Source: Candidatus Latescibacterota bacterium
GTDB lineage: Bacteria > Latescibacterota > UBA2968 > SICM01
Assembly (NCBI GenBank): GCA_965217865.1
Contig: CBDCJO010000002.1
Span: 5,248,001 to 5,312,000 of the forward strand
Direction: 5' to 3'
Length of the DNA stretch: 64,000 bases
Shown: positions 1 through 64,000 of the stretch, one piece after another
Numbering within the stretch: position 1 is the stretch's first letter
How the letters are laid out: each line of letters opens with the position of its first letter
The notes under the pieces: model-generated
Database searches by the model: none
What the model saw: only the letters and a program-made list of their open reading frames with translations
Told to the model about the DNA's origin: nothing
Made by a program: the position numbers and the translations under genes

Positions 1-2225
1 GTGGGATAGAGCGTGCCCTGGTAATTGTGCGGCTGATGCTCGCCTTCCAGCACAGCCTCATCCCCCCGGTCGCCCCTCGTGTAGACACTCACAGGAAAGG
101 ATCCCGGTTTGTCCTGGGTGCGCAGATACCAGTTCAGGCTTCTTCTGGCCAGATCCCCGTACTTTCTCCCCCACGTATTCAGGTAAGCCTCGATCACACA
201 GAGCAATGGCCCGGTGAACTCGCGGTTCAGGGTTCCGGTCGGGTTGGAGTATATACCCGCATCCTCCTGGATCCGAACCGCTCGATCCGCAGGTTCGAGC
301 GCGATCTCCCGCAGGCGCCGCTCACCGGTAAAATAATAGTGCATAAAAAGGGCGGTGTTCACGGTATGGGACGGACTGTAGCCCCCGGTCCATTGATGGG
401 CATTGTGGTAGTGCACAAGGCCTACCGCATCCGGTCGGCCGGGATTGGCGTGACAGATCCCCACTTCCCCCATCGCCCGGCTGTGCCCGCAGGCCGCCAG
501 GAAAAACCGCCTGTTCCCCGTCCTCAAAAACTGCGTCCACAATCCCCAGCAGGGGTCGTCCGCCTCGTTGTTATAAGGCCCCACAAACCGTTTCATGGCC
601 TCAACCAGATCGGCCCTGTCGTAATGGGCAAGGTAGGTCAGAGGCGCCCCGGTGGCATGAGAGCAGCACATATTCCCGAAGCGCCAGAACCCCCACAGAC
701 GGGCCCGTTCCATCGGCTCAATAGCGACGCGCTCGGTGATGCCGTCAAGGAGGGCATCCAGCTCCTCGAATCTCGGGTCCTGTCCCCCGTGCACATCGCG
801 AGTGGCACGGGTCCGCCCCATGTACGCAGGATCGGCCGGCGCCATCACAGGCTCCTGAACGCAGATCCCCAGCCCCTCGGCCTCCTCGTCCGAAATGGGC
901 TCCGAGCTGAAACGAATCAAAACCTCATGCGTCTTGCCCGCCCCAGTCCCGTCACTGGTGCCCGTGTCGTTGAACGATGCCGTACGATTTGGTGCGTATT
1001 TCTCCACCATCTCTTTGACCCAGAGCGCGTCCTGGGGCGTCTTGGGACCGATGCTCTTGAGATTGAGCGGAGCAGTAGGGTACTTGCCCAGGAGCAGCTT
1101 GAACGCGGCCTCGTCCCGATCGCTCGCTAGCGTAGCCGGATCTCCTCTCCATCCGTTGAAGAAGACCATATCCTCCTTCCAAGGCGTATGGAACGCCATC
1201 GGCTCGCCATACGATGCGGGCCAGAACTGAACGTTGATCCCCTCGCGCGTCAGCTCGTACCCCTTGGGATATTGCTGCCAGAAATCGCGAATCGCCACAA
1301 AGGCGCTGGCCTCACTCCCGCAAAGACTCGCCCATCCACGCGTCTTCTCCCCCTTACCAAACGGCTCATTGTCACGCGTCACCTCATACGCGATATCCGA
1401 CGATTGCAAATATTCCGCCCGCTCCCACCGCACCGCCCAGTGCGCCTTCTCCTCACCGCCGTACGCCATCCGCAGCTCATCTCCCAGATCCAGAGGGAAA
1501 TACATCCCAACCTCCGAAAACTCGAGCACGTCAGGATTCTGATCGAACACAAACGTATGGAACATCCGCAAATCCCTGCTCCCCGCATACGCATGGATGC
1601 GAACCGTATACGGACAAAGACAGATACCATCCGGTGTCGCATGATACCCCTTGATGCATACGGATGCCCGAACAGGACCCCAATCCTCCACCACCACTCT
1701 CGGATCAGGTGCAGCCGTCACGGAATCATACACCTCTCCGGATCTATTCCTCATATACAGATACGGACCGGGATTTCCACGGAGCACATCTTGCCAGCCA
1801 TCCTCGGTCCGCAATTCGCAGCGCGCAAGAAAATCCGGAGAGCCCTTTCTGACATTCAGTCGCAAGGCTCCTGTGTCGATCGTGACACCCTCCCCCGAAT
1901 CCTCGACACGCACTTCCTGCACGGGTTCCGGTGATTCTATACCCTCCCCGTACTCCAGATAGACTTCCCTTGTCTCATCGACCCCCAGATCCGCCTGGAA
2001 ATCCACCAGCAGCCATTTTACGTACTTCAGATCCCGGTTCCATGTGGCCAGACACGTGGTTTGCGTGGGGAGGGCCTTTCCATCGGGGCTAACTGCGCGG
2101 ACCGGCGTCCCGCGTTCGAGATCTCCGTCCGCGAACGGCACCCCCTGCGTGATCGGCCAGGCCTTTCGATCGACCCCGCCCGGGTTCTCGATGGTCAGCT
2201 TAATTCTCTTGGCCTTCTCTAACAT
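1..2225 (-). CDS. Large carbohydrate-active-like protein with N-terminal RIFT-barrel (PcRGLX/YetA-like exo-rhamnogalacturonan lyase family); 3' end runs off the window
   Basis: Not in ORF track because there is no stop in the window. ATG at 2225 follows AGAAAGGGA. Translation MLEKAKRIKLTIENPGGVDRKAWPITQGVPFADGDL...LPTQTTCLATWNRDLKYVKWLLVDFQA matches the P-x-T-x-G-V-P-F / W-x-D-x-x-x-K-W pattern of this family. The same frame reads sensibly at position 3. Confidence 0.6.
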   Translation of the reverse strand, partial: MLEKAKRIKLTIENPGGVDRKAWPITQGVPFADGDLERGTPVRAVSPDGKALPTQTTCLATWNRDLKYVKWLLVDFQADLGVDETREVYLEYGEGIESPEPVQEVRVEDSGEGVTIDTGALRLNVRKGSPDFLARCELRTEDGWQDVLRGNPGPYLYMRNRSGEVYDSVTAAPDPRVVVEDWGPVRASVCIKGYHATPDGICLCPYTVRIHAYAGSRDLRMFHTFVFDQNPDVLEFSEVGMYFPLDLGDELRMAYGGEEKAHWAVRWERAEYLQSSDIAYEVTRDNEPFGKGEKTRGWASLCGSEASAFVAIRDFWQQYPKGYELTREGINVQFWPASYGEPMAFHTPWKEDMVFFNGWRGDPATLASDRDEAAFKLLLGKYPTAPLNLKSIGPKTPQDALWVKEMVEKYAPNRTASFNDTGTSDGTGAGKTHEVLIRFSSEPISDEEAEGLGICVQEPVMAPADPAYMGRTRATRDVHGGQDPRFEELDALLDGITERVAIEPMERARLWGFWRFGNMCCSHATGAPLTYLAHYDRADLVEAMKRFVGPYNNEADDPCWGLWTQFLRTGNRRFFLAACGHSRAMGEVGICHANPGRPDAVGLVHYHNAHQWTGGYSPSHTVNTALFMHYYFTGERRLREIALEPADRAVRIQEDAGIYSNPTGTLNREFTGPLLCVIEAYLNTWGRKYGDLARRSLNWYLRTQDKPGSFPVSVYTRGDRGDEAVLEGEHQPHNYQGTLYP

Positions 2226-2559
2226 GACATGTCCCTTTCTTGCACCTGACAGGTCTTAGCCGATCGGTCACAGGTTCGAGTCAATCTGCTACCAATGGGC
2301 GAACTTGGGGAGGGGTTTGGGGATTAGGTCCGCATTTTCCATTTCCTTTTTACACATCACAACTGGGTGTTACTAAAGTCTACCTGTAATCTCAGTACCT
2401 GAATCATATCATCGGTTTTTGGGCGCGACTCTGTCCCTCCTTTTTAACGTTCCACCAGGGCCCGGTTAAGCCACGATCCCTCTCGGAACCACACAAAATT
2501 CTGCTTGTCATTTAAATTCCGGCTTAGGCGCGGCCAGCCTCCGCGGCGTTTGAGCAGAG

Positions 2560-2610
2560 CATGTCCTGAGCGGAGCGGTGCGCCAGCACCGCGTAGTCGA
2601 AGGATCTTTC
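2560..2610. repeat. REP-like palindrome (CCTGAGCGGAG...AGTCGAAGGA family)
   Basis: GTCCTGAGCGGAGCGGTGCGCCAGCACCGCGTAGTCGAAGGATCT. Related copies at ~8770, ~17797, ~49644 and ~56695. Confidence 0.6.
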
Positions 2611-2693
2611 TTTTTGACACTTTTTCTTGTGACGAGCAAGAAAAAGTGTGAACTTGGGGAGGAATTTGGGGGTTCGAATTTTCTATTTCCCTT

Positions 2694-4568
2694 TTATATC
2701 TCCTTCCCGAACGCCCCTGCGAAGAGGAAGAAGTCGTCAAAATCGATCTTGTTGTTGCCGTCCAGGTCGAAACGGGCGTTATCACCCGTCGGCTCCTGAC
2801 CGAATGCGGCGGCAAACAGGAAGAAATCCTCCAGATCCACTTTGCCGGTCCCGTCGAAATCGGGAGATGTCCCGGCTGCATAAGCGACTCCGGACAGGCG
2901 AACAATCGTGGGATCCCCCGCGTTGTGATCGATCAGGAGGCTGGCCGACTTGGTCCCCGGAGAAGTCGGAGAAAATATCACGGTTATCGTCTCGGACGCT
3001 CCCGATGCGATCGTGGCCGCGGTGGGGGAGACCTCGAACTCAGAGGCGTGCGTCCCTTCCAAAATGATCCCCGAGATGGAGAGGTCCTCGGTGCCCGGGT
3101 TCGTGATCGTGAAAGATCCCTGAACGGGGTTCTCTCCGACCTTGATGGTCTCCAACGCCAGGGTGGTAACCGACAGGCCGATCTCCGGACCGTCCTCCAC
3201 GGCGAACCCGGTCACATCGATCCCTTTGTCCCCCGCATCGGATTCCACAAACAGGGTGGCTGGCCGGGCCCCTTCTCTGGTGGGGTTAAAAATCACTGTG
3301 ATCGTCTCGATGCCCCCGGGGTCGATCGTGGGCAGTGTCTCCTGTCCCTGGTAATCCCTTCTTCCCGCACCGCTGAACGTGAACCGGGTGAGGGTCAGGG
3401 GCTCGGTCCCGATGTTCTGGACCTCCAGGGTTTGCATAGAACTTCCCCCGACACCCGTCGTGTCGAACGTCAGGGATGTGACGGTCAGCGCGAGGATCCC
3501 GCCCGGACCAATGCGGCGGACGCGGTGATTTTGATTGTCGGAGAAGTAGACGTTTATGCCGTCGGCATCCACGGCCACGCCGTGGGGCGTGTTCAGCTCG
3601 GCCTGGTTCGCCGGACCTCCGTCCCCCGAATATCCCCCTAAGATATTGCCATCCGGATCTTTCTCGAATCTTGAACCCGCAAGCGTATCGATGATCCTGC
3701 TTTCGTTTACAACTCGGATGCGGTGATTGCGGGAGTCGGCGATGTAGATATTTCCTATGGAATCAAGTGCCACCCCGGTCGACCACCACAGGGCGGCATC
3801 CGTCGCCGGAACCCCGGTCCTGAGTAGCGCCCTGTCTCCCCGTCCGCCGGCAAATGTCGTGATGATCCCGGTGACGTCCATATGGCGGATGCGGTCATTT
3901 CTCGTATCCGCGATGTAGATGTCCGTCACGTCTATGGCGATGTCAGTCGGGTAGTTCAGCCTGGCCTCTGTAGCCGGTCCCCCGTCCCCGTCGAAACCTT
4001 CCTCGCCCGTAGCAGCGATGGTCGTGATGACCCCCGAGAAGGCGTTCACTTTGCGAACGCGGTGGTTATTCCGTTCGCAGATGTACACGTTCCCCGTTCT
4101 ATCCACGGCCACGCCGAAGGGTCGGTTAAAAGCCGCAAAGGTCGTAATGATCCCGTCCAGGTCCACAACGCGGATCTTATTATTAGTGGTGTCGGCTATA
4201 TATATGTTCCCCTTTGAATCCACGGCCACATCGCGCGGATTGTTAAAGCTGGCTTCCGTAGCGAGTCCCCCGTCCCCTGAGGAACCTCTCTCGCCCGTAC
4301 CCGCGATGGTCGTGATGATCCCGTCGAGGCCTACGTGGCGGATGACGTGATTTCCTGTGTCGGCGATGTAGATGCCCCCCTTTTCATCAATGGCAATGCC
4401 TTCGGGTGCCATTAACTTGGCCTCGTCTGCGGGACCTCCGTCCCCTGTAAATCCGCCTGTCACCGATCCTGCAAAGGTCGTGATTTTATCCGTGCCTTCG
4501 ACCGCGGCCAGATCTCCCGGATGCTGAAGGCAGAGCACAGAGACAATCGCGATGCCTATACGTAATAT
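2694..4568 (-). CDS. Secreted NHL-repeat beta-propeller protein with two ASH/choice-of-anchor-D Ig domains and a C-terminal EF-hand/dockerin-like domain
   Basis: GDGGPA..A.L..P..(I/V)A.D..GN.YIAD..N..IR repeats; ITNPGTEDLSI...IFSPTSPG domains; DFDGTGKVDLEDFFLFAAAFG...DLDGNNKIDFDDFF. The ORF track starts at 4667, but the RBS (AAGGAG) points to ATA at 4568. Confidence 0.85.
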   Translation of the reverse strand: MLRIGIAIVSVLCLQHPGDLAAVEGTDKITTFAGSVTGGFTGDGGPADEAKLMAPEGIAIDEKGGIYIADTGNHVIRHVGLDGIITTIAGTGERGSSGDGGLATEASFNNPRDVAVDSKGNIYIADTTNNKIRVVDLDGIITTFAAFNRPFGVAVDRTGNVYICERNNHRVRKVNAFSGVITTIAATGEEGFDGDGGPATEARLNYPTDIAIDVTDIYIADTRNDRIRHMDVTGIITTFAGGRGDRALLRTGVPATDAALWWSTGVALDSIGNIYIADSRNHRIRVVNESRIIDTLAGSRFEKDPDGNILGGYSGDGGPANQAELNTPHGVAVDADGINVYFSDNQNHRVRRIGPGGILALTVTSLTFDTTGVGGSSMQTLEVQNIGTEPLTLTRFTFSGAGRRDYQGQETLPTIDPGGIETITVIFNPTREGARPATLFVESDAGDKGIDVTGFAVEDGPEIGLSVTTLALETIKVGENPVQGSFTITNPGTEDLSISGIILEGTHASEFEVSPTAATIASGASETITVIFSPTSPGTKSASLLIDHNAGDPTIVRLSGVAYAAGTSPDFDGTGKVDLEDFFLFAAAFGQEPTGDNARFDLDGNNKIDFDDFFLFAGAFGKEI

Positions 4569-4689
4569 GACGACTCTCCTTCTAAAACCGTGGATCGTGG
4601 TTCGTGACTCGGAAAGGGCCGTGGATCGTGACCCGTGACTCGGAAACCCCAAAAACCCCCTTGACAATTCATGAAAGTATTTGGACTTG

Positions 4690-5277
4690 GATACCCCTTC
4701 CTTTGGAAGGGGAGGAAAAGTTTAGCTTGCCGAAGGCAAGCTAAAAGGCTGTCTTATCGTGTGCAGACCACTGAGACTCATATCGACTCAGGAGGCATAC
4801 GATGGGACTCCGACGGACCAGTCACGCAGTCTATGATAGCCAGTATCATCTGGTATGGGCACCGAAGTATCGGAAATGGATTTTGCGAGGTGACCTTCGA
4901 GAGTATGTGGGCAAGCTGTTTCATCGGATAGCAGAGGATTTTGGTTTTGACATCCAAGAGATGGAAGTGGCCGAAGATCATGTGCATATTTTCTTGTCGT
5001 TTCCTCCCCGGTATTCGATTTCTAAGGTAGTGGGCATTTTGAAGAGTATTTCGGGCAGCGGGGTCTTCCGAGAACATCCAGAGGTGAAACGGGAGTTATG
5101 GGGTGGAGAATTCTGGGAAGATGGTTATTTTGCCCGCACCGTAGGCGACAAGGTGACTTCTGAAGTGATTGAGCAATATATTCGGTATCATCGTCAAGAG
5201 CAGAAAGGGCCCCTACAGTTGGATCTGTTTGGGGATGGGAGTGGTTAATGCCCCGCCCTTTGGGCGGGGTGGTTTAC
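4690..5277 (+). mobile_element. IS200-type element (TnpA only, no tnpB) with subterminal hairpins
   Basis: Left hairpins CCCCTTCC-TTT-GGAAGGGG (~4694) and TTTAGCTTGCC-GAA-GGCAAGCTAAA (~4721); right hairpin CCCCGCCC-TTT-GGGCGGGG (~5251). Ends are approximate. Confidence 0.85.
4802..5248 (+). CDS. tnpA: IS200/IS605 family HUH (Y1) transposase
   Basis: YHLVWAPKYRK, HUH motif DHVH, FWEDGYF, catalytic YI. Confidence 0.95.
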   Translation: MGLRRTSHAVYDSQYHLVWAPKYRKWILRGDLREYVGKLFHRIAEDFGFDIQEMEVAEDHVHIFLSFPPRYSISKVVGILKSISGSGVFREHPEVKRELWGGEFWEDGYFARTVGDKVTSEVIEQYIRYHRQEQKGPLQLDLFGDGSG

Positions 5278-5494
5278 TCGGTAATTCGAATCGATCATTA
5301 ACGAATCACGAATCACAACGAATTTATGGGGGGGTCCATCAGGTGTCAAGGGGAATCAGGGAGGGAGGGTCGGTATGACGACTGGCCTATCCGAACGTCC
5401 AAAGAGGTATAAGAATCGCAAGCATGATCATCATCAAAATAATCAATCCGACCAATTTCCAATTTTTTCGAATCATTATACAGTCCTGTTCTCC

Positions 5495-5905
5495 TCATGG
5501 AGGCGAAGCCAGTGAATGCTTTATCGCTGCGTTTATGATTGCCATGAGCTTATCAAATTTAAAAGGCTTTGGCGCAAATCCATTCGCGCCCAACCGACGC
5601 AGATCTTGCATCATCTTTTCGCTAAGGTGAGCCGAAACGATTATGACCGGCAATGTGCTGCTCTGTTGCCGAACGAACTCCAAAACTTTGTCTCCCTGGA
5701 TTGTGGGCATTTTTAAGTCCAGGAGGATGAGGTCGGGGGGGTTGTGGAAAATCAGGTCGACGGCTTCGGTCCACTGGGAGGTTACGAATGGTTCGAAGTT
5801 CTGTGACTTGAGATATACTTCGAGAATCTCCAGGATGCCCGGCTCATCATCGAGGACGAGAATGCGTTTAGGTTGGTTTTGCACTTTCGGTTCCTGAGAA
5901 GACAA
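5495..5905 (-). CDS. Single-domain response regulator receiver (CheY-like)
   Basis: ILVLDDE, DLILLDLKMP (phospho-Asp present), IIVSA, PKPF. Start is uncertain (TTG 5905 or GTG 5884). Confidence 0.9.
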   Translation of the reverse strand: MSSQEPKVQNQPKRILVLDDEPGILEILEVYLKSQNFEPFVTSQWTEAVDLIFHNPPDLILLDLKMPTIQGDKVLEFVRQQSSTLPVIIVSAHLSEKMMQDLRRLGANGFAPKPFKFDKLMAIINAAIKHSLASPP

Positions 5906-6007
5906 GGCCGGATCAGACCTTGTTCCTGTCCATCGGTTCCCTTCCGTGTCGTGCCGCAAAATCCATAACAATCAACTTTTTAAAAAGTATAAGAATAATT
6001 CCTTTCA

Positions 6008-6046
6008 CACAATCGTTAAGATATACGGTATTCAGCACTATGGACG
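6008..6046. promoter_or_regulatory. 39-bp non-coding motif, copy A (33/39 identical to 12675-12713)
   Basis: CACAATCGTTAAGATATACGGTATTCAGCACTATGGACG vs CACAATCGTTAAGTTATACGCTTATCAGCACTTTAGACG. Confidence 0.6.
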
Positions 6047-6105
6047 CAAACGAGCACTAAATTGATTACTACCTCCCGATTCCACGGGTCCGAGATGGCC
6101 CGGAT

Positions 6106-6231
6106 CTACTCGAACATAATAAAAATAATAAAGAGTGCGAGGCAGATCAGGAAGACCAGCAGAAATGGTTTGAGGCTTCTGATCCTGTGCCTCCGAGAAA
6201 TTAACGGCTTACGTTTCTGCTCCATTTTCAT
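6106..6231 (-). CDS. 41-aa basic + single-TM small protein resembling the membrane tail of the receivers at 46075 and 46890
   Basis: MKMEQKRKPLISRRHRIRSLKPFLLVFLICLALFIIFIMFE*; below the ORF-track cut-off. Confidence 0.55.
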   Translation of the reverse strand: MKMEQKRKPLISRRHRIRSLKPFLLVFLICLALFIIFIMFE

Positions 6232-6673
6232 TCCATATTCTAACGTACAAAAAAATAACCGCACCTCTGGCTGGAGATGCAGCTCATCGAATGAACCCGC
6301 GGATCCGGTATCTGTAATGCTTTCATATGCCTTCCTCCATTAAGGAGGAACTATATCCCGATATATGACCACAAATAATTTACCGGGGAATTTGGGTGAT
6401 GTCAATGGCAATAATAGGGGGGAATTCGAGATCATTATGTGGATGGATCGTTACACTTGTCGTATGGATTCACATAAAAACTTCTGATTATTGTGCGTCG
6501 CATAAAACTTCGGAGTGGAATGGTTCTGAATAGTGAACTTGAGTGTAAGACAAATGAGATGAGGTGGGGGTTGTAAATTATTGAAAAAAGGTCAAATACC
6601 TCGGTATGGCATTGATTATTTTATAACGAAGTGTGGGTTGTAAGGTTTGTGCATATGCGAATCTATGAGCACC

Positions 6674-6689
6674 TGGCACATTAATTGAT
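6674..6689 (+). promoter_or_regulatory. Possible sigma-54 promoter (-24/-12) with one mismatch
   Basis: TGGCAC-ATTAA-TTGAT, 55 nt upstream of ATG 6744. Confidence 0.4.
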
Positions 6690-6743
6690 GTTCTTTGGTA
6701 AGGAAGGAACCCTAAATTGATTCATTAACGACTGAAGGAAACT

Positions 6744-7676
6744 ATGGTGACGAGACAAATCGTTTCTATTGCGTCAATCCTTCTGGTGGTTGCCTCAACT
6801 TCCTGGCCCCTGGAAGATCCGAACACAAAAGGGATCGAACGGTCGAACTACATGCCCGGGGGCATCGACTTCATGAGTAATCAGCGATTCAGGGCGGGGT
6901 TTTTCGTATCCAACCCAGACCTTTTATTCAGGCCCAGCTTGCGGATCGAGGTTCAAATCTCCAGGCTTCTGAATCGCGGATATTATGGACATTTCGATCC
7001 CTTCTACAATACCACCGGAGACAGCTATCTTGAACAATTTGTGACTAAGGGATTTTCGATGTCTCACACCTTGGGTATGAGCCTTTGGGCGGGTCCAACC
7101 AGTTGGACGAATAAGTTCGACCTTTACTATCTGAATACGATGACATACCGGTTTTCGCCGAAGTTTGTAGCCGTTGCACAGGTCGGAATTCAGCGCTCAC
7201 TCGTCGGCCCGCCTTCCTTCGGATCATTTGGTTCCAGGGGGCAGGAGATTGTAATGAACATAGATCTTCTCTATTCAATAAACCCCAATTGGCATATCGG
7301 TATTCATATATCCCGGGTTCTGCACAGCAGGCTTGAGCGATTCGAAGATCGATTCTATAATGGTTTTCCAGGAGACAGTCCTAACAGTGTTTCCTCGTAT
7401 GGTCTCAGAAACACCTGCCTGGCTGCTCAACCAAAAGCCCCATTTTCCCCCAGGAAAAGGCAGGCCAGAGGAGATCGATTCACACGTGACGATGTGAGAC
7501 AACTGCGGTTCACACTGAAGCATGTCCAGGCCAGCGTGAGCCGAATCACCTCAGCCGTTGAAAAGAAGGCAAAGGTTCAAAAAAGAGGAAGAGGAAGTTC
7601 ATGCTCGGTGGGGAGTGGGGGAGTCGCGCGGAAGGAAAGGCTTCCCCCGGGGGTGGCGGAACCGGATGGGTGGTAG
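6744..7676 (+). CDS. Hypothetical secreted/outer-membrane beta-rich protein; last ~90 aa probably non-native read-through
   Basis: RBS GAAGGA, signal-peptide-like N-terminus, alternating beta-strand pattern (YLNTMTYRF, IDLLYSINPNWHIGIHI). The C-terminus is low quality. Confidence 0.55.
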   Translation: MVTRQIVSIASILLVVASTSWPLEDPNTKGIERSNYMPGGIDFMSNQRFRAGFFVSNPDLLFRPSLRIEVQISRLLNRGYYGHFDPFYNTTGDSYLEQFVTKGFSMSHTLGMSLWAGPTSWTNKFDLYYLNTMTYRFSPKFVAVAQVGIQRSLVGPPSFGSFGSRGQEIVMNIDLLYSINPNWHIGIHISRVLHSRLERFEDRFYNGFPGDSPNSVSSYGLRNTCLAAQPKAPFSPRKRQARGDRFTRDDVRQLRFTLKHVQASVSRITSAVEKKAKVQKRGRGSSCSVGSGGVARKERLPPGVAEPDGW

Positions 7677-7907
7677 GTTGGAGGACGGCAATTCAGAATG
7701 TGTTGCGATCGGGGATTGAGCTTATTGCGGAATCTGGATCCGTATTGTAATCTTAAAACCATGAATTCGTAATTCTCAATTGAAAGTAGGTGAAGGCCCC
7801 TGCGTCTGCCATGTCCAACCGTGATGGTTAACCGGCTTAGTGCAACCATTGGGGTCCCTGCATAGACGGGGTCTCAATTTCCATTTTCCATTTTTCACTT
7901 TGCATAT

Positions 7908-8516
7908 TCATGGTTCCTGGGAAAGAATCCCCACAATCTCGTGGAAGCCCGAAATCATGGTTTCCATGGACATCGAGGAAAATCTTGAATCCAGACGTGC
8001 GGCCTCTTCAGGCACGAGGGGCAGGTGGATAAATCCATATCGGGTCCCCAATCCATTGCTTTCGATGTAATGCGCCGCCGTGAAGAAGACGTTGTTGCAG
8101 ACATACGTCCCCGCTGTATATGAGATGTTCGCGGGTATCCCCTGTGCCCGAAGCCGTTTTTCCATGCGCAACATCGGAAACCTGCTGAAGTATCCGGCCG
8201 GGGCCTTCGGCTCGACGGTTTTTTCCCTCTGGTTGGGGGATTTGTTGGCAACGTTTACTGCGACTTTTTCAATCCTAAACCCATTGGCATCGGCGGCTAC
8301 CCCGAACATGACCAGAATGTCGGGTTTGACGCCCTTTATGGCCTCCTTGATTTTTCGGCTGGAGCCTGAAAAAGTGACGGGCAACAAACGTGTCTCGAGA
8401 TCAAGGCCATCGAATGACTGTTTTCTAATCCGCTCAAGGAGCAGCTTCGATGTGTTCTGCTTTATATTCCGAAATGCTCCAAAGCCTGTGACCAGCAATC
8501 GGGCGGATTTTTTCAC
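7908..8516 (-). CDS. pcp: Pyroglutamyl-peptidase I (C15)
   Basis: LLVTGFGAF, FRIE, SYTAGTYVCN, GFIHLP catalytic motifs. Confidence 0.92.
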   Translation of the reverse strand: MKKSARLLVTGFGAFRNIKQNTSKLLLERIRKQSFDGLDLETRLLPVTFSGSSRKIKEAIKGVKPDILVMFGVAADANGFRIEKVAVNVANKSPNQREKTVEPKAPAGYFSRFPMLRMEKRLRAQGIPANISYTAGTYVCNNVFFTAAHYIESNGLGTRYGFIHLPLVPEEAARLDSRFSSMSMETMISGFHEIVGILSQEP

Positions 8517-8621
8517 TATTGGATTGTCCCGAAAGTCGTACTGTATTCTCAGATCTTGAATTATTGTTTTTGGCGCGATATTTTTCTTTTTGGTTGTACA
8601 CTTTTTGGAACGCCGTCGTGC

Positions 8622-8821
8622 TCCCTCACCCCGCCTCGTAGGCTCGGCACCCCTCTCCCGGGTGCCGGGAGAGGGGAAGTTCCATATAGCTCTAATTGTT
8701 TAATGAAGAGTAATGACGAGATCCTGAATACATAGAAAATGAATGTCATCGTCCCCTTCTCCTGCGGAGCCTGTCCTGAGCTCGTCGAAGGACGGGAGAA
8801 GGGGATACAGGGGATGAGGGC
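8622..8821. repeat. Inverted REP doublet (CCCTCACCCC...CCCTCTCCC-n-GGGAGAGGGG type) with a nested CCTGAGCTCGTCGAAGGA REP
   Basis: CCCTCACCCC..CCCCTCTCCCGG GTG CCGGGAGAGGGG and the inverted partner CCCCTTCTCC...GGAGAAGGGG...GGGATGAGGG. Confidence 0.7.
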
Positions 8822-8957
8822 GTTAAAAATGACGTCCTTCCCCTGAAAACGGTACTAAATTCAAGGCTAATTCTGGTACACGTCACAAGTGTTTCTCCGG
8901 CAGAGCCAGGCCCAATTCTCCATCATGAACCGGGAAAAGGTTCATCTTAAGAATTGG

Positions 8958-9728
8958 TCAGGCCTCGTCGATATATCCCTTCAACCTCGAAGCCGTCTCT
9001 TTCAAAAGGTCCTCTGGCAGGTTCTCCACCTTGATGATCTCCAGAGAGACATATCCTTTATAGTAGATGCCTTTCATCCTTTTTGCCAGCCCCAGTATGT
9101 TCGTGTTTATCGGATCGAGAACCTCGTCGTGTATGTGAAAGTGCTTGATGCGGTCTTTGAGCATGTCGAAAGCACCATCATCCATCTCTGAGTCGTTCCA
9201 CAGGACGCCGAAGTTTTCCGTCTTGACTCTCGTCATGACTTCAGTTGCTTCCGGCACACCTACTATGATGTCGTGCCCGCATTCCATCATCGGAATCACC
9301 CCGGAAGCCTTAGCGTAATCTCCCACCTCGTCGAAGGCTGCAGCCACCTGCTCCGAAACCTTATCCGTCAGCTCAGGGATCGCCCATCCCGCGAAGATCC
9401 TGACGATCGGGGCCCCGAGATCGGCGGCCAGATCGAGGTTCGCTTTGGCTGCTTCAATGTTCTTCCGGTGTTCCTCAGTATCCGGGAAAGCGAATTGCTC
9501 TGGACTCGCGATGCATGCGATTCCAACGCCCGCGTTCTCGAAGATTTTCCTCGCTCGTTTCCGTGATTCGGAAGAGGATTTGGATGAGATATTGTGTTTG
9601 TGATCTTTATCTACTCTGAATTCGACGCCATCATATTCCGATTCCCCCGCGAATTGGACGATTTTTTCTAGATCCCATTCCGGGCAAACAAAGGTCATAA
9701 AACTTAGCTTCATGTCTGATGCCTCCAT
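8958..9728 (-). CDS. Sugar phosphate isomerase/epimerase (xylose-isomerase-like TIM barrel)
   Basis: YDGVEFR, LAADLGAPIVRIF, MECGH, HFHIHD, YKGYVSLE. Confidence 0.88.
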   Translation of the reverse strand: MEASDMKLSFMTFVCPEWDLEKIVQFAGESEYDGVEFRVDKDHKHNISSKSSSESRKRARKIFENAGVGIACIASPEQFAFPDTEEHRKNIEAAKANLDLAADLGAPIVRIFAGWAIPELTDKVSEQVAAAFDEVGDYAKASGVIPMMECGHDIIVGVPEATEVMTRVKTENFGVLWNDSEMDDGAFDMLKDRIKHFHIHDEVLDPINTNILGLAKRMKGIYYKGYVSLEIIKVENLPEDLLKETASRLKGYIDEA

Positions 9729-9792
9729 TTCAAATCAGTGAAACACGACAGGGACAAGTCCCAATCGAAAACCCCACAGATCCATTTTCCTT

Positions 9793-11055
9793 CTACTCTG
9801 CCGGACCTATCTTCTGAATCAACCGCCCAACGGTAAGGCCCTGGACGACGATGGAGAAGATCACGATGCTGTAAGTTGCGGCCATGACCGTACTACGTCC
9901 CGGAAATTCCGGAAGGGAAAGCGCCAGCGCAACGGAGATACCGCCCCGCAACCCCCCCCACGTCAAAATCCGCACAACCCCCGGTGAGAAGTCGTGTCGG
10001 AGCCTCAAAACCAGCACAGGAAACGAGACACAGAGAAAGCGGGCGATCAGCGAAAGCGGCACCATCAAAAGGGTCGCGATCCCGAATCCCTCGCCGAAGC
10101 TTACGGCAACCACTTCAAGGCCCAACAGTAGGAATAGAATGGCGTTCAGGGTGTAATCGGCCAGGGACCATACATCATCCAGGGCCTGGCGTGTGCGTTC
10201 GGACATCGCGAAACGCCGTCCATGGTTCCCGATGAACAATCCCGCAACCACACAGGCCAGAGGAGCAGAAGTGTGGACTTGAAAGGCTATAACAGTGATG
10301 CCCATCACCAGGGCAAGGCTCAGCAGGGTCTCGAGGTTGTGTTCGTCCAAACTTTTCATCGCCCAGTAAACGATATAGCCTCCAACGAAGCCCAGGGCTA
10401 CGCCGCCGAGCACTTCGCCAAGGAATAGTAAAGCAACAGGGAGAAGCCCCACCTGGATGCCGTGGGTTCCCTGATCAACCCCACCGGCTACCCCCAGCAG
10501 AATGGAAAAAACAACCACGCCGATCCCGTCGTTGAAGAGGCTCTCCCCGGCAACCTTTATCTCTAAGCTCTTGGGGGTTTTCAGGTTTTTCATGATTCCC
10601 AGTACGGCTATGGGATCCGTTGGAGAGATCAGTGCGCCGAACACGAGACAGTAAGCCAGGGGTACATGGATGCCTGAAAGCAGAAAGATCCAGTGACTTC
10701 CGAATCCTATGATTCCGGTCGAAATCAGGACGCCCACAGAGGCGAGGGTCAATATGGGGGTCTTTTTCTTCAGGAGATCTTCGAGGTTGACGTGGAGCGC
10801 CCCGGCAAACAGAAGGAGGCTCAGCATCCCGTGCATCAGCAGTTCGGTGAAATCGATTCCGAGGACGGCCTCTCGTACATTTTCCCCCAAACCCCAAGCC
10901 GGCACGAGCGCATCCACCCCGAGCACCACGCCGGAGGCCAGAAGGCCTGAGAGCAGAAGGGCCACCGTTGAGGGCAGACGCAGGAAACGATAGTTCAGAA
11001 AGCTAAACAGGGCAGCAAGGACAAGAAGAATTCCGGCTGCGTCAAAAACGTTCAT
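9793..11055 (-). CDS. Na+/H+ antiporter, CPA1/NhaP family
   Basis: ~12 TM; FGALISPTDPIAV, GESLFNDG, WGGLRGGISVALAL. Confidence 0.93.
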   Translation of the reverse strand: MNVFDAAGILLVLAALFSFLNYRFLRLPSTVALLLSGLLASGVVLGVDALVPAWGLGENVREAVLGIDFTELLMHGMLSLLLFAGALHVNLEDLLKKKTPILTLASVGVLISTGIIGFGSHWIFLLSGIHVPLAYCLVFGALISPTDPIAVLGIMKNLKTPKSLEIKVAGESLFNDGIGVVVFSILLGVAGGVDQGTHGIQVGLLPVALLFLGEVLGGVALGFVGGYIVYWAMKSLDEHNLETLLSLALVMGITVIAFQVHTSAPLACVVAGLFIGNHGRRFAMSERTRQALDDVWSLADYTLNAILFLLLGLEVVAVSFGEGFGIATLLMVPLSLIARFLCVSFPVLVLRLRHDFSPGVVRILTWGGLRGGISVALALSLPEFPGRSTVMAATYSIVIFSIVVQGLTVGRLIQKIGPAE

Positions 11056-11147
11056 AGGAATTGCTCTTGTGAAGGAAGGCGAAATGCGTCAAGCAGTGGA
11101 ACTTTGGGATTGAAAAACACTTCAGGATAGTCACGGCAAAACGCATG

Positions 11148-11179
11148 AAAAAGCCGCACCCTTTTTTTAGATGCGGCTT
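11148..11179 (-). terminator. Intrinsic terminator
   Basis: Minus strand AAGCCGCATC-loop-GGTGCGGCTT followed by a T-run. Confidence 0.6.
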
Positions 11180-11452
11180 ATCCATATCTGTGGCCTAATG
11201 TTCGGATGTCAACAGGTGCCTTCCGAAAGAGAAAACACGGCTTTCAATAACTGTTAACCTGGGATCGAGACGAGAATGTAATGGGTAATAATATTGAATG
11301 TCAAGGGGAATCATGACGGGGGAACCTACCCAACACGTATGAAACCAAATTCCAAAGGGGGGGTTGAAGCGGGGACTTGCCGGGGGAAACTCGACCTGGC
11401 CAAGCGAAAAATGGGTCACCAGAACGGGTCAGACATCGGATGCTCACAACCG

Positions 11453-11803
11453 CTAGACCCACTTTTCTACGGTTTCAAGAATATCGGAAACTTTAAATGG
11501 CTTCTCTATAAATTCCCTAACGCCCAAAGAGCGTAAAAAATTTCTTTTATCTTCATCTATTAATGCAGCTATGATAATTATCGGGACTTGAAACCCCCTT
11601 TCCCTGAGTGTCTGGACAGCCTCTTCTCCAGGTGTGAGCATTTTCAGGTTCGAGATAACCAAGTCCACGGAATCAAAGGGCACCTGTTCGAATGCCAGCG
11701 AGGGATCGGGAAAATCAAGTACTTTGTGGAATTTCATCTGCAATATTCGGACGACAAAGCTTCGAACATCGTCATCATCGTCCAACACGACAATCGTTGC
11801 CAT
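11453..11803 (-). CDS. Pseudo-receiver (CheY-like) lacking the phospho-acceptor Asp
   Basis: IVVLDDD and FIEKPF are intact, but beta3 reads DLVISNLKML (D-to-N, P-to-L) and beta4 reads IIIAA (no Thr/Ser). Confidence 0.85.
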   Translation of the reverse strand: MATIVVLDDDDDVRSFVVRILQMKFHKVLDFPDPSLAFEQVPFDSVDLVISNLKMLTPGEEAVQTLRERGFQVPIIIIAALIDEDKRNFLRSLGVREFIEKPFKVSDILETVEKWV

Positions 11804-11851
11804 TATCTTTCCGCCTCAAATGGCCAGTATTGATCAGCCATTCCATAAAAT

Positions 11852-12118
11852 CTATTTCTTTTTCTTCTCAACGACTCCCTGCAGTTCGCTTGTTTCTTCG
11901 TCTATCCGGTTTAATTCTTTTTTCGCCTCACCCAATTCAGCTTTTACCTGAACTTCCTGTTGCTTGTCGGTTTCTATGGCTTCCTCAATTTCTTTAATCT
12001 GGGTTTCTATCGTATAGATTTTATGAGTTATATTCCCTTTTGTCCTCTGAAAATCCCCGAATATGGGGATAAGGAAAAAACCTGTGGCCAAAATGGCTAC
12101 GATCGGAACCCAATCCAT
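11852..12118 (-). CDS. Small bitopic membrane protein with coiled-coil tail
   Basis: N-terminal TM (VPIVAILATGFFLIPIF) followed by E/K/Q heptads. Confidence 0.8.
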   Translation of the reverse strand: MDWVPIVAILATGFFLIPIFGDFQRTKGNITHKIYTIETQIKEIEEAIETDKQQEVQVKAELGEAKKELNRIDEETSELQGVVEKKKK

Positions 12119-12138
12119 TTTATTCTCAAAGGAAAAAA

Positions 12139-12453
12139 TTAGGATCGTGAAAGCTTTTCTTTGGATTCCTGCATTTTAAACGCTTCTTCCTGCTCTATTG
12201 CCGTAAGCTCCCGTTTCAATTTATCCAGCACTTTTTCGTGTCCCGCGGTTGTCCGATGGGTTTCAACCAGGCTTCTTTGCGTGACCTCGAGGCTGCTCCT
12301 GGAAACTTTTGCTTCAACCTTTGCTGCGGATAGATGTTTCTCTTCCTCATTAAGCATACGGTTCAGCTTTGAGACTTCCTTTACCGTATAAAACTTGGAT
12401 ACCAGAACGACTACGGTAACTATAATCCAGATTATCCAGAATAGCATAATCAA
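12139..12453 (-). CDS. Small bitopic membrane protein with coiled-coil tail
   Basis: N-terminal TM (LFWIIWIIVTVVVLV) followed by ~80 aa of coiled coil. Confidence 0.8.
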   Translation of the reverse strand: MIMLFWIIWIIVTVVVLVSKFYTVKEVSKLNRMLNEEEKHLSAAKVEAKVSRSSLEVTQRSLVETHRTTAGHEKVLDKLKRELTAIEQEEAFKMQESKEKLSRS

Positions 12454-12537
12454 ACCAGATTGTGAAACGTGAAACCCAAGCGCCGACGCGTGAAAAGTTG
12501 GTTAAGGTCTCACGTTTTACGTGAGACGGATTTTTAC

Positions 12538-12569
12538 AAAAAAACCGCACCGATTATCCAGGATGCGGT
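12538..12569 (-). terminator. Intrinsic terminator-like hairpin upstream of the coiled-coil operon
   Basis: Minus strand ACCGCATC-loop-GGTGCGGT followed by a T-run. Confidence 0.55.
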
Positions 12570-12674
12570 CCTTTGAAGTCCTCCGATAAGGATTCCTCTA
12601 TATTTATTCGATAATAGGTCCCTTTCCCGGCAAAAATCCAGTATTAATTAAAGATATTCGTATTTCCCCGCCTG

Positions 12675-12713
12675 CACAATCGTTAAGTTATACGCTTATC
12701 AGCACTTTAGACG
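12675..12713. promoter_or_regulatory. 39-bp non-coding motif, copy B (contains IHF-like TATCAG-N4-TTA)
   Basis: 33/39 identical to 6008-6046. Confidence 0.6.
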
Positions 12714-12755
12714 ATAACACACACAAATTCTTCACAAATTCCTATTATACCCGGT

Positions 12756-13181
12756 TCAAATGGTTTCAGTTTTAGAAGGATGTATAATTTTCGCCTGTAA
12801 CCCAGAAGGAGTACATCCCCCCGTATCGCATTCCGCCCGTCCAAACAGGTGGCGGTTTCTGGCGATCAGGTAGTAGCAGGCACGGAAAAAGCCTCCCAGA
12901 ACCGGAAGCCTGTATAGCCACGTCACCATGTGGAACGGCGGCATCCGCCGGTAAATTTCATAAACCGCATCTGCCCCCACGTGGATATCTTCAGCTCCCA
13001 CGATCAACCGCAAACCTGTATTGAAATCCGACTCAATGAGCTGGGGGAATCGTTTTTCCACGCCCTTGGATTGGCGGGGTAGATACTCGAACTGGTCGCT
13101 ACGATCCAGCTTTCGGATCCGCCGAACACTCCACTGGCAGAAACGACACTCCCCATCGTATACGATTACCAGTTCCTCCAT
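12756..13181 (-). CDS. DCC-family thiol-disulfide oxidoreductase (DUF393)
   Basis: YDGECRFC and YYLIARNRHLFG. Confidence 0.9.
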   Translation of the reverse strand: MEELVIVYDGECRFCQWSVRRIRKLDRSDQFEYLPRQSKGVEKRFPQLIESDFNTGLRLIVGAEDIHVGADAVYEIYRRMPPFHMVTWLYRLPVLGGFFRACYYLIARNRHLFGRAECDTGGCTPSGLQAKIIHPSKTETI

Positions 13182-13226
13182 ACAGAATCCTCTCTTCGGT
13201 TGATCACATCTTTTTCAAGAAGGAAT

Positions 13227-13472
13227 TTACGGGTCTATTCCCATGGGAAGGGTGCCAAAGTGCAACACACAGCCGCAGTTTTTGCACAGAACCTGGACCA
13301 TCGGAATAATCTGACCCCCCGCTTGAAGCCTTCCCCCGGGACTCAAATTCGCAGAAGCAACGAATTCATCACCGATATCCAACGGTTTTGAACCGCATGC
13401 AGGACAAGGCCCTACACCTTTGGCGATCAGCCAGAGTGCAACCTTCTCCTTTTGTTCGGAACTAAGGGACAT
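13227..13472 (-). CDS. Small zinc-ribbon protein
   Basis: CPACG and CKNCG; RBS CAGGAGG. Confidence 0.8.
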   Translation of the reverse strand: MSLSSEQKEKVALWLIAKGVGPCPACGSKPLDIGDEFVASANLSPGGRLQAGGQIIPMVQVLCKNCGCVLHFGTLPMGIDP

Positions 13473-13620
13473 TAGATCAGACCTCCTGATTGAATCGCAA
13501 GGATATAGGACGCACCTCCATTAGGGGATCGAGCTTTATTTTTATATCGCGTCCTGGGTTCCCGCCCCGGGCTTAAGATCTGCGGATTTGAAACCCCGAT
13601 AGCCTTTGTGTTACCGATAA

Positions 13621-14352
13621 TCAGTCCTGGTAATGAGCCAGAACCGTGTCCAGGACGGCAAGGTGAGCAGCCGCCCTCCGGTCCATAGCCCAGCTGGTCG
13701 GGGTCTCAGGCATAAGGACGTGGGGAGCGTGGAACTTGAGGATATAGGGGGCAAAACCCTGAGTGCCCCACGCGGTAGCGACCCGGTAAAGCCCGTGTGA
13801 AATGGGCAGGTCGTCCGGATCGGAATCCGGGTCGATGGGTCCTATGGATTTCACAGCCCGGATGATTTCCTCACCCATCACATGTTCATCCCGCCGACCT
13901 TCGTATAAATAAAAGCCCCCGGCCTCCCAATCCTCGTGAAAGTCGACGAAAAAGTCGAATTGGCGGCGCCGTATCACCTGTTTTACGATCTGGACCTCGG
14001 GGGTATCCTCCTTTTCGAATGAGCGATTTATGTCGATTCCAAGACGGTTTTCCCGGGAATTGTCCACATAACCTGTGGGATTGACACAGGGGATCGCAAA
14101 AAACCGGAAATGCTGTAACAAGTCGGTGTTGTCTCGCTCCAGAAAGCCAATCACGGCCTCGATTCCCGCGGGTTCGTCTCCGTGTACCCCAGCGGTAAGA
14201 AGGATGCTGCGGACTGAACTTGCGTTCGATTGAAGACGGATCACGTGAACGGGGTAGCCTTCGACGGATCCGGCTTTTTCAACGTAACGTGATTCTGAAG
14301 ATGACAAAGTGTCCAGACGGCGGGACAAATCCTCGTAATCGCGGGTTTCCAT
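13621..14352 (-). CDS. M14 metallocarboxypeptidase / succinylglutamate desuccinylase-aspartoacylase family
   Basis: AGVHGDEPAG, NPTG, DINRSF, DFHED. Confidence 0.9.
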   Translation of the reverse strand: METRDYEDLSRRLDTLSSSESRYVEKAGSVEGYPVHVIRLQSNASSVRSILLTAGVHGDEPAGIEAVIGFLERDNTDLLQHFRFFAIPCVNPTGYVDNSRENRLGIDINRSFEKEDTPEVQIVKQVIRRRQFDFFVDFHEDWEAGGFYLYEGRRDEHVMGEEIIRAVKSIGPIDPDSDPDDLPISHGLYRVATAWGTQGFAPYILKFHAPHVLMPETPTSWAMDRRAAAHLAVLDTVLAHYQD

Positions 14353-14426
14353 GCATTGGTCTTTATAGAAAACCCGCCGAATGGAACGATCCAGCGGGAA
14401 TATCTGAAACGGCTTTAGGGGTTCGA

Positions 14427-15476
14427 TTAATATGTGGTGTGCGGATTCATGATATTCGGATCGTTGTCCAGAGCGAACTTTTGCGCTGAAGTGGGTTGAG
14501 GTTCTTGAGCCGGTCCGCCCTCAATTTCAAAACCGGCATCCATTATCATTTGAATGGTTTTGTCCGCTTTGTGGCCCCGCGTGACCAGATAACCCTCAAC
14601 GAATAAAGAGTTCGCCGGATACAGAGCCAAAACCTGCAGATTCCGTAAATGGCCCTCCCGCCCTCCTCCGATCCGTATCTCAGAGCTGGGGTTTACAAAT
14701 CGAAACATACAGAGGATTCTCAAGCACCGAAGAGGCGTCAACTGGTTGAAGTCGTAGACTGGATTTCCGGGAATGGGGATTAAAAAATTAACGGGAATAG
14801 AGGGTACGTTTATGGATCGTAGTTTATATGCGACATCCAATATGTCTTGATCGGATTCTCCCATTCCGACGATGATTCCGCTGCATAATTCCAGATCGGC
14901 CTCCTTTGCCGCCATGAGCGTTTCGAAACGATCTTTAAATTCGTGGGTTGTCACGATGTTCGGCGTATGCCTTTCGCTTGTATTAAGATTATGATTCAAC
15001 CGATCCAAACCGGCTTCTTTTAATATTTCGGCCTGTCGTTTATTTATCAGCCCGACCGACAGGCAAGTCTTGATGCCGACTTCTTCGTTTATCCTCGTTA
15101 TCGTTCCAGCAAGCTGAAGAACTCTCGAATCTGTCGGGCCGCGGCCGCTGGCCACCATGCAATAGCGAAAAACGCCCCGGCGCTTGGCCTCATGAGCATC
15201 ACGGACAATGTCATCTTCATTTTTAAAAGAATATTTTTTTATCGGAGCTTTTGAGACCTTTGATTGACCGCAGTAGCCGCAGTCTTCCGGGCACAGGCCG
15301 TTCTGAATATTGTTTATCTGATGGATCTTCACCTTCCTCCCGAAAAAGGTCTCGCGAACCTTTCCCGCAGCGGAAACCAGCTGCAGGATATCCATGGTCT
15401 CATCCTCTAAGATGTTTCGGGCATATATTCGAGGAAAAGGACCCCCGCTCAGAGATCGTTCAATCCAGTTTTCCAT
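14427..15476 (-). CDS. bioB: Biotin synthase (radical SAM)
   Basis: CPEDCGYCGQS, LNHNLNTS, CSGIIVGMGE, SIPVNFLIPIPG, IRIGGGRE. Confidence 0.96.
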   Translation of the reverse strand: MENWIERSLSGGPFPRIYARNILEDETMDILQLVSAAGKVRETFFGRKVKIHQINNIQNGLCPEDCGYCGQSKVSKAPIKKYSFKNEDDIVRDAHEAKRRGVFRYCMVASGRGPTDSRVLQLAGTITRINEEVGIKTCLSVGLINKRQAEILKEAGLDRLNHNLNTSERHTPNIVTTHEFKDRFETLMAAKEADLELCSGIIVGMGESDQDILDVAYKLRSINVPSIPVNFLIPIPGNPVYDFNQLTPLRCLRILCMFRFVNPSSEIRIGGGREGHLRNLQVLALYPANSLFVEGYLVTRGHKADKTIQMIMDAGFEIEGGPAQEPQPTSAQKFALDNDPNIMNPHTTY

Positions 15477-15504
15477 GATTCCAGTGATGAGTTATGAATG
15501 GTCA

Positions 15505-16041
15505 TCATGATCCGTTGTCGTCCGGCTCATCCGGCCTCCTGGGTTCGCCTACAAGCTCCTCCACCTTATCCATCATTCGTTCGATCGTATCACCGAACCG
15601 GTCGAGCATGTAATTCGCCTTTCGCAGTCGCTCGGACAGCATGCCGATCACGTTCTGCTGCACTTTGAGGAAGATGTCCTTGTGTTCCAATAGCGTTTTA
15701 TTCAGGCTTTTTTTTTGGAAGATTACCCCGGACACGGACCCTTTTGCCACGATGTCGGCAGAACGGGGCTGCCCGGTAAAAAGACCCATCTCCCCGATGG
15801 TCATCCCTTCGGAGATATCAGCCAGCTCCGTACCTTCCGGAGAGAGGACCGAAAGTTTTCCTTTCACCAGAATGAACATATCGGTTGCGGGATCTCCGGT
15901 CTTATAGATAAACTGTCCGGAATCGTGTTCCCGGATCTCGCAAATCTGCAAAAGAAACTGAATCTCACTTGTGTTCAGGCCCTGAAAGATCGAGAGTTTC
16001 CTGGCAAAGGGGATAAATTTCCTGACTTGATCCTGATTCAC
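15505..16041 (-). CDS. Cyclic-nucleotide-binding domain protein (no HTH)
   Basis: IGEMGLFTGQPRSADIVA phosphate-binding cassette; coiled C-terminus. Confidence 0.88.
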   Translation of the reverse strand: MNQDQVRKFIPFARKLSIFQGLNTSEIQFLLQICEIREHDSGQFIYKTGDPATDMFILVKGKLSVLSPEGTELADISEGMTIGEMGLFTGQPRSADIVAKGSVSGVIFQKKSLNKTLLEHKDIFLKVQQNVIGMLSERLRKANYMLDRFGDTIERMMDKVEELVGEPRRPDEPDDNGS

Positions 16042-16147
16042 CTATGATCCCCACATCGTTCGCGAAGTTCGAAAATGATCAAATTACCCCCTAATAACTC
16101 CATTGAATATTGAATATCGTAAAATTGAATATTCGACTTGACCTTAG

Positions 16148-17673
16148 CAGCCCGTTGAAGAACTACCTTTCAACGCACATAAACGGAAAAGACGCCTGGA
16201 GTGCGGGTCAGATAAATCAAGGTAAGGAGATTGAGCAGGAGACGCTGATAAGAGGTTAAAAAGGTGACCGAGGGCAGCAAACGTGATTGTAGGACGAGCA
16301 GTAGACGCTGCAAGGCCTTGGCCAGGTCCTGGAGGGCCTTCGGAGTACCTACGCCCATCACTTTGCGCATGAGCAGAGCCAGGTTGCAGCCCCCGATGTG
16401 GATCAGCAAACGCTTGAGGATATTGCCGCGGTCTCTCAAGTGCAACCTGCGCATGCCACCGGTATCATATGTGTGAGCGATGGTTCTTTCCACCCGTTCT
16501 GCACGACTTCGGCGCAAGGCCTTGCCGCGATCTCCCTTGATCCGGCGTCGATTCGCATATACCGCGGCCTGCTCATCTCGTCGGCCGTTCCACTTGCGGC
16601 GTCCCCGATCCGGTTCTGAAATGTAACTCCGGATGCCGCCTTGCTTCAGACTGGTCAATACATCGTTGCTATGATATCCTTTGTCCGCAACCACCTCCCG
16701 TATACGCTGTCTGTGCAAACGTTTGGCAGCTTTTTCGTCCTTCGCGACCTGCTTGAGATTGAGCGGCGCCTCGAGCAGCGTCCAGGGCAACGACTCGGTA
16801 TCTCCTTCATCTGCTCCCGACAACGCCACTGCCACAATGGCATTGGTGTCCAGATCCACCGCGTGCTCCACCTTGTGCGCCATGTGCGTGCGACCGTCCT
16901 TCATCTTAGCGATCTTGGCATCCGGGTCGTGCGGGTGCTCCCAGTCCTGGTTCGATCCCTTCTTCGGTCGCTTCTTATCGATCTTGGACAAGTCCTCGCG
17001 GGTAGGCGTTTCAATGCCCGAGGCCTTGGCCAGATTCTCAAGGAATGCCTGGTAGCCTTCACCCGTGTCACGGCGTACAATGCTGCGCATCGCGGCGTTG
17101 GCCTCCAGTGTCGTAGCATCCACGCCCAACGTCTTCCCCTTCACCAGACCCGCTTTGCACAAGACCCTCAGGATCCACTTGAAAACCGCTTCGTGAACTT
17201 CCAAGGGAAGCCGATGCCGGATGCGAGACAGGCTGGAATGATCCGGGGTCTGTTCGTCAAGGGCATACCCCAAAAACCGGCGCAACGTCAGCGAGTCAGA
17301 TACACGCCATTCGATCCCACGTTCCGAATCAAGTCCCTCGAAATACCCAATCAAAAGCATCCGAAAATAAACCCCGGGCGGAATGCCCTTGCGACCCATA
17401 TGAGGAGCGTAATACCGCTGGCAAAGCCCCTCGACGAACTCGTCGAAGCCGTTCGCCCCCAATACCTGATTCAGCTTCTCGTAGAACGGATGACCCGGAG
17501 ATTTCACCAAAGTGTTCGATGCGATGAACAGGTTTTCCTGTCTCTGTCGTCCTCGTTTTCCCATTGCCATTTGCTCGTCCTCCCTTCTCAGTTTGAACCT
17601 GATATATCATAGGACCAAACCACAAGGAAAGACAACAGTCATCTTGGCATAAACGCACTTTTTCAACAGGCTG
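16148..17673 (-). mobile_element. IS1182-type (IS5-like DDE) insertion sequence
   Basis: Terminal IRs CAGCCCGTTGAAGAA / CAGCCTGTTGAAAAA, flanked by TTAG and CTAG. Confidence 0.88.
16170..17570 (-). CDS. IS1182-family transposase
   Basis: GRKGIPP, SERGIE, TPDHSSLSR, GVDAT, VVADKGY, RAERVER. Confidence 0.92.
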   Translation of the reverse strand: MAMGKRGRQRQENLFIASNTLVKSPGHPFYEKLNQVLGANGFDEFVEGLCQRYYAPHMGRKGIPPGVYFRMLLIGYFEGLDSERGIEWRVSDSLTLRRFLGYALDEQTPDHSSLSRIRHRLPLEVHEAVFKWILRVLCKAGLVKGKTLGVDATTLEANAAMRSIVRRDTGEGYQAFLENLAKASGIETPTREDLSKIDKKRPKKGSNQDWEHPHDPDAKIAKMKDGRTHMAHKVEHAVDLDTNAIVAVALSGADEGDTESLPWTLLEAPLNLKQVAKDEKAAKRLHRQRIREVVADKGYHSNDVLTSLKQGGIRSYISEPDRGRRKWNGRRDEQAAVYANRRRIKGDRGKALRRSRAERVERTIAHTYDTGGMRRLHLRDRGNILKRLLIHIGGCNLALLMRKVMGVGTPKALQDLAKALQRLLLVLQSRLLPSVTFLTSYQRLLLNLLTLIYLTRTPGVFSVYVR

Positions 17674-17677
17674 CTAG

Positions 17678-17869
17678 TGTCGTGTCCCAGTAATTCCTTA
17701 CAAAAGAAAGTCTCCAAAAACGTAGCGGTGGCTGTCATTTTGATCGAGAGCCAGCGAGCGAAGATCGCACCAACTGTCTGATAGTTCGGGACATAGAGAT
17801 CCTTCGCTCCGCTCAGGACGAACAGACCGCTATCCGAGAAATTATTGAAGGAATTTCCGGGACACGACA
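17678..17869. mobile_element. 192-bp MITE with 22-bp IRs and CTAG target duplication, carrying a REP doublet
   Basis: CTAG-TGTCGTGTCCCAGTAATTCCTT ... AAGGAATTTCCGGGACACGACA-CTAG. Confidence 0.85.
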
Positions 17870-17978
17870 CTAGGGGTCCTCCAATATTTTATTCAATCTT
17901 CAATATTCAATTTCTCTAACCCTGGCCTCCGACACTCGACCTTTGACCATCGTCTATCGTCTACGGTCCATTACCGGC

Positions 17979-18464
17979 TTATGGGGCTAATTCCTTGGCC
18001 TCATACGGAACCTGCATCAGCTCCACGATGTTCCCATCCGGATCTTCCAGGTATGCGACGTGCACGATTGCCCATTCCTTGTCGAAACTTACGGGATCTG
18101 ATGTGAACTTGACACCATTGGCTTTTAAGTCCCGATAGGCCTCGGCCAGATTGGGCACGCCGAAGCAGACATGAGAATGTCCGATATCGCCCAATTTAGC
18201 CTTTGAGATCTTCCCCTTGGGCGCGAGGTATTGTTGTAAGTCAAGGAGAATTCCCGGTGTTTCAAGGGCTTGCAATCGCACCACCTGGATGATGGTTCCA
18301 TCAACCCCGGTCATTTTCGAGATGGCCTCGCCTTCCAGGAGATGACGTTCAACCTCCTGCAAACCCAACAGGTCTCGATAGAATATGATCGAGCGTTCAA
18401 TATCACTCACGGTTACGGAGGTATGATCCAGGACGTTAACGGGATTCAGCATTAGTAAAAACAA
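17979..18464 (-). CDS. VOC/glyoxalase family protein
   Basis: HTSVTVSDIERSIIFYRDLLG, HVCFGV, YLEDPDGNIVELMQ. Confidence 0.9.
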   Translation of the reverse strand: MFLLMLNPVNVLDHTSVTVSDIERSIIFYRDLLGLQEVERHLLEGEAISKMTGVDGTIIQVVRLQALETPGILLDLQQYLAPKGKISKAKLGDIGHSHVCFGVPNLAEAYRDLKANGVKFTSDPVSFDKEWAIVHVAYLEDPDGNIVELMQVPYEAKELAP

Positions 18465-18640
18465 CTCAGCTTGAAATGGATTCTTATGACGAAGTCAAAA
18501 AAATCGATTTTATTTTCTTCAAATTTCCGGATTCAAAAAGAACGGGTTACAGAAAACAACTGCAGCCCGAGATTGGTTTGAAGGGATAAAGAAATTGGCG
18601 CGGCGGTCCGAGGTATCCTGTTGCGGAGCGAATGGTGCCA

Positions 18641-19648
18641 TTATACGAAGACGTCCTGGGTCTCTCCGCGGGTGACCGTGACCTGCCCGGCCTCCTCGAG
18701 CTGCCGCACCGTCTGGACGACCCGAAGCTGGACCTCCTCAACGTCGCTCATCCGGACCGGTCCGGAAAACTCCATCTCCTCGCGGATCATCTGGCTCACA
18801 CGCTCGGACACATTCGAAAAGATCCGATCCTGCATCTCGGGCGCAGACCCCTTCAGCGCAGTCGCCAAATCCTTCGTGTCCACCTCCCGCAGCACCATCT
18901 GGATCTCGCGGTCCGTCAGGTTCGCGATGTCGTCGAACGTGAACATCATGTTCCGGATCTCCTCCGCGATCTCTGGATCCTGGGAGTCCAGTCGCTCCAG
19001 AACGGCCTTCTCCGTCGAACGGCCCGTCATGTTCAGGATCTCCGCCACCTTCTTCGGCCCCCCGATCTCCGTGATTTGACCCGTCAGGATCGCCTGGAGC
19101 TCATTGGCAAGCGTATCCTCGATCTCCCGAAGCACCTGCGGTGAGATGTTCTCCATAGCGGCCACCCGGTAGGTCACCTCCGACTGGAGCTCTTCCGGAA
19201 GGATGTTCAGGACGCCCGCGGCCTGAGATGGGTCCAGCTGAGATAGGATCAGGGCGATCGTCTGCGGGTGTTCCTTGCTGATGAACGGGGCGATCTGGTT
19301 CGGCGCGATGTTCCGGAGCAGGTAGAAGCCCCCCGTGGTCGTGGCCGTCACCCGGTCGAGCATCGTCTGCGCCCGGCGGGGGCCCATGGCCTTCTCGAGC
19401 GTCCCCCGGGCGAAATCGATCCCGCCCATCGAGATGTACTTCCCGGCCATCAAAAGCGTCTCGAACTCCTCGAGGACCTCGTCCTCCTGGTCCGTCGTGA
19501 CGGTCCTGAGCTCGGCGATGGTCTGGGCGATGTCCTCGATCTCGTAATCGTTCAGGTATTTCAGGATCTCCGCACTGGTGTCCTGACCGAGCGCGATCAT
19601 CAGGATGGCCACTTTCTGGCGAGATGAAAATCCTTCCGTTTCCGCCAA
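18641..19648 (-). CDS. fliG: Flagellar motor switch protein FliG (orphan copy)
   Basis: KVAILMIALG, GGIDFA, EHPQTIA, GGPKKVAEILN, MFTFDDI, LATALKG, GPVRMSDVE; RBS AGGAG before TTG. Confidence 0.95.
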   Translation of the reverse strand: MAETEGFSSRQKVAILMIALGQDTSAEILKYLNDYEIEDIAQTIAELRTVTTDQEDEVLEEFETLLMAGKYISMGGIDFARGTLEKAMGPRRAQTMLDRVTATTTGGFYLLRNIAPNQIAPFISKEHPQTIALILSQLDPSQAAGVLNILPEELQSEVTYRVAAMENISPQVLREIEDTLANELQAILTGQITEIGGPKKVAEILNMTGRSTEKAVLERLDSQDPEIAEEIRNMMFTFDDIANLTDREIQMVLREVDTKDLATALKGSAPEMQDRIFSNVSERVSQMIREEMEFSGPVRMSDVEEVQLRVVQTVRQLEEAGQVTVTRGETQDVFV

Positions 19649-19680
19649 AGTTTATATTCTCCTAATTATCTGGGTTTGTC

Positions 19681-19935
19681 TCAAGAGCATCGTTCCGGGA
19701 AGGGGTTCAGGTGTCTCCTTATACGCCTCTGGGTTCGGAGCGTAGAAATGAGAAGAATGACCCAGGCGACGCAGAAGGGGGCGCCCAGAAGAAGCCTTAG
19801 AAGATCATTGCCCTTTCCCGGAAGAGGTTGAGATCGGATCAAGTCCCCAAATGGCCTTATGGCATCGGGCGCCTGTGCAAAGGCCACCCCTACCAGAATT
19901 CCGGGAAGCAACAGACCGGGTATAATCAGCCTCAA
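19681..19935 (-). CDS. Small membrane protein (signal peptide + TM), probably co-transcribed with fliG
   Basis: LIIPGLLLPGILVGVAFA-Q followed by a TM and TQRRIRR; ends 32 nt before fliG. Start is uncertain. Confidence 0.5.
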   Translation of the reverse strand: MRLIIPGLLLPGILVGVAFAQAPDAIRPFGDLIRSQPLPGKGNDLLRLLLGAPFCVAWVILLISTLRTQRRIRRHLNPFPERCS

Positions 19936-20210
19936 GCCGTTTACCTGTAAAAAGCTTTTCACCCGTTTTGGGTCCGTTCGAAAGGGCTGCTGGTTATAGA
20001 ATTCTCCGATAGAACCTAAATTTACCATAAAATATTGAAAATTCAAAATGGTTGTTTAGCACCTTTCTGCGTGAAATCGGTAAATTCTGGAACCGCTTCG
20101 CTTGTGAAGATTATATATTAAATGGATCCTTCGCCCACCTAAATTCTGATCAGGGCGATTGGGAAGGGGGGTTGATCGAAAAATCGAGTTATGGAAAGGA
20201 GGAGATCGAT

Positions 20211-20528
20211 ATGCTGACAAAGCCCGAGATGACAGAGCACATCAGATCGCGTTTCAGGAACGCGAAAGAACGGGCGGGCGTGTTGGTTAGGGCCTTTAGG
20301 GTTCGGGTGGAGATCCTCGCAACCCGAAGACGCCTTCGGGCAAGATTCGCCGAGATGGGTGAAGAGATTTACGAAGGGATGAAGACCGGATCTCAGGATT
20401 TGGGGGGTGTACCGCGTGTGGTATCTCTGAAGGTCCGCATCGATGGCCTTAAGTCAGAGTTATCCGGCCTTGAGGAAAAACTGAAGAACGTCCTGGAGGG
20501 GGATGTGGATGGGGGGGAGGGGGCCTGA
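20211..20528 (+). CDS. Hypothetical coiled-coil protein
   Basis: Strong RBS AAGGAGG before ATG 20211; helical EMGEEIY...LKSELSGLEEKLK. Confidence 0.75.
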   Translation: MLTKPEMTEHIRSRFRNAKERAGVLVRAFRVRVEILATRRRLRARFAEMGEEIYEGMKTGSQDLGGVPRVVSLKVRIDGLKSELSGLEEKLKNVLEGDVDGGEGA

Positions 20529-20579
20529 TGGAGGACTGCTTCGGAAAGCCGGCGCGGGTGAGGTAAAAAATCGTATGAT

Positions 20580-20880
20580 GGATCTTCCTAGTTTCTGGTG
20601 GAAAGCGAGGTTCTGTGAGGCGACATATCAGCGGGCCAACGGTCCGTGATCCGGATCAATCTCACGCATACCGTTCATCGCATGGCGATGTGAAATTATC
20701 GCGGCCCTTCAGGCCGCACGATGCTATTGCTTTCCAAAAACCCAGGGCAGCACGCCTGGGTTGAGGGACACGCGCCGATGGCGCTGAAGGTAGGCCCTGA
20801 ATTTGGTCTCGGCTTCTTGATTAGCTTGAAGCCCGGGTGTCAATCGGGAAGACAGGGTCCGCTATATTCCAAGGAGAGCC
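20580..20880. mobile_element. REP-rich non-autonomous element, copy 1 (mini IS200-like tnpA core within GGATCTT/GGCTCTCC ends)
   Basis: Co-linear with 25489-25802; the minus strand retains degraded DERY(A)*D*. Confidence 0.8.
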
Positions 20881-20943
20881 AAATTGATAAAGGGGTGGAG
20901 CCGCTTCCGTTGAATTTTTCAATAGTCATCTATTGTCCGCAGC

Positions 20944-21756
20944 TTACGGGGCGCTAAAGGTCTCCATTCCGTTCTGATTGTACAACCCGATTCTCGCAAA
21001 AGGCGGGACCTTTTCATTTTTCAGATCCAGAACGTGCAAGATCGCCCAGGCCTTATCGGTTCCCCGATGGAACATGAAGGCCGGTGTATTTTCACGATCC
21101 ACGATTATTGAAATGCTGGGTTGTTCTTTGTCATCTGTGAACGAAATCATCGGGTTTTCTTCTTCCAATCCCATAATCATCCGCCGGATCTTACCTTTCC
21201 CCACGATTTCCAACCAGGGCATATCATTTTCTGAAACTTTGAGACGGGCACGATCATTTCCGTGTGAATCGCCAAGGTATATGCCCACATCTCCTCCACT
21301 CTGCATCCCGAAACTCGCCCGATGGGCACCATTTTCGTCCGTGAAAGACAGCCGGGTATCTGAAGGCCCATGAGTCTCCAGGGTAGCACCTGCTTTTCCG
21401 TTTTTATCGTAGATCGCCAGGATTACACCCTTCTCGTCGTCGACTCCCAATTCCGCCCGGTCTCGACCTTCCGAGTCCATCAGGGTCAGCCGGACCTGCC
21501 TGTCTTCCCCTATCTCAAGTGCCGCTCGTGGATTTTGATGTTTGTCGTATATCTTCAAGGAAACACCTTCCTGGATCGATCCAAGCATAGCCCGTTTGTT
21601 CCCCGCTTGATCGATCACGATAAAGCTCTCCGCCTTGACGATTTTTCTGTTTTGGATCGCCAATATCGTTCCAAGGATGATCAAACCAAATACGATATTG
21701 AGGATTAAAATGCGATTCAATTTTTTTTCTAATCCTTTGAGTTTTTCTTCGTTCAT
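20944..21756 (-). CDS. Hypothetical membrane-anchored beta-repeat protein
   Basis: N-terminal TM followed by ~23-aa repeats L.(I/L).D..G..RA.L. Confidence 0.8.
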   Translation of the reverse strand: MNEEKLKGLEKKLNRILILNIVFGLIILGTILAIQNRKIVKAESFIVIDQAGNKRAMLGSIQEGVSLKIYDKHQNPRAALEIGEDRQVRLTLMDSEGRDRAELGVDDEKGVILAIYDKNGKAGATLETHGPSDTRLSFTDENGAHRASFGMQSGGDVGIYLGDSHGNDRARLKVSENDMPWLEIVGKGKIRRMIMGLEEENPMISFTDDKEQPSISIIVDRENTPAFMFHRGTDKAWAILHVLDLKNEKVPPFARIGLYNQNGMETFSAP

Positions 21757-21957
21757 TTGATGCCTCCATTGCTTGTCTTATAGTATTATATCGATGTCGT
21801 AAAATACTGCAGAGCAAAGAATAAAATTTTAGATGCGAACATGCCCAGGTTGAAGGTTCGTGAGTTCTTCTGATCTATTTCAGCCTGGAGTGAGCGCCTG
21901 TCGTTGAAACCGACTGTGGGGGAGGGGCCTAAGCGAGGGTATTTCACCAACGGGGTT

Positions 21958-22347
21958 TCAGATCGACGGTTTGGAGTCTGCAGTAGGCTGGATCTCGTAG
22001 CTGAGGACAGCGGTGTCCAGTGAATCGTAGATCGTAAAGAGACGGTCGAGTTGGGTGGTTGCAAAGACGCTGTCCATTCGTTTGGGCACATTGACCAGGC
22101 GCATGTCCCCGCCGGCGTTTCGCAGGGTTGTTAAGCTGGCCACAAGGGTGCCGAAGATCGCGCTTCCAAACCATCTCACGTGCTGCATGTCCACAATGAT
22201 CTTCTTGTAGCCGTCTCGGAGGAGTGTCCCGAACCGGTCGTGAAAATCGCTGACTTCCGGGGTGCTGACGATCTCGCTCGTAGGCCTGAGAACGGTCACG
22301 TCGCCCCTTTTTTCTTCTTCGATCTCCAACGGAACTCCCAATGCCAC
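21958..22347 (-). CDS. STAS-domain anti-sigma factor antagonist
   Basis: KIIVDMQHVRWFGSAIFG, GGDMRLVN, TQLDRLFTIY. Confidence 0.88.
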   Translation of the reverse strand: MALGVPLEIEEEKRGDVTVLRPTSEIVSTPEVSDFHDRFGTLLRDGYKKIIVDMQHVRWFGSAIFGTLVASLTTLRNAGGDMRLVNVPKRMDSVFATTQLDRLFTIYDSLDTAVLSYEIQPTADSKPSI

Positions 22348-22396
22348 TTCGATGTGGCCTTACGTGTCTTCGCCTTCGAGAAAACCGTCTATAAAA

Positions 22397-23104
22397 CTAT
22401 GGTTGTCCTGCCCCAGCAGGACTGTGACTTTGCCAGAAAACCTTTCCAACGAAAAACGGGCCCAGGGACTCGATATATCTTGCCGTCTGCTGAGTTTTTC
22501 GCATATCCTGTACGATCCGGGAAAGGGGATAGAGGCTCTCACCCACCAATCCGATCACAAATTCATTGTCATTTCGATCGAGCCCGTGACATGCCAGGCG
22601 GATATCGTGGGCGAACCCGGAACGGCCATAAGAGATGCCGATAGCAGCGTGTTCCAGGAGAATTTTATCCTGCTCCTCCTGAGAGAGCAGTTGGAATTCC
22701 GATTTCCGACGCAGCGGATACCAGATTGCCCACGGAAATTCGGGGTTCAAAGCGTTCCGGCGGGGTTTGGCCAGGAGCCAGTCCTCCTTGTCCCGCTCGT
22801 GTCCGGTTGAATATGTCCTGCCGGTCATCGTCAGTGCCGGTTTTTGTTTCAGAGATACAAAAGTATTGCTTACAAGCAGGGACCTCGCCTCAGTTATGAG
22901 GAGAACGGGGTTTTCGGCCATAAGCAGCAGACCGACGCCACGGGGATCGTGCAGATCACGATAAAGAACGCCTTCCAATCCGCTGGCCTGAAGCGAGTCT
23001 ACCAGTGGACTTTCATCTAAACATTCCCCGAAAGCCTGAAGCTGGCAGTAGAGACGGGGTTCATCAGCCTGAATATCATGCAATGAAAGATTCCGGATCT
23101 GCAA
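22397..23104 (-). CDS. Chlorite dismutase / coproheme decarboxylase (Cld/HemQ) family heme protein
   Basis: WYPLRR, ILLEHAAIG (proximal His), HGLDRNDNEFVI, GPFFVG. Confidence 0.82.
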   Translation of the reverse strand: MQIRNLSLHDIQADEPRLYCQLQAFGECLDESPLVDSLQASGLEGVLYRDLHDPRGVGLLLMAENPVLLITEARSLLVSNTFVSLKQKPALTMTGRTYSTGHERDKEDWLLAKPRRNALNPEFPWAIWYPLRRKSEFQLLSQEEQDKILLEHAAIGISYGRSGFAHDIRLACHGLDRNDNEFVIGLVGESLYPLSRIVQDMRKTQQTARYIESLGPFFVGKVFWQSHSPAGAGQP

Positions 23105-23340
23105 TGTTCTCTCGTGTTAGGTTTGAGTCCCGATTTAGCGCCTTCAATTTACCCTGCCATATGAATGAAGTCAAGGTATTATCAGTTTGGTTGAGGAGCC
23201 TGATTATGGATGCGAAACGTACGGTTTTCAGATTGACACAGGGATAAAATAGTTCTAAGTTCCGGGTTCCGGAGAATTTCAAATTCCGATTTAATAGGTT
23301 CCGTGTTCCGGATGGTGTCGGTCAGTGAAAGGAAAAAATT

Positions 23341-24690
23341 ATGGCCCAGATCGACTGGCAGAAAATTCAGTCCGAGGCGGTGGAGCATCTTCGGGCACTG
23401 GTTAGAGTCGACACCACGAATCCCCCGGGGAATGAGCGGCCGGCGGCGGAATACATTGCGGGTGTCTGCGAAAAGGCCGGACTCAAAACAGAGGTCGTTG
23501 AATCCGGCGGTCCAAATCGGGGTAACGTGGTGGCCAGGATGGTCGGAAACGGGAAGGCCCGCCCCGTTCTTCTCCTATCTCATTTAGACGTGGTGCCCGC
23601 GGAACCGTCGAAATGGACCCATCCGCCATTTGGCGGAGATCTGGCTGAGGGATATGTCTGGGGGAGGGGATCGGTGGACTCAAAGTTGACGGCTGCCGTG
23701 GGGTTGACCACCCTTCTTCTCTGCGCTCGAACAGGGACCGCCCTGAAGCGTGATCTCATTCTAGCGGCCACCGCGGACGAAGAGATGGGAGGTCCGGCGA
23801 ATGGTGCGGCGTGGCTTGCAAACAACCGGAAGGACCTGATTGACGCGGAGTACGTGATCAACGAAGGAGGGGGATTCGCGCTGGAAATCGGCGGGAAAAG
23901 GTTCTACGTCTGTCAAACCGCTGAAAAAGGGGCATGCGACGTGGATTTGATCGGGAAAGGGATGCCGGGACACGCCTCCGTTCCCCACGATGATAACGCG
24001 ATTGTCCATCTTGCGGAGTCGGTGGTCAAATTGGGTTCCGGACGGCTCGGTTTTCACGTGACGGAGACGGCTCGCGGGTTCTTCGAGAAGGCGGCTGCAG
24101 CCCAGGACAGTGAGGAGAATGCCCGCCTGCTGCGAGATATGCTGGATCCGAAGAAAGAGCCGGAGACCTTTTGCCGCCTCCCTACGGACGACCCCACGCG
24201 GTTGATGTTCGACGCCATGCTCCGGAACACGGCGGCCCCCACGATATTAAATGGGGGGGTAAAACGGAATGTCATCCCTTCGGAGGTGAGCCTGAGCATG
24301 AGTGGAAGGCCGCTGCCGGGCCAGACGAAGGAATCCATCATCGGAGAGCTAAGAGAGAAGGTCGAAGACCGGGTGGAAATCGTCGAAGGCCGATGGCGGC
24401 CGGGAATAGAGTCGAACCCGGACTCGCCCCTTTTCGAGGCCATGGATCGCGCAATCAAAAGGGTCGACCCGGAAGGTCAGGTTGTCCCGTTTCTGATCAC
24501 CGGGGGGACGGATGCTCACCAACTGGATCCCATTAATGCGACGGTCTATGGATTTTTACCGATGCGATATGAACCGGGATGGGCTTATTTCGATCTTTGC
24601 CACGGGCACGATGAACGGATTTCGGAAGCGTCTGTGGGGTTCGGTGTGAAGGTCCTGTATGAGACGATTTGTGATCTGAATCGTGCTTGA
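23341..24690 (+). CDS. M20/M25/M40 family metallopeptidase/deacylase
   Basis: SHLDVVPA, WGRGSVDSK, ADEE, INEGG, GGTD, HGHDERI. Confidence 0.93.
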   Translation: MAQIDWQKIQSEAVEHLRALVRVDTTNPPGNERPAAEYIAGVCEKAGLKTEVVESGGPNRGNVVARMVGNGKARPVLLLSHLDVVPAEPSKWTHPPFGGDLAEGYVWGRGSVDSKLTAAVGLTTLLLCARTGTALKRDLILAATADEEMGGPANGAAWLANNRKDLIDAEYVINEGGGFALEIGGKRFYVCQTAEKGACDVDLIGKGMPGHASVPHDDNAIVHLAESVVKLGSGRLGFHVTETARGFFEKAAAAQDSEENARLLRDMLDPKKEPETFCRLPTDDPTRLMFDAMLRNTAAPTILNGGVKRNVIPSEVSLSMSGRPLPGQTKESIIGELREKVEDRVEIVEGRWRPGIESNPDSPLFEAMDRAIKRVDPEGQVVPFLITGGTDAHQLDPINATVYGFLPMRYEPGWAYFDLCHGHDERISEASVGFGVKVLYETICDLNRA

Positions 24691-24798
24691 TTCGAAAGTT
24701 ATATACGTTGACACGATCGATTTATGCGGCGCTTCTGTCGGCCATAGAAATGATCAAATCTCATTCATAGATTCAAAATACGTTAACCATTTCCAAAA

Positions 24799-25440
24799 GT
24801 GAGGGGGATCGTGAAGAATAAGACAAAAGAAAAATTACAGCGCGGAGAGGTTGTCCTTGGGGCGACCATCGGGACACCCACCCCGATCGTTCGGGTGGTC
24901 TGGAACGATCAGGTCGCTATCAAGAAGGCCCTTGACGTCGGGGCCTGGGGGCTTATCATCCCGTGGGTAAACAATCGGGAACAGGCCGAGGCGGCCGTAA
25001 GAGCGGCGAAATATCCTCCGATGGGCACACGCGGGTTCGGTCCCAGGTGGGTAATGGTTTCGGGTGGGGAACCCGTTGAGTACGCGAAGACGGCCAATGA
25101 GGAGACGCTGGTCATCGTTCAGATCGAGACTGCTGAAGCGGTTGAAAATCTTGAAGAGATCCTGACCACTCCCGGTGTGGATGGCTATCTTATCGGTCCG
25201 ATGGACCTTTCAGCATCTCTGGGCCATCTGGGGAATCCAGCCCACCCCGAGGTTGAAAAGGTCATCGAGGATGTGATCACAAGAAGTAGAAAACTGAATG
25301 TCCCGGGGGGATATGCAAACGCCACCACGGAGCTCTGTCTGAGGCGGATCGAATAGGGGTTTCAAATGGTGACGGTGGGAGGAGATCTGAGTTTTCTGAA
25401 AATGGGCGCTCAAGGGGTGTTGGAGAAAATGAAAGAGGGA

Positions 25441-25452
<12 letters not shown>
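24799..25452 (+). pseudogene. HpcH/HpaI aldolase pseudogene (internal deletion plus nonsense codon)
   Basis: GATIG is fused directly to TPTPIVRV, so the IDxEH region is lost. After the TAG at 25354 the frame continues GFQMVTVGGDLSFLK to TGA 25452. Confidence 0.85.
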
Positions 25453-25488
<36 letters not shown>

Positions 25489-25802
25489 GGATCTTCCTAG
25501 TTTTTGGTGGAAAGCAAGGTTCTATGAGGCGACGCATCAGCGGGCCAACGGTCCGCGATCCGGATCAATCCCATACATACCGTAGATGAATCAGGACAGG
25601 AATTGAGGGATGTGAAATTATCGCGGCCCTTCAGGCCGCACGACGCTATTGTTTCGCACGACCCAGGGCGTTGCCCTGGGTTAAGGGACAACGCGCCGTT
25701 GGCGCTGAAAGAAGGCCCTGACTATAGTCTCGGCTTCTCGATTAGCTCGAAAGCTCGGATGTCAATCGCGAAGACAGGTTCCACTATATTACACGGAGAG
25801 CC
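25489..25802. mobile_element. REP-rich non-autonomous element, copy 2, with 8-bp target duplication
   Basis: Flanks AAAATGCA / AAACTGCA; the minus strand retains VLIHL fused to RYVWD*. Confidence 0.85.
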
Positions 25803-25971
25803 AAACTGCAAAGTTCTCGAAAAAAGGAACCGCGCATTTGTGCTTGACCCGGACTTTCCAGTCTCATTATCTTTCGCAATTAGAAGATTAAGGCTTGACT
25901 TTTGGTCCCTTTTTCGTTATATTAAGTGTAGAGAAAACAACTAACTTAACCAAAAAAAGGGAGGAAGGAAA

Positions 25972-26856
25972 ATGAACTTGTTGACGGCGATTGAAAAGTT
26001 CCCGACGCAGGAATCATGCATTGAGCATCTTGAGCGGGTAAGGTTCAGAGATGATCCGTTTTGTCCGTTATGCGGTGCTGTTGGTGAGTGTGCTCGAAAG
26101 AAAGAGGGAAACATTATAGGGCGTTGGAACTGCCATGCCTGCAAGTCTAGCTTCAACGTCCTTTCTGGGACAATATTTCAGGGAACGCACCTTCCACTAC
26201 AGAAGTGGTTTATGGCAATCGCATTGATCGTCAACGCCAAGAAAAGCCTGTCCAGTTGCCAGCTTGCCCGGGACCTGAACCTTACCCAACGGTCCGCATG
26301 GTACGTGCAACAGCGGATTCGTGCCGAGATGGCAACAAGGCAGGGGAAGGTATTGTTGCGCGGGATCGTCGAAGCCGACGAGACCTACGTAGGAGGCAAG
26401 CCACGGAAACGCAACAGGCAGTCAGGTGGCGGTGGCAACGCTCCCAGAGGACGCGGGACTAGCAAGACTCCGGTTATAGGAGCCGTGGAGCGTGGCGGGA
26501 AGGTAGTTGCCCGTGTGGCGGACGATCTGTCAGGCAGGGGAGTTCTGGCCTTCATCAAACAGGCGATAGACCCTTCGGAGTCGGTGCTTGTCACGGACGA
26601 ATTTAGCGCCTACAACACCGTAAGGCAAATCATGAGCCATGCTGTGATTCACCACGCCAGGCAATACGCGGACGGAGATATCCACACCAACACGATTGAT
26701 GGCGTATGGTCCCTGCTCAAGCGAGCCTGGTACGGTTCACATCATCACTACACGAAGCGTTACACGCCGTTCTACGTGGCCGAAGCGTGCTACAAATACA
26801 ATAACCGGAAGAACAAGCGGACGTTTGATACGTTCATGAAGGGATGCTTTGCATGA
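25972..26856 (+). CDS. IS1595 family transposase
   Basis: Zn ribbon CPLC...CHAC, GTIF, HTH, EADETY, VTDE, HTNTIDG. Confidence 0.95.
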   Translation: MNLLTAIEKFPTQESCIEHLERVRFRDDPFCPLCGAVGECARKKEGNIIGRWNCHACKSSFNVLSGTIFQGTHLPLQKWFMAIALIVNAKKSLSSCQLARDLNLTQRSAWYVQQRIRAEMATRQGKVLLRGIVEADETYVGGKPRKRNRQSGGGGNAPRGRGTSKTPVIGAVERGGKVVARVADDLSGRGVLAFIKQAIDPSESVLVTDEFSAYNTVRQIMSHAVIHHARQYADGDIHTNTIDGVWSLLKRAWYGSHHHYTKRYTPFYVAEACYKYNNRKNKRTFDTFMKGCFA

Positions 26857-26978
26857 CCTTTGCACGCTTTGCATTTTTTCGGACCTTCTCTAGTTGTTTT
26901 ATCAAGTAGTCAATACCCTCATCAATTTCTATACAACTGAAAAAGACGCATTGTCATATCTCACACGGAAAGGGGTTT

Positions 26979-27305
26979 ATGAATAGCTTATCAAGGAAGC
27001 CACATGATAGTATTTTAGACCCAAAGATTGAAAATGTGGTTAAGATTCTACAGAAAAATGGAGTAGAAACTTGCCAGTCATGCCAGGGTGGAGAAGGACA
27101 TGCTTACGACCAGCCAACGGTAGAGTTTCGTGGTGGAGTTGGGGAAGGTCCTCGTGCTTACGGGGTTGCGGTGATTCACGGATTGCCCGTTACAAAGTTG
27201 TCGAGGGAATGGGGTGTGCAGGATAACGAATTGACGGGACCGCATTGGGCAATGGAATTTAATCCGCGCTTTCTTCCGGTCCCGTCAATTCCTGAGGGCT
27301 ACTAG
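26979..27305 (+). CDS. IS passenger protein with D.KI..VV.IL...G.ET.xSCQG..H motif
   Basis: RBS AAGGGG; 108 aa; lies inside the IS IRs. Confidence 0.75.
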   Translation: MNSLSRKPHDSILDPKIENVVKILQKNGVETCQSCQGGEGHAYDQPTVEFRGGVGEGPRAYGVAVIHGLPVTKLSREWGVQDNELTGPHWAMEFNPRFLPVPSIPEGY

Positions 27306-27472
27306 CAATTGTTGTTTCTGATCAGGCGTGCACATTCTAAGCACTGTTCTTTGCCTCCAGTGCCCGAGCGTCTGTTTTCTGTCTCGATGTTATTGCCCGT
27401 ATTGCAGTTTGTGCACTCGTGGTAAACAATCGCATCATCGTCGTCAGAATGCCACGGACTTATTCTGGCCAT
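27302..27472 (-). CDS. 56-aa Cys/His-rich passenger protein (putative Zn-binding)
   Basis: RBS AAGGAGG; MARISPWHS...VYHECTNCNTGNNIE...GTGGKEQCLECARL. Confidence 0.75.
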   Translation of the reverse strand: MARISPWHSDDDDAIVYHECTNCNTGNNIETENRRSGTGGKEQCLECARLIRNNNC

Positions 27473-27491
27473 ATTATCACCTCCTTTCGAT

Positions 27492-27611
27492 TTACAGGAT
27501 ACCATCCGCCTTCAGCCTCACCACCAGATAGGCTTGCGGCCTATCGCCTTTCAGGCTGTTGCAGGCTCCGCAAAGCAGTTGCAGGTTGTCCTGGTGGTCG
27601 GTTCCTCCTTT
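27492..27611 (-). pseudogene. C-terminal HNH endonuclease remnant
   Basis: KGGTDHQDNLQLLCGACNSLKGDRPQAYLVVRLKADGIL*; no start codon; truncated ~40 nt from the right IR. Confidence 0.8.
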
Positions 27612-27731
27612 GACGTCAGGTGCGGTGTGAAGTTACTCAGTTTGGTTTGTAAAGTCAAGCCTTAATCTTCTAATTGCGTTATCTTTAATGCCAAAGATGT
27701 ATTCGTTGAATTTAGCCGTTGGAGGACTGTC

Positions 27732-28730
27732 TTGGCGCTGGTTACGATGAAGCAGATCCTGGACGAGGCAACTCAAGGGAACTATGCCGTTGGCGCGTTT
27801 AACGTGAATAACCTTGAGCAGATCAAGGGAATTATGGAGGCCTCACGCCAGACGAAATCCCCCGTTATTCTTCAGGCCAGCCGGGGTGCCCGAAAATATG
27901 CAGGGAGAAGATTCCTTCGACACCTGATCCTCGCTGCTGTCGAAGAATATCCGGAAATTCCGATCGCGATGCACTTGGACCACGGAAACAGCCCTGAATC
28001 TTGTCAGGAGGCCATCGAGGACGGGTTTACATCGGTGATGATGGATGGCTCCCTGATGGAGGATGGGAAGACCCCGGCTTCGTATGAGTATAACCTGAAC
28101 GTCACCAGAGAGGTCGTGAAGTATGCCCACGATCGGGGCGTGACAGTAGAGGGTGAAATCGGTTGTCTTGGGGGAATCGAAGACGGGGTGGGCTCGGGTG
28201 AGGTGATGCTTGCGGACCCGGATCAGGCATTGGAATTCGCGGAGGCGACAAGAGTGGACGCCCTGGCTTTGGGATTCGGCACGAGTCATGGGGCATATAA
28301 ATTCAAGAAAGAGCCGAAACTGGCCTATCACATCGTGGAACAGGTCAACAAGTCCAGGCCCGACCTTCCCCTCGTTAGCCACGGTTCTTCCTCCGTGCCT
28401 CGGGATCTGGTTGATCGGGTCAACTCCTTTGGAGGGAACCTTCCGAATGCGATGGGGGTTCCGCTTTCACAGTTGGTCCGTTCGATCGAGTTCGGGGTGC
28501 GAAAAATTAATATCGACACGGATACTCGCCTGGGTACGACGGGTATCATCCGGGAATTTTTCGCGAACCATCCGGATAAATTCGATCCTAGGGATTACAT
28601 GAAACCCGCCACAGAGGAAATTACCCGAATTGTAGTCGAGAGGATGCATGCATTTCGGACGGCCGGGCATGCTGGGGACTATTCGCCTGATAATATTGAA
28701 GATGTGAAGGCTTTTTACCGGACTAATTGA
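27732..28730 (+). CDS. fba: Class II fructose-bisphosphate aldolase
   Basis: YAVGAFNVNN, HLDHG, FTSVMMDGS, GTSHGAYK, HGSSS, KINIDTD, DPRDY. Confidence 0.96.
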   Translation: MALVTMKQILDEATQGNYAVGAFNVNNLEQIKGIMEASRQTKSPVILQASRGARKYAGRRFLRHLILAAVEEYPEIPIAMHLDHGNSPESCQEAIEDGFTSVMMDGSLMEDGKTPASYEYNLNVTREVVKYAHDRGVTVEGEIGCLGGIEDGVGSGEVMLADPDQALEFAEATRVDALALGFGTSHGAYKFKKEPKLAYHIVEQVNKSRPDLPLVSHGSSSVPRDLVDRVNSFGGNLPNAMGVPLSQLVRSIEFGVRKINIDTDTRLGTTGIIREFFANHPDKFDPRDYMKPATEEITRIVVERMHAFRTAGHAGDYSPDNIEDVKAFYRTN

Positions 28731-28824
28731 GGGTTCGGTCGCACAGGGATTCTATGCTTCGGTTAAACAACCCCTGGAAAAGGAGGGATTATCTCGCCTT
28801 AACCTAACAGTCTGCAAAAAGTTA

Positions 28825-28853
28825 TTGACAAAGGCGGTCCACAGAGCTATTAT
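28825..28853 (+). promoter_or_regulatory. Sigma-70-type promoter
   Basis: TTGACA-N17-TATTAT. Confidence 0.65.
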
Positions 28854-28870
28854 AGTATGAAATCAAGAGG

Positions 28871-29260
28871 ATGCTTGAAAACCGTTCGGGATCAAATCTC
28901 ATTCTGCATCACTTGATTTCTTTCAGGCGGCTTTTTATAGTATGGATCTTCGGCGGGTTGACCATCGGTTGCCTCGCCTTTCTAATAAAGATATTATTCG
29001 ATTACTCTTCCTCGTCCTCGGTATGGTATAGCAAGGTTCAGGATGCCAAATACCAGATGGAGCAAGCGGAGGGGAAGGTCGGTGAGTTGATCGGGGGCAA
29101 AGACGCCGCAAAGGCCAGGGCCCTTGAGTTTGAGGAAGAGGTGAAGACCCTGGAGAAGATGAAGGCGGAACTCAAGGTCAAAATCGAAGAGGTGAAGCGG
29201 GAGCACACAAAGAAGGGAAAGGTCATCCTCCAACGAACCCCGAATCAATCGAAAGATTAG
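28871..29260 (+). CDS. Bitopic membrane coiled-coil protein (paralogue-like to 11852)
   Basis: TM ending FLIKILFDY (compare FLIPIFGDF) followed by a long coiled coil. Confidence 0.8.
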   Translation: MLENRSGSNLILHHLISFRRLFIVWIFGGLTIGCLAFLIKILFDYSSSSSVWYSKVQDAKYQMEQAEGKVGELIGGKDAAKARALEFEEEVKTLEKMKAELKVKIEEVKREHTKKGKVILQRTPNQSKD

Positions 29261-29479
29261 AAAAAACAACCCGATTGTGAAACCGATGGGCCCGGAAAAC
29301 CATCGATCTCAAGTGTGCAAGGCGCGGTATCAGGATCGCGTCTTTTTTATTGATTGTGGTTTGTATGTTGATGAAAAACCGTCAAAAAACCCAACGGTTT
29401 TGATGTGGTTTGTGAGAGCACAATTCTTCCGTGACACGAGGATTGTTTTGCGGCTGAAAGGCCAGCCATCCGACCCTGA

Positions 29480-30040
29480 TTGGCTATGTTGAACCGTGGG
29501 AAACCGGTCATCGGGCTTATCGCCGTCTTATGGGCGGTGGAATTGATCAATCTGTTGTTGGGGCATCGACTGAACGGGCTGGGCATCCTTCCTCGGACGA
29601 GTTCGAGCTTGCCGGGTATCATCCTCTCGCCATTCCTCCACCACGGAATCCTCCATCTTCTTTCGAATACACTTCCGCTTCTTGTTCTTGGTTGGTTTGT
29701 GACGCTCGGGGGAACCCGGAAGTTTTTGATCCTCTCCGTTCAAGTCACGTTGTTCGCCGGGGCGGCTGTTTGGTGTCTGGCCAGGAATGGGTTCCACATC
29801 GGATCGAGCGGCCTCGTTTTCGGGTTTTTCGGTTTTTTGGTCGCTCAGGGTTGGTACCGAAAAACGCCGGTTTCGATCCTACTGGCTTGTCTGACCCTTT
29901 TCCTGTATGCGGGGCTTGTCTGGGGAATACTTCCTGTCCATCCCTTCATTTCATGGGAAGGCCATTTTTTCGGTCTGATCGTAGGGATTTTATCCGCGCG
30001 TTTCCAAGGGCCTCAACGTTCTGCGGGAAAGCACCCTTGA
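29480..30040 (+). CDS. Rhomboid family intramembrane serine protease
   Basis: SPFLH..HLLSN, HIGSSG, ISWEGHFFG. Confidence 0.92.
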   Translation: MAMLNRGKPVIGLIAVLWAVELINLLLGHRLNGLGILPRTSSSLPGIILSPFLHHGILHLLSNTLPLLVLGWFVTLGGTRKFLILSVQVTLFAGAAVWCLARNGFHIGSSGLVFGFFGFLVAQGWYRKTPVSILLACLTLFLYAGLVWGILPVHPFISWEGHFFGLIVGILSARFQGPQRSAGKHP

Positions 30041-30115
30041 TGTTGACCTGTACCGGTTCCGCAGGTATATTGTTCCGATCGTTAAATTTCTCATCCAACG
30101 ATTACCCAGATTGAG

Positions 30116-30859
30116 GTGAAGATCATGTATGGAAAGATGGGGCGCATAGGCTTGCTGGTGCCTTCCGTCAACACGGTCGTCGAATCTGAGTTCAACCGGC
30201 TGATCCCAAACGGGGTGGGTGTCTTTGCGACACGGATGCGGAACAGTGTGACGGACGTGGAGGATTCCAGAGCTATGCTTCAGCACGTCGAACGCGGAGC
30301 GGATGAACTGGGAAGCATGCATCCGGACGTTATCGCTTTCGCCTGCACGGCCAGCAGTTTCGTCAACGGCGTTGCAGGTGAGGTCGAGCTGCGAAGGCGG
30401 ATCGAGACCGCGGGTAAGGCGAAGGCTGTGACAACTTCGGGTGCGGTCTTGGAAGCCCTCCGGGGGCTCCGGGTCCGCCGTATCGTGATCGCGACGCCTT
30501 ATCCCGATGAACTCAACGAACTGGAGAAACGATTTTTTGACACCGAAGAGATTGAAGTCCTGGGGATCGCCGGGATGGGAATCTCAGAGGCCTTCGACAT
30601 CGGAAAGGTGGCTCCCGAGGAGACACGTGAATTTGCGAGGAAGGTCTGGCGGGACGAAGCTGATGGGATGTTCATCAGTTGCACGAATCTGAGAACAATC
30701 GAAGTGCTTCAGGTACTGGAAGATGAATTTGGGAAACCCGTCGTATCGAGCAACTCCGCGACCTTTCGGTCGTGCATGAACGCACTCGGCCAGGCGGACG
30801 CGGTGGAGATCAACAGCGAAAATCCACATCATGTTGACTCGATTGAGAAACGCTTCTGA
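30116..30859 (+). CDS. Asp/Glu racemase / maleate cis-trans isomerase family
   Basis: GLLVPSVNTVVESEF, FACTA, TPY, ISCTNL, PVVSSN. Confidence 0.9.
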   Translation: MKIMYGKMGRIGLLVPSVNTVVESEFNRLIPNGVGVFATRMRNSVTDVEDSRAMLQHVERGADELGSMHPDVIAFACTASSFVNGVAGEVELRRRIETAGKAKAVTTSGAVLEALRGLRVRRIVIATPYPDELNELEKRFFDTEEIEVLGIAGMGISEAFDIGKVAPEETREFARKVWRDEADGMFISCTNLRTIEVLQVLEDEFGKPVVSSNSATFRSCMNALGQADAVEINSENPHHVDSIEKRF

Positions 30860-30894
30860 ACCATGTTTTGGTTTGTCATACGGGGTGGGAAGTT

Positions 30895-32265
30895 ATGATT
30901 CTGACCGTTATCGGTGGTGGAAGCTCTCAGTGGATGAGGGGCTTGATGAGGGATGTCTACCTTCTTGGCGAATCGGATGGAGGAGAGATTCGTCTTGTTG
31001 ATCCCAACAAGATCCACGTCGAAGCCGTGGCGGATATGCTCCGGTATTTCAACAATATTCGGAAAAAAAACTATAAGATCGCGGTGGTCGAGGATCGAAA
31101 GGAGGCTCTGGTCGGCGCCGATTTCGTTATGGCGACATTCAGCCCGGGGAGTATGGACGCATTTTACAACGACCTGGAGATTCCGATCAAGTATGGAATC
31201 AGGCAGCCCGTTTCGATGACGGTCGGTCCCCCCGGGATTTCGGCGGCGATCCGGACCGCTCCTGTTGCGCACGAGATCGTTGAAGACATGGAGGAGGTGT
31301 GCCCAGGGGCTTATCTCCTTAACGTCACGAATCCCATGAGTGCGGTCACCCGGGCGATGACCATGGCGGCCAGGAGCGTCCGGGTGATCGGCATGTGCCA
31401 CGAGTTTCACGCCTTTCATAAGTATTTGGAGCCCATACTGGGTCTGAAAAAGCCGGATGGCATGAACGTTGTCGATTACCTTTACGAGTGGCTTCCGGAC
31501 CAGGGTTTCGAGTATACCGTGGCGGGTCTCAACCATTTCATCTGGATCACCCGTGCGACGCGAAACGGGGAAGACATGATCCCAAAAATCCACGAGTATA
31601 CCATCCGGAACCGGAACCTGAAACCCGTCGATGCCCCCTACGATGCCACCACCAATTACAGTGCCGCAAAGTTCGCATTCTGCCGAACGTTCGGCTGCCT
31701 TCCGATTCCCGGAGATCGGCATCTGGTTGAGTTCTGGCCGAGTCTCTGCAATATTCGAAATGGCTACGCATTTAAATATGACGTCATAAAGACAACCGTG
31801 GATGTCCGCAGACACAAGAGGGACAAAAATTTCGAGACGATCAAGAGGATCGCGTCCGGGGAAGAAGAGGTGGACTGGACGCGAAGCGGGGAGGAGATGA
31901 CGGCGATCATGAGGGCCATCCTGACAGGGACAAACACCACCTGCATCGCCAACCTTCCCAACACCGGGCAGATCTCAAACCTGCCCAGGGACGTGGTGGT
32001 TGAGACACTCGCAACGATCACACCGGACGGCATCGATCCAAAGGCGTCCGGAGAACTGCCGGGTCCCATCGGTAGCCTTTGTCGGCTCCACGCGGATATC
32101 CACGAACTCACGGTCAAGGCGGGGCTTGAAGGCGATCGAAACCTGTTCGTACAGGCGTTGTCTCTCGATCCTTTGAGTGCGGGAGCCGACTTCTCCGAGA
32201 TCGGGGATCTTGCTGACGAATTGCTGATCGCGAATCGCGAATGGCTTCCACGATTCTTTGGATAA
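30895..32265 (+). CDS. Family 4 glycoside hydrolase (NAD+-dependent, alpha-galactosidase-like)
   Basis: IGGGS, GADFV, LLNVTNPM, GMCH, AGLNHF, DRHLVEF, NLPNTGQISNLP. Confidence 0.9.
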   Translation: MILTVIGGGSSQWMRGLMRDVYLLGESDGGEIRLVDPNKIHVEAVADMLRYFNNIRKKNYKIAVVEDRKEALVGADFVMATFSPGSMDAFYNDLEIPIKYGIRQPVSMTVGPPGISAAIRTAPVAHEIVEDMEEVCPGAYLLNVTNPMSAVTRAMTMAARSVRVIGMCHEFHAFHKYLEPILGLKKPDGMNVVDYLYEWLPDQGFEYTVAGLNHFIWITRATRNGEDMIPKIHEYTIRNRNLKPVDAPYDATTNYSAAKFAFCRTFGCLPIPGDRHLVEFWPSLCNIRNGYAFKYDVIKTTVDVRRHKRDKNFETIKRIASGEEEVDWTRSGEEMTAIMRAILTGTNTTCIANLPNTGQISNLPRDVVVETLATITPDGIDPKASGELPGPIGSLCRLHADIHELTVKAGLEGDRNLFVQALSLDPLSAGADFSEIGDLADELLIANREWLPRFFG

Positions 32266-32339
32266 GAAGAGTCCCGGAGCGCTCCCTCGCTTGACGATTC
32301 GATTCAGCGAAGGAAACCTCTCCCGGTCGAAATCTAAAA

Positions 32340-33455
32340 ATGAGGCGTCCTCTCAATTTCATCCACGTCGCATCCGCCGATTTCATCACCCGCTCCGCTT
32401 ACCAGATGGGCAAGACGCCGGTATTACCCATCTTTGCTGCCACACTGGGGGCAAGCGGTCCTTTCCTGGGCTTTATTGTCTCCGTCTCTACTCTGACCGG
32501 TTTTGTCCTGAAACCCCTCATCGGTATTCTTTCCGACCATTTCGGTCGCCGGGTGTGGCTTATTGTAGGAACCCTATTCTTTGTCGGCACCCCGTTTTTA
32601 TATCGCTTTATTCAATCCCCAGAAGGACTTTTCGGCATTCGCGTTGTCCATGGATTGGCCACGGCCATCACCGGTCCTGTTGCGCTGGCTTTTGTGGCCG
32701 AGCGGGAACCGAAGGGCCTCGGAGAAAAGTTAGGCTGGTTCGGACTTGCACGGCACGCAGCCAACATTTTCACGATCATCGGGATTTCGAGTTCGCTGGC
32801 CTTTTTTTTCATCCTTTTCCCCTCAACCCCACCAAAATTCCACATCGCAGTTCCACCTGGGCCCATCCGTTGCCGTATCCTTCATGGACTCAGAACAGGT
32901 GCCAGTGTCGCATCGATCTGGCTGGCCGGCGGGCTGGAAGCAACCGTGTTTATCGCACTTTATGGGGTAAGGGTTTTTTTGCCCGTTTATGCCATTGCCG
33001 GCGGGGTTAGCGTTGCACTTGTCGGGGCCTTCTTTGCGATCCAGGAGACCATCCACGTTGCGTTGAGGCCCGTCGGGGGACGCCTTGGGGACAGGGTTGG
33101 ATATCTCCGAGCCATCGGTCTCGGGCTGGCCTTGATGGGGTTAACGCTACCACTGATCGGGGCTACGACCCGTTCTTTGAACCTGATGATATTGGCCCCT
33201 CTCCTTGGGGTGGCACAGGCCTTGATCTTCCCGTCCACAGTTGCTCTGGTTTCGACCCGGATTGATCGGGGCCACCTGGGTGCGGGGATGGGTTTGATCG
33301 GAATGCTCCGGAATGCCGGCAAGATCATAGGTCCGATCCTTGGGGGGGTTCTGGTTCACTGGTTCGACTTTTCCCAAATGGTTCGGTTTATGGGATTTTT
33401 CTCCCTTTTGGGGGCTATACTCTGCTATCGGGCGCAAGGGAAAAGAGAGGCCTGA
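32340..33455 (+). CDS. MFS transporter, apparently with an in-frame internal deletion around TM5
   Basis: GILSDHFGRR and GRLGDRVG motif-A loops; GLARHAA runs straight into NIFTII; only 371 aa. Confidence 0.75.
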   Translation: MRRPLNFIHVASADFITRSAYQMGKTPVLPIFAATLGASGPFLGFIVSVSTLTGFVLKPLIGILSDHFGRRVWLIVGTLFFVGTPFLYRFIQSPEGLFGIRVVHGLATAITGPVALAFVAEREPKGLGEKLGWFGLARHAANIFTIIGISSSLAFFFILFPSTPPKFHIAVPPGPIRCRILHGLRTGASVASIWLAGGLEATVFIALYGVRVFLPVYAIAGGVSVALVGAFFAIQETIHVALRPVGGRLGDRVGYLRAIGLGLALMGLTLPLIGATTRSLNLMILAPLLGVAQALIFPSTVALVSTRIDRGHLGAGMGLIGMLRNAGKIIGPILGGVLVHWFDFSQMVRFMGFFSLLGAILCYRAQGKREA

Positions 33456-33495
33456 TCGATCGGCCGCCCACGCATGATCTTTTGAACTCGGAAGG

Positions 33496-35625
33496 TTGGA
33501 AGATCCGCTGATGAACCTGGTTCACTTCTTTGAAACCCTTTCCGTCGGTACGATCGTCAATTTCGCGGGCGCAGGATACCGGGAGGGAGTTCTTGCAAAG
33601 GAGGCAGATGCCGGATGGCCGTTGGGCGTTGTCCGCCGGCTAAACGGAGACCTGATCGTGGTCGATTATCTGGCCCATAGGCTCTGGCGAATCGACCGGG
33701 ACGGGATCTTGCACGTATTTGCCGGCGATGGCATCGGGGGTCATTCGGGCGATGGGGGACCGGCGGTGGAAGCCCGTTTTTTTCTTCCCCACGATCTTTT
33801 CCAGGACATTTCCGGAAACCTCTATCTGTCCGATCTGGGGAATTACACGATTCGCCGGATCGACTTTGAAAGCGGAATAATCACCCGGGTCGCCGGGGTT
33901 GGACGGCGTGGACGAGGGGGAGATGGGGGCCCGGCGATTGAGGCCGAGCTCGACTGTACAAGCGGGGTTGCAGTGGACGAAGCGGGCAACGTTTTTCTTT
34001 CCGATGAATGGGCGTGTAACATCCGCCGGGTTGACTCCCGAACGGGGATCATCGAAACCTTTGCCGGTCAAAACGCCCGACACTATCCCTCGGAGCGTGG
34101 AGATAGCCGACCTTTGGCAGGTCCCGGGCTTAGCCTGATGGGCTACCACGGAGATGGGGGACCTGCATCGGAGGCCGCTTTCTATCACCCGGAACACCTG
34201 GCCTTTGATTCCAGGGGAAACCTGTATGTCTGCGATAACTCCAACGACCGGATACGCAGGATCGAAAAAAAGACCGGGATTGTGACGACTGTCCTCGGCA
34301 ATGGACAACGTACATCCAACGGTGATGGAGGACCTGCGATAGAGGCCGGCACTCTGATGCCGGACGCGATCTGTCTGGATGTTCACGATAACCTCTACGT
34401 CGGCGAGAAATATGGCTTTCGCGTACGCAAAGTCGACGCTCGGACAGGGATCGTGAACACGCTGGTCGGCAATGGGGTTCCGGGGTTCGGCGAAGAGGGT
34501 CTTCACGGATCCCATACAAGCTGCAATTCCTGCGAGGCCGGTATCTGGGCCGATCCGGATGGCACGGTGTTTTGGGGGGATTGCTCCGGCCGCCTCAGGC
34601 GCTACGACGGACAAACCGGAATTGTGACGACGGTTCTCGGAGGGACAAGCGTCCACGACGGTGAGGCGGCATCGGAGGGTTTCCTCTGCGGCCCCCGGGG
34701 GTTGTCCGTTGGACCGGATGGGCATATCTACATCGCAGATCGATGGAACCAGCGTATACGCGGGATAGATCCTCTAACGGGATCTATTCGAACCGTGGCC
34801 GGAAACGGAGCAAGGGCATATGGTGGGGACAATGGCCCTGCAACGGAAGCCTACCTGGGAAATCCGTCCGACGTATCGGTCGATTCCAGGGGTCGTGTGG
34901 TCATCGCGGATACACGCCACGGACACGTCCGGCGTGTGGATGAGGACGGAATCATCCGGGTCGTTGCTGGAACGACCTTTCAATGGGATAAGGGGGATGG
35001 GGGCCCCGCCCTCGGAGCCTGCATGGTGAGCGTGGAATCGGTTGCCCACGGTCCAAACGACGATATTTACTTTGGCGATTCGATTGGCAGAATACGCAGG
35101 ATCGATGACAAAACCGGGATCATCACGACCGTCGCAGGCCTGGGCATGACAGGATATTCGGGGGACGGGGGTCCGGCCGTCCAGGCTCGAATCGGAAGCC
35201 CGTCAGCGATCTGTTTGGATTCGGATGGAGGCCTTTACTTCGCAGACACCTCTTACCACGTTATCCGAAAGATCGATTCGCGAGGGATCATCTCGACGAT
35301 CGCCGGTTCCGGCCAATCCGGCACCTCACCTGACGGCACACACGCACAGGAGGTCAGGCTCGATTCGCCTCAAGGGATCGCGGTATCCGGTACCGGGGGG
35401 ATCTATATCGCAGATTCGCGGAACAACCGGGTCCGGCGGATTACGCCAAGCAATAAGGTGGAGACGGTGGTGGGGGGTGCGATGCCTGGGGATGGTGGTG
35501 ATGGGGGGCCGGCCCGAGAAGCCAAACTAAACGAACCTCACGGGCTCTGTTTCTATCAAGGGGACATTCTTTTGATCAGCGATTCCTGCAATAACAGGAT
35601 CAAGGCGGTCAAGGTTGCAGGATGA
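33496..35625 (+). CDS. NHL-repeat (GDGGPA-type) double beta-propeller protein, no signal peptide
   Basis: ~12 repeats of GDGGPA..A....P....D..G..Y..D..N.RIR. Confidence 0.88.
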   Translation: MEDPLMNLVHFFETLSVGTIVNFAGAGYREGVLAKEADAGWPLGVVRRLNGDLIVVDYLAHRLWRIDRDGILHVFAGDGIGGHSGDGGPAVEARFFLPHDLFQDISGNLYLSDLGNYTIRRIDFESGIITRVAGVGRRGRGGDGGPAIEAELDCTSGVAVDEAGNVFLSDEWACNIRRVDSRTGIIETFAGQNARHYPSERGDSRPLAGPGLSLMGYHGDGGPASEAAFYHPEHLAFDSRGNLYVCDNSNDRIRRIEKKTGIVTTVLGNGQRTSNGDGGPAIEAGTLMPDAICLDVHDNLYVGEKYGFRVRKVDARTGIVNTLVGNGVPGFGEEGLHGSHTSCNSCEAGIWADPDGTVFWGDCSGRLRRYDGQTGIVTTVLGGTSVHDGEAASEGFLCGPRGLSVGPDGHIYIADRWNQRIRGIDPLTGSIRTVAGNGARAYGGDNGPATEAYLGNPSDVSVDSRGRVVIADTRHGHVRRVDEDGIIRVVAGTTFQWDKGDGGPALGACMVSVESVAHGPNDDIYFGDSIGRIRRIDDKTGIITTVAGLGMTGYSGDGGPAVQARIGSPSAICLDSDGGLYFADTSYHVIRKIDSRGIISTIAGSGQSGTSPDGTHAQEVRLDSPQGIAVSGTGGIYIADSRNNRVRRITPSNKVETVVGGAMPGDGGDGGPAREAKLNEPHGLCFYQGDILLISDSCNNRIKAVKVAG

Positions 35626-35684
35626 GTTCAGTGACATAGGGAAGATAGACACGTCGACCGACGCCGTAACAGAGGAGCCATCCA

Positions 35685-36473
35685 ATGCACCCATTCGAAG
35701 ACCTCGAAGTCCCTGCCAGTGCCGCCGGTATCCACTGGTTCGGCCAGAGCACTTTCGCCCTCAAGGACGTTTCCTGCACCATCGTCCAGATAGACCCCTA
35801 CTACCCACGCGAGCGTCCCGCCGAACGATTTATCCACGCGCGTCCTCCCCTGCACGAGGCGTCGTTGCGCACCGATTTCGTGCTTCTGACCCACAATCAT
35901 GGCGACCACACCTGCATCGAGAGCATTGAGCGCATCCACGCAGCGTACCAGGAAGTTCGTTTCATCGGGCCCACAGAGAGCATCCAGGCCGTGCTGGAGA
36001 CGGGCGTCGACGCGTCCCAGACTCAGATCGTCACGGCCGGCGACATCGCCGAGATGGGCACGATAAAAGCGCAAACCGTGTGGGCGAAACCCCCGGAGGG
36101 CCTGTCCGCAGACGAGATCCAGCCTCCCGACGTGGCCCACCTCGGTTATGTGGTCGAAGTCGGCCAGACGCGCGTGTATATTTCCGGGGACCCGGTCAAC
36201 ACCTTCGCAGAGCACGAGGCGTTGCTCAAACCCGTGCGCGAACTCAAACCCTTCATCGGCTTCCTGACGACTCACCCCAACGAAGGCGAGTTTCCCTTCT
36301 TCGACGGCTCGGTTAAAATCGCCTCTTCTCTGGGCTTAAAAGCAGCCGTGCCCGCGCACTACGCATGTTTTGTAAAACGTAATTATGACCCGGTAGAATG
36401 GGCAGGTGGTTTAGAGGGCGTCGAACCACTGATCATCCCTTACAACCAGTCAGTCGTTTACCCCGCCGACTGA
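35685..36473 (+). CDS. MBL-fold metallo-hydrolase (UlaG-like)
   Basis: WFGQS, IDPY, THNHGDH, YISGD, VPAHY. Confidence 0.88.
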   Translation: MHPFEDLEVPASAAGIHWFGQSTFALKDVSCTIVQIDPYYPRERPAERFIHARPPLHEASLRTDFVLLTHNHGDHTCIESIERIHAAYQEVRFIGPTESIQAVLETGVDASQTQIVTAGDIAEMGTIKAQTVWAKPPEGLSADEIQPPDVAHLGYVVEVGQTRVYISGDPVNTFAEHEALLKPVRELKPFIGFLTTHPNEGEFPFFDGSVKIASSLGLKAAVPAHYACFVKRNYDPVEWAGGLEGVEPLIIPYNQSVVYPAD

Positions 36474-36612
36474 ACACGAGCGCAGCCCAAACTGAACGAA
36501 CTGCTCGGGCTCCGTTTTTTGATCAGCGATCCCTGGAATTACCCGGGTGGTCAAGGACCCTGGATGAGTTCGATCCGAAGCTCTGAAAAAGGGTGATGAC
36601 AGAATAAATAAG

Positions 36613-36641
36613 AGGCCGACGAGTAGGTTTCGTCGGCCTTT
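36613..36641. terminator. Hairpin terminator between convergent genes
   Basis: AGGCCGACGA-GTAGGTT-TCGTCGGCCT-TTT. Confidence 0.65.
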
Positions 36642-36673
36642 TGAATTCGGGGATATCTCGCAGTTTTATGAAT

Positions 36674-37177
36674 TCACGCCTGCATACGATCCGGAAGAAG
36701 CGTCGTTCCATCCGTTATAGCGGATTCGATCTGTTCTGTTGTGAGGCCGATGGTCGATCTCAGGTCCACTCGGCGAAGGCTGGTCCCTTCCAGGTCCGAT
36801 CCGGTAAGATCAGCGTTCTGGAGTTCGGCATAAGGGAGATTGGCTCCCTCAAGATTTGCACCCTGGAGGTTCGCTCCCCGGAGATCGGCTTTCAAGAGAT
36901 CTGCCAGTGAAAGCTCCCCCCACTGGAGATTCGCTCCTTGAAGTTTGGCCCACTGTAAGTTGGCCCCCTGGAGATCGGCCCACTGAAGGTAGGCCATCAG
37001 AAGACTTGCTTTGCAGAGGTTCACTTCCCTGAGGTCGGCCCGTGAACCTTCCTCACGATTGGTCGCCACCCACTTTCGATGTGCTGCCAGAATTCGGCTT
37101 AATTCTTTGAAGGATATCTCGCGTATCGAAGGAAGGCTCGATGCCTCATCCGTAAGAGAATCGTTTGGTTCACTCAT
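36674..37177 (-). CDS. Pentapeptide repeat protein
   Basis: ILAAHRKW...G.RADL N-cap; A(D/N)LxG repeats. Confidence 0.9.
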   Translation of the reverse strand: MSEPNDSLTDEASSLPSIREISFKELSRILAAHRKWVATNREEGSRADLREVNLCKASLLMAYLQWADLQGANLQWAKLQGANLQWGELSLADLLKADLRGANLQGANLEGANLPYAELQNADLTGSDLEGTSLRRVDLRSTIGLTTEQIESAITDGTTLLPDRMQA

Positions 37178-37358
37178 CCCATATTTCCTGCAGGCCGTAT
37201 TTCGATATTCACTTCCCGACCCTAAACCTAAAAAGGTCCCGAGGCTTAATCCATGGTTCGCCAGGGGCGGGACCTTTCATGAGTTGATCTGTCACGTGTG
37301 ATTCAAAACCATCGGCAGTTCATTACATCTATTCGACACCGTTAATTTCTCAACCCTA

Positions 37359-37796
37359 TCATCCTACGAGCCATAGAAATAGAAAAAAGAATAAGGATAT
37401 GAAGAAAAGGGTTTTCCCTTTAAGCCCCTCCTCTTCTCCTCGGAAGTGAAGATCGGACCTATCCAGATCGGTTTGTTGAAGTTCCGGACCGATAATATGC
37501 ACCCCCTTCAGGTTCGCCTTTTTGAGATTTGCCTCTCCGAGTTGAGCCCCTACCAGGTTTGCACCGAAAAGGTCGGCCTTGTAGAGATTCGCCTGATTGA
37601 GATTCGCTCCGCCAAGGTCCGCCCCGCGGAGGTTGGCTCCATAGAGGTTGGATGTACGGAGGTTGGCTCGGCCGAGGTTGGCCCCGGAGAGATCGGCGCG
37701 GCTGAGGTCTGTGAGTATCTTCGGGTTTTCATCTCTCCATCTGTTCCAGGTTTCAACCCCTTCCTGAATCAGGGCGAGATGTTCCTGGTTTGCCAC
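37359..37796 (-). CDS. Pentapeptide repeat protein with C-terminal TM
   Basis: MANQEHL...GVETWNRWR N-cap; ANL repeats; hydrophobic tail. Confidence 0.88.
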   Translation of the reverse strand: MANQEHLALIQEGVETWNRWRDENPKILTDLSRADLSGANLGRANLRTSNLYGANLRGADLGGANLNQANLYKADLFGANLVGAQLGEANLKKANLKGVHIIGPELQQTDLDRSDLHFRGEEEGLKGKTLFFISLFFFLFLWLVG

Positions 37797-37814
37797 GTAT
37801 TCGACCCCTTTGTT

Positions 37815-38612
37815 CTATTCGGGAAACTTGGTCTTGAAATCTGTTATGGCGGATTCCTTTTGTTCCCTCGTGAGCTGTAACGCCCCCCTCAAGTCGGCCC
37901 CGTTAAGGTTTGACCGCAGAAGGTTGGCATCCTCCAGATCAGCACCGCTCAGATCAGAACCCTGCAGATCGGCATCTGACAAGTTTGCCTTTTTGAAGGA
38001 GGTCTTCTGGAGATTCGCCCTCCTGATGTTGGCGCCTTGTAGATCAGCGCCCTGAAGATTGGCCTCCTGGAGGTTGGCTCTCCAGAGAAAGGCGGACTGA
38101 AGATTTGCTTCACCAAGGTTTGCCTCCGAAAGATTGGCTTTCCAGAGAAAGGCCTCCTGAAGGTTGGCTTTTTTCAGATTTGCTTTTTTCAGATTCGTCT
38201 CTCGAAGAAAAGCCCTCCAGAGTGAGGCCTCCGTTAAATCAGCCCGGCCAAGACTGGCCTGCATCAGGTTGACTTCCTGGAGGAAGGCCCCCCACAGGAT
38301 CGCTCCCCGAAGATCCGAACCCCTCAGATCAGCGCCCTGAAGATCGGTCTCCTGTAAATCGGCATCTCGGAGGAGTGCGTTATTAAGATCCGCCTTCCCG
38401 AGGATTGCACCACGCAGTTGTGCCTGGAACCCCTCCTTCCGATCAGACTCCAACCACTTCCGGTGGGCTTCCAGAATGTCCACCAACTCATCTTTGGATA
38501 ATTCTCTTAATTCCGAACTGGGGGCCTGAAGAATCTCTTCCAGTTTCTCGGGAGAGAGCTCTCCGAAATGATTGTTGTGGATAACCTGATCTTGAGGGCC
38601 GTCTTTCAGCAT
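37815..38612 (-). CDS. Pentapeptide repeat protein
   Basis: ILEAHRKW N-cap; ~35 pentapeptides. Confidence 0.9.
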   Translation of the reverse strand: MLKDGPQDQVIHNNHFGELSPEKLEEILQAPSSELRELSKDELVDILEAHRKWLESDRKEGFQAQLRGAILGKADLNNALLRDADLQETDLQGADLRGSDLRGAILWGAFLQEVNLMQASLGRADLTEASLWRAFLRETNLKKANLKKANLQEAFLWKANLSEANLGEANLQSAFLWRANLQEANLQGADLQGANIRRANLQKTSFKKANLSDADLQGSDLSGADLEDANLLRSNLNGADLRGALQLTREQKESAITDFKTKFPE

Positions 38613-38732
38613 TATTCAACTCCAGACGGAAATCGGATCTTAGAATCTGGTGGTGAAACTCCTGTGCGTCTACAGCACATATTTTTTCTTTTAAGTTTCG
38701 AACACGATCTTTCGTCCATCCATCCGGACGGT

Positions 38733-39200
38733 TTATTCCTCCGAATCATGTTCGTCCTCAAGGATCACCTCGAGTTCCATCCCAATCTTTGTTTTGGCCA
38801 CCTCTCGAAACGACTCCTCCTCTTTCTTGTCGAGTTTTAAAAGGATGGATCTCGTTGTGTCCGGGGTATCGTAGCTGATGGTGAACCAGTGATTCTTTCG
38901 CTTCGAAAATAGGGTGAAGGGGGTCAACAAAATGCCGACCACGCCTCGTTTGTGTTTCGACCGTTCATAGATCAGATCATTTATGGATTCATAGTGAACG
39001 GTTGTTGTATCCGGATAGTCCTCTTTTTTGCCCGTGATAACCAGGGTGGTGTCCGTGAAGTCTACGATCACGGGGTATTGGTTCGATTTTCCTCCCTCTT
39101 TATCGATCACGATTTTTGTTTTCTCGAAGGCGACGTCCTCTGCCGCTGCAAGATTGCCGAATAGTATGAAAAAAGCCAGCCCTCCTGCCAGCTCCTTCAT
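38733..39200 (-). CDS. Hypothetical secreted protein
   Basis: Signal peptide (LAAA-E); RBS AAAGGGGA. Confidence 0.75.
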   Translation of the reverse strand: MKELAGGLAFFILFGNLAAAEDVAFEKTKIVIDKEGGKSNQYPVIVDFTDTTLVITGKKEDYPDTTTVHYESINDLIYERSKHKRGVVGILLTPFTLFSKRKNHWFTISYDTPDTTRSILLKLDKKEEESFREVAKTKIGMELEVILEDEHDSEE

Positions 39201-39511
39201 CCATGTCCCCTTTCGTCATCCGTAAATAACCCAAGTCCCCACCCAACCAGGTCGCCTCTCCTCCCGTACGGAAGCGGAGATCGTCCGTCCTCTTTCGCCA
39301 GGTTCTTTACGCAATTTAGGTTGGGAGATATTCGATGTCAAGCGAAATAAGGAGGTGTAAACAGGGGTTTGACGGGCTAAGGGCGGCTGAAAAATGTGTT
39401 CCTTTCTCCTTCCGATCGTGCAAAGGATTTTCACGATCGGCATAAAGGGATACCCGGATACCACCAGGATAACCGTATAGAAATTACCTCCTTGAAACCT
39501 GCAACGAGATT

Positions 39512-39527
39512 CGGCACAGGTGTTGCA
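39512..39527 (+). promoter_or_regulatory. Sigma-54 promoter (-24/-12)
   Basis: CGGCAC-AGGTG-TTGCA upstream of the cohesin/dockerin genes. Confidence 0.65.
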
Positions 39528-39574
39528 TCAGGAGTGGAGTCAGAACCGCAACCCGATTTCAGCGAGTTATTTCT

Positions 39575-40779
39575 ATGGGACAGTTTCGCATTCAAGCATG
39601 TCTGTTGATCCTCTGGTTCGCCGATGGATCGGCGCAATCATCCGTCGAACTTTCGAAGCCCTCTATCGATTTCGGAATAGCGCGGACCAAGAGGGCGGTG
39701 ACGGACACGGTCGGGGTCACCAACACGGGAGTTGTGGACATGTTTGTGGAGCGTATGGATATGCGGACCACGACTTTCGATCTGCCGCCTGAGGGTGTGA
39801 CATCCGGACCGTTGAAGATTCGGGACTGGCGAATCTTGCAGGGGAGGGTGTTGTCCTGCCGTTGAAAGCGGGGGAGACGAAGATCAGGGCGGCCGCCGGT
39901 GAGGTTGTGAGTCCGGATGCGGTCCTTCGAATCGTAGCCCGGGGTGACCTGAATGGGATTGCGGATGTGGAGGTCTCAGATGTCCTTCGGATGATCGATA
40001 TCATCCTGGAGGTCTCTCCGGAGCCGACCCCCCTTGAATTGAGTGCCGGCGATATGAATGGGGACGGGGGGATCGATGTCCTGGACCTCACGTGGATTAT
40101 CGACATGATCCTCGGAAAATCAGGACCCCCATCAACGAAATTCGCTGGCGTGACGGGATGTCGTTATGAGGTGAATGTGGGGGAAGAGGATGGCATGGCA
40201 GAGCTTATCCTGGATTGTCCAGAGGCCGTTCGGGTCGTGCAGATTGACTTGGTTGGGATTGAAAAAGGGATTGCGTCGGTCGGGGTTGCAGATGGGATGA
40301 CCCTGGCATACCACCAAATTTCTGAGGTAAAGACTCGTGTCTTGCTCTTCAGCCTGGAAGGAAAGGTTATTCCGCCGGGGAAGGGTCCGATTCTTGAGTT
40401 TCGAAAGGACGGGTGGATCGAGGAGTTGGTGGTTGCCGGCCGGAATTTTAAAGAAACGGTGTTGCAAAATGGGTTGCGGGGGGAAGAGGCCGGAGCGGAT
40501 TTCGGTTTTCGCCTTCGGCAGAGTTACCCGAATCCGGCCAACGGCGCTGTTGCGATCGGGTACGACGTGCCGGAGGCACTGGAGGTAAGCCTCGAGATCT
40601 TCGACCTGTTGGGTCGAAGCGTGATCCGATTAATGAAAGGGTATAGTTCGTCCGGCCGTCACCTCATGACTTGGAATGGAAAAGATGGAAAAGGACGGGG
40701 GGTGGGAAATGGGGTCTATTTCATTCGGCTGAAGGCCGGCGCTTTCGTCGACGTAAGAAAATTAGTCTGGTTAAAATAG
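39575..40779 (+). pseudogene. Broken secreted protein: signal, partial ASH, Big_2, dockerin, cohesin-like, FlgD-Ig/T9SS-like CTD
   Basis: Frame changes near 39800; GDLNG..DVEVSDV / GDMNGDGGIDVLDL; QSYPNPAN...WNGKD..G..VGNGVYF. Confidence 0.75.
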
Positions 40780-40804
40780 CACGTCCTTTCGAGGTCATCT
40801 GAAA

Positions 40805-43360
40805 ATGCGTTATAGGTTTCGGATTCCGGTTCTGTTCGCAGCCGTCTTATTGTCGGAATCAGATCTTTCAATCGGGCAAACTACGGAAGACACACTCTCG
40901 GTTGAACACGGGACCTGGGGGATCGCGGAGAGTGTGTCATTGGGGATCGCACTGGTCAACCACAGAAGGGTGGGAGGCGTTCAGTTTGATCTCGTGGCCG
41001 AAGGAGGCTTCATACGATGGGGAGCCGTCCGTCTCGAAGAGAGGTCCGCGGGGATGGCGCTCCATAGCCGAATCATCGGAGACACCCTGAGGGTGGTCGT
41101 GATCGATCCCGGCCGGAAGGCGGTCCTTGAACCGGGATCCGGTACGATCGTGACCGTCGGGGCAGATGTCCTCGGAAGGTCCGGGGATGTATCCATTGAA
41201 CTGCACGGTGTTCGGATATCCGACGATGGCCATCCCCCGATGCTACACGATGCCGTGGCTTCACCCGGACGCGTGAACCTGGTGTCCAATCTATTCAGCC
41301 TTCGGGATAGTGCCGAGGTCGTCCATATCGTCTTGTCTAACGTGGATCCAGTCGCGGGAGCTCAGTTCGACCTGGTCTACAATCCGAGCGAAGTCGCAAT
41401 TTCGGAGATTCGCGTGTCGCCCAGGAGTATGGGGATGACCACCTACAGCGCCACGGCAAATCCTGGGCGGACCCGGGTGATCCTCGTCGACGTTCAGGGG
41501 TCCGGTTTGGTTTTCCCCGGGGATGGCCCGGTGGCAGAGGCAACCTTTTATGCGATTCGGTCGGGCCAGGGTAAAAAAACTCCCATTGACGTTGAGCGTG
41601 CCCTCGCGTAGAAGGGGACGGGAGGGATTCCATTATCGGGATAGCCTTCAGGTGAATAATCTGGATGGGGGTGCGATTCGCCTGAGTGATGCGCCTCCGG
41701 GGTTCACAATCGACGATCGGATCCTCGAATGGCGTCCGTCCTCCACCGGGGTATGGTCCGTTGTCGTCGAAGCCGAGGATCCGAATGGGGGAAGTGCAAC
41801 GATTTTCTGGGAGATTGTGTCTCTACCAATGCCCTCTTTGACAGTGGAGGAGATCCTTGCCGATCCTCCCCTCGGTGCGATTGGGGATGCGAATGGGGAC
41901 GGCAGGAGAGACGGCCGTGAAGACGAGTTTATCGAGCTCATGAACCGCGGTGTGGATACGGCTTCAATAGGAGGGTTGGCGCTGGGGCCGGAGGGGACTC
42001 CCCCCCACCGGCTTTTTCGATTCCCGAACGGGACTTCGATTCCCCCCGGGAGCCGTCTTCTGTTGTTTGGGGGTGGAAGTCCCGGGGAATTTCCTTGCCC
42101 CGTGTTTGTAGCGGGAGGACGAATCGGCAAGGGGCTGTCCGCCAACGGCGCTACGGTTGTTCTGATTGATTCTGCGGGTCCAGATACATTGATCCGCGTT
42201 TCCTACCCCGCGGGCGCGGGCGCGCAGTCGTGGGCTAGGCCAACCGCCCAGGATTCTTCTGCAGGTTTGGGAGGAGGGCCCTTCGTCCTTCACAGTCACT
42301 TACCGGGAAGGGGTCGCTTCTCCCCGGGACGGAGTAGGCCAACCCTGAAATCTATCGCATTGATAGCAGAGTCGACGATGGTCGTGGGCGACCGGCGTCA
42401 GGTCCGGGTATTCGGGTTTTTTGACGATGGAGTGGAGGAGTCGCTAACAGGACGGGTTCCTCTAGCGGTTTCCGATTCCTCTATTATTAAGATAGAAGAT
42501 GACAGATGGTTGGTCGGCATGGGGGATGGCATTTCACGGGTAAGCGCACGGTTTGGGGAGACTGAAGGAGAGGCACGGGTTCTGGTGATACCCGTTGAAA
42601 CCATTCCGGCCGATTTTGCAGAGGTGCCTTCAGGAAAGGAAGGGGGAAATCCTGGCGATCGAGCAGGGGTCGAAAATTCCGATACCCTTTCCGGGGTGAT
42701 TCCCGTGAAAGATACCGTTGCGGTTGGATCCGATTATCGAATCCGATTGGGTTCCTTGTTGGGACCATCGGTAGAATGGGAAGTCAAGGATAGACCGGAA
42801 TGGATGAGCGTGGAGGAGACGACCGGGGAACTGGTTGGGAAGCCGCCCGAAGCGGGCGTATTCCGGATCGTTCTGTCCGTTCGAGACAGCACCGGATCGA
42901 CTTCAACTGTTGTTATCCACCTCGAGGTCGAGACGGAGATCGAGGGTCGGGGAAGAGTACCTCCCGGTGAAGAATCATCCTCCCATAGCGGGGTTGTAGA
43001 ATTGGACGGTCAGAGGCATGGGGGAGAGGGAGGCCCGAATGATCCTAACGAGGAACATCGCCCGGTCGAAAAAGGCGATACATCCACTGTTGACAGCAGC
43101 AGGCCAACCCTGTCTCTCAATTACCCAAATCCTTTCAACACCAGTACTGTCCTGCGCTGTCGTTCGCCGACCCCGGGAAAGCTCGTTATCTATACACTTC
43201 TGGGTCACCGAGTAAAAAGTTGGCAAAACTCAACCGTGACTTTGAACAGTCGTGGGATGGAAGAAACGAGTCGGGACATCTTATGCCATCGGGCACCTAC
43301 TTTCTCGTGTTCACCGGGGGGGGTGTTCGATCGGTCAGGAGCATCACGTTGCTCAAGTAG
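40805..43360 (+). pseudogene. Broken secreted multidomain protein: two cohesin-like domains, Ig, lamin-tail domain, Big_2, He_PIG, FlgD-Ig/T9SS-like CTD
   Basis: VGGVQFDL and VAGAQFDL; TAG/frame break at ~41610; EILADPP..GDANGDG..DEFIEL; NYPNPFN. The CTD is frameshifted, with the true end SITLLK* at 43360. Confidence 0.72.
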
Positions 43361-43447
43361 GAGTCTAATCGGGCCTCTAAATCACGAAGAGGCAACCGGA
43401 AATCGATATCATTGATACGACTTTCACCAATTGGAAGGAGGCCAAAA

Positions 43448-43705
43448 ATGGCACAGCCGGAGATGGTTTTCAAGAACGGAGGGTGTAACGCGGCGATTTT
43501 CTCGAAAGAGATTACACGGGGGGACAGGACTTTTGAGATCCGTTCCGTTTCTTTTCAGAAGCGTTACATGGACAAAGCAGGGGAGTGGCAGACCTCGTCT
43601 TCTCTCGACGTGAACGACCTCCCCAAGGCCGTACTGGTTATCAATAAGGCTTACGATTATCTGACCTCCAACGGCCATCGGGAAGCGGACGCAGAAGAGG
43701 CTTAA
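43448..43705 (+). CDS. Small PC4/Whirly-like putative ssDNA-binding protein
   Basis: RBS GAAGGAGG; VSFQKRYMDKAGEWQTSSSLDVNDLPKA...AY. Confidence 0.65.
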   Translation: MAQPEMVFKNGGCNAAIFSKEITRGDRTFEIRSVSFQKRYMDKAGEWQTSSSLDVNDLPKAVLVINKAYDYLTSNGHREADAEEA

Positions 43706-43721
43706 TCGTGTACGACGGAAA

Positions 43722-43757
43722 CAAAAAGGGCGTGTCCGGTTTCGGACACGCCCTTTT
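43722..43757. terminator. Bidirectional intrinsic terminator
   Basis: AAAAGGGCGTGTCCG-GTTT-CGGACACGCCCTTTT. Confidence 0.85.
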
Positions 43758-43776
43758 CCGTTCCAAAAAATAATCC

Positions 43777-44136
43777 TTATTCGGTCGGCCCAGCTGGTTG
43801 CGGAGGCGATGGTGGGGTTTGAGGGGGAGTTTTCTCAGGCTGTTCCAATCGAGGTTTATGAAGCTCCTCTTTGATCAGAACGCCGGCTTTGAAGTAACTC
43901 TTTTTTCTCGCCGGAACATAGACGATCTCTCCGGTCCGGGGATTTCGGGCTGCGGGTTTCGGCTTCGTATTTTTTACCCCGAGTACACCAAATCCTCGAA
44001 TCTCGATTCGATCCCCGCGAATCAAACTGTCTCTCATCGCATTGAAAAGACTATCCACGACTTCGTATGCGAGCTGTTTCTTTACCCCGACCTCCCCCGC
44101 CACCCGAAGTGCCAAATCTTTCTTTGTAGTGGTCAT
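43777..44136 (-). CDS. HU/IHF family DNA-binding protein with Pro-rich tail
   Basis: TKKDL, IEIRGFG, ARNPRTGE, FKAG. Confidence 0.93.
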   Translation of the reverse strand: MTTTKKDLALRVAGEVGVKKQLAYEVVDSLFNAMRDSLIRGDRIEIRGFGVLGVKNTKPKPAARNPRTGEIVYVPARKKSYFKAGVLIKEELHKPRLEQPEKTPPQTPPSPPQPAGPTE

Positions 44137-44509
44137 ACAACTCCCTCCTCTAAGAGTCATCGAGTTCAGGGGTTCGGCTCGAAGGCCCCGGATCCCTTAC
44201 TCGATGCTCTCCCGTAATTGCAAATAAATATACCTATAACCATTCAATGGACAAGAAAAAAGAGAGGTGTAGAAAAATGTCTTTGATTTTCGAAAATGAA
44301 GTGGGAGGTTTTTCGATGGGCGGTTGCAGACTACAAACCTCAGGGGTTTAAATCCTGATGCACAGTATACAATATCCAAACCGGATTGTCAAGTGTCTGA
44401 TTGGGTAAAAAATCAACCGTCGTCAGAGCGGATATCCCCTATCCTTATAAACCCCGTCTTCACGAGTCTTTCTTTGGATTTTTGATCGAGAATCTGGTGC
44501 TAAAGTCTG

Positions 44510-44900
44510 TCATGCGTGATCCAGTTTCCAGACAGGAAAGTAAAAGGGGAATATCCGATTAAGGACTTCGCCGGCAATGCCGGTGTTTTCCAGAGGTCCG
44601 ACGAATTTCTTCGGTAGTCCGGATGCGTGATGGTGGCGCTGATGATTCCCATTGTGAATTGATCTTTTGAGGCGCTTGACCGTGCGGGGTGCGACCGGCA
44701 CCTGAGACACGATCACCCCGTCCATCTTGATGACCCGCATGTATTCCAATTTCGACGGATCGAAAATAAGCGGGTAATCGGTCCGGATATCCTGAGATGT
44801 GCCCTTCCTGAAGGTTTGATTGATCAGGGAGACAACCTCTTGAAACTCTGCACGCAGGCAAGCACGCGGCCCATCTATGGTGTCCAGGTTTTTCGTTTCC
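44510..44900 (-). pseudogene. Eis-like GNAT acetyltransferase remnant (frameshift plus large deletion)
   Basis: DGPRA...LIN.TF...YPL; shifted frame gives GIISATITHPDYRR, then a jump to the C-terminal LNRIFPFYFPVWKLDH. Confidence 0.7.
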
Positions 44901-44953
44901 CATTGGTCAGGAATTGTAAATTTCACACTATTCTGATGAATTGACATGTCAGG

Positions 44954-45769
44954 CTATTCGTTAAAAGCCTGATCGAAATCTTTTCTTATTGCCTGGTAGC
45001 CTTCCTTCAGGATGATGATGGCCGCGCCGCAAGAGAAGAACTGTGCTCCGGCTTCATTGAAAAGGCGCGCCGCATGACTCGCATCAGGAACCGGTTGGCC
45101 CCAGAATTTGTTGTGTTTCTTGGCGGACGCAGCGACCAGTTTTTGGGCTTCCTTCATCTTCGGGTGATCGAACTGGAGGGGAACACCGAGCGACTGGGAC
45201 ATATCCCCGGGTCCAAAGAAAAATCCGTCAAGTCCGTCCATTCTGGCGATTTCATCGACGATGTCAAGCGATTCCTTGTCTTCCACCTGAAAGATGACGA
45301 ACGTTTCCCGCAACGCCCAATCCATGTATTCCGCCATGGGAGCCAGGCTGTACTTGGCTGCCGCTTCCACCCCATCCATACCCCGCAACCCTTTCGGGTG
45401 ATAACGGGAAAATTTCAGGGCCCACTCTGCCTCCTCGAGAGTACGGATGTGCGGAACCATGATTCCGGTTCCTCCGGCCTCAAACGCCCGGTAGAAGGAA
45501 TGATCCCCTTCTTTGCGTATCCGGATCATAGGCTCCATTCCGGAAGCACGAGACGCGAGGCACATGTTGAAAACCTGGTCGTAAGAGTAGTCCTGATGCT
45601 CCATATCGATCCATAGTGCATCATATCCGATCAGACCCATCATTTCGGATATCTTGGGTGATGGGTAAGGGGTGGAAGTACCGCACAACACATATTTCCC
45701 TCCCCGAATCCGCTCCAACACCCGATTCGGACGAAGCGTGGCGCGTTCCTTTCGGTCGACCCCAGTCAT
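44954..45769 (-). CDS. HpcH/HpaI aldolase family protein (intact)
   Basis: WIDMEH, GIMVPH, PKGLRG, QVED, GPGDMSQSLG. Confidence 0.92.
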   Translation of the reverse strand: MTGVDRKERATLRPNRVLERIRGGKYVLCGTSTPYPSPKISEMMGLIGYDALWIDMEHQDYSYDQVFNMCLASRASGMEPMIRIRKEGDHSFYRAFEAGGTGIMVPHIRTLEEAEWALKFSRYHPKGLRGMDGVEAAAKYSLAPMAEYMDWALRETFVIFQVEDKESLDIVDEIARMDGLDGFFFGPGDMSQSLGVPLQFDHPKMKEAQKLVAASAKKHNKFWGQPVPDASHAARLFNEAGAQFFSCGAAIIILKEGYQAIRKDFDQAFNE

Positions 45770-46074
45770 TCGGATGTCCTTTCGATTTTGAGTGTTTGAG
45801 ATTACAGGGTTCGTTATTTATGAAGTTATTGGAGAAGAAACAAACGGAATGATCGGAGAGATTGTCCGTTTATATTTCGAAGGGGACAATATACAATCCT
45901 GTATCTGGATTTGTCAAACAGGTTTAATCGGTAAAAAAGTGGGGTAGGGTGCGGAGTTGGGGAAGGGAAACCGATTGGATGAGCCGTTGTAGGACCGGTC
46001 TCCGACCGAGGGTGCTAATGGTATGGGTGGTTTCAGGTGAGGTTTAAAGAAGCTTTCAACGGAAAGGGAAGGGT

Positions 46075-46878
46075 CTAACGGTGGGAGGGATCGGTGTCCT
46101 CGGTTTCCGTACCGAATCGCTTTTTTCCTAAGGTTTCCATCCGGTGAAACCTTTCGGCCTCCAGGGACTTGTCCACTGCCTGTTGTAATCCCTCCGATAC
46201 ATAACTGGGAACTCTCGAAATGAAGAAATTGGCGATGGATCCGATGAGGCATAAAACAGCGACTATCGCGTAGATTTTGAGTTTCCTTGAACTCCGGTGT
46301 TTGCGCCGCCGCCGGCGCCGGTGATAAGTGAAGTGGTCTGATTGTGGCTCAAGATCCCCGGAATTTTGGGGCGGTGTTTGAGTTCGGTCGTAGTTTTGAG
46401 GGCTGGGGGCCGGTGCCGCGGTTTGAGGAAAGGCTGTTTCAACCGGGCCCGGGTTCGGTGTTTCTACCGGGGTGGGAGTATCCAAAGAAAATGGTTGGAC
46501 GACCCTAAGGATTTTTGAAACCAGGTCTTGAAGGCTGAATGGTTTGGGGGCGAAATCTTCGACTCCCAAGGTTTCCAATTCTTCAATTTTCCTTTCGCTT
46601 AGATGCGCGGAGATAATGATAACAGGCAGATTGAGACCTTCTTCCCGGATGAAATCCAGGACAGATTCTCCCTGAACTGTGGGCATATGAAGGTCGAGGA
46701 GGATGAGGTCCGGTGGATCGTGGGTAATCAGGTCGATGGCCTCGGTCCAACTGGAGGTTGTGATGGCTTCGAAGTTGCAGGAACGAAGATGCTGGTTCAG
46801 CAACTTCAGGACGACGGGCTCGTCATCGAGGACCAGGATTCGTTTTGGTTTGAGTGCGGTGTACATGATTTGTTCCAA
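46075..46878 (-). CDS. Receiver domain + Pro-rich linker + poly-Arg + TM (membrane-tethered response regulator)
   Basis: ILVLDDE/DLILLDLHMP/PKPF, then RRRRRRKHR and LKIYAIVAVLCLIG. Confidence 0.88.
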   Translation of the reverse strand: MEQIMYTALKPKRILVLDDEPVVLKLLNQHLRSCNFEAITTSSWTEAIDLITHDPPDLILLDLHMPTVQGESVLDFIREEGLNLPVIIISAHLSERKIEELETLGVEDFAPKPFSLQDLVSKILRVVQPFSLDTPTPVETPNPGPVETAFPQTAAPAPSPQNYDRTQTPPQNSGDLEPQSDHFTYHRRRRRRKHRSSRKLKIYAIVAVLCLIGSIANFFISRVPSYVSEGLQQAVDKSLEAERFHRMETLGKKRFGTETEDTDPSHR

Positions 46879-46889
46879 GGTTAATCGAC

Positions 46890-47486
46890 TCAGCGCGCCA
46901 GGAGTTCATTGATAAGGACGATGAAAGATCCGAGCAAGCAGGTAAGGGCGATTCCCAAATAGGGTTTAAGGTTATTGAGTTGCAATCCACGGTGAGGATG
47001 TTCGACATTCTTTGGAGACGGGTCAGGCCTGTCAATCTCAGGATTTTCAGGCAAATCCTCTGGTAGGGAGGGGGAGAAGACCTCTGGAATGAACGGAGCC
47101 GGCTGATCGGACTGTCCAAGCACCTTCACCACGGTCGCAACAAGCTCATCCAGTAAAAAAGGCTTTGTTATGAAATCATTGGCGCCCTGCATGCGGAGAT
47201 ATTGCATTTTTTCATAGTTGAGAAAAGAGGAGACGATGATGACCGGCAGGTTGGGGCATTCCTCCTTGATAAAGTCCAGAACGGTTTCTCCCTGAATCGT
47301 GGGCATCTGGAGGTCAAGCAGGATGAGATCAGGCGGATCGTAGGTGACCTGTTCAACGGCGTCGGTCTATTTATCCGTTGAGAGGGTCTCGAAGTTACAC
47401 GACCGAAGATGATTGTTGAGCAATTCCAGCATATAGGGTTCGTCATCGAGGATCAGAATGCGTTTGAGCTGTGAGATGGTTTCCAT
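46890..47486 (-). pseudogene. Receiver + linker + TM paralogue interrupted by TAG (TGG to TAG)
   Basis: ATG 47486 METISQLKRILILDDE...STDK*TDAV; the paralogues have W at this position (SQWTEA, SSWTEA). Confidence 0.85.
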
Positions 47487-47547
47487 GATTCTTTTTCTCC
47501 GAGGTAAAGATCACAGGTTAAATTCTCTTGCTTCCACCATATGATTA

Positions 47548-47563
47548 TGCAATGCCTGTGCCA
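47548..47563 (-). promoter_or_regulatory. Sigma-54 promoter (-24/-12) for the receiver operon
   Basis: Minus strand TGGCAC-AGGCA-TTGCA, full consensus. Confidence 0.75.
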
Positions 47564-47765
47564 GAAAAATCGACCTGCTGATATCCATTTATTTAAAACG
47601 GACTTAAAATCATTTCGCTCGGAAAAAACCGGAAGCCTGGGTTGGATTTATCAAGGATTATTAGCAACAGTTGCCAAATCCGAACTCCCGAAGAGATAAT
47701 TTTGTTATCTGCATTCTCCGTTTGAAATTTTACTTTTCAAGTGACTGCTCACCTGGCCATTTGCC

Positions 47766-47794
47766 TTGACACAAGTCCGCTTTGCGGGTATCAT
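47766..47794 (+). promoter_or_regulatory. Sigma-70-type promoter of yajQ
   Basis: TTGACA-N17-TATCAT. Confidence 0.7.
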
Positions 47795-47817
47795 AGCGCA
47801 GAGGAAAGGAGGTCCAG

Positions 47818-48312
47818 ATGGCACCAGAGGCTAACTTCTTCGACATCGTGTCGAAAATTGATACTCAGGAGGTTCGAAACGCCGTGGACCAGGCCCAAAA
47901 AGAAATCCGGCAGCGATACGATTTTAAGGGGAGCAAGAGCGCCATCGAGTTGGTTGAGGACGAATTGGTTCTGGTGTCCGACGACGAAGGAAAGCTCAAG
48001 AGTGTGGTCGATGTTCTGGAATCCAAGATGGTTCGAAGGAAGATTTCCATGAAGGCCCTCAACTATGGAAAGATCGAGCCTGCATCGGGGGGGACGGTGC
48101 GACAGGTGGTCGGGTTTAAACAGGGGGTTGATAAGGAGAATGCGAAGCGGATCACAACCATCGTCAAAAACTCCAAATTGAAGGTTCAGGCCCGGGTCCA
48201 GGACCAGCAGGTACGAGTCACGGGTAAAAAGATCGACGATCTCCAGACCATCATCGAAATGGTCAAGGAGGCGGACCTTGAGATACCGGTCCAGTTTGTG
48301 AATTACATGTAG
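47818..48312 (+). CDS. yajQ: YajQ family nucleotide/c-di-GMP-binding protein
   Basis: [27 protein letters not shown]. Confidence 0.95.
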
Positions 48313-48348
48313 ATTCGATACAATACGAGTTATAGAGGAGATAGGTAG

Positions 48349-49083
48349 ATGGGCCGGTTAGACGGCAAAGTTGCGATCATCACGGGTGGGGGAGGTGGGA
48401 TCGGCCGCGCGATGGCGCTGACATTTGCGCGGGAAGGTGCGAAGGTGACAGTGGTGGATAATCGTGAGGAGATGGCAGCTCAAACCCTGAGGGATGTCGA
48501 GAGGATCGGGGGAGATGGGGCGGCTTTGCAGGTAGACGTGACGAAGGATGAGGAGGTGCGCGGGATGGTGGGGCAGACAGTCGATCGATTCGGTCAGGTG
48601 GATATCCTGGTCAACAATGCGGGTATCTTTGCCGTCTATACCACCGAGACCTGCCCGGATGAAGAGTGGGACCGGATTTTCAATGTGAACACAAAGGGTG
48701 TTTTTCTCTGCAGTAGGGCGGTAATAGGACCGATGCGCGAGCGGAAAACCGGTGCGATCATCAACATGTCCTCTCTCGCGGCTAAAACCGGGGGACTGGC
48801 GGCCGGTCCTCCTTATTCGGCCTCCAAGGCGGCTGTCGCCTGTTATACCTGGTCCCTTGCCAAAGAGGTGGCCCCCGATATTCGGGTCAACGGGATTTTA
48901 CCCGGTCTCATCGATACCGAGATGACGAAGAATCACCCGGATTCCCTGGTTGCCGGAACGCCTCTAAAAAGAAAGGGGACGCCCCAGGAGGTGGCTAATG
49001 CGGCCCTCTTCCTGGCTTCGGATGAGGCATCCTTCGTTACGGGAGAGTTGATCAGCGTGAACGGCGGATTGTTCATGGATTGA
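48349..49083 (+). CDS. SDR family oxidoreductase
   Basis: TGGGGGIG, NNAG, YSASK, PGLIDT. Confidence 0.93.
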   Translation: MGRLDGKVAIITGGGGGIGRAMALTFAREGAKVTVVDNREEMAAQTLRDVERIGGDGAALQVDVTKDEEVRGMVGQTVDRFGQVDILVNNAGIFAVYTTETCPDEEWDRIFNVNTKGVFLCSRAVIGPMRERKTGAIINMSSLAAKTGGLAAGPPYSASKAAVACYTWSLAKEVAPDIRVNGILPGLIDTEMTKNHPDSLVAGTPLKRKGTPQEVANAALFLASDEASFVTGELISVNGGLFMD

Positions 49084-49179
49084 AAAGGGCCGGCAAGCGA
49101 AAAACGTGAAACGGCAAACGGATAATTAAAAAGGAAGGGGGTTTTTGAAGGGAAACAGATCAATCGGTTTAATGTTTTG

Positions 49180-50030
49180 GTAGGGGCGACCCGTTGGGTC
49201 GCCCATTGTCATTTGGGGTGGTTTGGAGTCTTACAGTGTGATTTCTACCGTGATGTCAAGCAGGTCTCGAAGGCGTGCAACCGCCCCCCCTGCGGCTTAA
49301 GTCACACCGGGGCACCCCTCCCGGGATGGGATTGGTGAAGTCCCCTCCTTGGAGGGGATTTAGGGGTGGATATGAGATAAGGAAAGACAGGATAGATTGG
49401 AGAGGCTCGGTTTTCGGGTGCTGCGATTTACTGAGGGTAATGTTAAGTAAAATCTCGAAGGTTGTGCTACATGGGATTCGGAATTGGATAGATGAGAATG
49501 GGATATGACCCACCCCGCCCCGGCTTAAATCACGCCGGGGAACCCCTCCCGGGAGGGGATTTAGAGTCTTACAGTATGACTTCTACGTATGCGGCTAAGG
49601 TCTAAATTGTAATAAGCTTCGACCACATTAAAATCTTCTGTGGCCTTCGACAAGCTCAGGATAAACTCCGTCGCATTTTTTGCGGAACGCAGTCGAAGGA
49701 CGGGGATGGGAGCCGGCATGGCGAGGGAATAAATTCCCTCGCCATCCTATCTAAGATACGTAAATCAATTTTTAGTCCCCGCTGATTGAAGTCCGCGAGG
49801 TAATGGGATAACCCCTTAGATTTGTGGGACCCGACTCCAGTCGGGGAATAAGGCCAACAGCCAAAAGAAAAGCATGGATCCTGGCCCTCCAGAGCCTATT
49901 CCCGGTCTGGAGACCGGTCCCACAAATTTTGGCCATATATGGCTATGGATTTTTATTGCAACTGAGCGTAACCAAGCCGCAATAAGGAATTATCAAATTG
50001 TAGGGGCACCGCATGCCGTGCCCCTACTGA
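49180..50030. repeat. REP/palindrome cluster of several families
   Basis: GTAGGGGCGACCC..GGGTCGCCC; CCCCTCC-TT-GGAGGGG; CCTTCGACAAGCTCAGG; TGGCGAGGGAA-TAAA-TTCCCTCGCCA; GTGGGACC..GGTCCCAC pair; GTAGGGGCAC..GTGCCCCTAC. Confidence 0.8.
49372..49508 (+). pseudogene. DUF559/Vsr-like endonuclease remnant between inverted REPs
   Basis: ATG AGA abuts DKERQDRLERLGFRVLRFTEGNVK*NLE...VLHGIRNWIDENGI*. Confidence 0.7.
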
Positions 50031-50050
50031 CCGTTCGAACGGATTAGCCC

Positions 50051-51097
50051 TCAATTTCTCGCAAACCGGTACGGCGACGGCCTCGGAAGAGCTTCCAGCA
50101 AGGCCTCCGTTGTCGGAAATAGCAGATCGGCCTTCCTTGACGTGACTGAAAAAACCTGCCCGGTTGTCCTGAGACGCAGGTAAACACCCCCCTTAGCATG
50201 CTGCGTCCCTACTTCGAGCGTATCGACTGCCCCCTCAATATCCTCCAGGTAAAGTACCCGCTTCGTCCGGTCGAAACCGTATTCGGATTCAGGGATATGA
50301 GGGTCGTATAACGCCTCGTACTGCAGGCCGGAGAGGAAGCCGATGTAGGCGAAGGCGCTTGTCGTATTGCACGCTTTCTCCTTTCCCCGCACCACGACGT
50401 ACCACTCGTATGTGGGCCCTTCCGGGAGTCGCCCCAGTGAACCGAGAGAATCCGCGATCGTTAGGCGGCGCAGAGTCTTCGTTGGACCCGTCTTATAGAT
50501 GACTTTAACGATGGGTTTCCTTGGAATCGCCCGGGGAAACACGTGAGGATCGATCATCGGGGGCTTCCCGGGAAGCGCTGGTCCCATCGCGAGACGGGGA
50601 TTTGCGTGGAAATGATAGACTGTATCCCATCCTGCTATTTGCACGTAGGATTCGCTCGCATCCCTCCCGGGGAGATCCTGCCCTACCCACAACTCAAGAA
50701 ACCCGCCGCCGGAGGCGTCTGTCAAGCGGACAGCCGTTGCCTGCTTGGGGGAGAGGCCGAATCGTGTGAAGGCCTCCGGATCCGTGCCGACGATCGACCC
50801 CATTCCCTTCAGGATCCCTTTGAGCAGCCGCTCCACGCGGTCCGTCTGCACGTAAGCGTCGAAAGTGTCGGGATAGCGCCAGGTTGAACCATCGAATCGG
50901 TAAGTGTATGGCTTCAAGTCTATTGCGGGAAACACTTGAAATTGTTGAACACGTTCGATAGAGAGTTTCGCAGGATCGACCAGCGCGCGAATCGCCCCGC
51001 TTTGGATGCGTCGTGCTGCCTCCCGGGTTCGTAGCATTTGGTCGGCGACGATCAGGATGGCCAGGACCACGATCGAAATTGCGAGGTGTCGGTTCAT
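50051..51097 (-). CDS. DUF4340-type ABC-associated membrane-anchored protein
   Basis: ATG 51097 overlaps the upstream stop (ATGA); N-terminal TM; repeated (F/Y)G(L/F)...L.VG...Y units. Confidence 0.75.
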   Translation of the reverse strand: MNRHLAISIVVLAILIVADQMLRTREAARRIQSGAIRALVDPAKLSIERVQQFQVFPAIDLKPYTYRFDGSTWRYPDTFDAYVQTDRVERLLKGILKGMGSIVGTDPEAFTRFGLSPKQATAVRLTDASGGGFLELWVGQDLPGRDASESYVQIAGWDTVYHFHANPRLAMGPALPGKPPMIDPHVFPRAIPRKPIVKVIYKTGPTKTLRRLTIADSLGSLGRLPEGPTYEWYVVVRGKEKACNTTSAFAYIGFLSGLQYEALYDPHIPESEYGFDRTKRVLYLEDIEGAVDTLEVGTQHAKGGVYLRLRTTGQVFSVTSRKADLLFPTTEALLEALPRPSPYRFARN

Positions 51098-54000
51098 GGG
51101 TTTCGGATCGGTTTTTGTCGCCTGAAATAACGTCTCAGACCATACAAAAGAATCGCTATGGGGCCCGCGCCCACGGCGAAAAACCGCCACAACCCTTTCT
51201 CCCGGGGGTCCTGAAAAACAAATCCCTGCCGGGTCTGGTTCCGGGCCTGGAGTTTGGCCATATCCGGGCCAAACGCCAGGTTGGCGACTGCGTTCAAAAG
51301 GAACTGGTTGTGCTGGAACTCAGGCGCATAGAGGTACTCGTCCCTGAACATCTCAGAACATCCAATCAGGAGCAGGGTCCCTTCCGCCTTCGCCGCATCC
51401 GAATCCTTAAGGCGCATCTCCCTGCCCCCGTCCTCCTCCTGAAAATTAACCTGAGGAAACCTCCCCTGAAGCATCATTGCTAGGGGCTGTTGGCCGGGAA
51501 GGAATTCTTGGAGGCTAAACGCCTCATCCGGCAGCCATCCCCCCTTCCAGTTGTAGGACCAGGACTTATCTGAAGTGGTGATCAGGACCTTGGGCGTGAT
51601 GTTCAGGGAATCCATCCTTGTTTGGTCCAGCGAAAACCGGTTTCCCCAGATAAAAAGCTGGTCTCCCAGCCTTCGCGTAATCGGGGATCCGCTCGAAAAG
51701 TTGGGGCCTACCGCCCGGATCAGAAAGGGGAGCGCCACTTCCTGCCCTTCGTACTCCCGGACCGCCCTTCGGTTGATTTGGGTCTCCAGACGCAGATGGG
51801 ATCGAGTCCTGTCCATCAGGACCTCCCGGACCTGTTCAACGCCGAACAGGCGCAGATAGGGGTTCAGATCCTGGAACTGCGGCTGTGGCCAGTAGACTGT
51901 CCGGAATCCCCTTCCCCGGTACTGGCGCTGCTGGATGTTGAAGTGCTGCAGGGCCACGATCGCTGTACCCCCACTTGACAGGTGGTCGCTCAGCAGGCGG
52001 ATAGCATTTGTCGCATCCCGGCGGGGTTGGAACCAGAGCAGCAGATCGGTTCCCTCCGGCAAATAGGGGTTTCGGGGGTCGACGGGGTGTACCCTGTACC
52101 CGTAGGCACCCAGCATCCGCTTTGCTTCGCTGTAGACGTCCGCACCCTTGGGGGGAATCAACCCTTTCTGGTGGTAGTCGTGGAAAGCTTCGGCGGGTGA
52201 AAGCCGGGGGGATTCGGCGATCACGGCCACCAGGGGCGCCTCGGCGCTCTCGATGCGGCGGACCGCGGCCACAAGGAGAAACTCGAGGTGGTCCAGCGTG
52301 CGTGTGTCAAGCCGGGGTATGATTGTGCTGCCTCCCCCCAGTGTAACGCGGAGGCCGCTCCAAACCTGACGGGAGACGGTTTCGTCGTTCAGAACAGTTC
52401 TCACCTCGAACGGCCCGAGACCCTGGGATGACAATGATGTCAAATCCGATTGTGGAAGCAGGTCGGGACGGAGGACCCGGACGTTAATCCCCAATTCGCG
52501 AAGCCTGGCGCGGATAGCCGCCTCGAGATGCTTCATGGAAGCGGGGAGGGAGGCCTTCGGGGTGATCACGAGCTCCACGCTCAGATTCGGGCTTCGTTCT
52601 GATAGCATTTGCCGGACCCGGAGCACGGGCGTGTTTGCCGCATCCCGGGTCAAGTCAAGGACAATACCGCCCGCATCCTGCCACATCTGCATCCCCATGA
52701 ACACAATCGCCAGAGCGATGGCTACGCGAATGGATAACCGGCGCCTCGGGGCGGACCAGGTCCCGCCCGTGGCTATGTAACGGCGAATCCCCAGGGCGAG
52801 GAGCAGAATCGGGATCAGAAACAGGGTTACGACCCGCCAGAAGGACCGTGAATAGGCGCTCAGAGGGGGAATCTCGGGAGGCGTGTAACGCTTCATACGT
52901 GCCCGAACAAGACGCTGCGGATCTGAATAGGTGCGCATCAGGGTCTTCAGAAACACCCTGTGTCCGTATCCGGGCTGGTTCAGGATGCCGTCCCGGAACA
53001 GGCTGGAGCTTCCCAGGACCAGGACCTGTCCCTTCCAGGGATCTTCAGGCTTAAGGAGGAGCATCAGGTTCTGCTTGCCGACCTTAAGCCGGGGTGTGAG
53101 TCCGGCATTGTCGAAGGGTTTTTGAGGAAGGCCTTCCACCCAGGCCTCTTCCGTGGTCGTGGCGAGGAGTTCGGCCTGATACCCGGCATCGGCCAGAAGG
53201 CGAGGTATGATCTGCAGGGGACTGGACGAGACGAAACTGAGACCGCCCCTTGCGGGGCCGGCAAAGCCCTTCAGGTTGTAGAACCCGGGCATGCAGCGGA
53301 GGTGAAACGGCGCTTCGACCTCGTGGACCTCACCCCCGGGGTCTGCCCAGAAGACAGGACCGCTCCGGCTGTCCATCAGAAGATCCGGTTGGGGGCGAAG
53401 ACCCAGGGGGGAAAGGAGAGACGCCCAGGCGGGTGACAGGGGAAAAGCCCGGTACTGGATCCCACCTGTTTCCGCTTTTTCATACTCCACGGTATACTGG
53501 CTGCCTGCCAGTACGGCGGTTCTCCCCGCCTCCAGGAAGCGTTGAAATTCCTTCAGATGGGAGGCGGTCATCCGTGCGGGCTGGATCCAGAACAACACAT
53601 CGGTCTCGGGCGGGATTCGGGGGTCGCTGTCCAGGTTGATCCGGATGACGTGTCCGAACTCTTTCAGGTGCTCCGCCAGCAGCTCGAAAGGCGGTGGGGC
53701 CGATACCGCGAACGTTGGACGCGGAGGATCCCTTAAAGCCTTCAGATTCTTGACGATTAGGTCTTCGAGATGCGGGAAATCGGTGGGTGTGATCCCCTGG
53801 ATCAGGACATCCTGATATTGTCCGTGAGAGAGGACCAGGGAGGACCAGACTTTCTGTTCGCTGTGCTCATCTCGGAGGATCCGGCGGGAACTGAAGGGAG
53901 AGGCTTTTTTTCGAGCGGCATAAGCCGCCCCCGAAGCGCCGCTCAACTCGGGGTCCAGGACCCGATACACGATTTTATCGGGTGCCTGGCGTTTTAAGGC

Positions 54001-54288
54001 ATCCAGAAGCGTGATTACTGAGCTTTCCACCCCTTTCAAATGAGATGGCATACGATCCCGGGCTGATACGAAGTAGGTAACGGCAAGTGGGCTCTTGAGC
54101 CCTGCCAGAAAAGCCCTGGTGTCCGACGAGAGGCTGGCGATGTCCCTTCCGGAGAGATCCAGTTTCACGCCACCGATGCGTGTAGCGATCCGCCCGGCGT
54201 AGACCACGATGAGGAGGAGGAAAAGGAAGAGGAGGATCGCACTTAGGATGAAACGTCGGTGGGCGGAGAGCCTAAAAATAGATCTCAT
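51094..54288 (-). CDS. GldG-like ABC auxiliary protein with duplicated domain
   Basis: Two halves, each TM-(K/V)LDL(S/T)...VWS.L...FQP...DLLMD/EVLMD...LL.GxS.(L/M)FRD-TM. Confidence 0.8.
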   Translation of the reverse strand: MRSIFRLSAHRRFILSAILLFLFLLLIVVYAGRIATRIGGVKLDLSGRDIASLSSDTRAFLAGLKSPLAVTYFVSARDRMPSHLKGVESSVITLLDALKRQAPDKIVYRVLDPELSGASGAAYAARKKASPFSSRRILRDEHSEQKVWSSLVLSHGQYQDVLIQGITPTDFPHLEDLIVKNLKALRDPPRPTFAVSAPPPFELLAEHLKEFGHVIRINLDSDPRIPPETDVLFWIQPARMTASHLKEFQRFLEAGRTAVLAGSQYTVEYEKAETGGIQYRAFPLSPAWASLLSPLGLRPQPDLLMDSRSGPVFWADPGGEVHEVEAPFHLRCMPGFYNLKGFAGPARGGLSFVSSSPLQIIPRLLADAGYQAELLATTTEEAWVEGLPQKPFDNAGLTPRLKVGKQNLMLLLKPEDPWKGQVLVLGSSSLFRDGILNQPGYGHRVFLKTLMRTYSDPQRLVRARMKRYTPPEIPPLSAYSRSFWRVVTLFLIPILLLALGIRRYIATGGTWSAPRRRLSIRVAIALAIVFMGMQMWQDAGGIVLDLTRDAANTPVLRVRQMLSERSPNLSVELVITPKASLPASMKHLEAAIRARLRELGINVRVLRPDLLPQSDLTSLSSQGLGPFEVRTVLNDETVSRQVWSGLRVTLGGGSTIIPRLDTRTLDHLEFLLVAAVRRIESAEAPLVAVIAESPRLSPAEAFHDYHQKGLIPPKGADVYSEAKRMLGAYGYRVHPVDPRNPYLPEGTDLLLWFQPRRDATNAIRLLSDHLSSGGTAIVALQHFNIQQRQYRGRGFRTVYWPQPQFQDLNPYLRLFGVEQVREVLMDRTRSHLRLETQINRRAVREYEGQEVALPFLIRAVGPNFSSGSPITRRLGDQLFIWGNRFSLDQTRMDSLNITPKVLITTSDKSWSYNWKGGWLPDEAFSLQEFLPGQQPLAMMLQGRFPQVNFQEEDGGREMRLKDSDAAKAEGTLLLIGCSEMFRDEYLYAPEFQHNQFLLNAVANLAFGPDMAKLQARNQTRQGFVFQDPREKGLWRFFAVGAGPIAILLYGLRRYFRRQKPIRNP

Positions 54289-54339
54289 ATATTAGGGGTA
54301 ACTGGAAGTCTGGCAGTAGGTTGTGTGGAATAAAAAACG

Positions 54340-54875
54340 TGAGGCAGAGCATCAGCGGGCCACAGGCCCGTGATTCCTTGGCCCAGCCCAACGGGCTGGG
54401 TTTTGAATGTGGGCGCATCAGCGGGCCAACGGTCCGCGATCCGGACCAATCCCACACATACCTGTAGATGAATCAGGATGCGGGACAGGAATTGGGGGAT
54501 GTGAAATTATCGCGGCCCTTCAGGCCGCACGACGCTATTTTATTTCACTAACAGGGCGACTCGCCTGGGTTAAGGAACAACGCGCCGTTGGCGCTGAAAG
54601 AAGGTTTTTGGTGGAAAGCGAAGTTCTTTAGGTGACGCATCAACGGGCCAACGGCCCGTTGATTCCTTTGCCCAGTCCGACGGGCTGGGTTTTTAATGTG
54701 AGTGATTCGAGCGGGCCAACGGTCCGCGATCCGGATCAATCCCACCCATACCGTTATTATCGCGGCCCTTCAGGCCGCACGACGCTATTTTATTTCACTA
54801 ACCCAGGGCGTTGCCCTGGGTTGAGGAACAACGCGCCGTTGGCGCTGAAAGAAACCCCTGACTACAGTCTCGGCG
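54340..54875. mobile_element. Tandem REP-rich mini-elements, copies 3 and 4, inside the ABC operon
   Basis: Same palindromes as 20580 and 25489; minus strand 54500-54449 reads IPQFLSRILIHL followed by YVWD. Confidence 0.8.
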
Positions 54876-54972
54876 TCAAAACCATCCTGAATTGAAGAGG
54901 CCATTGCCTTTGATCTTCCTGCCAACTGCTGCCTTTCCCTGATCCTTGACCTCCGACCCCTGACCTCCGTTC

Positions 54973-55740
54973 TCAATACTTGCTCTGCCTCAACGTCACC
55001 TCGTTCATCCAGATGAAAAACGCGCTCATCAGGACGAAGTAGAGGGTGGGTGTCAGGCCAAAAACGCCTCTCCCGAAGGCTTCGTAATGGGGCATCACGG
55101 AGATCGATTCGTAGAGGAGGGTGCCGATCTGCCATTCCGGCACCAGGCCGTCGAGGACTTCAACCACTTTTTCGTGCCCGCTGAACACGAAAACGAAGCA
55201 GAACAGGGCCCCCAGGACGAAGGCGATGATCTGGTCCCGCGTCAGTCCCGAGACAAAGAGGCCGGCAGCCAGGAAGAAGGCCCCGAGCAGGACCGCCCCT
55301 AGATAATTGGCGAATATCAACCCGAAATCCGGGTTTCCTAAATAAGAGAGCATGATGACGATCGGGAGGCTGCCCATCAGCACGATGAAATAGAAGCAGA
55401 GGGCGGCCAGGTATTTTCCCAGGACAATCTGGAATGGCTGGAGGGGCAGGGTCATCAACAGTTCAAAGGTGTTGTTCGAACGCTCTTCAGCCCATCCCCG
55501 CATCGTGATTGCGGGGATAAAGGGGATCAGGAGGAAGGGGAGGATTTCAAAATAGGGGCCCATATCCAGGAGGCCGTTGAGGAAGAAGGCGTTCATGAAG
55601 GTGGAGCAGGAGAGGACCAGGAAGACCGAGGCGTAGATGTAGGCGATGGGGGCGTCGAAATAGGCTTCCAGCTCCCGCGAAAAGACGACTCTGGCGCCGC
55701 CCAAGAATTCCCTCGATGTAAGTCGATTCGGATCAGGCAT
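54973..55740 (-). CDS. ABC-2 permease, GldF-like
   Basis: RELEAYFDAPIAY, PAITMR..AEER..TFELLMTLP, GKYLA, TRDQIIAF. Confidence 0.9.
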   Translation of the reverse strand: MPDPNRLTSREFLGGARVVFSRELEAYFDAPIAYIYASVFLVLSCSTFMNAFFLNGLLDMGPYFEILPFLLIPFIPAITMRGWAEERSNNTFELLMTLPLQPFQIVLGKYLAALCFYFIVLMGSLPIVIMLSYLGNPDFGLIFANYLGAVLLGAFFLAAGLFVSGLTRDQIIAFVLGALFCFVFVFSGHEKVVEVLDGLVPEWQIGTLLYESISVMPHYEAFGRGVFGLTPTLYFVLMSAFFIWMNEVTLRQSKY

Positions 55741-56479
55741 GGGCCGCTTCTCCTTGTTCCGATTGGCGGACCAGGTGGGTAAAGATGCCTTCCAGGTCGT
55801 TTCCCGATAGGCCGGTCTGTTTCCCCAGTTCCTCTTTTCGGCCGTCGGCCAGCAGCCGGCCGTTGTTGATGATCAGCACGCGGTCGCTCAGGGCCGAGAC
55901 TTCCCCGATGATGTGGGTGCTGAAGAGGATCACACGGTCCCGTCTGAGGCCGCGCAGCAGGTCGCGGAAGGCCAGCACCTGCATGGGGTCGAATCCGTGA
56001 GTGGGCTCGTCGAGCAGGAGGATGGGCGGGTCGTGGATCAGCGCGGTGGCCATGCCGATCCGCTGGCGGAATCCGGTTGAGCACTGGACGACCCGTTTCA
56101 GGAGCACCTCTTCGATTCCGGAGACATCCACGACCCAGTCGAACTGTCTTTTCAGGGCTTTTCCGCGAAGCCCACGGGCTTTTCCGATAAACTCGAGGAA
56201 TTTGTCCACCCGCATGCCCTGGTAGAGCGGGGTATCCCCCGAGAGGTACCCGATCAGTCGACGCACTGCGAGCGGATTTGCCACAACGTCCAGCCCGTCG
56301 ACCGTAATAACCCCTTCCGTGGGATAGATGAAGGTGGAGAGCATCTTCAAGACCGTGCTCTTGCCCGCACCGTTAGGGCCCACGAAACCGACGATTTCAT
56401 CCGGTTTGAGGGTGAAGCTGATGTCTTCGACGGCCTTGATTCGGCCGTATCTTTTTGTAACGGACTGGGCCTGGATCAT
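55733..56479 (-). CDS. ABC ATP-binding protein, GldA-like
   Basis: GPNGAGKST, CSTGFRQR, LLLDEPT, STH. Confidence 0.93.
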   Translation of the reverse strand: MIQAQSVTKRYGRIKAVEDISFTLKPDEIVGFVGPNGAGKSTVLKMLSTFIYPTEGVITVDGLDVVANPLAVRRLIGYLSGDTPLYQGMRVDKFLEFIGKARGLRGKALKRQFDWVVDVSGIEEVLLKRVVQCSTGFRQRIGMATALIHDPPILLLDEPTHGFDPMQVLAFRDLLRGLRRDRVILFSTHIIGEVSALSDRVLIINNGRLLADGRKEELGKQTGLSGNDLEGIFTHLVRQSEQGEAAHA

Positions 56480-56805
56480 CAGGGGGCAAGGGGCTGGGAG
56501 TGAAAAGAAGCTTAAGCTGACAGTAAGGTCCTACTTATACGTTAAAATCGGAGAAAGATCAAGGGAAAGAGCTGGAAGAGCGGGCAAACGGCAAACGTGA
56601 AACGGCAGACGGAAGTCGGGGGGCAGGAGTCAGAATCCAGGAAGGGGGAACAAAACGATTAGCTAAGCGAGTCATAAGCCATTAACGAAGACCTCCTGAG
56701 CGGAGTTCCGCGGTTTTTGCGGAATGTAGTCGAAGGACCGGGATGGGTTTGGGGCAATTCTCCGGAGAGGCGAGGGATTCCAAATAGAAAACACAATGAT
56801 TGGGC

Positions 56806-57075
56806 GTAGGGGCCAACTTGTGTGTCCGGCCCAATCAGGAGGGCGAACCGGCAGGCCGCCGTTTCCCACCCGATTATGGCAACGGAATTATTATGAACAG
56901 ATCATCCGCGATGATGGGCTTTTTAACCTTGACCGGGTCAATATGTGGAAGTACCTTAATCCTTAATTTTTATTGGATAGGAGAATGCATCCCCTTAGTT
57001 GTGACGGATATACGGAATTCGATCTGCGGTCAAACCTAACCCCCAAACCCCCTTCCCGAAACGGGAAGGGGGCTA
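56806..57075 (+). pseudogene. RAYT (REP-associated tyrosine transposase) C-terminal remnant next to a GTAG-type REP
   Basis: GTAGGGGCC...GGCCC, then PPFPTRLWQRNYYEQIIRDD (56856-56915); CCCCTTCCC-GAAAC-GGGAAGGGG at ~57048. Confidence 0.75.
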
Positions 57076-57106
57076 TCGCCTCTATTTTAGCCGAACTTCA
57101 AACAAT

Positions 57107-60100
57107 ATGATTTCCCCTCTCCACAAAAACCGCCTTCCAACCCAATTCTGGTCTCGCCTGGGTATGCCCATTTTACATTTTTTACTTTTCATTTTCCGGG
57201 GCTGCTTTCGCCCAATCCGGCACCGTTTCCAGCAACCAGAAAATCGCGGCCAACATCGGCGGTTTTCCCCTGGTGGATATTACACTGGCGGATAATGACC
57301 AATTCGGCTTTTCGACAGCGGCTATCGGCGACCTTGACGGCGACGGTGTGGAAGACCTGGCCGTTGGGGCGCGCAACGACGACACCAACGGCACGGACCG
57401 TGGCGCGGTGTATGTGCTGTTGATGAACAGCGACGGGACAATCAAAAGCAACCAGAAGATTGCTGACAACACGGGCGGCTTCAGCGTCACCCTCACCGAT
57501 AGTGACGGATTTGGCAACTCGGTAGCGCCTGTGGGGGATCTGGACAACGACGGTGTGGAAGACCTGGCCGTGGGGGCACGCTTTGACGACACAGGCGGCA
57601 CGGATCGCGGGGCAATGTATGTGCTGTTGATGAACAGCAATGGGACAGTGAAGAGCAATCAGACGGCACGGGTCGGGGTGCGGTGTATGTACTGTTTATG
57701 AACACGGACGGCACGGTCGACCACCCGCAAAAGATCAGCGATACGACCGGGGAGCTTTCTGATAGTGACCAACTAGGCTTCGAGATAGCGAGTGTGGGGG
57801 ATCTGGACAACGACGGTGTCGAAGACCTTGCTGTGGGGGCGAACCAAGACGACACCAACGGCGCGAATCGCGGTGCGGTTTATGTGCTGTTTATGAACAG
57901 CGACGGCACAGTCTCCAGCAACCAGAAGATCGCGGACAACACGGGCGGCTTTAACGTCACCCTCACTGATGGTGACAGATTCGGCTGGTCGGTCGCTGGC
58001 CTGGGTGACCTGGACAACGACGGTGTGGAAGATCTGGCCGTAGGGGCGTATCACGACGACACGGGGGGCACGGATCGTGGCGCGGTGTATGTGCTGTTCA
58101 TGAACACCGACGGCACGGTCAAAAGCAACCAGAAGGTCGCGGATAACACCGGGGGCTTCAGCGTCACCCTGACGGATAGTGACGAATTCGGCAGCTCGAT
58201 AGGAGATGTGGGGGATCTGGACAACGACGGTGTGGAAGACATGGCAGTAGGGGCGAACCCTCGACGACACGGGCGGCGCGGAACGCGGTGCGGTGTATGT
58301 GCTGTTGATGAACAGCAACGGCACGGTCAAGAGCAACCAGAAGATCGCGGACAACACGGGGGGCTTCAACGTCACCCTGACGAATGATGACCGATTCGGC
58401 TTCTCGGTAGCTGGCTTAGGGGATTTGGACGGCGACAGTGTGGAAGACATGGCCGTGGGGGCGATCTTCGACGACACCGGTGGTGCGGATAGTGGCGCGG
58501 TGTATGTGCTGTTGATGAACAGCGATGGCACGGTCAAAAGCAACCAGAAGATCGCGGACAACACGGGGGGCTTCAACGTCACCCTCACGGATAGTGACCA
58601 ATTCAGCTCAGTAGCGGGTATGGGAGATATAGACAACGACGGTGTGGAAGACCTTGTCGTGGGGGCCTACTCAGACAACACCGGCGGCACAAATCGGGGT
58701 GCGGCGTATGTGCTGTTCCTGAACCAGGCGGATTTCGCGGAGGCGGGGAATGTGGCGGGGGTGGACCTGAGCGCAAACGTGGAGTCGGTTTCCTGGGTGG
58801 ACTATGACGGAGATGGAGACCAGGATCTCTACGTGTCCGCCCGGTCGAGTGCCAACAAGCTATATCAGAACAACGGCAGCGGGTCGTTTACCGATGTCGC
58901 GAATGCGCCTGAGAACAGCAGCACGGACGACCTGGGCGCCGCCTGGGGGGACTATGACAACGACGGCGACCTGGACCTGTACATCACCGTGTCCGGGGGC
59001 GGGGGGGCCAATATTTTTTATGAGAACGATGGAGACGGCACGTTCACTGACAAGACGACCGCCTCCGGGTTGACGGACACCGGAGGGGGGCGGACCCCCG
59101 CCTGGGCGGATTACGACGACGATGGAGACCTGGACCTGGCGCTGGCCAACTTCACCGCAGCGACCAGTAAGCTGTTCCGGAACGATGGGAATCTCACCTT
59201 CACGACACTGGGCGGTCCAATCGCGGCGGCCCCTGGCGCCCACGCCGTTACATGGGGGGATTATGACGGTGACGGGGATCTGGATCTGTACATGACGCAC
59301 CACGCGGCCGTCAATTCGCTTTTCCGGAACGACGGGTCGGATACGTTCGTGGAGGATGCGGCCACAGCCGGGGTGGCCGATATCTCCGGGCTGGCCTACG
59401 GCGCTGGGTGGGCGGATTACGACAACGACGGGGACCTGGACCTTGCCGTTGTCAACAGCGGATTCGCGGACCGCCTCTTTACCAACGGAGGAAGCGGAAC
59501 CTTCGCCGAGGTTGCTACCACGGCCGGGCTGGGGGATACCGGTACCGGTCGGGGTATGGCCTGGGCGGACTACGATGGGGACGGCGACATGGACCTCTAC
59601 GTGGCGACCGCGACCGGGGAGACCAACCTGCTTTACAAGAACAACGGCAACACGAACAAGTGGCTGCACGTGAAGCTGACCGGTGTGGCGAACAACAAAT
59701 CTGCGATAGGAACCCTGGTGACGGCCGTGACGAGTTCGACCCGGCAGCAGCGATACGTGGACGGGGGATCGGGGTATCTTTCTCAGCCTTCATTGCCAGT
59801 GGAGTTCGGATTCGGTTCCACGACCACAGTGGATTCATTGATCGTGGACTGGGCGGACGGATTTCATCAATCCCTGACCAGCGTTGCGACCAACCAGGTC
59901 CTTTCGTTGACGGAGACGTTTCCCACCATCACTTCCATCAGTCCCACCTCCGGAAACGTGGGGACTTCCGTCACGATCACCGGGACCAACTTCGATCCCA
60001 CTCCGGCCAACAACACGGTCTTCTTCGACCCCATCGAGGCGACGGTCACCGCGGCCTCAGCGACTTCGCTCACAGTCACCGTCCCTTCGGGCGCGGGCTT

Positions 60101-63100
60101 CGGTCCGATCAGCGTGACGGTAAGCAACCGGACCGCAATTTCCACCGATTTCTTCCTCCCCACTTTTTCGGGCACTTCCCCGACGATAAGCGCCTCGACC
60201 CTGGCTGCCAAAGTCGACTTCACCGCTGGAACCGATCCAACCAGCGTGGCGATAGGTGATCTTGATGGCGATGGTAAACTTGAATTAATCGTCGCAAATA
60301 ATGGCGGGGGCAGCGGAACTACGATGTCGGTGTTTCGCAATACGAGCACATCTGGAACCATTGATGCAAACTCCTTTGCTGCTAAAGTCGACTTCACTAC
60401 AGGAACCGGTCCATACGGCGTAGCGGTTGGTGATCTCGATGGCGATGGTAAACCCGATGTTGTCGTGGCGAATAACATTTCTGCGACCGTGTCGGTGTTT
60501 CGCAATACGAGCACATCAGGAACCGTAAATGCCTCTTCCTTTGCTGCGAAAGTCGACTTCACCGCTGGAGCGGGTCCAATCGGCATGGCGATAGGTGATT
60601 TTGATGGCGATGTCAAACCCGATTTGGCTGTAGCGAATGGGGGTTCAAACACCGTGTCGGTGTTTCATAACACGAGCACATCTGGAACCCTTGATACCAA
60701 TACCTTTGCTGCTAAAGTCGACTTCACCACTGGAGCCGCTCCACAGATCATGGCGTTAGGTGATCTTGATGGCGATGGCAAACCCGATTTGGTCGTGGCC
60801 AACTTTACTTCTGCCACTGTGTCGGTGCTTCATAACACGAGCACATCTGGAACCCTTGATACCAATACCTTTGCTGCTAAAGTCGACTTCACCACTGGAA
60901 CCCAGCCACTGAACGTGGCGTTAGGTGATCTTGATGGCGATGGCAAACCCGATGTCGTCGTGGCCAACTTTGGTTCAACCACCATGTCGGTGCTTCGTAA
61001 CACGAGCACGAGCGGAACCCTTGATGCCTTTTCTTTTGCTGCGAAAATCGACTTCAACACTGGAACCTCTCCATACAGCGTGGTGATAGGTGATCTGGAT
61101 GGCGATGGGAAACCCGATGTGGCGACGGCGGATGGTACAGGCGCATCGGTGTTCCACAATTTAACCTCCACCGTCCCTCCGCCGAGTCCGGTATCGCCGC
61201 CGCTGAACGACATCGATGCGTTGACCACAGCGAACGTGACCGCGACTTTCGACCAGGCCATAAACGCCGGGACTGCGAGCACGTTTGTGGTGCACGGGTC
61301 CTTGACCGGAGAGCGATCCGGGACATATGGAGGAGGGGGGACGACCGTGATCAGCTTCGATCCGGCCGCGGACTTCCATCCGGGAGAAGAGGTGCAGGTT
61401 TCCTTAACTTCGGGGATTCAGACCCCTGGAGGGGAGGCCATTCCGACTTATGTGTGGACGTTTAGAGCCGCGGCCGGAACAGGTGCCGTAGGCTTCTCCG
61501 GACCTTCCATAAACTTCGGAACGGGGAGCGATTTGTCGTATGGTGTAGCTTTAGGAGACGTGGATGGCGATGGGGATCTGGATGTGGCGGTGGGGAACGA
61601 TGGCGAGCAGAACGCGGTGTATTTGAACGATGGGAGCGGGAACTTCACCACATCGAGAAACTTCGGTACCGGAACAGATGCGACGCAAGAGGTCGCGTTG
61701 GGAGATATTGACGGGGATGGGGACCTGGACATCGTCGCGGGGAACGTGCTGGAACAGAATGTGGTTTATTTGAACGATGGGATCGGAAACTTTTCTGCAG
61801 GCAGCAACTTTGGCCCCGGGTCTGATGCTGCGGATGCGGTTGCCCTGGGAGACGTTGACGGTGACGGGGATCTGGATATTGGTGTGGGCGGGGCTTTCGA
61901 TCAAAACGTGGTTTATCTGAACGATGGGACAGGGAGCTTCCCGTCCAGCAGCGACTTCGGTACCGGAACCGACCTTACGGTCGCAACTGCCTTTGCGGAT
62001 GTAGATCTGGATGGGGATCTGGATGTGGCCGCGGGTAACATTGGCGGAGAGCAGAACGTGGTCTATCTGAACGATGCGGCCGGGGTGTTTAGCACCGGGA
62101 GCAGGAACTTCGGCACCGGATCGGATGCAACGAGTTCAATGGTTTTGGGGGACGTGGAGGGGGACGGGGATCTGGACATCGCTGTTGGAAACTCCTCCGA
62201 ACAGAATGTGGTGTATCCGAACGATGGAAGCGGAAACTTCACCACATCCACGAACTTCGGAACGGTGAGTGACGCGACCGAGTCGATTGGATTAGGAGAC
62301 GTTGACAACGACGGCGACCTGGACATCGCGGTCGGGAACGCCTCGCCGAATGTGGTCTATCTGAACCAGCCTGCGATTATCTCGCTCTCCGACTCATCGG
62401 TATCGTTTGGGAGCGTGGAGAAGGGTCAGTCGGCCCAGGATTCGTTCCAAATCCGGAACGATGGGGGGCTGACCTTGACCATATCGGGGCTTTCGGATGA
62501 CTCGGATCAGTTCAGCCTTTCTCCTGTTGTACCTCCGAGCCTCAACATAGCACCCGGGGACAGCACCACGGTTATAGCGACATTTTCACCGACGTCTGTT
62601 GGTACCAAAGCGGGAACGATTACGATTTCCAGCAACGACTCGACCACCCCGACAGAGACGGTATCGCTTTCCGGGTCCGGGCCCGATACCACAGCGCCTG
62701 CGATCCCGACCGGCCTTTCAGCCACAGCCGGGCCGAACCAGGTGTCGCTTTCCTGGACGGCCAACACCGATGCAGACCTTTCTCACTATGTCATCCTGCG
62801 CAGCACGACCGACGGTTTCACGCCGACCCCGGCGGATTCTGTAGGCCGTGCGGACGCCCCTGCGGCAACCTTTACGAATACAGGGTTGACGGAGGGGACC
62901 TTCTATTACAGGATCACCGCGGCCGACAGCATCGGGAATGTAAGCAGCGCATCGGCGCAGGTGTCTGCGACGCTTGTGCCAGCCATAACGCTTCCGGCGG
63001 GTAGTCTGTCTTTTGGGGGTGGACCTGGGGGGAACCTCGCTTTTGGAGCTTTCAATTTCGAACCCGGGCACGGCGGTCCTATCGATTTCGAGCATGACCC

Positions 63101-64000
63101 TTGCCGGGACGGATTCAAGCGAGTTTCAGTTCCAGGCCACGGCTTCTAGCGTGGGAACTGCCCAGACTTCGGCCGTGGGGCTGGCGGTCTTCGCGCCGAC
63201 CTCCGGGGGGAGCAAAGACGCACATATCGTGATCGTTCATAACGCTGTGGGGAGTCCGGACTCGGTTTTTTTGAGCGGAAGCGCCAACGTCCCATCCGCC
63301 CCACAGATCCTTGTGACGGGCTTGAACTTCGGTGACGTTGACCCGGGGAACACCAAGACCTTGACGCTTAACATCACAAATGTGGGTGCGTCCAGTGTGT
63401 CGATCGACTCGATCCGTTTTGATACGGATCTTTTCACGGTCTCTGCCACCGCCTTTGTCCTTGGGGTGGAATCCGGGAGGGAGCTTTCGATCACTTTCTC
63501 CCCCACGACTGCGGGGACGGTCAACGATTCTCTGAGGGTTTTCCACAACGGTTCCGGGGGATTGTTGACCGTCTTTTTGACGGGTCGGGGTGTAGTCCGT
63601 GGGATCTCTCTTTCGGTGGGGTCTCTAGATTTTGCCGACGTGGAGGACGACCTATTTCCTGCAGGTCAACTCGACGGACCGGTCGGGCAACGGCCCGACG
63701 TTCGGTCCGGCTCAGGGTCAGACCATCTCTTTCACCACGGAAGCCGCGCCGGATATGATCGCTCCTGCCCAGGTAGCGAATCTGATCGGTCGGGTAGGAA
63801 GCCGGACCATCTTTTTGAGATGGACTGCAGGCTCAGAACAGGATTTGGAAGGCTACAACCTCTACCGGGCTTCGGGGGAGGATCCGCTCGCGCTGATCGC
63901 CTCGAACCTGGCCGAAGCCAGGTTCATGAATGAAGGGTTGATCGATGAAGTGGTTTACCGATATTCTGTTACGGCATTCGACGGGTCGGGCAACGAAGGT
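57107..64000 (+). pseudogene. Giant secreted FG-GAP/integrin-alpha + CRTAC1/ASPIC-UnbV + IPT/TIG + VCBS-like + Ig + ASH + Fn3 protein, broken by at least 5 lesions; runs off the window
   Basis: GDLDNDGVEDLAVGA..DD..G..RGAVYV repeats; WADYDxDGDLDL; GGSGYLSQ...FG.G; PTITSISP; GDLDGDGKPD. Breaks at ~57195, 57663, 58260, 63016 and 63645. Longest ORF is 58293-63149. Confidence 0.85.

Follow-up and report, generated by a model that had tools for sequence, protein, structure and literature searches.

Gene-less repeats of a Latescibacterota genome combine ISL3-type ends with a deleted HUH transposase cassette

This work reports that four short repeat units in a 64,000-nucleotide stretch of a Candidatus Latescibacterota genome (contig CBDCJO010000002.1, positions 5,248,001 to 5,312,000; here called the window), and their relatives throughout the assembly (G000), are probably non-autonomous MITEs, in which ISL3-type ends and 8-bp target duplications enclose an internally deleted TnpA-Y1 subclass 1.2 HUH cassette, and which would have been copied in trans by an ISL3 DDE transposase.

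Results

The four units and the four hairpin types described by the first-pass annotation are present in the window. Copy 1 (20580..20880, minus strand) is a complete unit of 301 bp from terminal inverted repeat to terminal inverted repeat, lying between convergent ORFs. Copy 2 (25489-25802) is likewise bounded exactly by its two terminal inverted repeats. Its right ISL3-type repeat of 23 bp (25489..25511, plus strand; 14/23 identical to the left end) is followed, on the minus strand, by a right arm reduced to one fused hairpin (25540..25559; copies 3 and 4 show the complete arm of three), a transposase stump (25565..25611), a left arm of three hairpins (25623..25705, with hairpins at 25692-25705, 25662-25680 and 25623-25639) in the order seen upstream of intact subclass 1.2 genes, and a 97-bp left extension (25706..25802) ending in the left ISL3-type repeat (25780-25802). 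The 8-bp target duplications adjoining the right end (25481..25488, plus strand) and the left end (25803..25810, plus strand) are 7/8 identical. This outer layer of 23-bp ends and 8-bp duplications was overlooked by the earlier annotation. Copies 3 (54342..54604) and 4 (54605..54877) stand head-to-tail on the minus strand as a tandem pair whose outer ends are both gone: copy 3 (right arm of three hairpins, 54355-54440; stump, 54446-54500; left arm, 54512-54594) stops 37 bp before the right terminus, and copy 4 (right arm, 54643-54730; stump, 54736-54755; left arm, 54762-54845) has lost its left outer end at position 65 of the 97-bp extension.

The proposal that each unit keeps the first ~12 and last ~5 codons of the transposase gene describes two of the four stumps. 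The copy 2 stump consists of codons 1-12, slightly shortened by a deletion, fused to RYVWD and a stop; this is the commonest junction class, and VLIHLRYVWD* is read in frame as had been proposed. The reading IPQFLSRILIHL likewise stands in the copy 3 stump (54500-54465, minus strand), where a shift of one base puts the following RYVWD out of frame and a mutation has changed the stop. The stump of copy 1 (20656..20683, minus strand), by contrast with that proposal, consists of the start codon and a gene end that begins near codon 143, and reads DERYA*, and that of copy 4 is gene end only, from codon 145. Genome-wide, the family comprises 50 loci with 58 cores, ~18 kb in total, and the high copy number anticipated from the window is thus borne out.

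The outer limits of the units are 23-bp imperfect inverted ends, lying outside the hairpins, with the ISL3 signature GG.TC..C-10-RTGGR. This signature is common to the family and the four resident ISL3 copies, and it also occurs in the ISL3 ends of class relatives (resolved at 9/28 loci, all with 7-8/8 direct repeats). The right end of copy 2 is identical at 12-14/23 positions to the resident ISL3 ends and at 18-20/23 to those of a sister MITE family. Target duplications are directly observed: at the 15 two-ended loci, 87/120 positions of the flanking 8-mers match, versus 47.9 expected and a maximum of 69 in 20,000 re-pairings, and 10/15 loci match at 6/8 or better, versus 0.85 expected; 5/15 match at 5/8 or fewer, window copy 1 (4/8) among them. 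Among lengths of 4-12, a duplication of 8 stands out (9 pairs; 48/72 versus 28.0). Additionally, 55 8-mers beside intact ends form an A+T-rich motif, at 77% A+T, whereas nearby sequence has 53% and sequence flanking 38 truncated ends 52%. According to the available text of PMC3469429, ISL3 produces 8-bp repeats and may favour A+T-rich DNA, and an ISL3-type MITE is described from Microcystis (PMC11448079, in its available part).

An empty allele was found in sequencing run X6 of a sister strain, where a contig joins position 20576 to 20885 with copy 1 absent, and the break falls at the ISL3-type ends. This allele is represented by one contig (depth 32, 255 bases either side), its joint holds five other letters, and it could reflect later loss of the unit. 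Read placement at four further, truncated copies revealed no clean empty site; one X6 joint skips a right end, with other sequence in between.

IS1595 elements make 8-bp duplications, and the ends could in principle derive from such another DDE family, given that IS1595 is abundant (12 copies at 86-100% identity, one adjoining copy 2). However, these copies start near window positions 25865-25877 with unrelated sequence, and the strict genome-wide scan for the end signature returned 34 matches, whose inward-facing pairs were only the ISL3 copies and the family units. IS1595 was rejected as the source, although the automatic search resolved IS1595 ends in 0/19 loci, and we regard any such origin as extremely improbable.

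Both ends are kept at 15/50 loci, at least one is kept at 40/50, and, judged by alignment, one or both are missing at 35/50. The left end survives at 28 of the 50 loci and the right end at 27, with both present at 15 versus 15.1 expected; end loss on the two sides is independent, and therefore no second, hairpin-bounded class is present. Most outer truncations fall in the stretch that separates the terminus from the outermost hairpin; no common cut motif was seen, and many abut low-complexity repeats with short microhomology.

By its sequence, the core is a TnpA-Y1 subclass 1.2 gene that has lost its middle part and lies between inverted three-hairpin arms. One 50-aa stump (P0001, at G000:C2:2884966) matches 340/348 candidate proteins at E<=0.001, with a best match of 92% identity (E 5e-21, Pfam Y1_Tnp); with such longer genomic copies, the peptides match this family far above chance. 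The closest relatives of the stumps are of 150 aa with a YDERYVWD-like C-terminus, and the stumps are 84-95% identical to the closest proteins over codons 132-150. Subclass 1.2 relatives carry H-hydrophobic-H in 155/158 and YxxxQxxHH in 153/158, together with a specific C-terminal tail, and one stump retains YIRNQEKHH, equivalent to the latter motif. The stumps together cover codons 1-52, 109-129 and 132-150; the HUH motif and an intact reading frame are absent from them. The units are therefore remnants and not members encoding the enzyme.

No intact subclass 1.2 gene was found in the assembly by Pfam, the NCBIfam RAYT model or tblastn, and no RAYT match exceeded the cut-off of NF047646 (class 2, YxxxNP); with the assembly at 96% completeness and 9.3% contamination, a parent gene could have been missed. 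Among 60 relatives searched for an intact gene, the closest match was 54% identical with one stop. All 19 Pfam Y1 matches of the assembly proved, individually or by grouping, to be of IS200 subclass 1.1 type, among them 13 near-identical copies whose hairpins differ from those of the family.

The arms are of the same type as those beside intact subclass 1.2 genes of relatives, where inverted arms within 200 bases of the gene occur at 80/134 relatives tested versus 0/73 distant-flank controls. This upholds the first proposal that the units stem from an MPQSLS...DERYVWD IS200-like HUH gene whose interior was deleted, the intact gene with the same hairpins being found in relatives and not in this assembly. 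The description of a REP-flanked group as established did not hold in the same way: subclass 1.2 is listed without REP, and generally without terminal hairpins, in the available text of Quentin et al. (2018, PMC6006769), although the arms are present in our data. The left extension of the copy 2 type was not found beside 160 related transposase loci, and no GTAG/GTGG tetranucleotide was seen at the hairpin foot when the arms were inspected by eye.

The first-pass annotation had taken the units to be REPIN-like, which would mean movement as single-stranded DNA by a hairpin-recognising subclass 1.2 (or other Y1) transposase. This is consistent with the arm type, with the tandem arrays, with the position of the outer truncations inside the termini, with the resident near-identical subclass 1.1 IS200 copies, and with genomes G134 and G132, in which dispersed arms and doublets occur without ISL3 ends, those of G134 being gene-stump doublets with direct repeats not above control. 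However, the spreading units are limited by ISL3-type ends with 8-bp duplications and a target motif, whereas IS200/REP-type elements are described as making no target duplications in the accessible part of PMC3119063; the empty allele breaks at these ends, and at least one such end marks four-fifths of the loci. With neither an intact subclass 1.2 gene nor a RAYT above cut-off in the assembly, and with the differing hairpins of the resident IS200s, we consider REPIN-like movement very unlikely.

No single deletion junction is general among the units: the 47 two-armed cores fall into 24 classes. The largest, joining codon 12|145 with about one base of microhomology, accounts for 16/47 cores, and some cores retain parts missing from this common form. 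Pairwise arm identities are 0.875 within and 0.862 between junction classes; junction class barely tracks arm similarity, and amplification after deletion is therefore not proven. Alternatively, ISL3 might have spread only the full-length composite, with all deletions arising later within the settled copies, at hot spots where the cassette's own HUH enzyme may have cut beside its hairpins, and with no deleted form being amplified. The many breakpoint classes, the retained parts, the star-like divergence of the copies and the weak tie of junction to arm sequence all accord with this, as do the stumps of G134, which likewise stop at codon 12-13 in 5/6, and the cleavage by E. coli TnpA-REP on both sides of its hairpin, as reported in the part of PMC8266576 available. 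Against it, one junction class with such slight microhomology recurs in a third of the cores, codons 53-108 are retained by 0/58 cores, the outer truncations have no single cut motif, and two distant arrays have a common diagnostic stump variant and are 93.6% identical over 514 bp. Deletion solely in place is thus unlikely, and copying of at least one deleted form between ISL3-type ends remains our preferred reading. The first 14 and last 12 codons were tried as an inverted repeat that could explain the kept ends, and the signal was too weak to be claimed (p<=0.05 against a synonymous-codon null in 0/17 closest, 15/70 mid-range and 3/61 distant genes).

Nearest-neighbour identity among the copies is 71-93.6%, and the median pairwise identity of the hairpin arms is 86.5%. 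On this divergence the family is old; recent activity is unsupported because the nearest neighbour is at most 93.6% identical, and the family looks inactive at present. No ISL3 coding remnant was found inside the units, which are without a transposase of their own. The element was absent from 40/40 relatives searched and its end pattern from 131 class genomes (0/131), and the left extension gave, against 167 phylum genomes, three weak matches of 28-29 bases, none at the terminus. Neither the assembly, these class and phylum genomes, viral contigs nor plasmids yielded an ISL3 with these exact ends, and the plasmids held no family element; the five end-pattern matches in viral contigs represent one chance site with no transposase nearby.

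The repeats might instead be kept and spread by host use of the hairpins as terminators, mRNA stabilisers or small RNA. In line with this, 47/50 loci lie mainly outside ORFs of at least 200 aa, copy 2 folds better than 100/100 shuffles (z -2.9), and the arms survive better than the outer extensions. However, an intergenic position is expected for any tolerated insertion, Rfam gave no match in the window at gathering score and none of relevance in six loci at E<=0.1, and the family is heavily decayed, with one copy missing in the sister strain and the element not found in the 40 relatives. We therefore give host use hardly any credence.

Discussion

Based on these findings, we propose that the family arose in several steps, with mobilisation by an ISL3 transposase being likely from the character of the ends. 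First, a subclass 1.2 gene with its inverted three-hairpin arms would have come between two ISL3 ends. The composite may then have spread in an old burst, some copies still carrying much or all of the gene. The gene middle would have been deleted several times, with at least the codon 12|145 form being copied on, and in many copies one or both ends could subsequently have been lost in situ, while some copies became tandem arrays. The driver was probably an ISL3 element now gone, because the resident ISL3, whose transposase has 407 aa, is young (four copies, 99.9-100% identical to each other) and has only 12-14 of 23 terminal bases in common with the family.

In mobile insertion cassettes and passenger-carrying IS derivatives, unrelated cargo is enclosed by the ends of a single IS family and moved in trans. 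Unlike in these, the cargo here is another mobile-element cassette, now non-coding, and not a host gene. The 187-nt MITE of Microcystis aeruginosa PCC 7806, as far as described in the available text (PMC11448079), is alike in having no transposase, ISL3-like imperfect inverted ends, 8-bp direct repeats and an ISL3 transposase in the genome, whereas the present family has a foreign HUH cassette, a limited match to the resident ISL3, and an old and eroded state. The PATEs derived from IS200/IS605 (PMC3119063) resemble it as internally deleted Y1-type elements that keep terminal palindromes and short gene remnants; however, that source describes them as lacking both terminal inverted repeats and target duplication, two features that occur here. 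REPINs and their RAYTs (10.1101/2021.07.10.451892, PMC8266576) resemble the family, on the published parts available, in the inverted hairpin doublet, intergenic position, tens of copies, tandem arrays and Y1 ancestry. It departs from REPINs in that no cognate enzyme was found in the genome, the protein is of class 1 and not class 2, no GTAG foot was seen on the hairpins, target duplications accompany the units, and the family is restricted to one lineage. With TnpA-Y1 subclass 1.2 (PMC6006769) the relatives agree in length (~150 aa; ~148 aa in the paper's available text), motifs and specific tail; the differences from the subclass as described there are that only stumps occur in this genome and that inverted arms accompany many of the relatives. 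The open-access literature searched yielded no account of the composite, nor of arms beside subclass 1.2 genes; the supplements of PMC6006769 might contain such cases.

A broader and more tentative possibility is that subclass 1.2 Y1 transposases, which have been described as neither IS-like nor REP-associated, run an unrecognised REP/REPIN-type system, cutting near their three-hairpin arms and deleting the middle of their own gene at a favoured position near codon 12 to yield mobile doublets. This genome and G134 would then be two independent snapshots of REPIN birth, with the ends of the parent gene still readable, and the doublet of this genome would have been hijacked by an ISL3 transposase. 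We hold this to be possible but doubtful.

In conclusion, as a genome feature the family is a decaying selfish element without shown host function. It presents a clear case of a gene-less repeat with its body from an HUH family and its mobility probably from the DDE ISL3 family, and therefore hairpin doublets should not be assumed to be moved by the enzyme that they resemble. As the stumps show directly, loss of the central part of a Y1 gene can give rise to such doublets, in the way that has been suggested for REPINs and PATEs. In the papers searched no substrate is described for subclass 1.2 enzymes, and the arms, together with a breakpoint near codon 12 in two unrelated genomes, supply a specific DNA substrate for these enzymes and a prediction of where they cut.

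The unit family and its ISL3-type ends

The four units reported in the first-pass annotation lie where it placed them, all on the minus strand (copy 1, 20580-20880; copy 2, 25489-25802; tandem copies 3 and 4, ~54340-54877), and minus-strand translation recovered its transposase peptides, with RYVWD of copy 3 shifted one base out of frame relative to IPQFLSRILIHL. The high copy number that it predicted was found by BLAST of the units against their own genome, G000 (6.43 Mb, two contigs, 96% complete, 9.3% contamination), which gave 52 loci, or 50 once two pairs split by later insertions were merged. The family totals ~18 kb, 47 of its 50 loci lie mainly outside ORFs of at least 200 aa, and the unit was absent from all 40 related genomes searched. 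Since nearest-neighbour identity (median 90%; 46 loci with a match of at least 150 bases) reaches at most 93.6%, the family looks inactive now.

What the first-pass annotation overlooked is an outer layer. Beyond the hairpin arms lie extensions of 97 and ~54 bases, each terminating in a 23-bp imperfect inverted repeat. The left end is kept at 28 of the 50 loci, the right at 27 and both at 15 (15.1 expected if independent). At these 15 loci the flanking 8-mers match at 87/120 positions, vs 47.9 in 20,000 re-pairings; ten loci match at 6/8 or more (0.85 expected) and five, window copy 1 among them, at 5/8 or fewer. An initial comparison of lengths 4-12 in 9 pairs singled out 8. The 8-mers are 77% A+T beside 55 intact ends vs 52% beside 38 truncated ends.

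The genome also carries four ISL3 copies (1327-1328 bp, 99.9-100% identical), flanked by 8-bp repeats matching at 8, 8, 8 and 6 of 8 positions, whose ends carry the signature seen in window copies 1 and 2 and agree with them at 12-14/23 bases; among ISL3 loci from class relatives, the ends could be resolved in 9/28, with the same pattern. ISL3 elements reportedly generate 8-bp repeats and favour A+T-rich DNA (PMC3469429), and an ISL3-type MITE described from Microcystis has such ends (PMC11448079). We regard ends of another DDE family as very improbable. IS605-type elements and PATEs make no target duplication (PMC3119063), whereas the G000 units have one of 8 bp, and we consider spread driven by a HUH transposase quite improbable. 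TnpA-REP cuts either side of its own hairpin (PMC8266576). Two identical, inverted ISL3 copies 2.7 kb apart (G000:C2:4033933-4039246) may be a composite or an inversion site, and short tandem 7-base repeats with an A+T-rich target motif often adjoin unit copies and resident ISL3 (e.g. window 25451-25488).

In sequencing run X6, from a sister strain that differs by ~2% in this region, one contig runs from window 20576 to 20885 with only five other letters between them, so that copy 1 is missing end to end. Either an empty site or a later loss would account for this allele, and on both readings the limits lie at the inverted ends. Adjoining copy 2 is an IS1595-family element (window ~25865-26860) with low cover in run X6; three copies of that family are 99.8-100% identical over a longer 1.23-kb stretch, and nine more are at 86-90%.

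A second repeat family (22 G000 loci) has ends 18-20/23 identical to the right end of the units and unrelated contents, which have no Rfam match. Its two complete copies, of 582 bp (G000:C2:5183172-5183753, L207) and ~215 bp, have duplications of 8/8 and 7/8, and a partial copy lies at window 2370-2659. By sequence, the near-identical ends and the duplications point to a putative ISL3 parent common to both families, which was not found in G000, 131 class and 167 phylum genomes, plasmids or viral contigs.

A subclass 1.2 transposase core

With a 50-aa stump as query, 340 of 348 candidate proteins matched, mostly 150 aa long, the best 92% identical; the matches carry Pfam Y1_Tnp, and the closest solved structure by sequence to one of them is the IS200-type transposase 2fyx (E 5e-6). 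Of 160 related transposase loci fetched, 158 were scored: YxxxQxxHH occurs in 153 and H-hydrophobic-H in 155. Copies outside the window retain more of the gene, namely codons 1-52, 109-129 (including the catalytic-tyrosine motif YIRNQEKHH) and 132-150, and no stump covers codons 53-108, the site of the HUH motif. The motifs of the relatives are those of TnpA-Y1 subclass 1.2 (Quentin et al. 2018, PMC6006769), of which the core is a deleted remnant. That paper describes subclass 1.2 as low in copy number and lacking REPs, with terminal hairpins generally absent, whereas the closest intact subclass 1.2 genes here are flanked by inverted three-hairpin arms resembling those of the window. Of 134 relatives whose flanks were long enough, a sample biased towards relatives of two queries, 80 have an inverted repeat within 200 bases, vs 0 of 73 distant-flank controls; no ISL3-type end of the unit family was found near any of the 160 loci. 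TIRYTs are described as flanked by inverted repeats (Di Nocera et al., PMC3733652).

Neither an intact subclass 1.2 gene nor a RAYT match above the cut-off was found in G000. Its Y1 matches comprise 13 near-identical IS200 copies of subclass 1.1 (among them the intact gene at window 4802-5248), one further IS200 and fragments.

Deletion junctions and related doublets

Among 58 cores, 47 have both arms and fall into 24 breakpoint classes, the commonest of which (codon 11-13 to 145-146) holds 16. No single deletion junction unites the family, a point that the first-pass annotation proposed to test. Because some classes keep parts absent from the common form, deletion occurred several times, from longer forms. 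Arms (49 of at least 80 bases) have a median identity of 86.5%, with ~8% of bases off the column majority. Arm likeness is 0.875 within and 0.862 between junction classes. We regard maintenance of the hairpins by the host as very improbable. That all deletions arose in place at hot spots would accord with so slight a difference, and with a codon 12-13 breakpoint common to G000 and the Limisphaerales genome G134, but we consider it unlikely beside a class of 16. An intragenic inverted repeat was tested as the source of that breakpoint and proved weak.

Dispersed three-hairpin arms and doublets without ISL3 ends occur in G134 (the genome of L041; L280-L286) and in G132 (L290, L293-L295). One arm hairpin occurs 14, 7 and 3 times in G134, G132 and G133, and a second pattern 11, 18 and 5 times, vs 0-3 in 57 other genomes, where the arms differ or the gene is lacking. 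At five G134 sites the arms form inverted doublets (207-285 bp) that lack ISL3-type ends and whose direct repeats do not exceed the control; the REPIN-like picture first drawn for the window therefore fits G134 better than G000. The gene start is retained at 6 of 9 G134 sites examined, above all 300 shuffles, and five reach codon 12-13. One proposal derives REPINs from the flanks of an IS200-like element that became fused (10.1101/2021.07.10.451892). In G134, a subclass 1.1 IS200 element interrupts the closest subclass 1.2 gene (L289, G134:C39:98400-100500).

In the head-to-tail arrays at G000:C2:4865411, C2:5137978 and C1:607414, each with 2-4 units, one internal joint recurs, right end to left extension; the first two arrays also have a stump variant in common and are 93.6% identical over 514 bp. 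Complete units at G000:C2:3050602-3051055 and C2:4838928-4839483 contain later insertions of ~200 bp of other palindromic repeats. A separate long in-frame tandem repeat region (window ~56900-63150, periods 147-208 bp) has a reading frame that appears broken upstream of a 1618-aa ORF (58293-63149).

Discussion

Each layer of the unit separately has precedent, as ISL3-type MITE, PATE or REP doublet; in the open-access literature searched, neither their combination nor arms at subclass 1.2 genes was found. Direct sequence evidence covers the ends, the duplications and the origin of the cassette, while the driver, the sequence of steps and amplification after deletion are inferred. We propose, as the probable history, that a subclass 1.2 cassette came to sit between ISL3 ends, and that the composite would have been copied in an old burst by an ISL3 transposase acting in trans. 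The middle of the gene would have been lost repeatedly, with one short form probably copied onward after its deletion, and later decay may have removed ends and made the tandem arrays.
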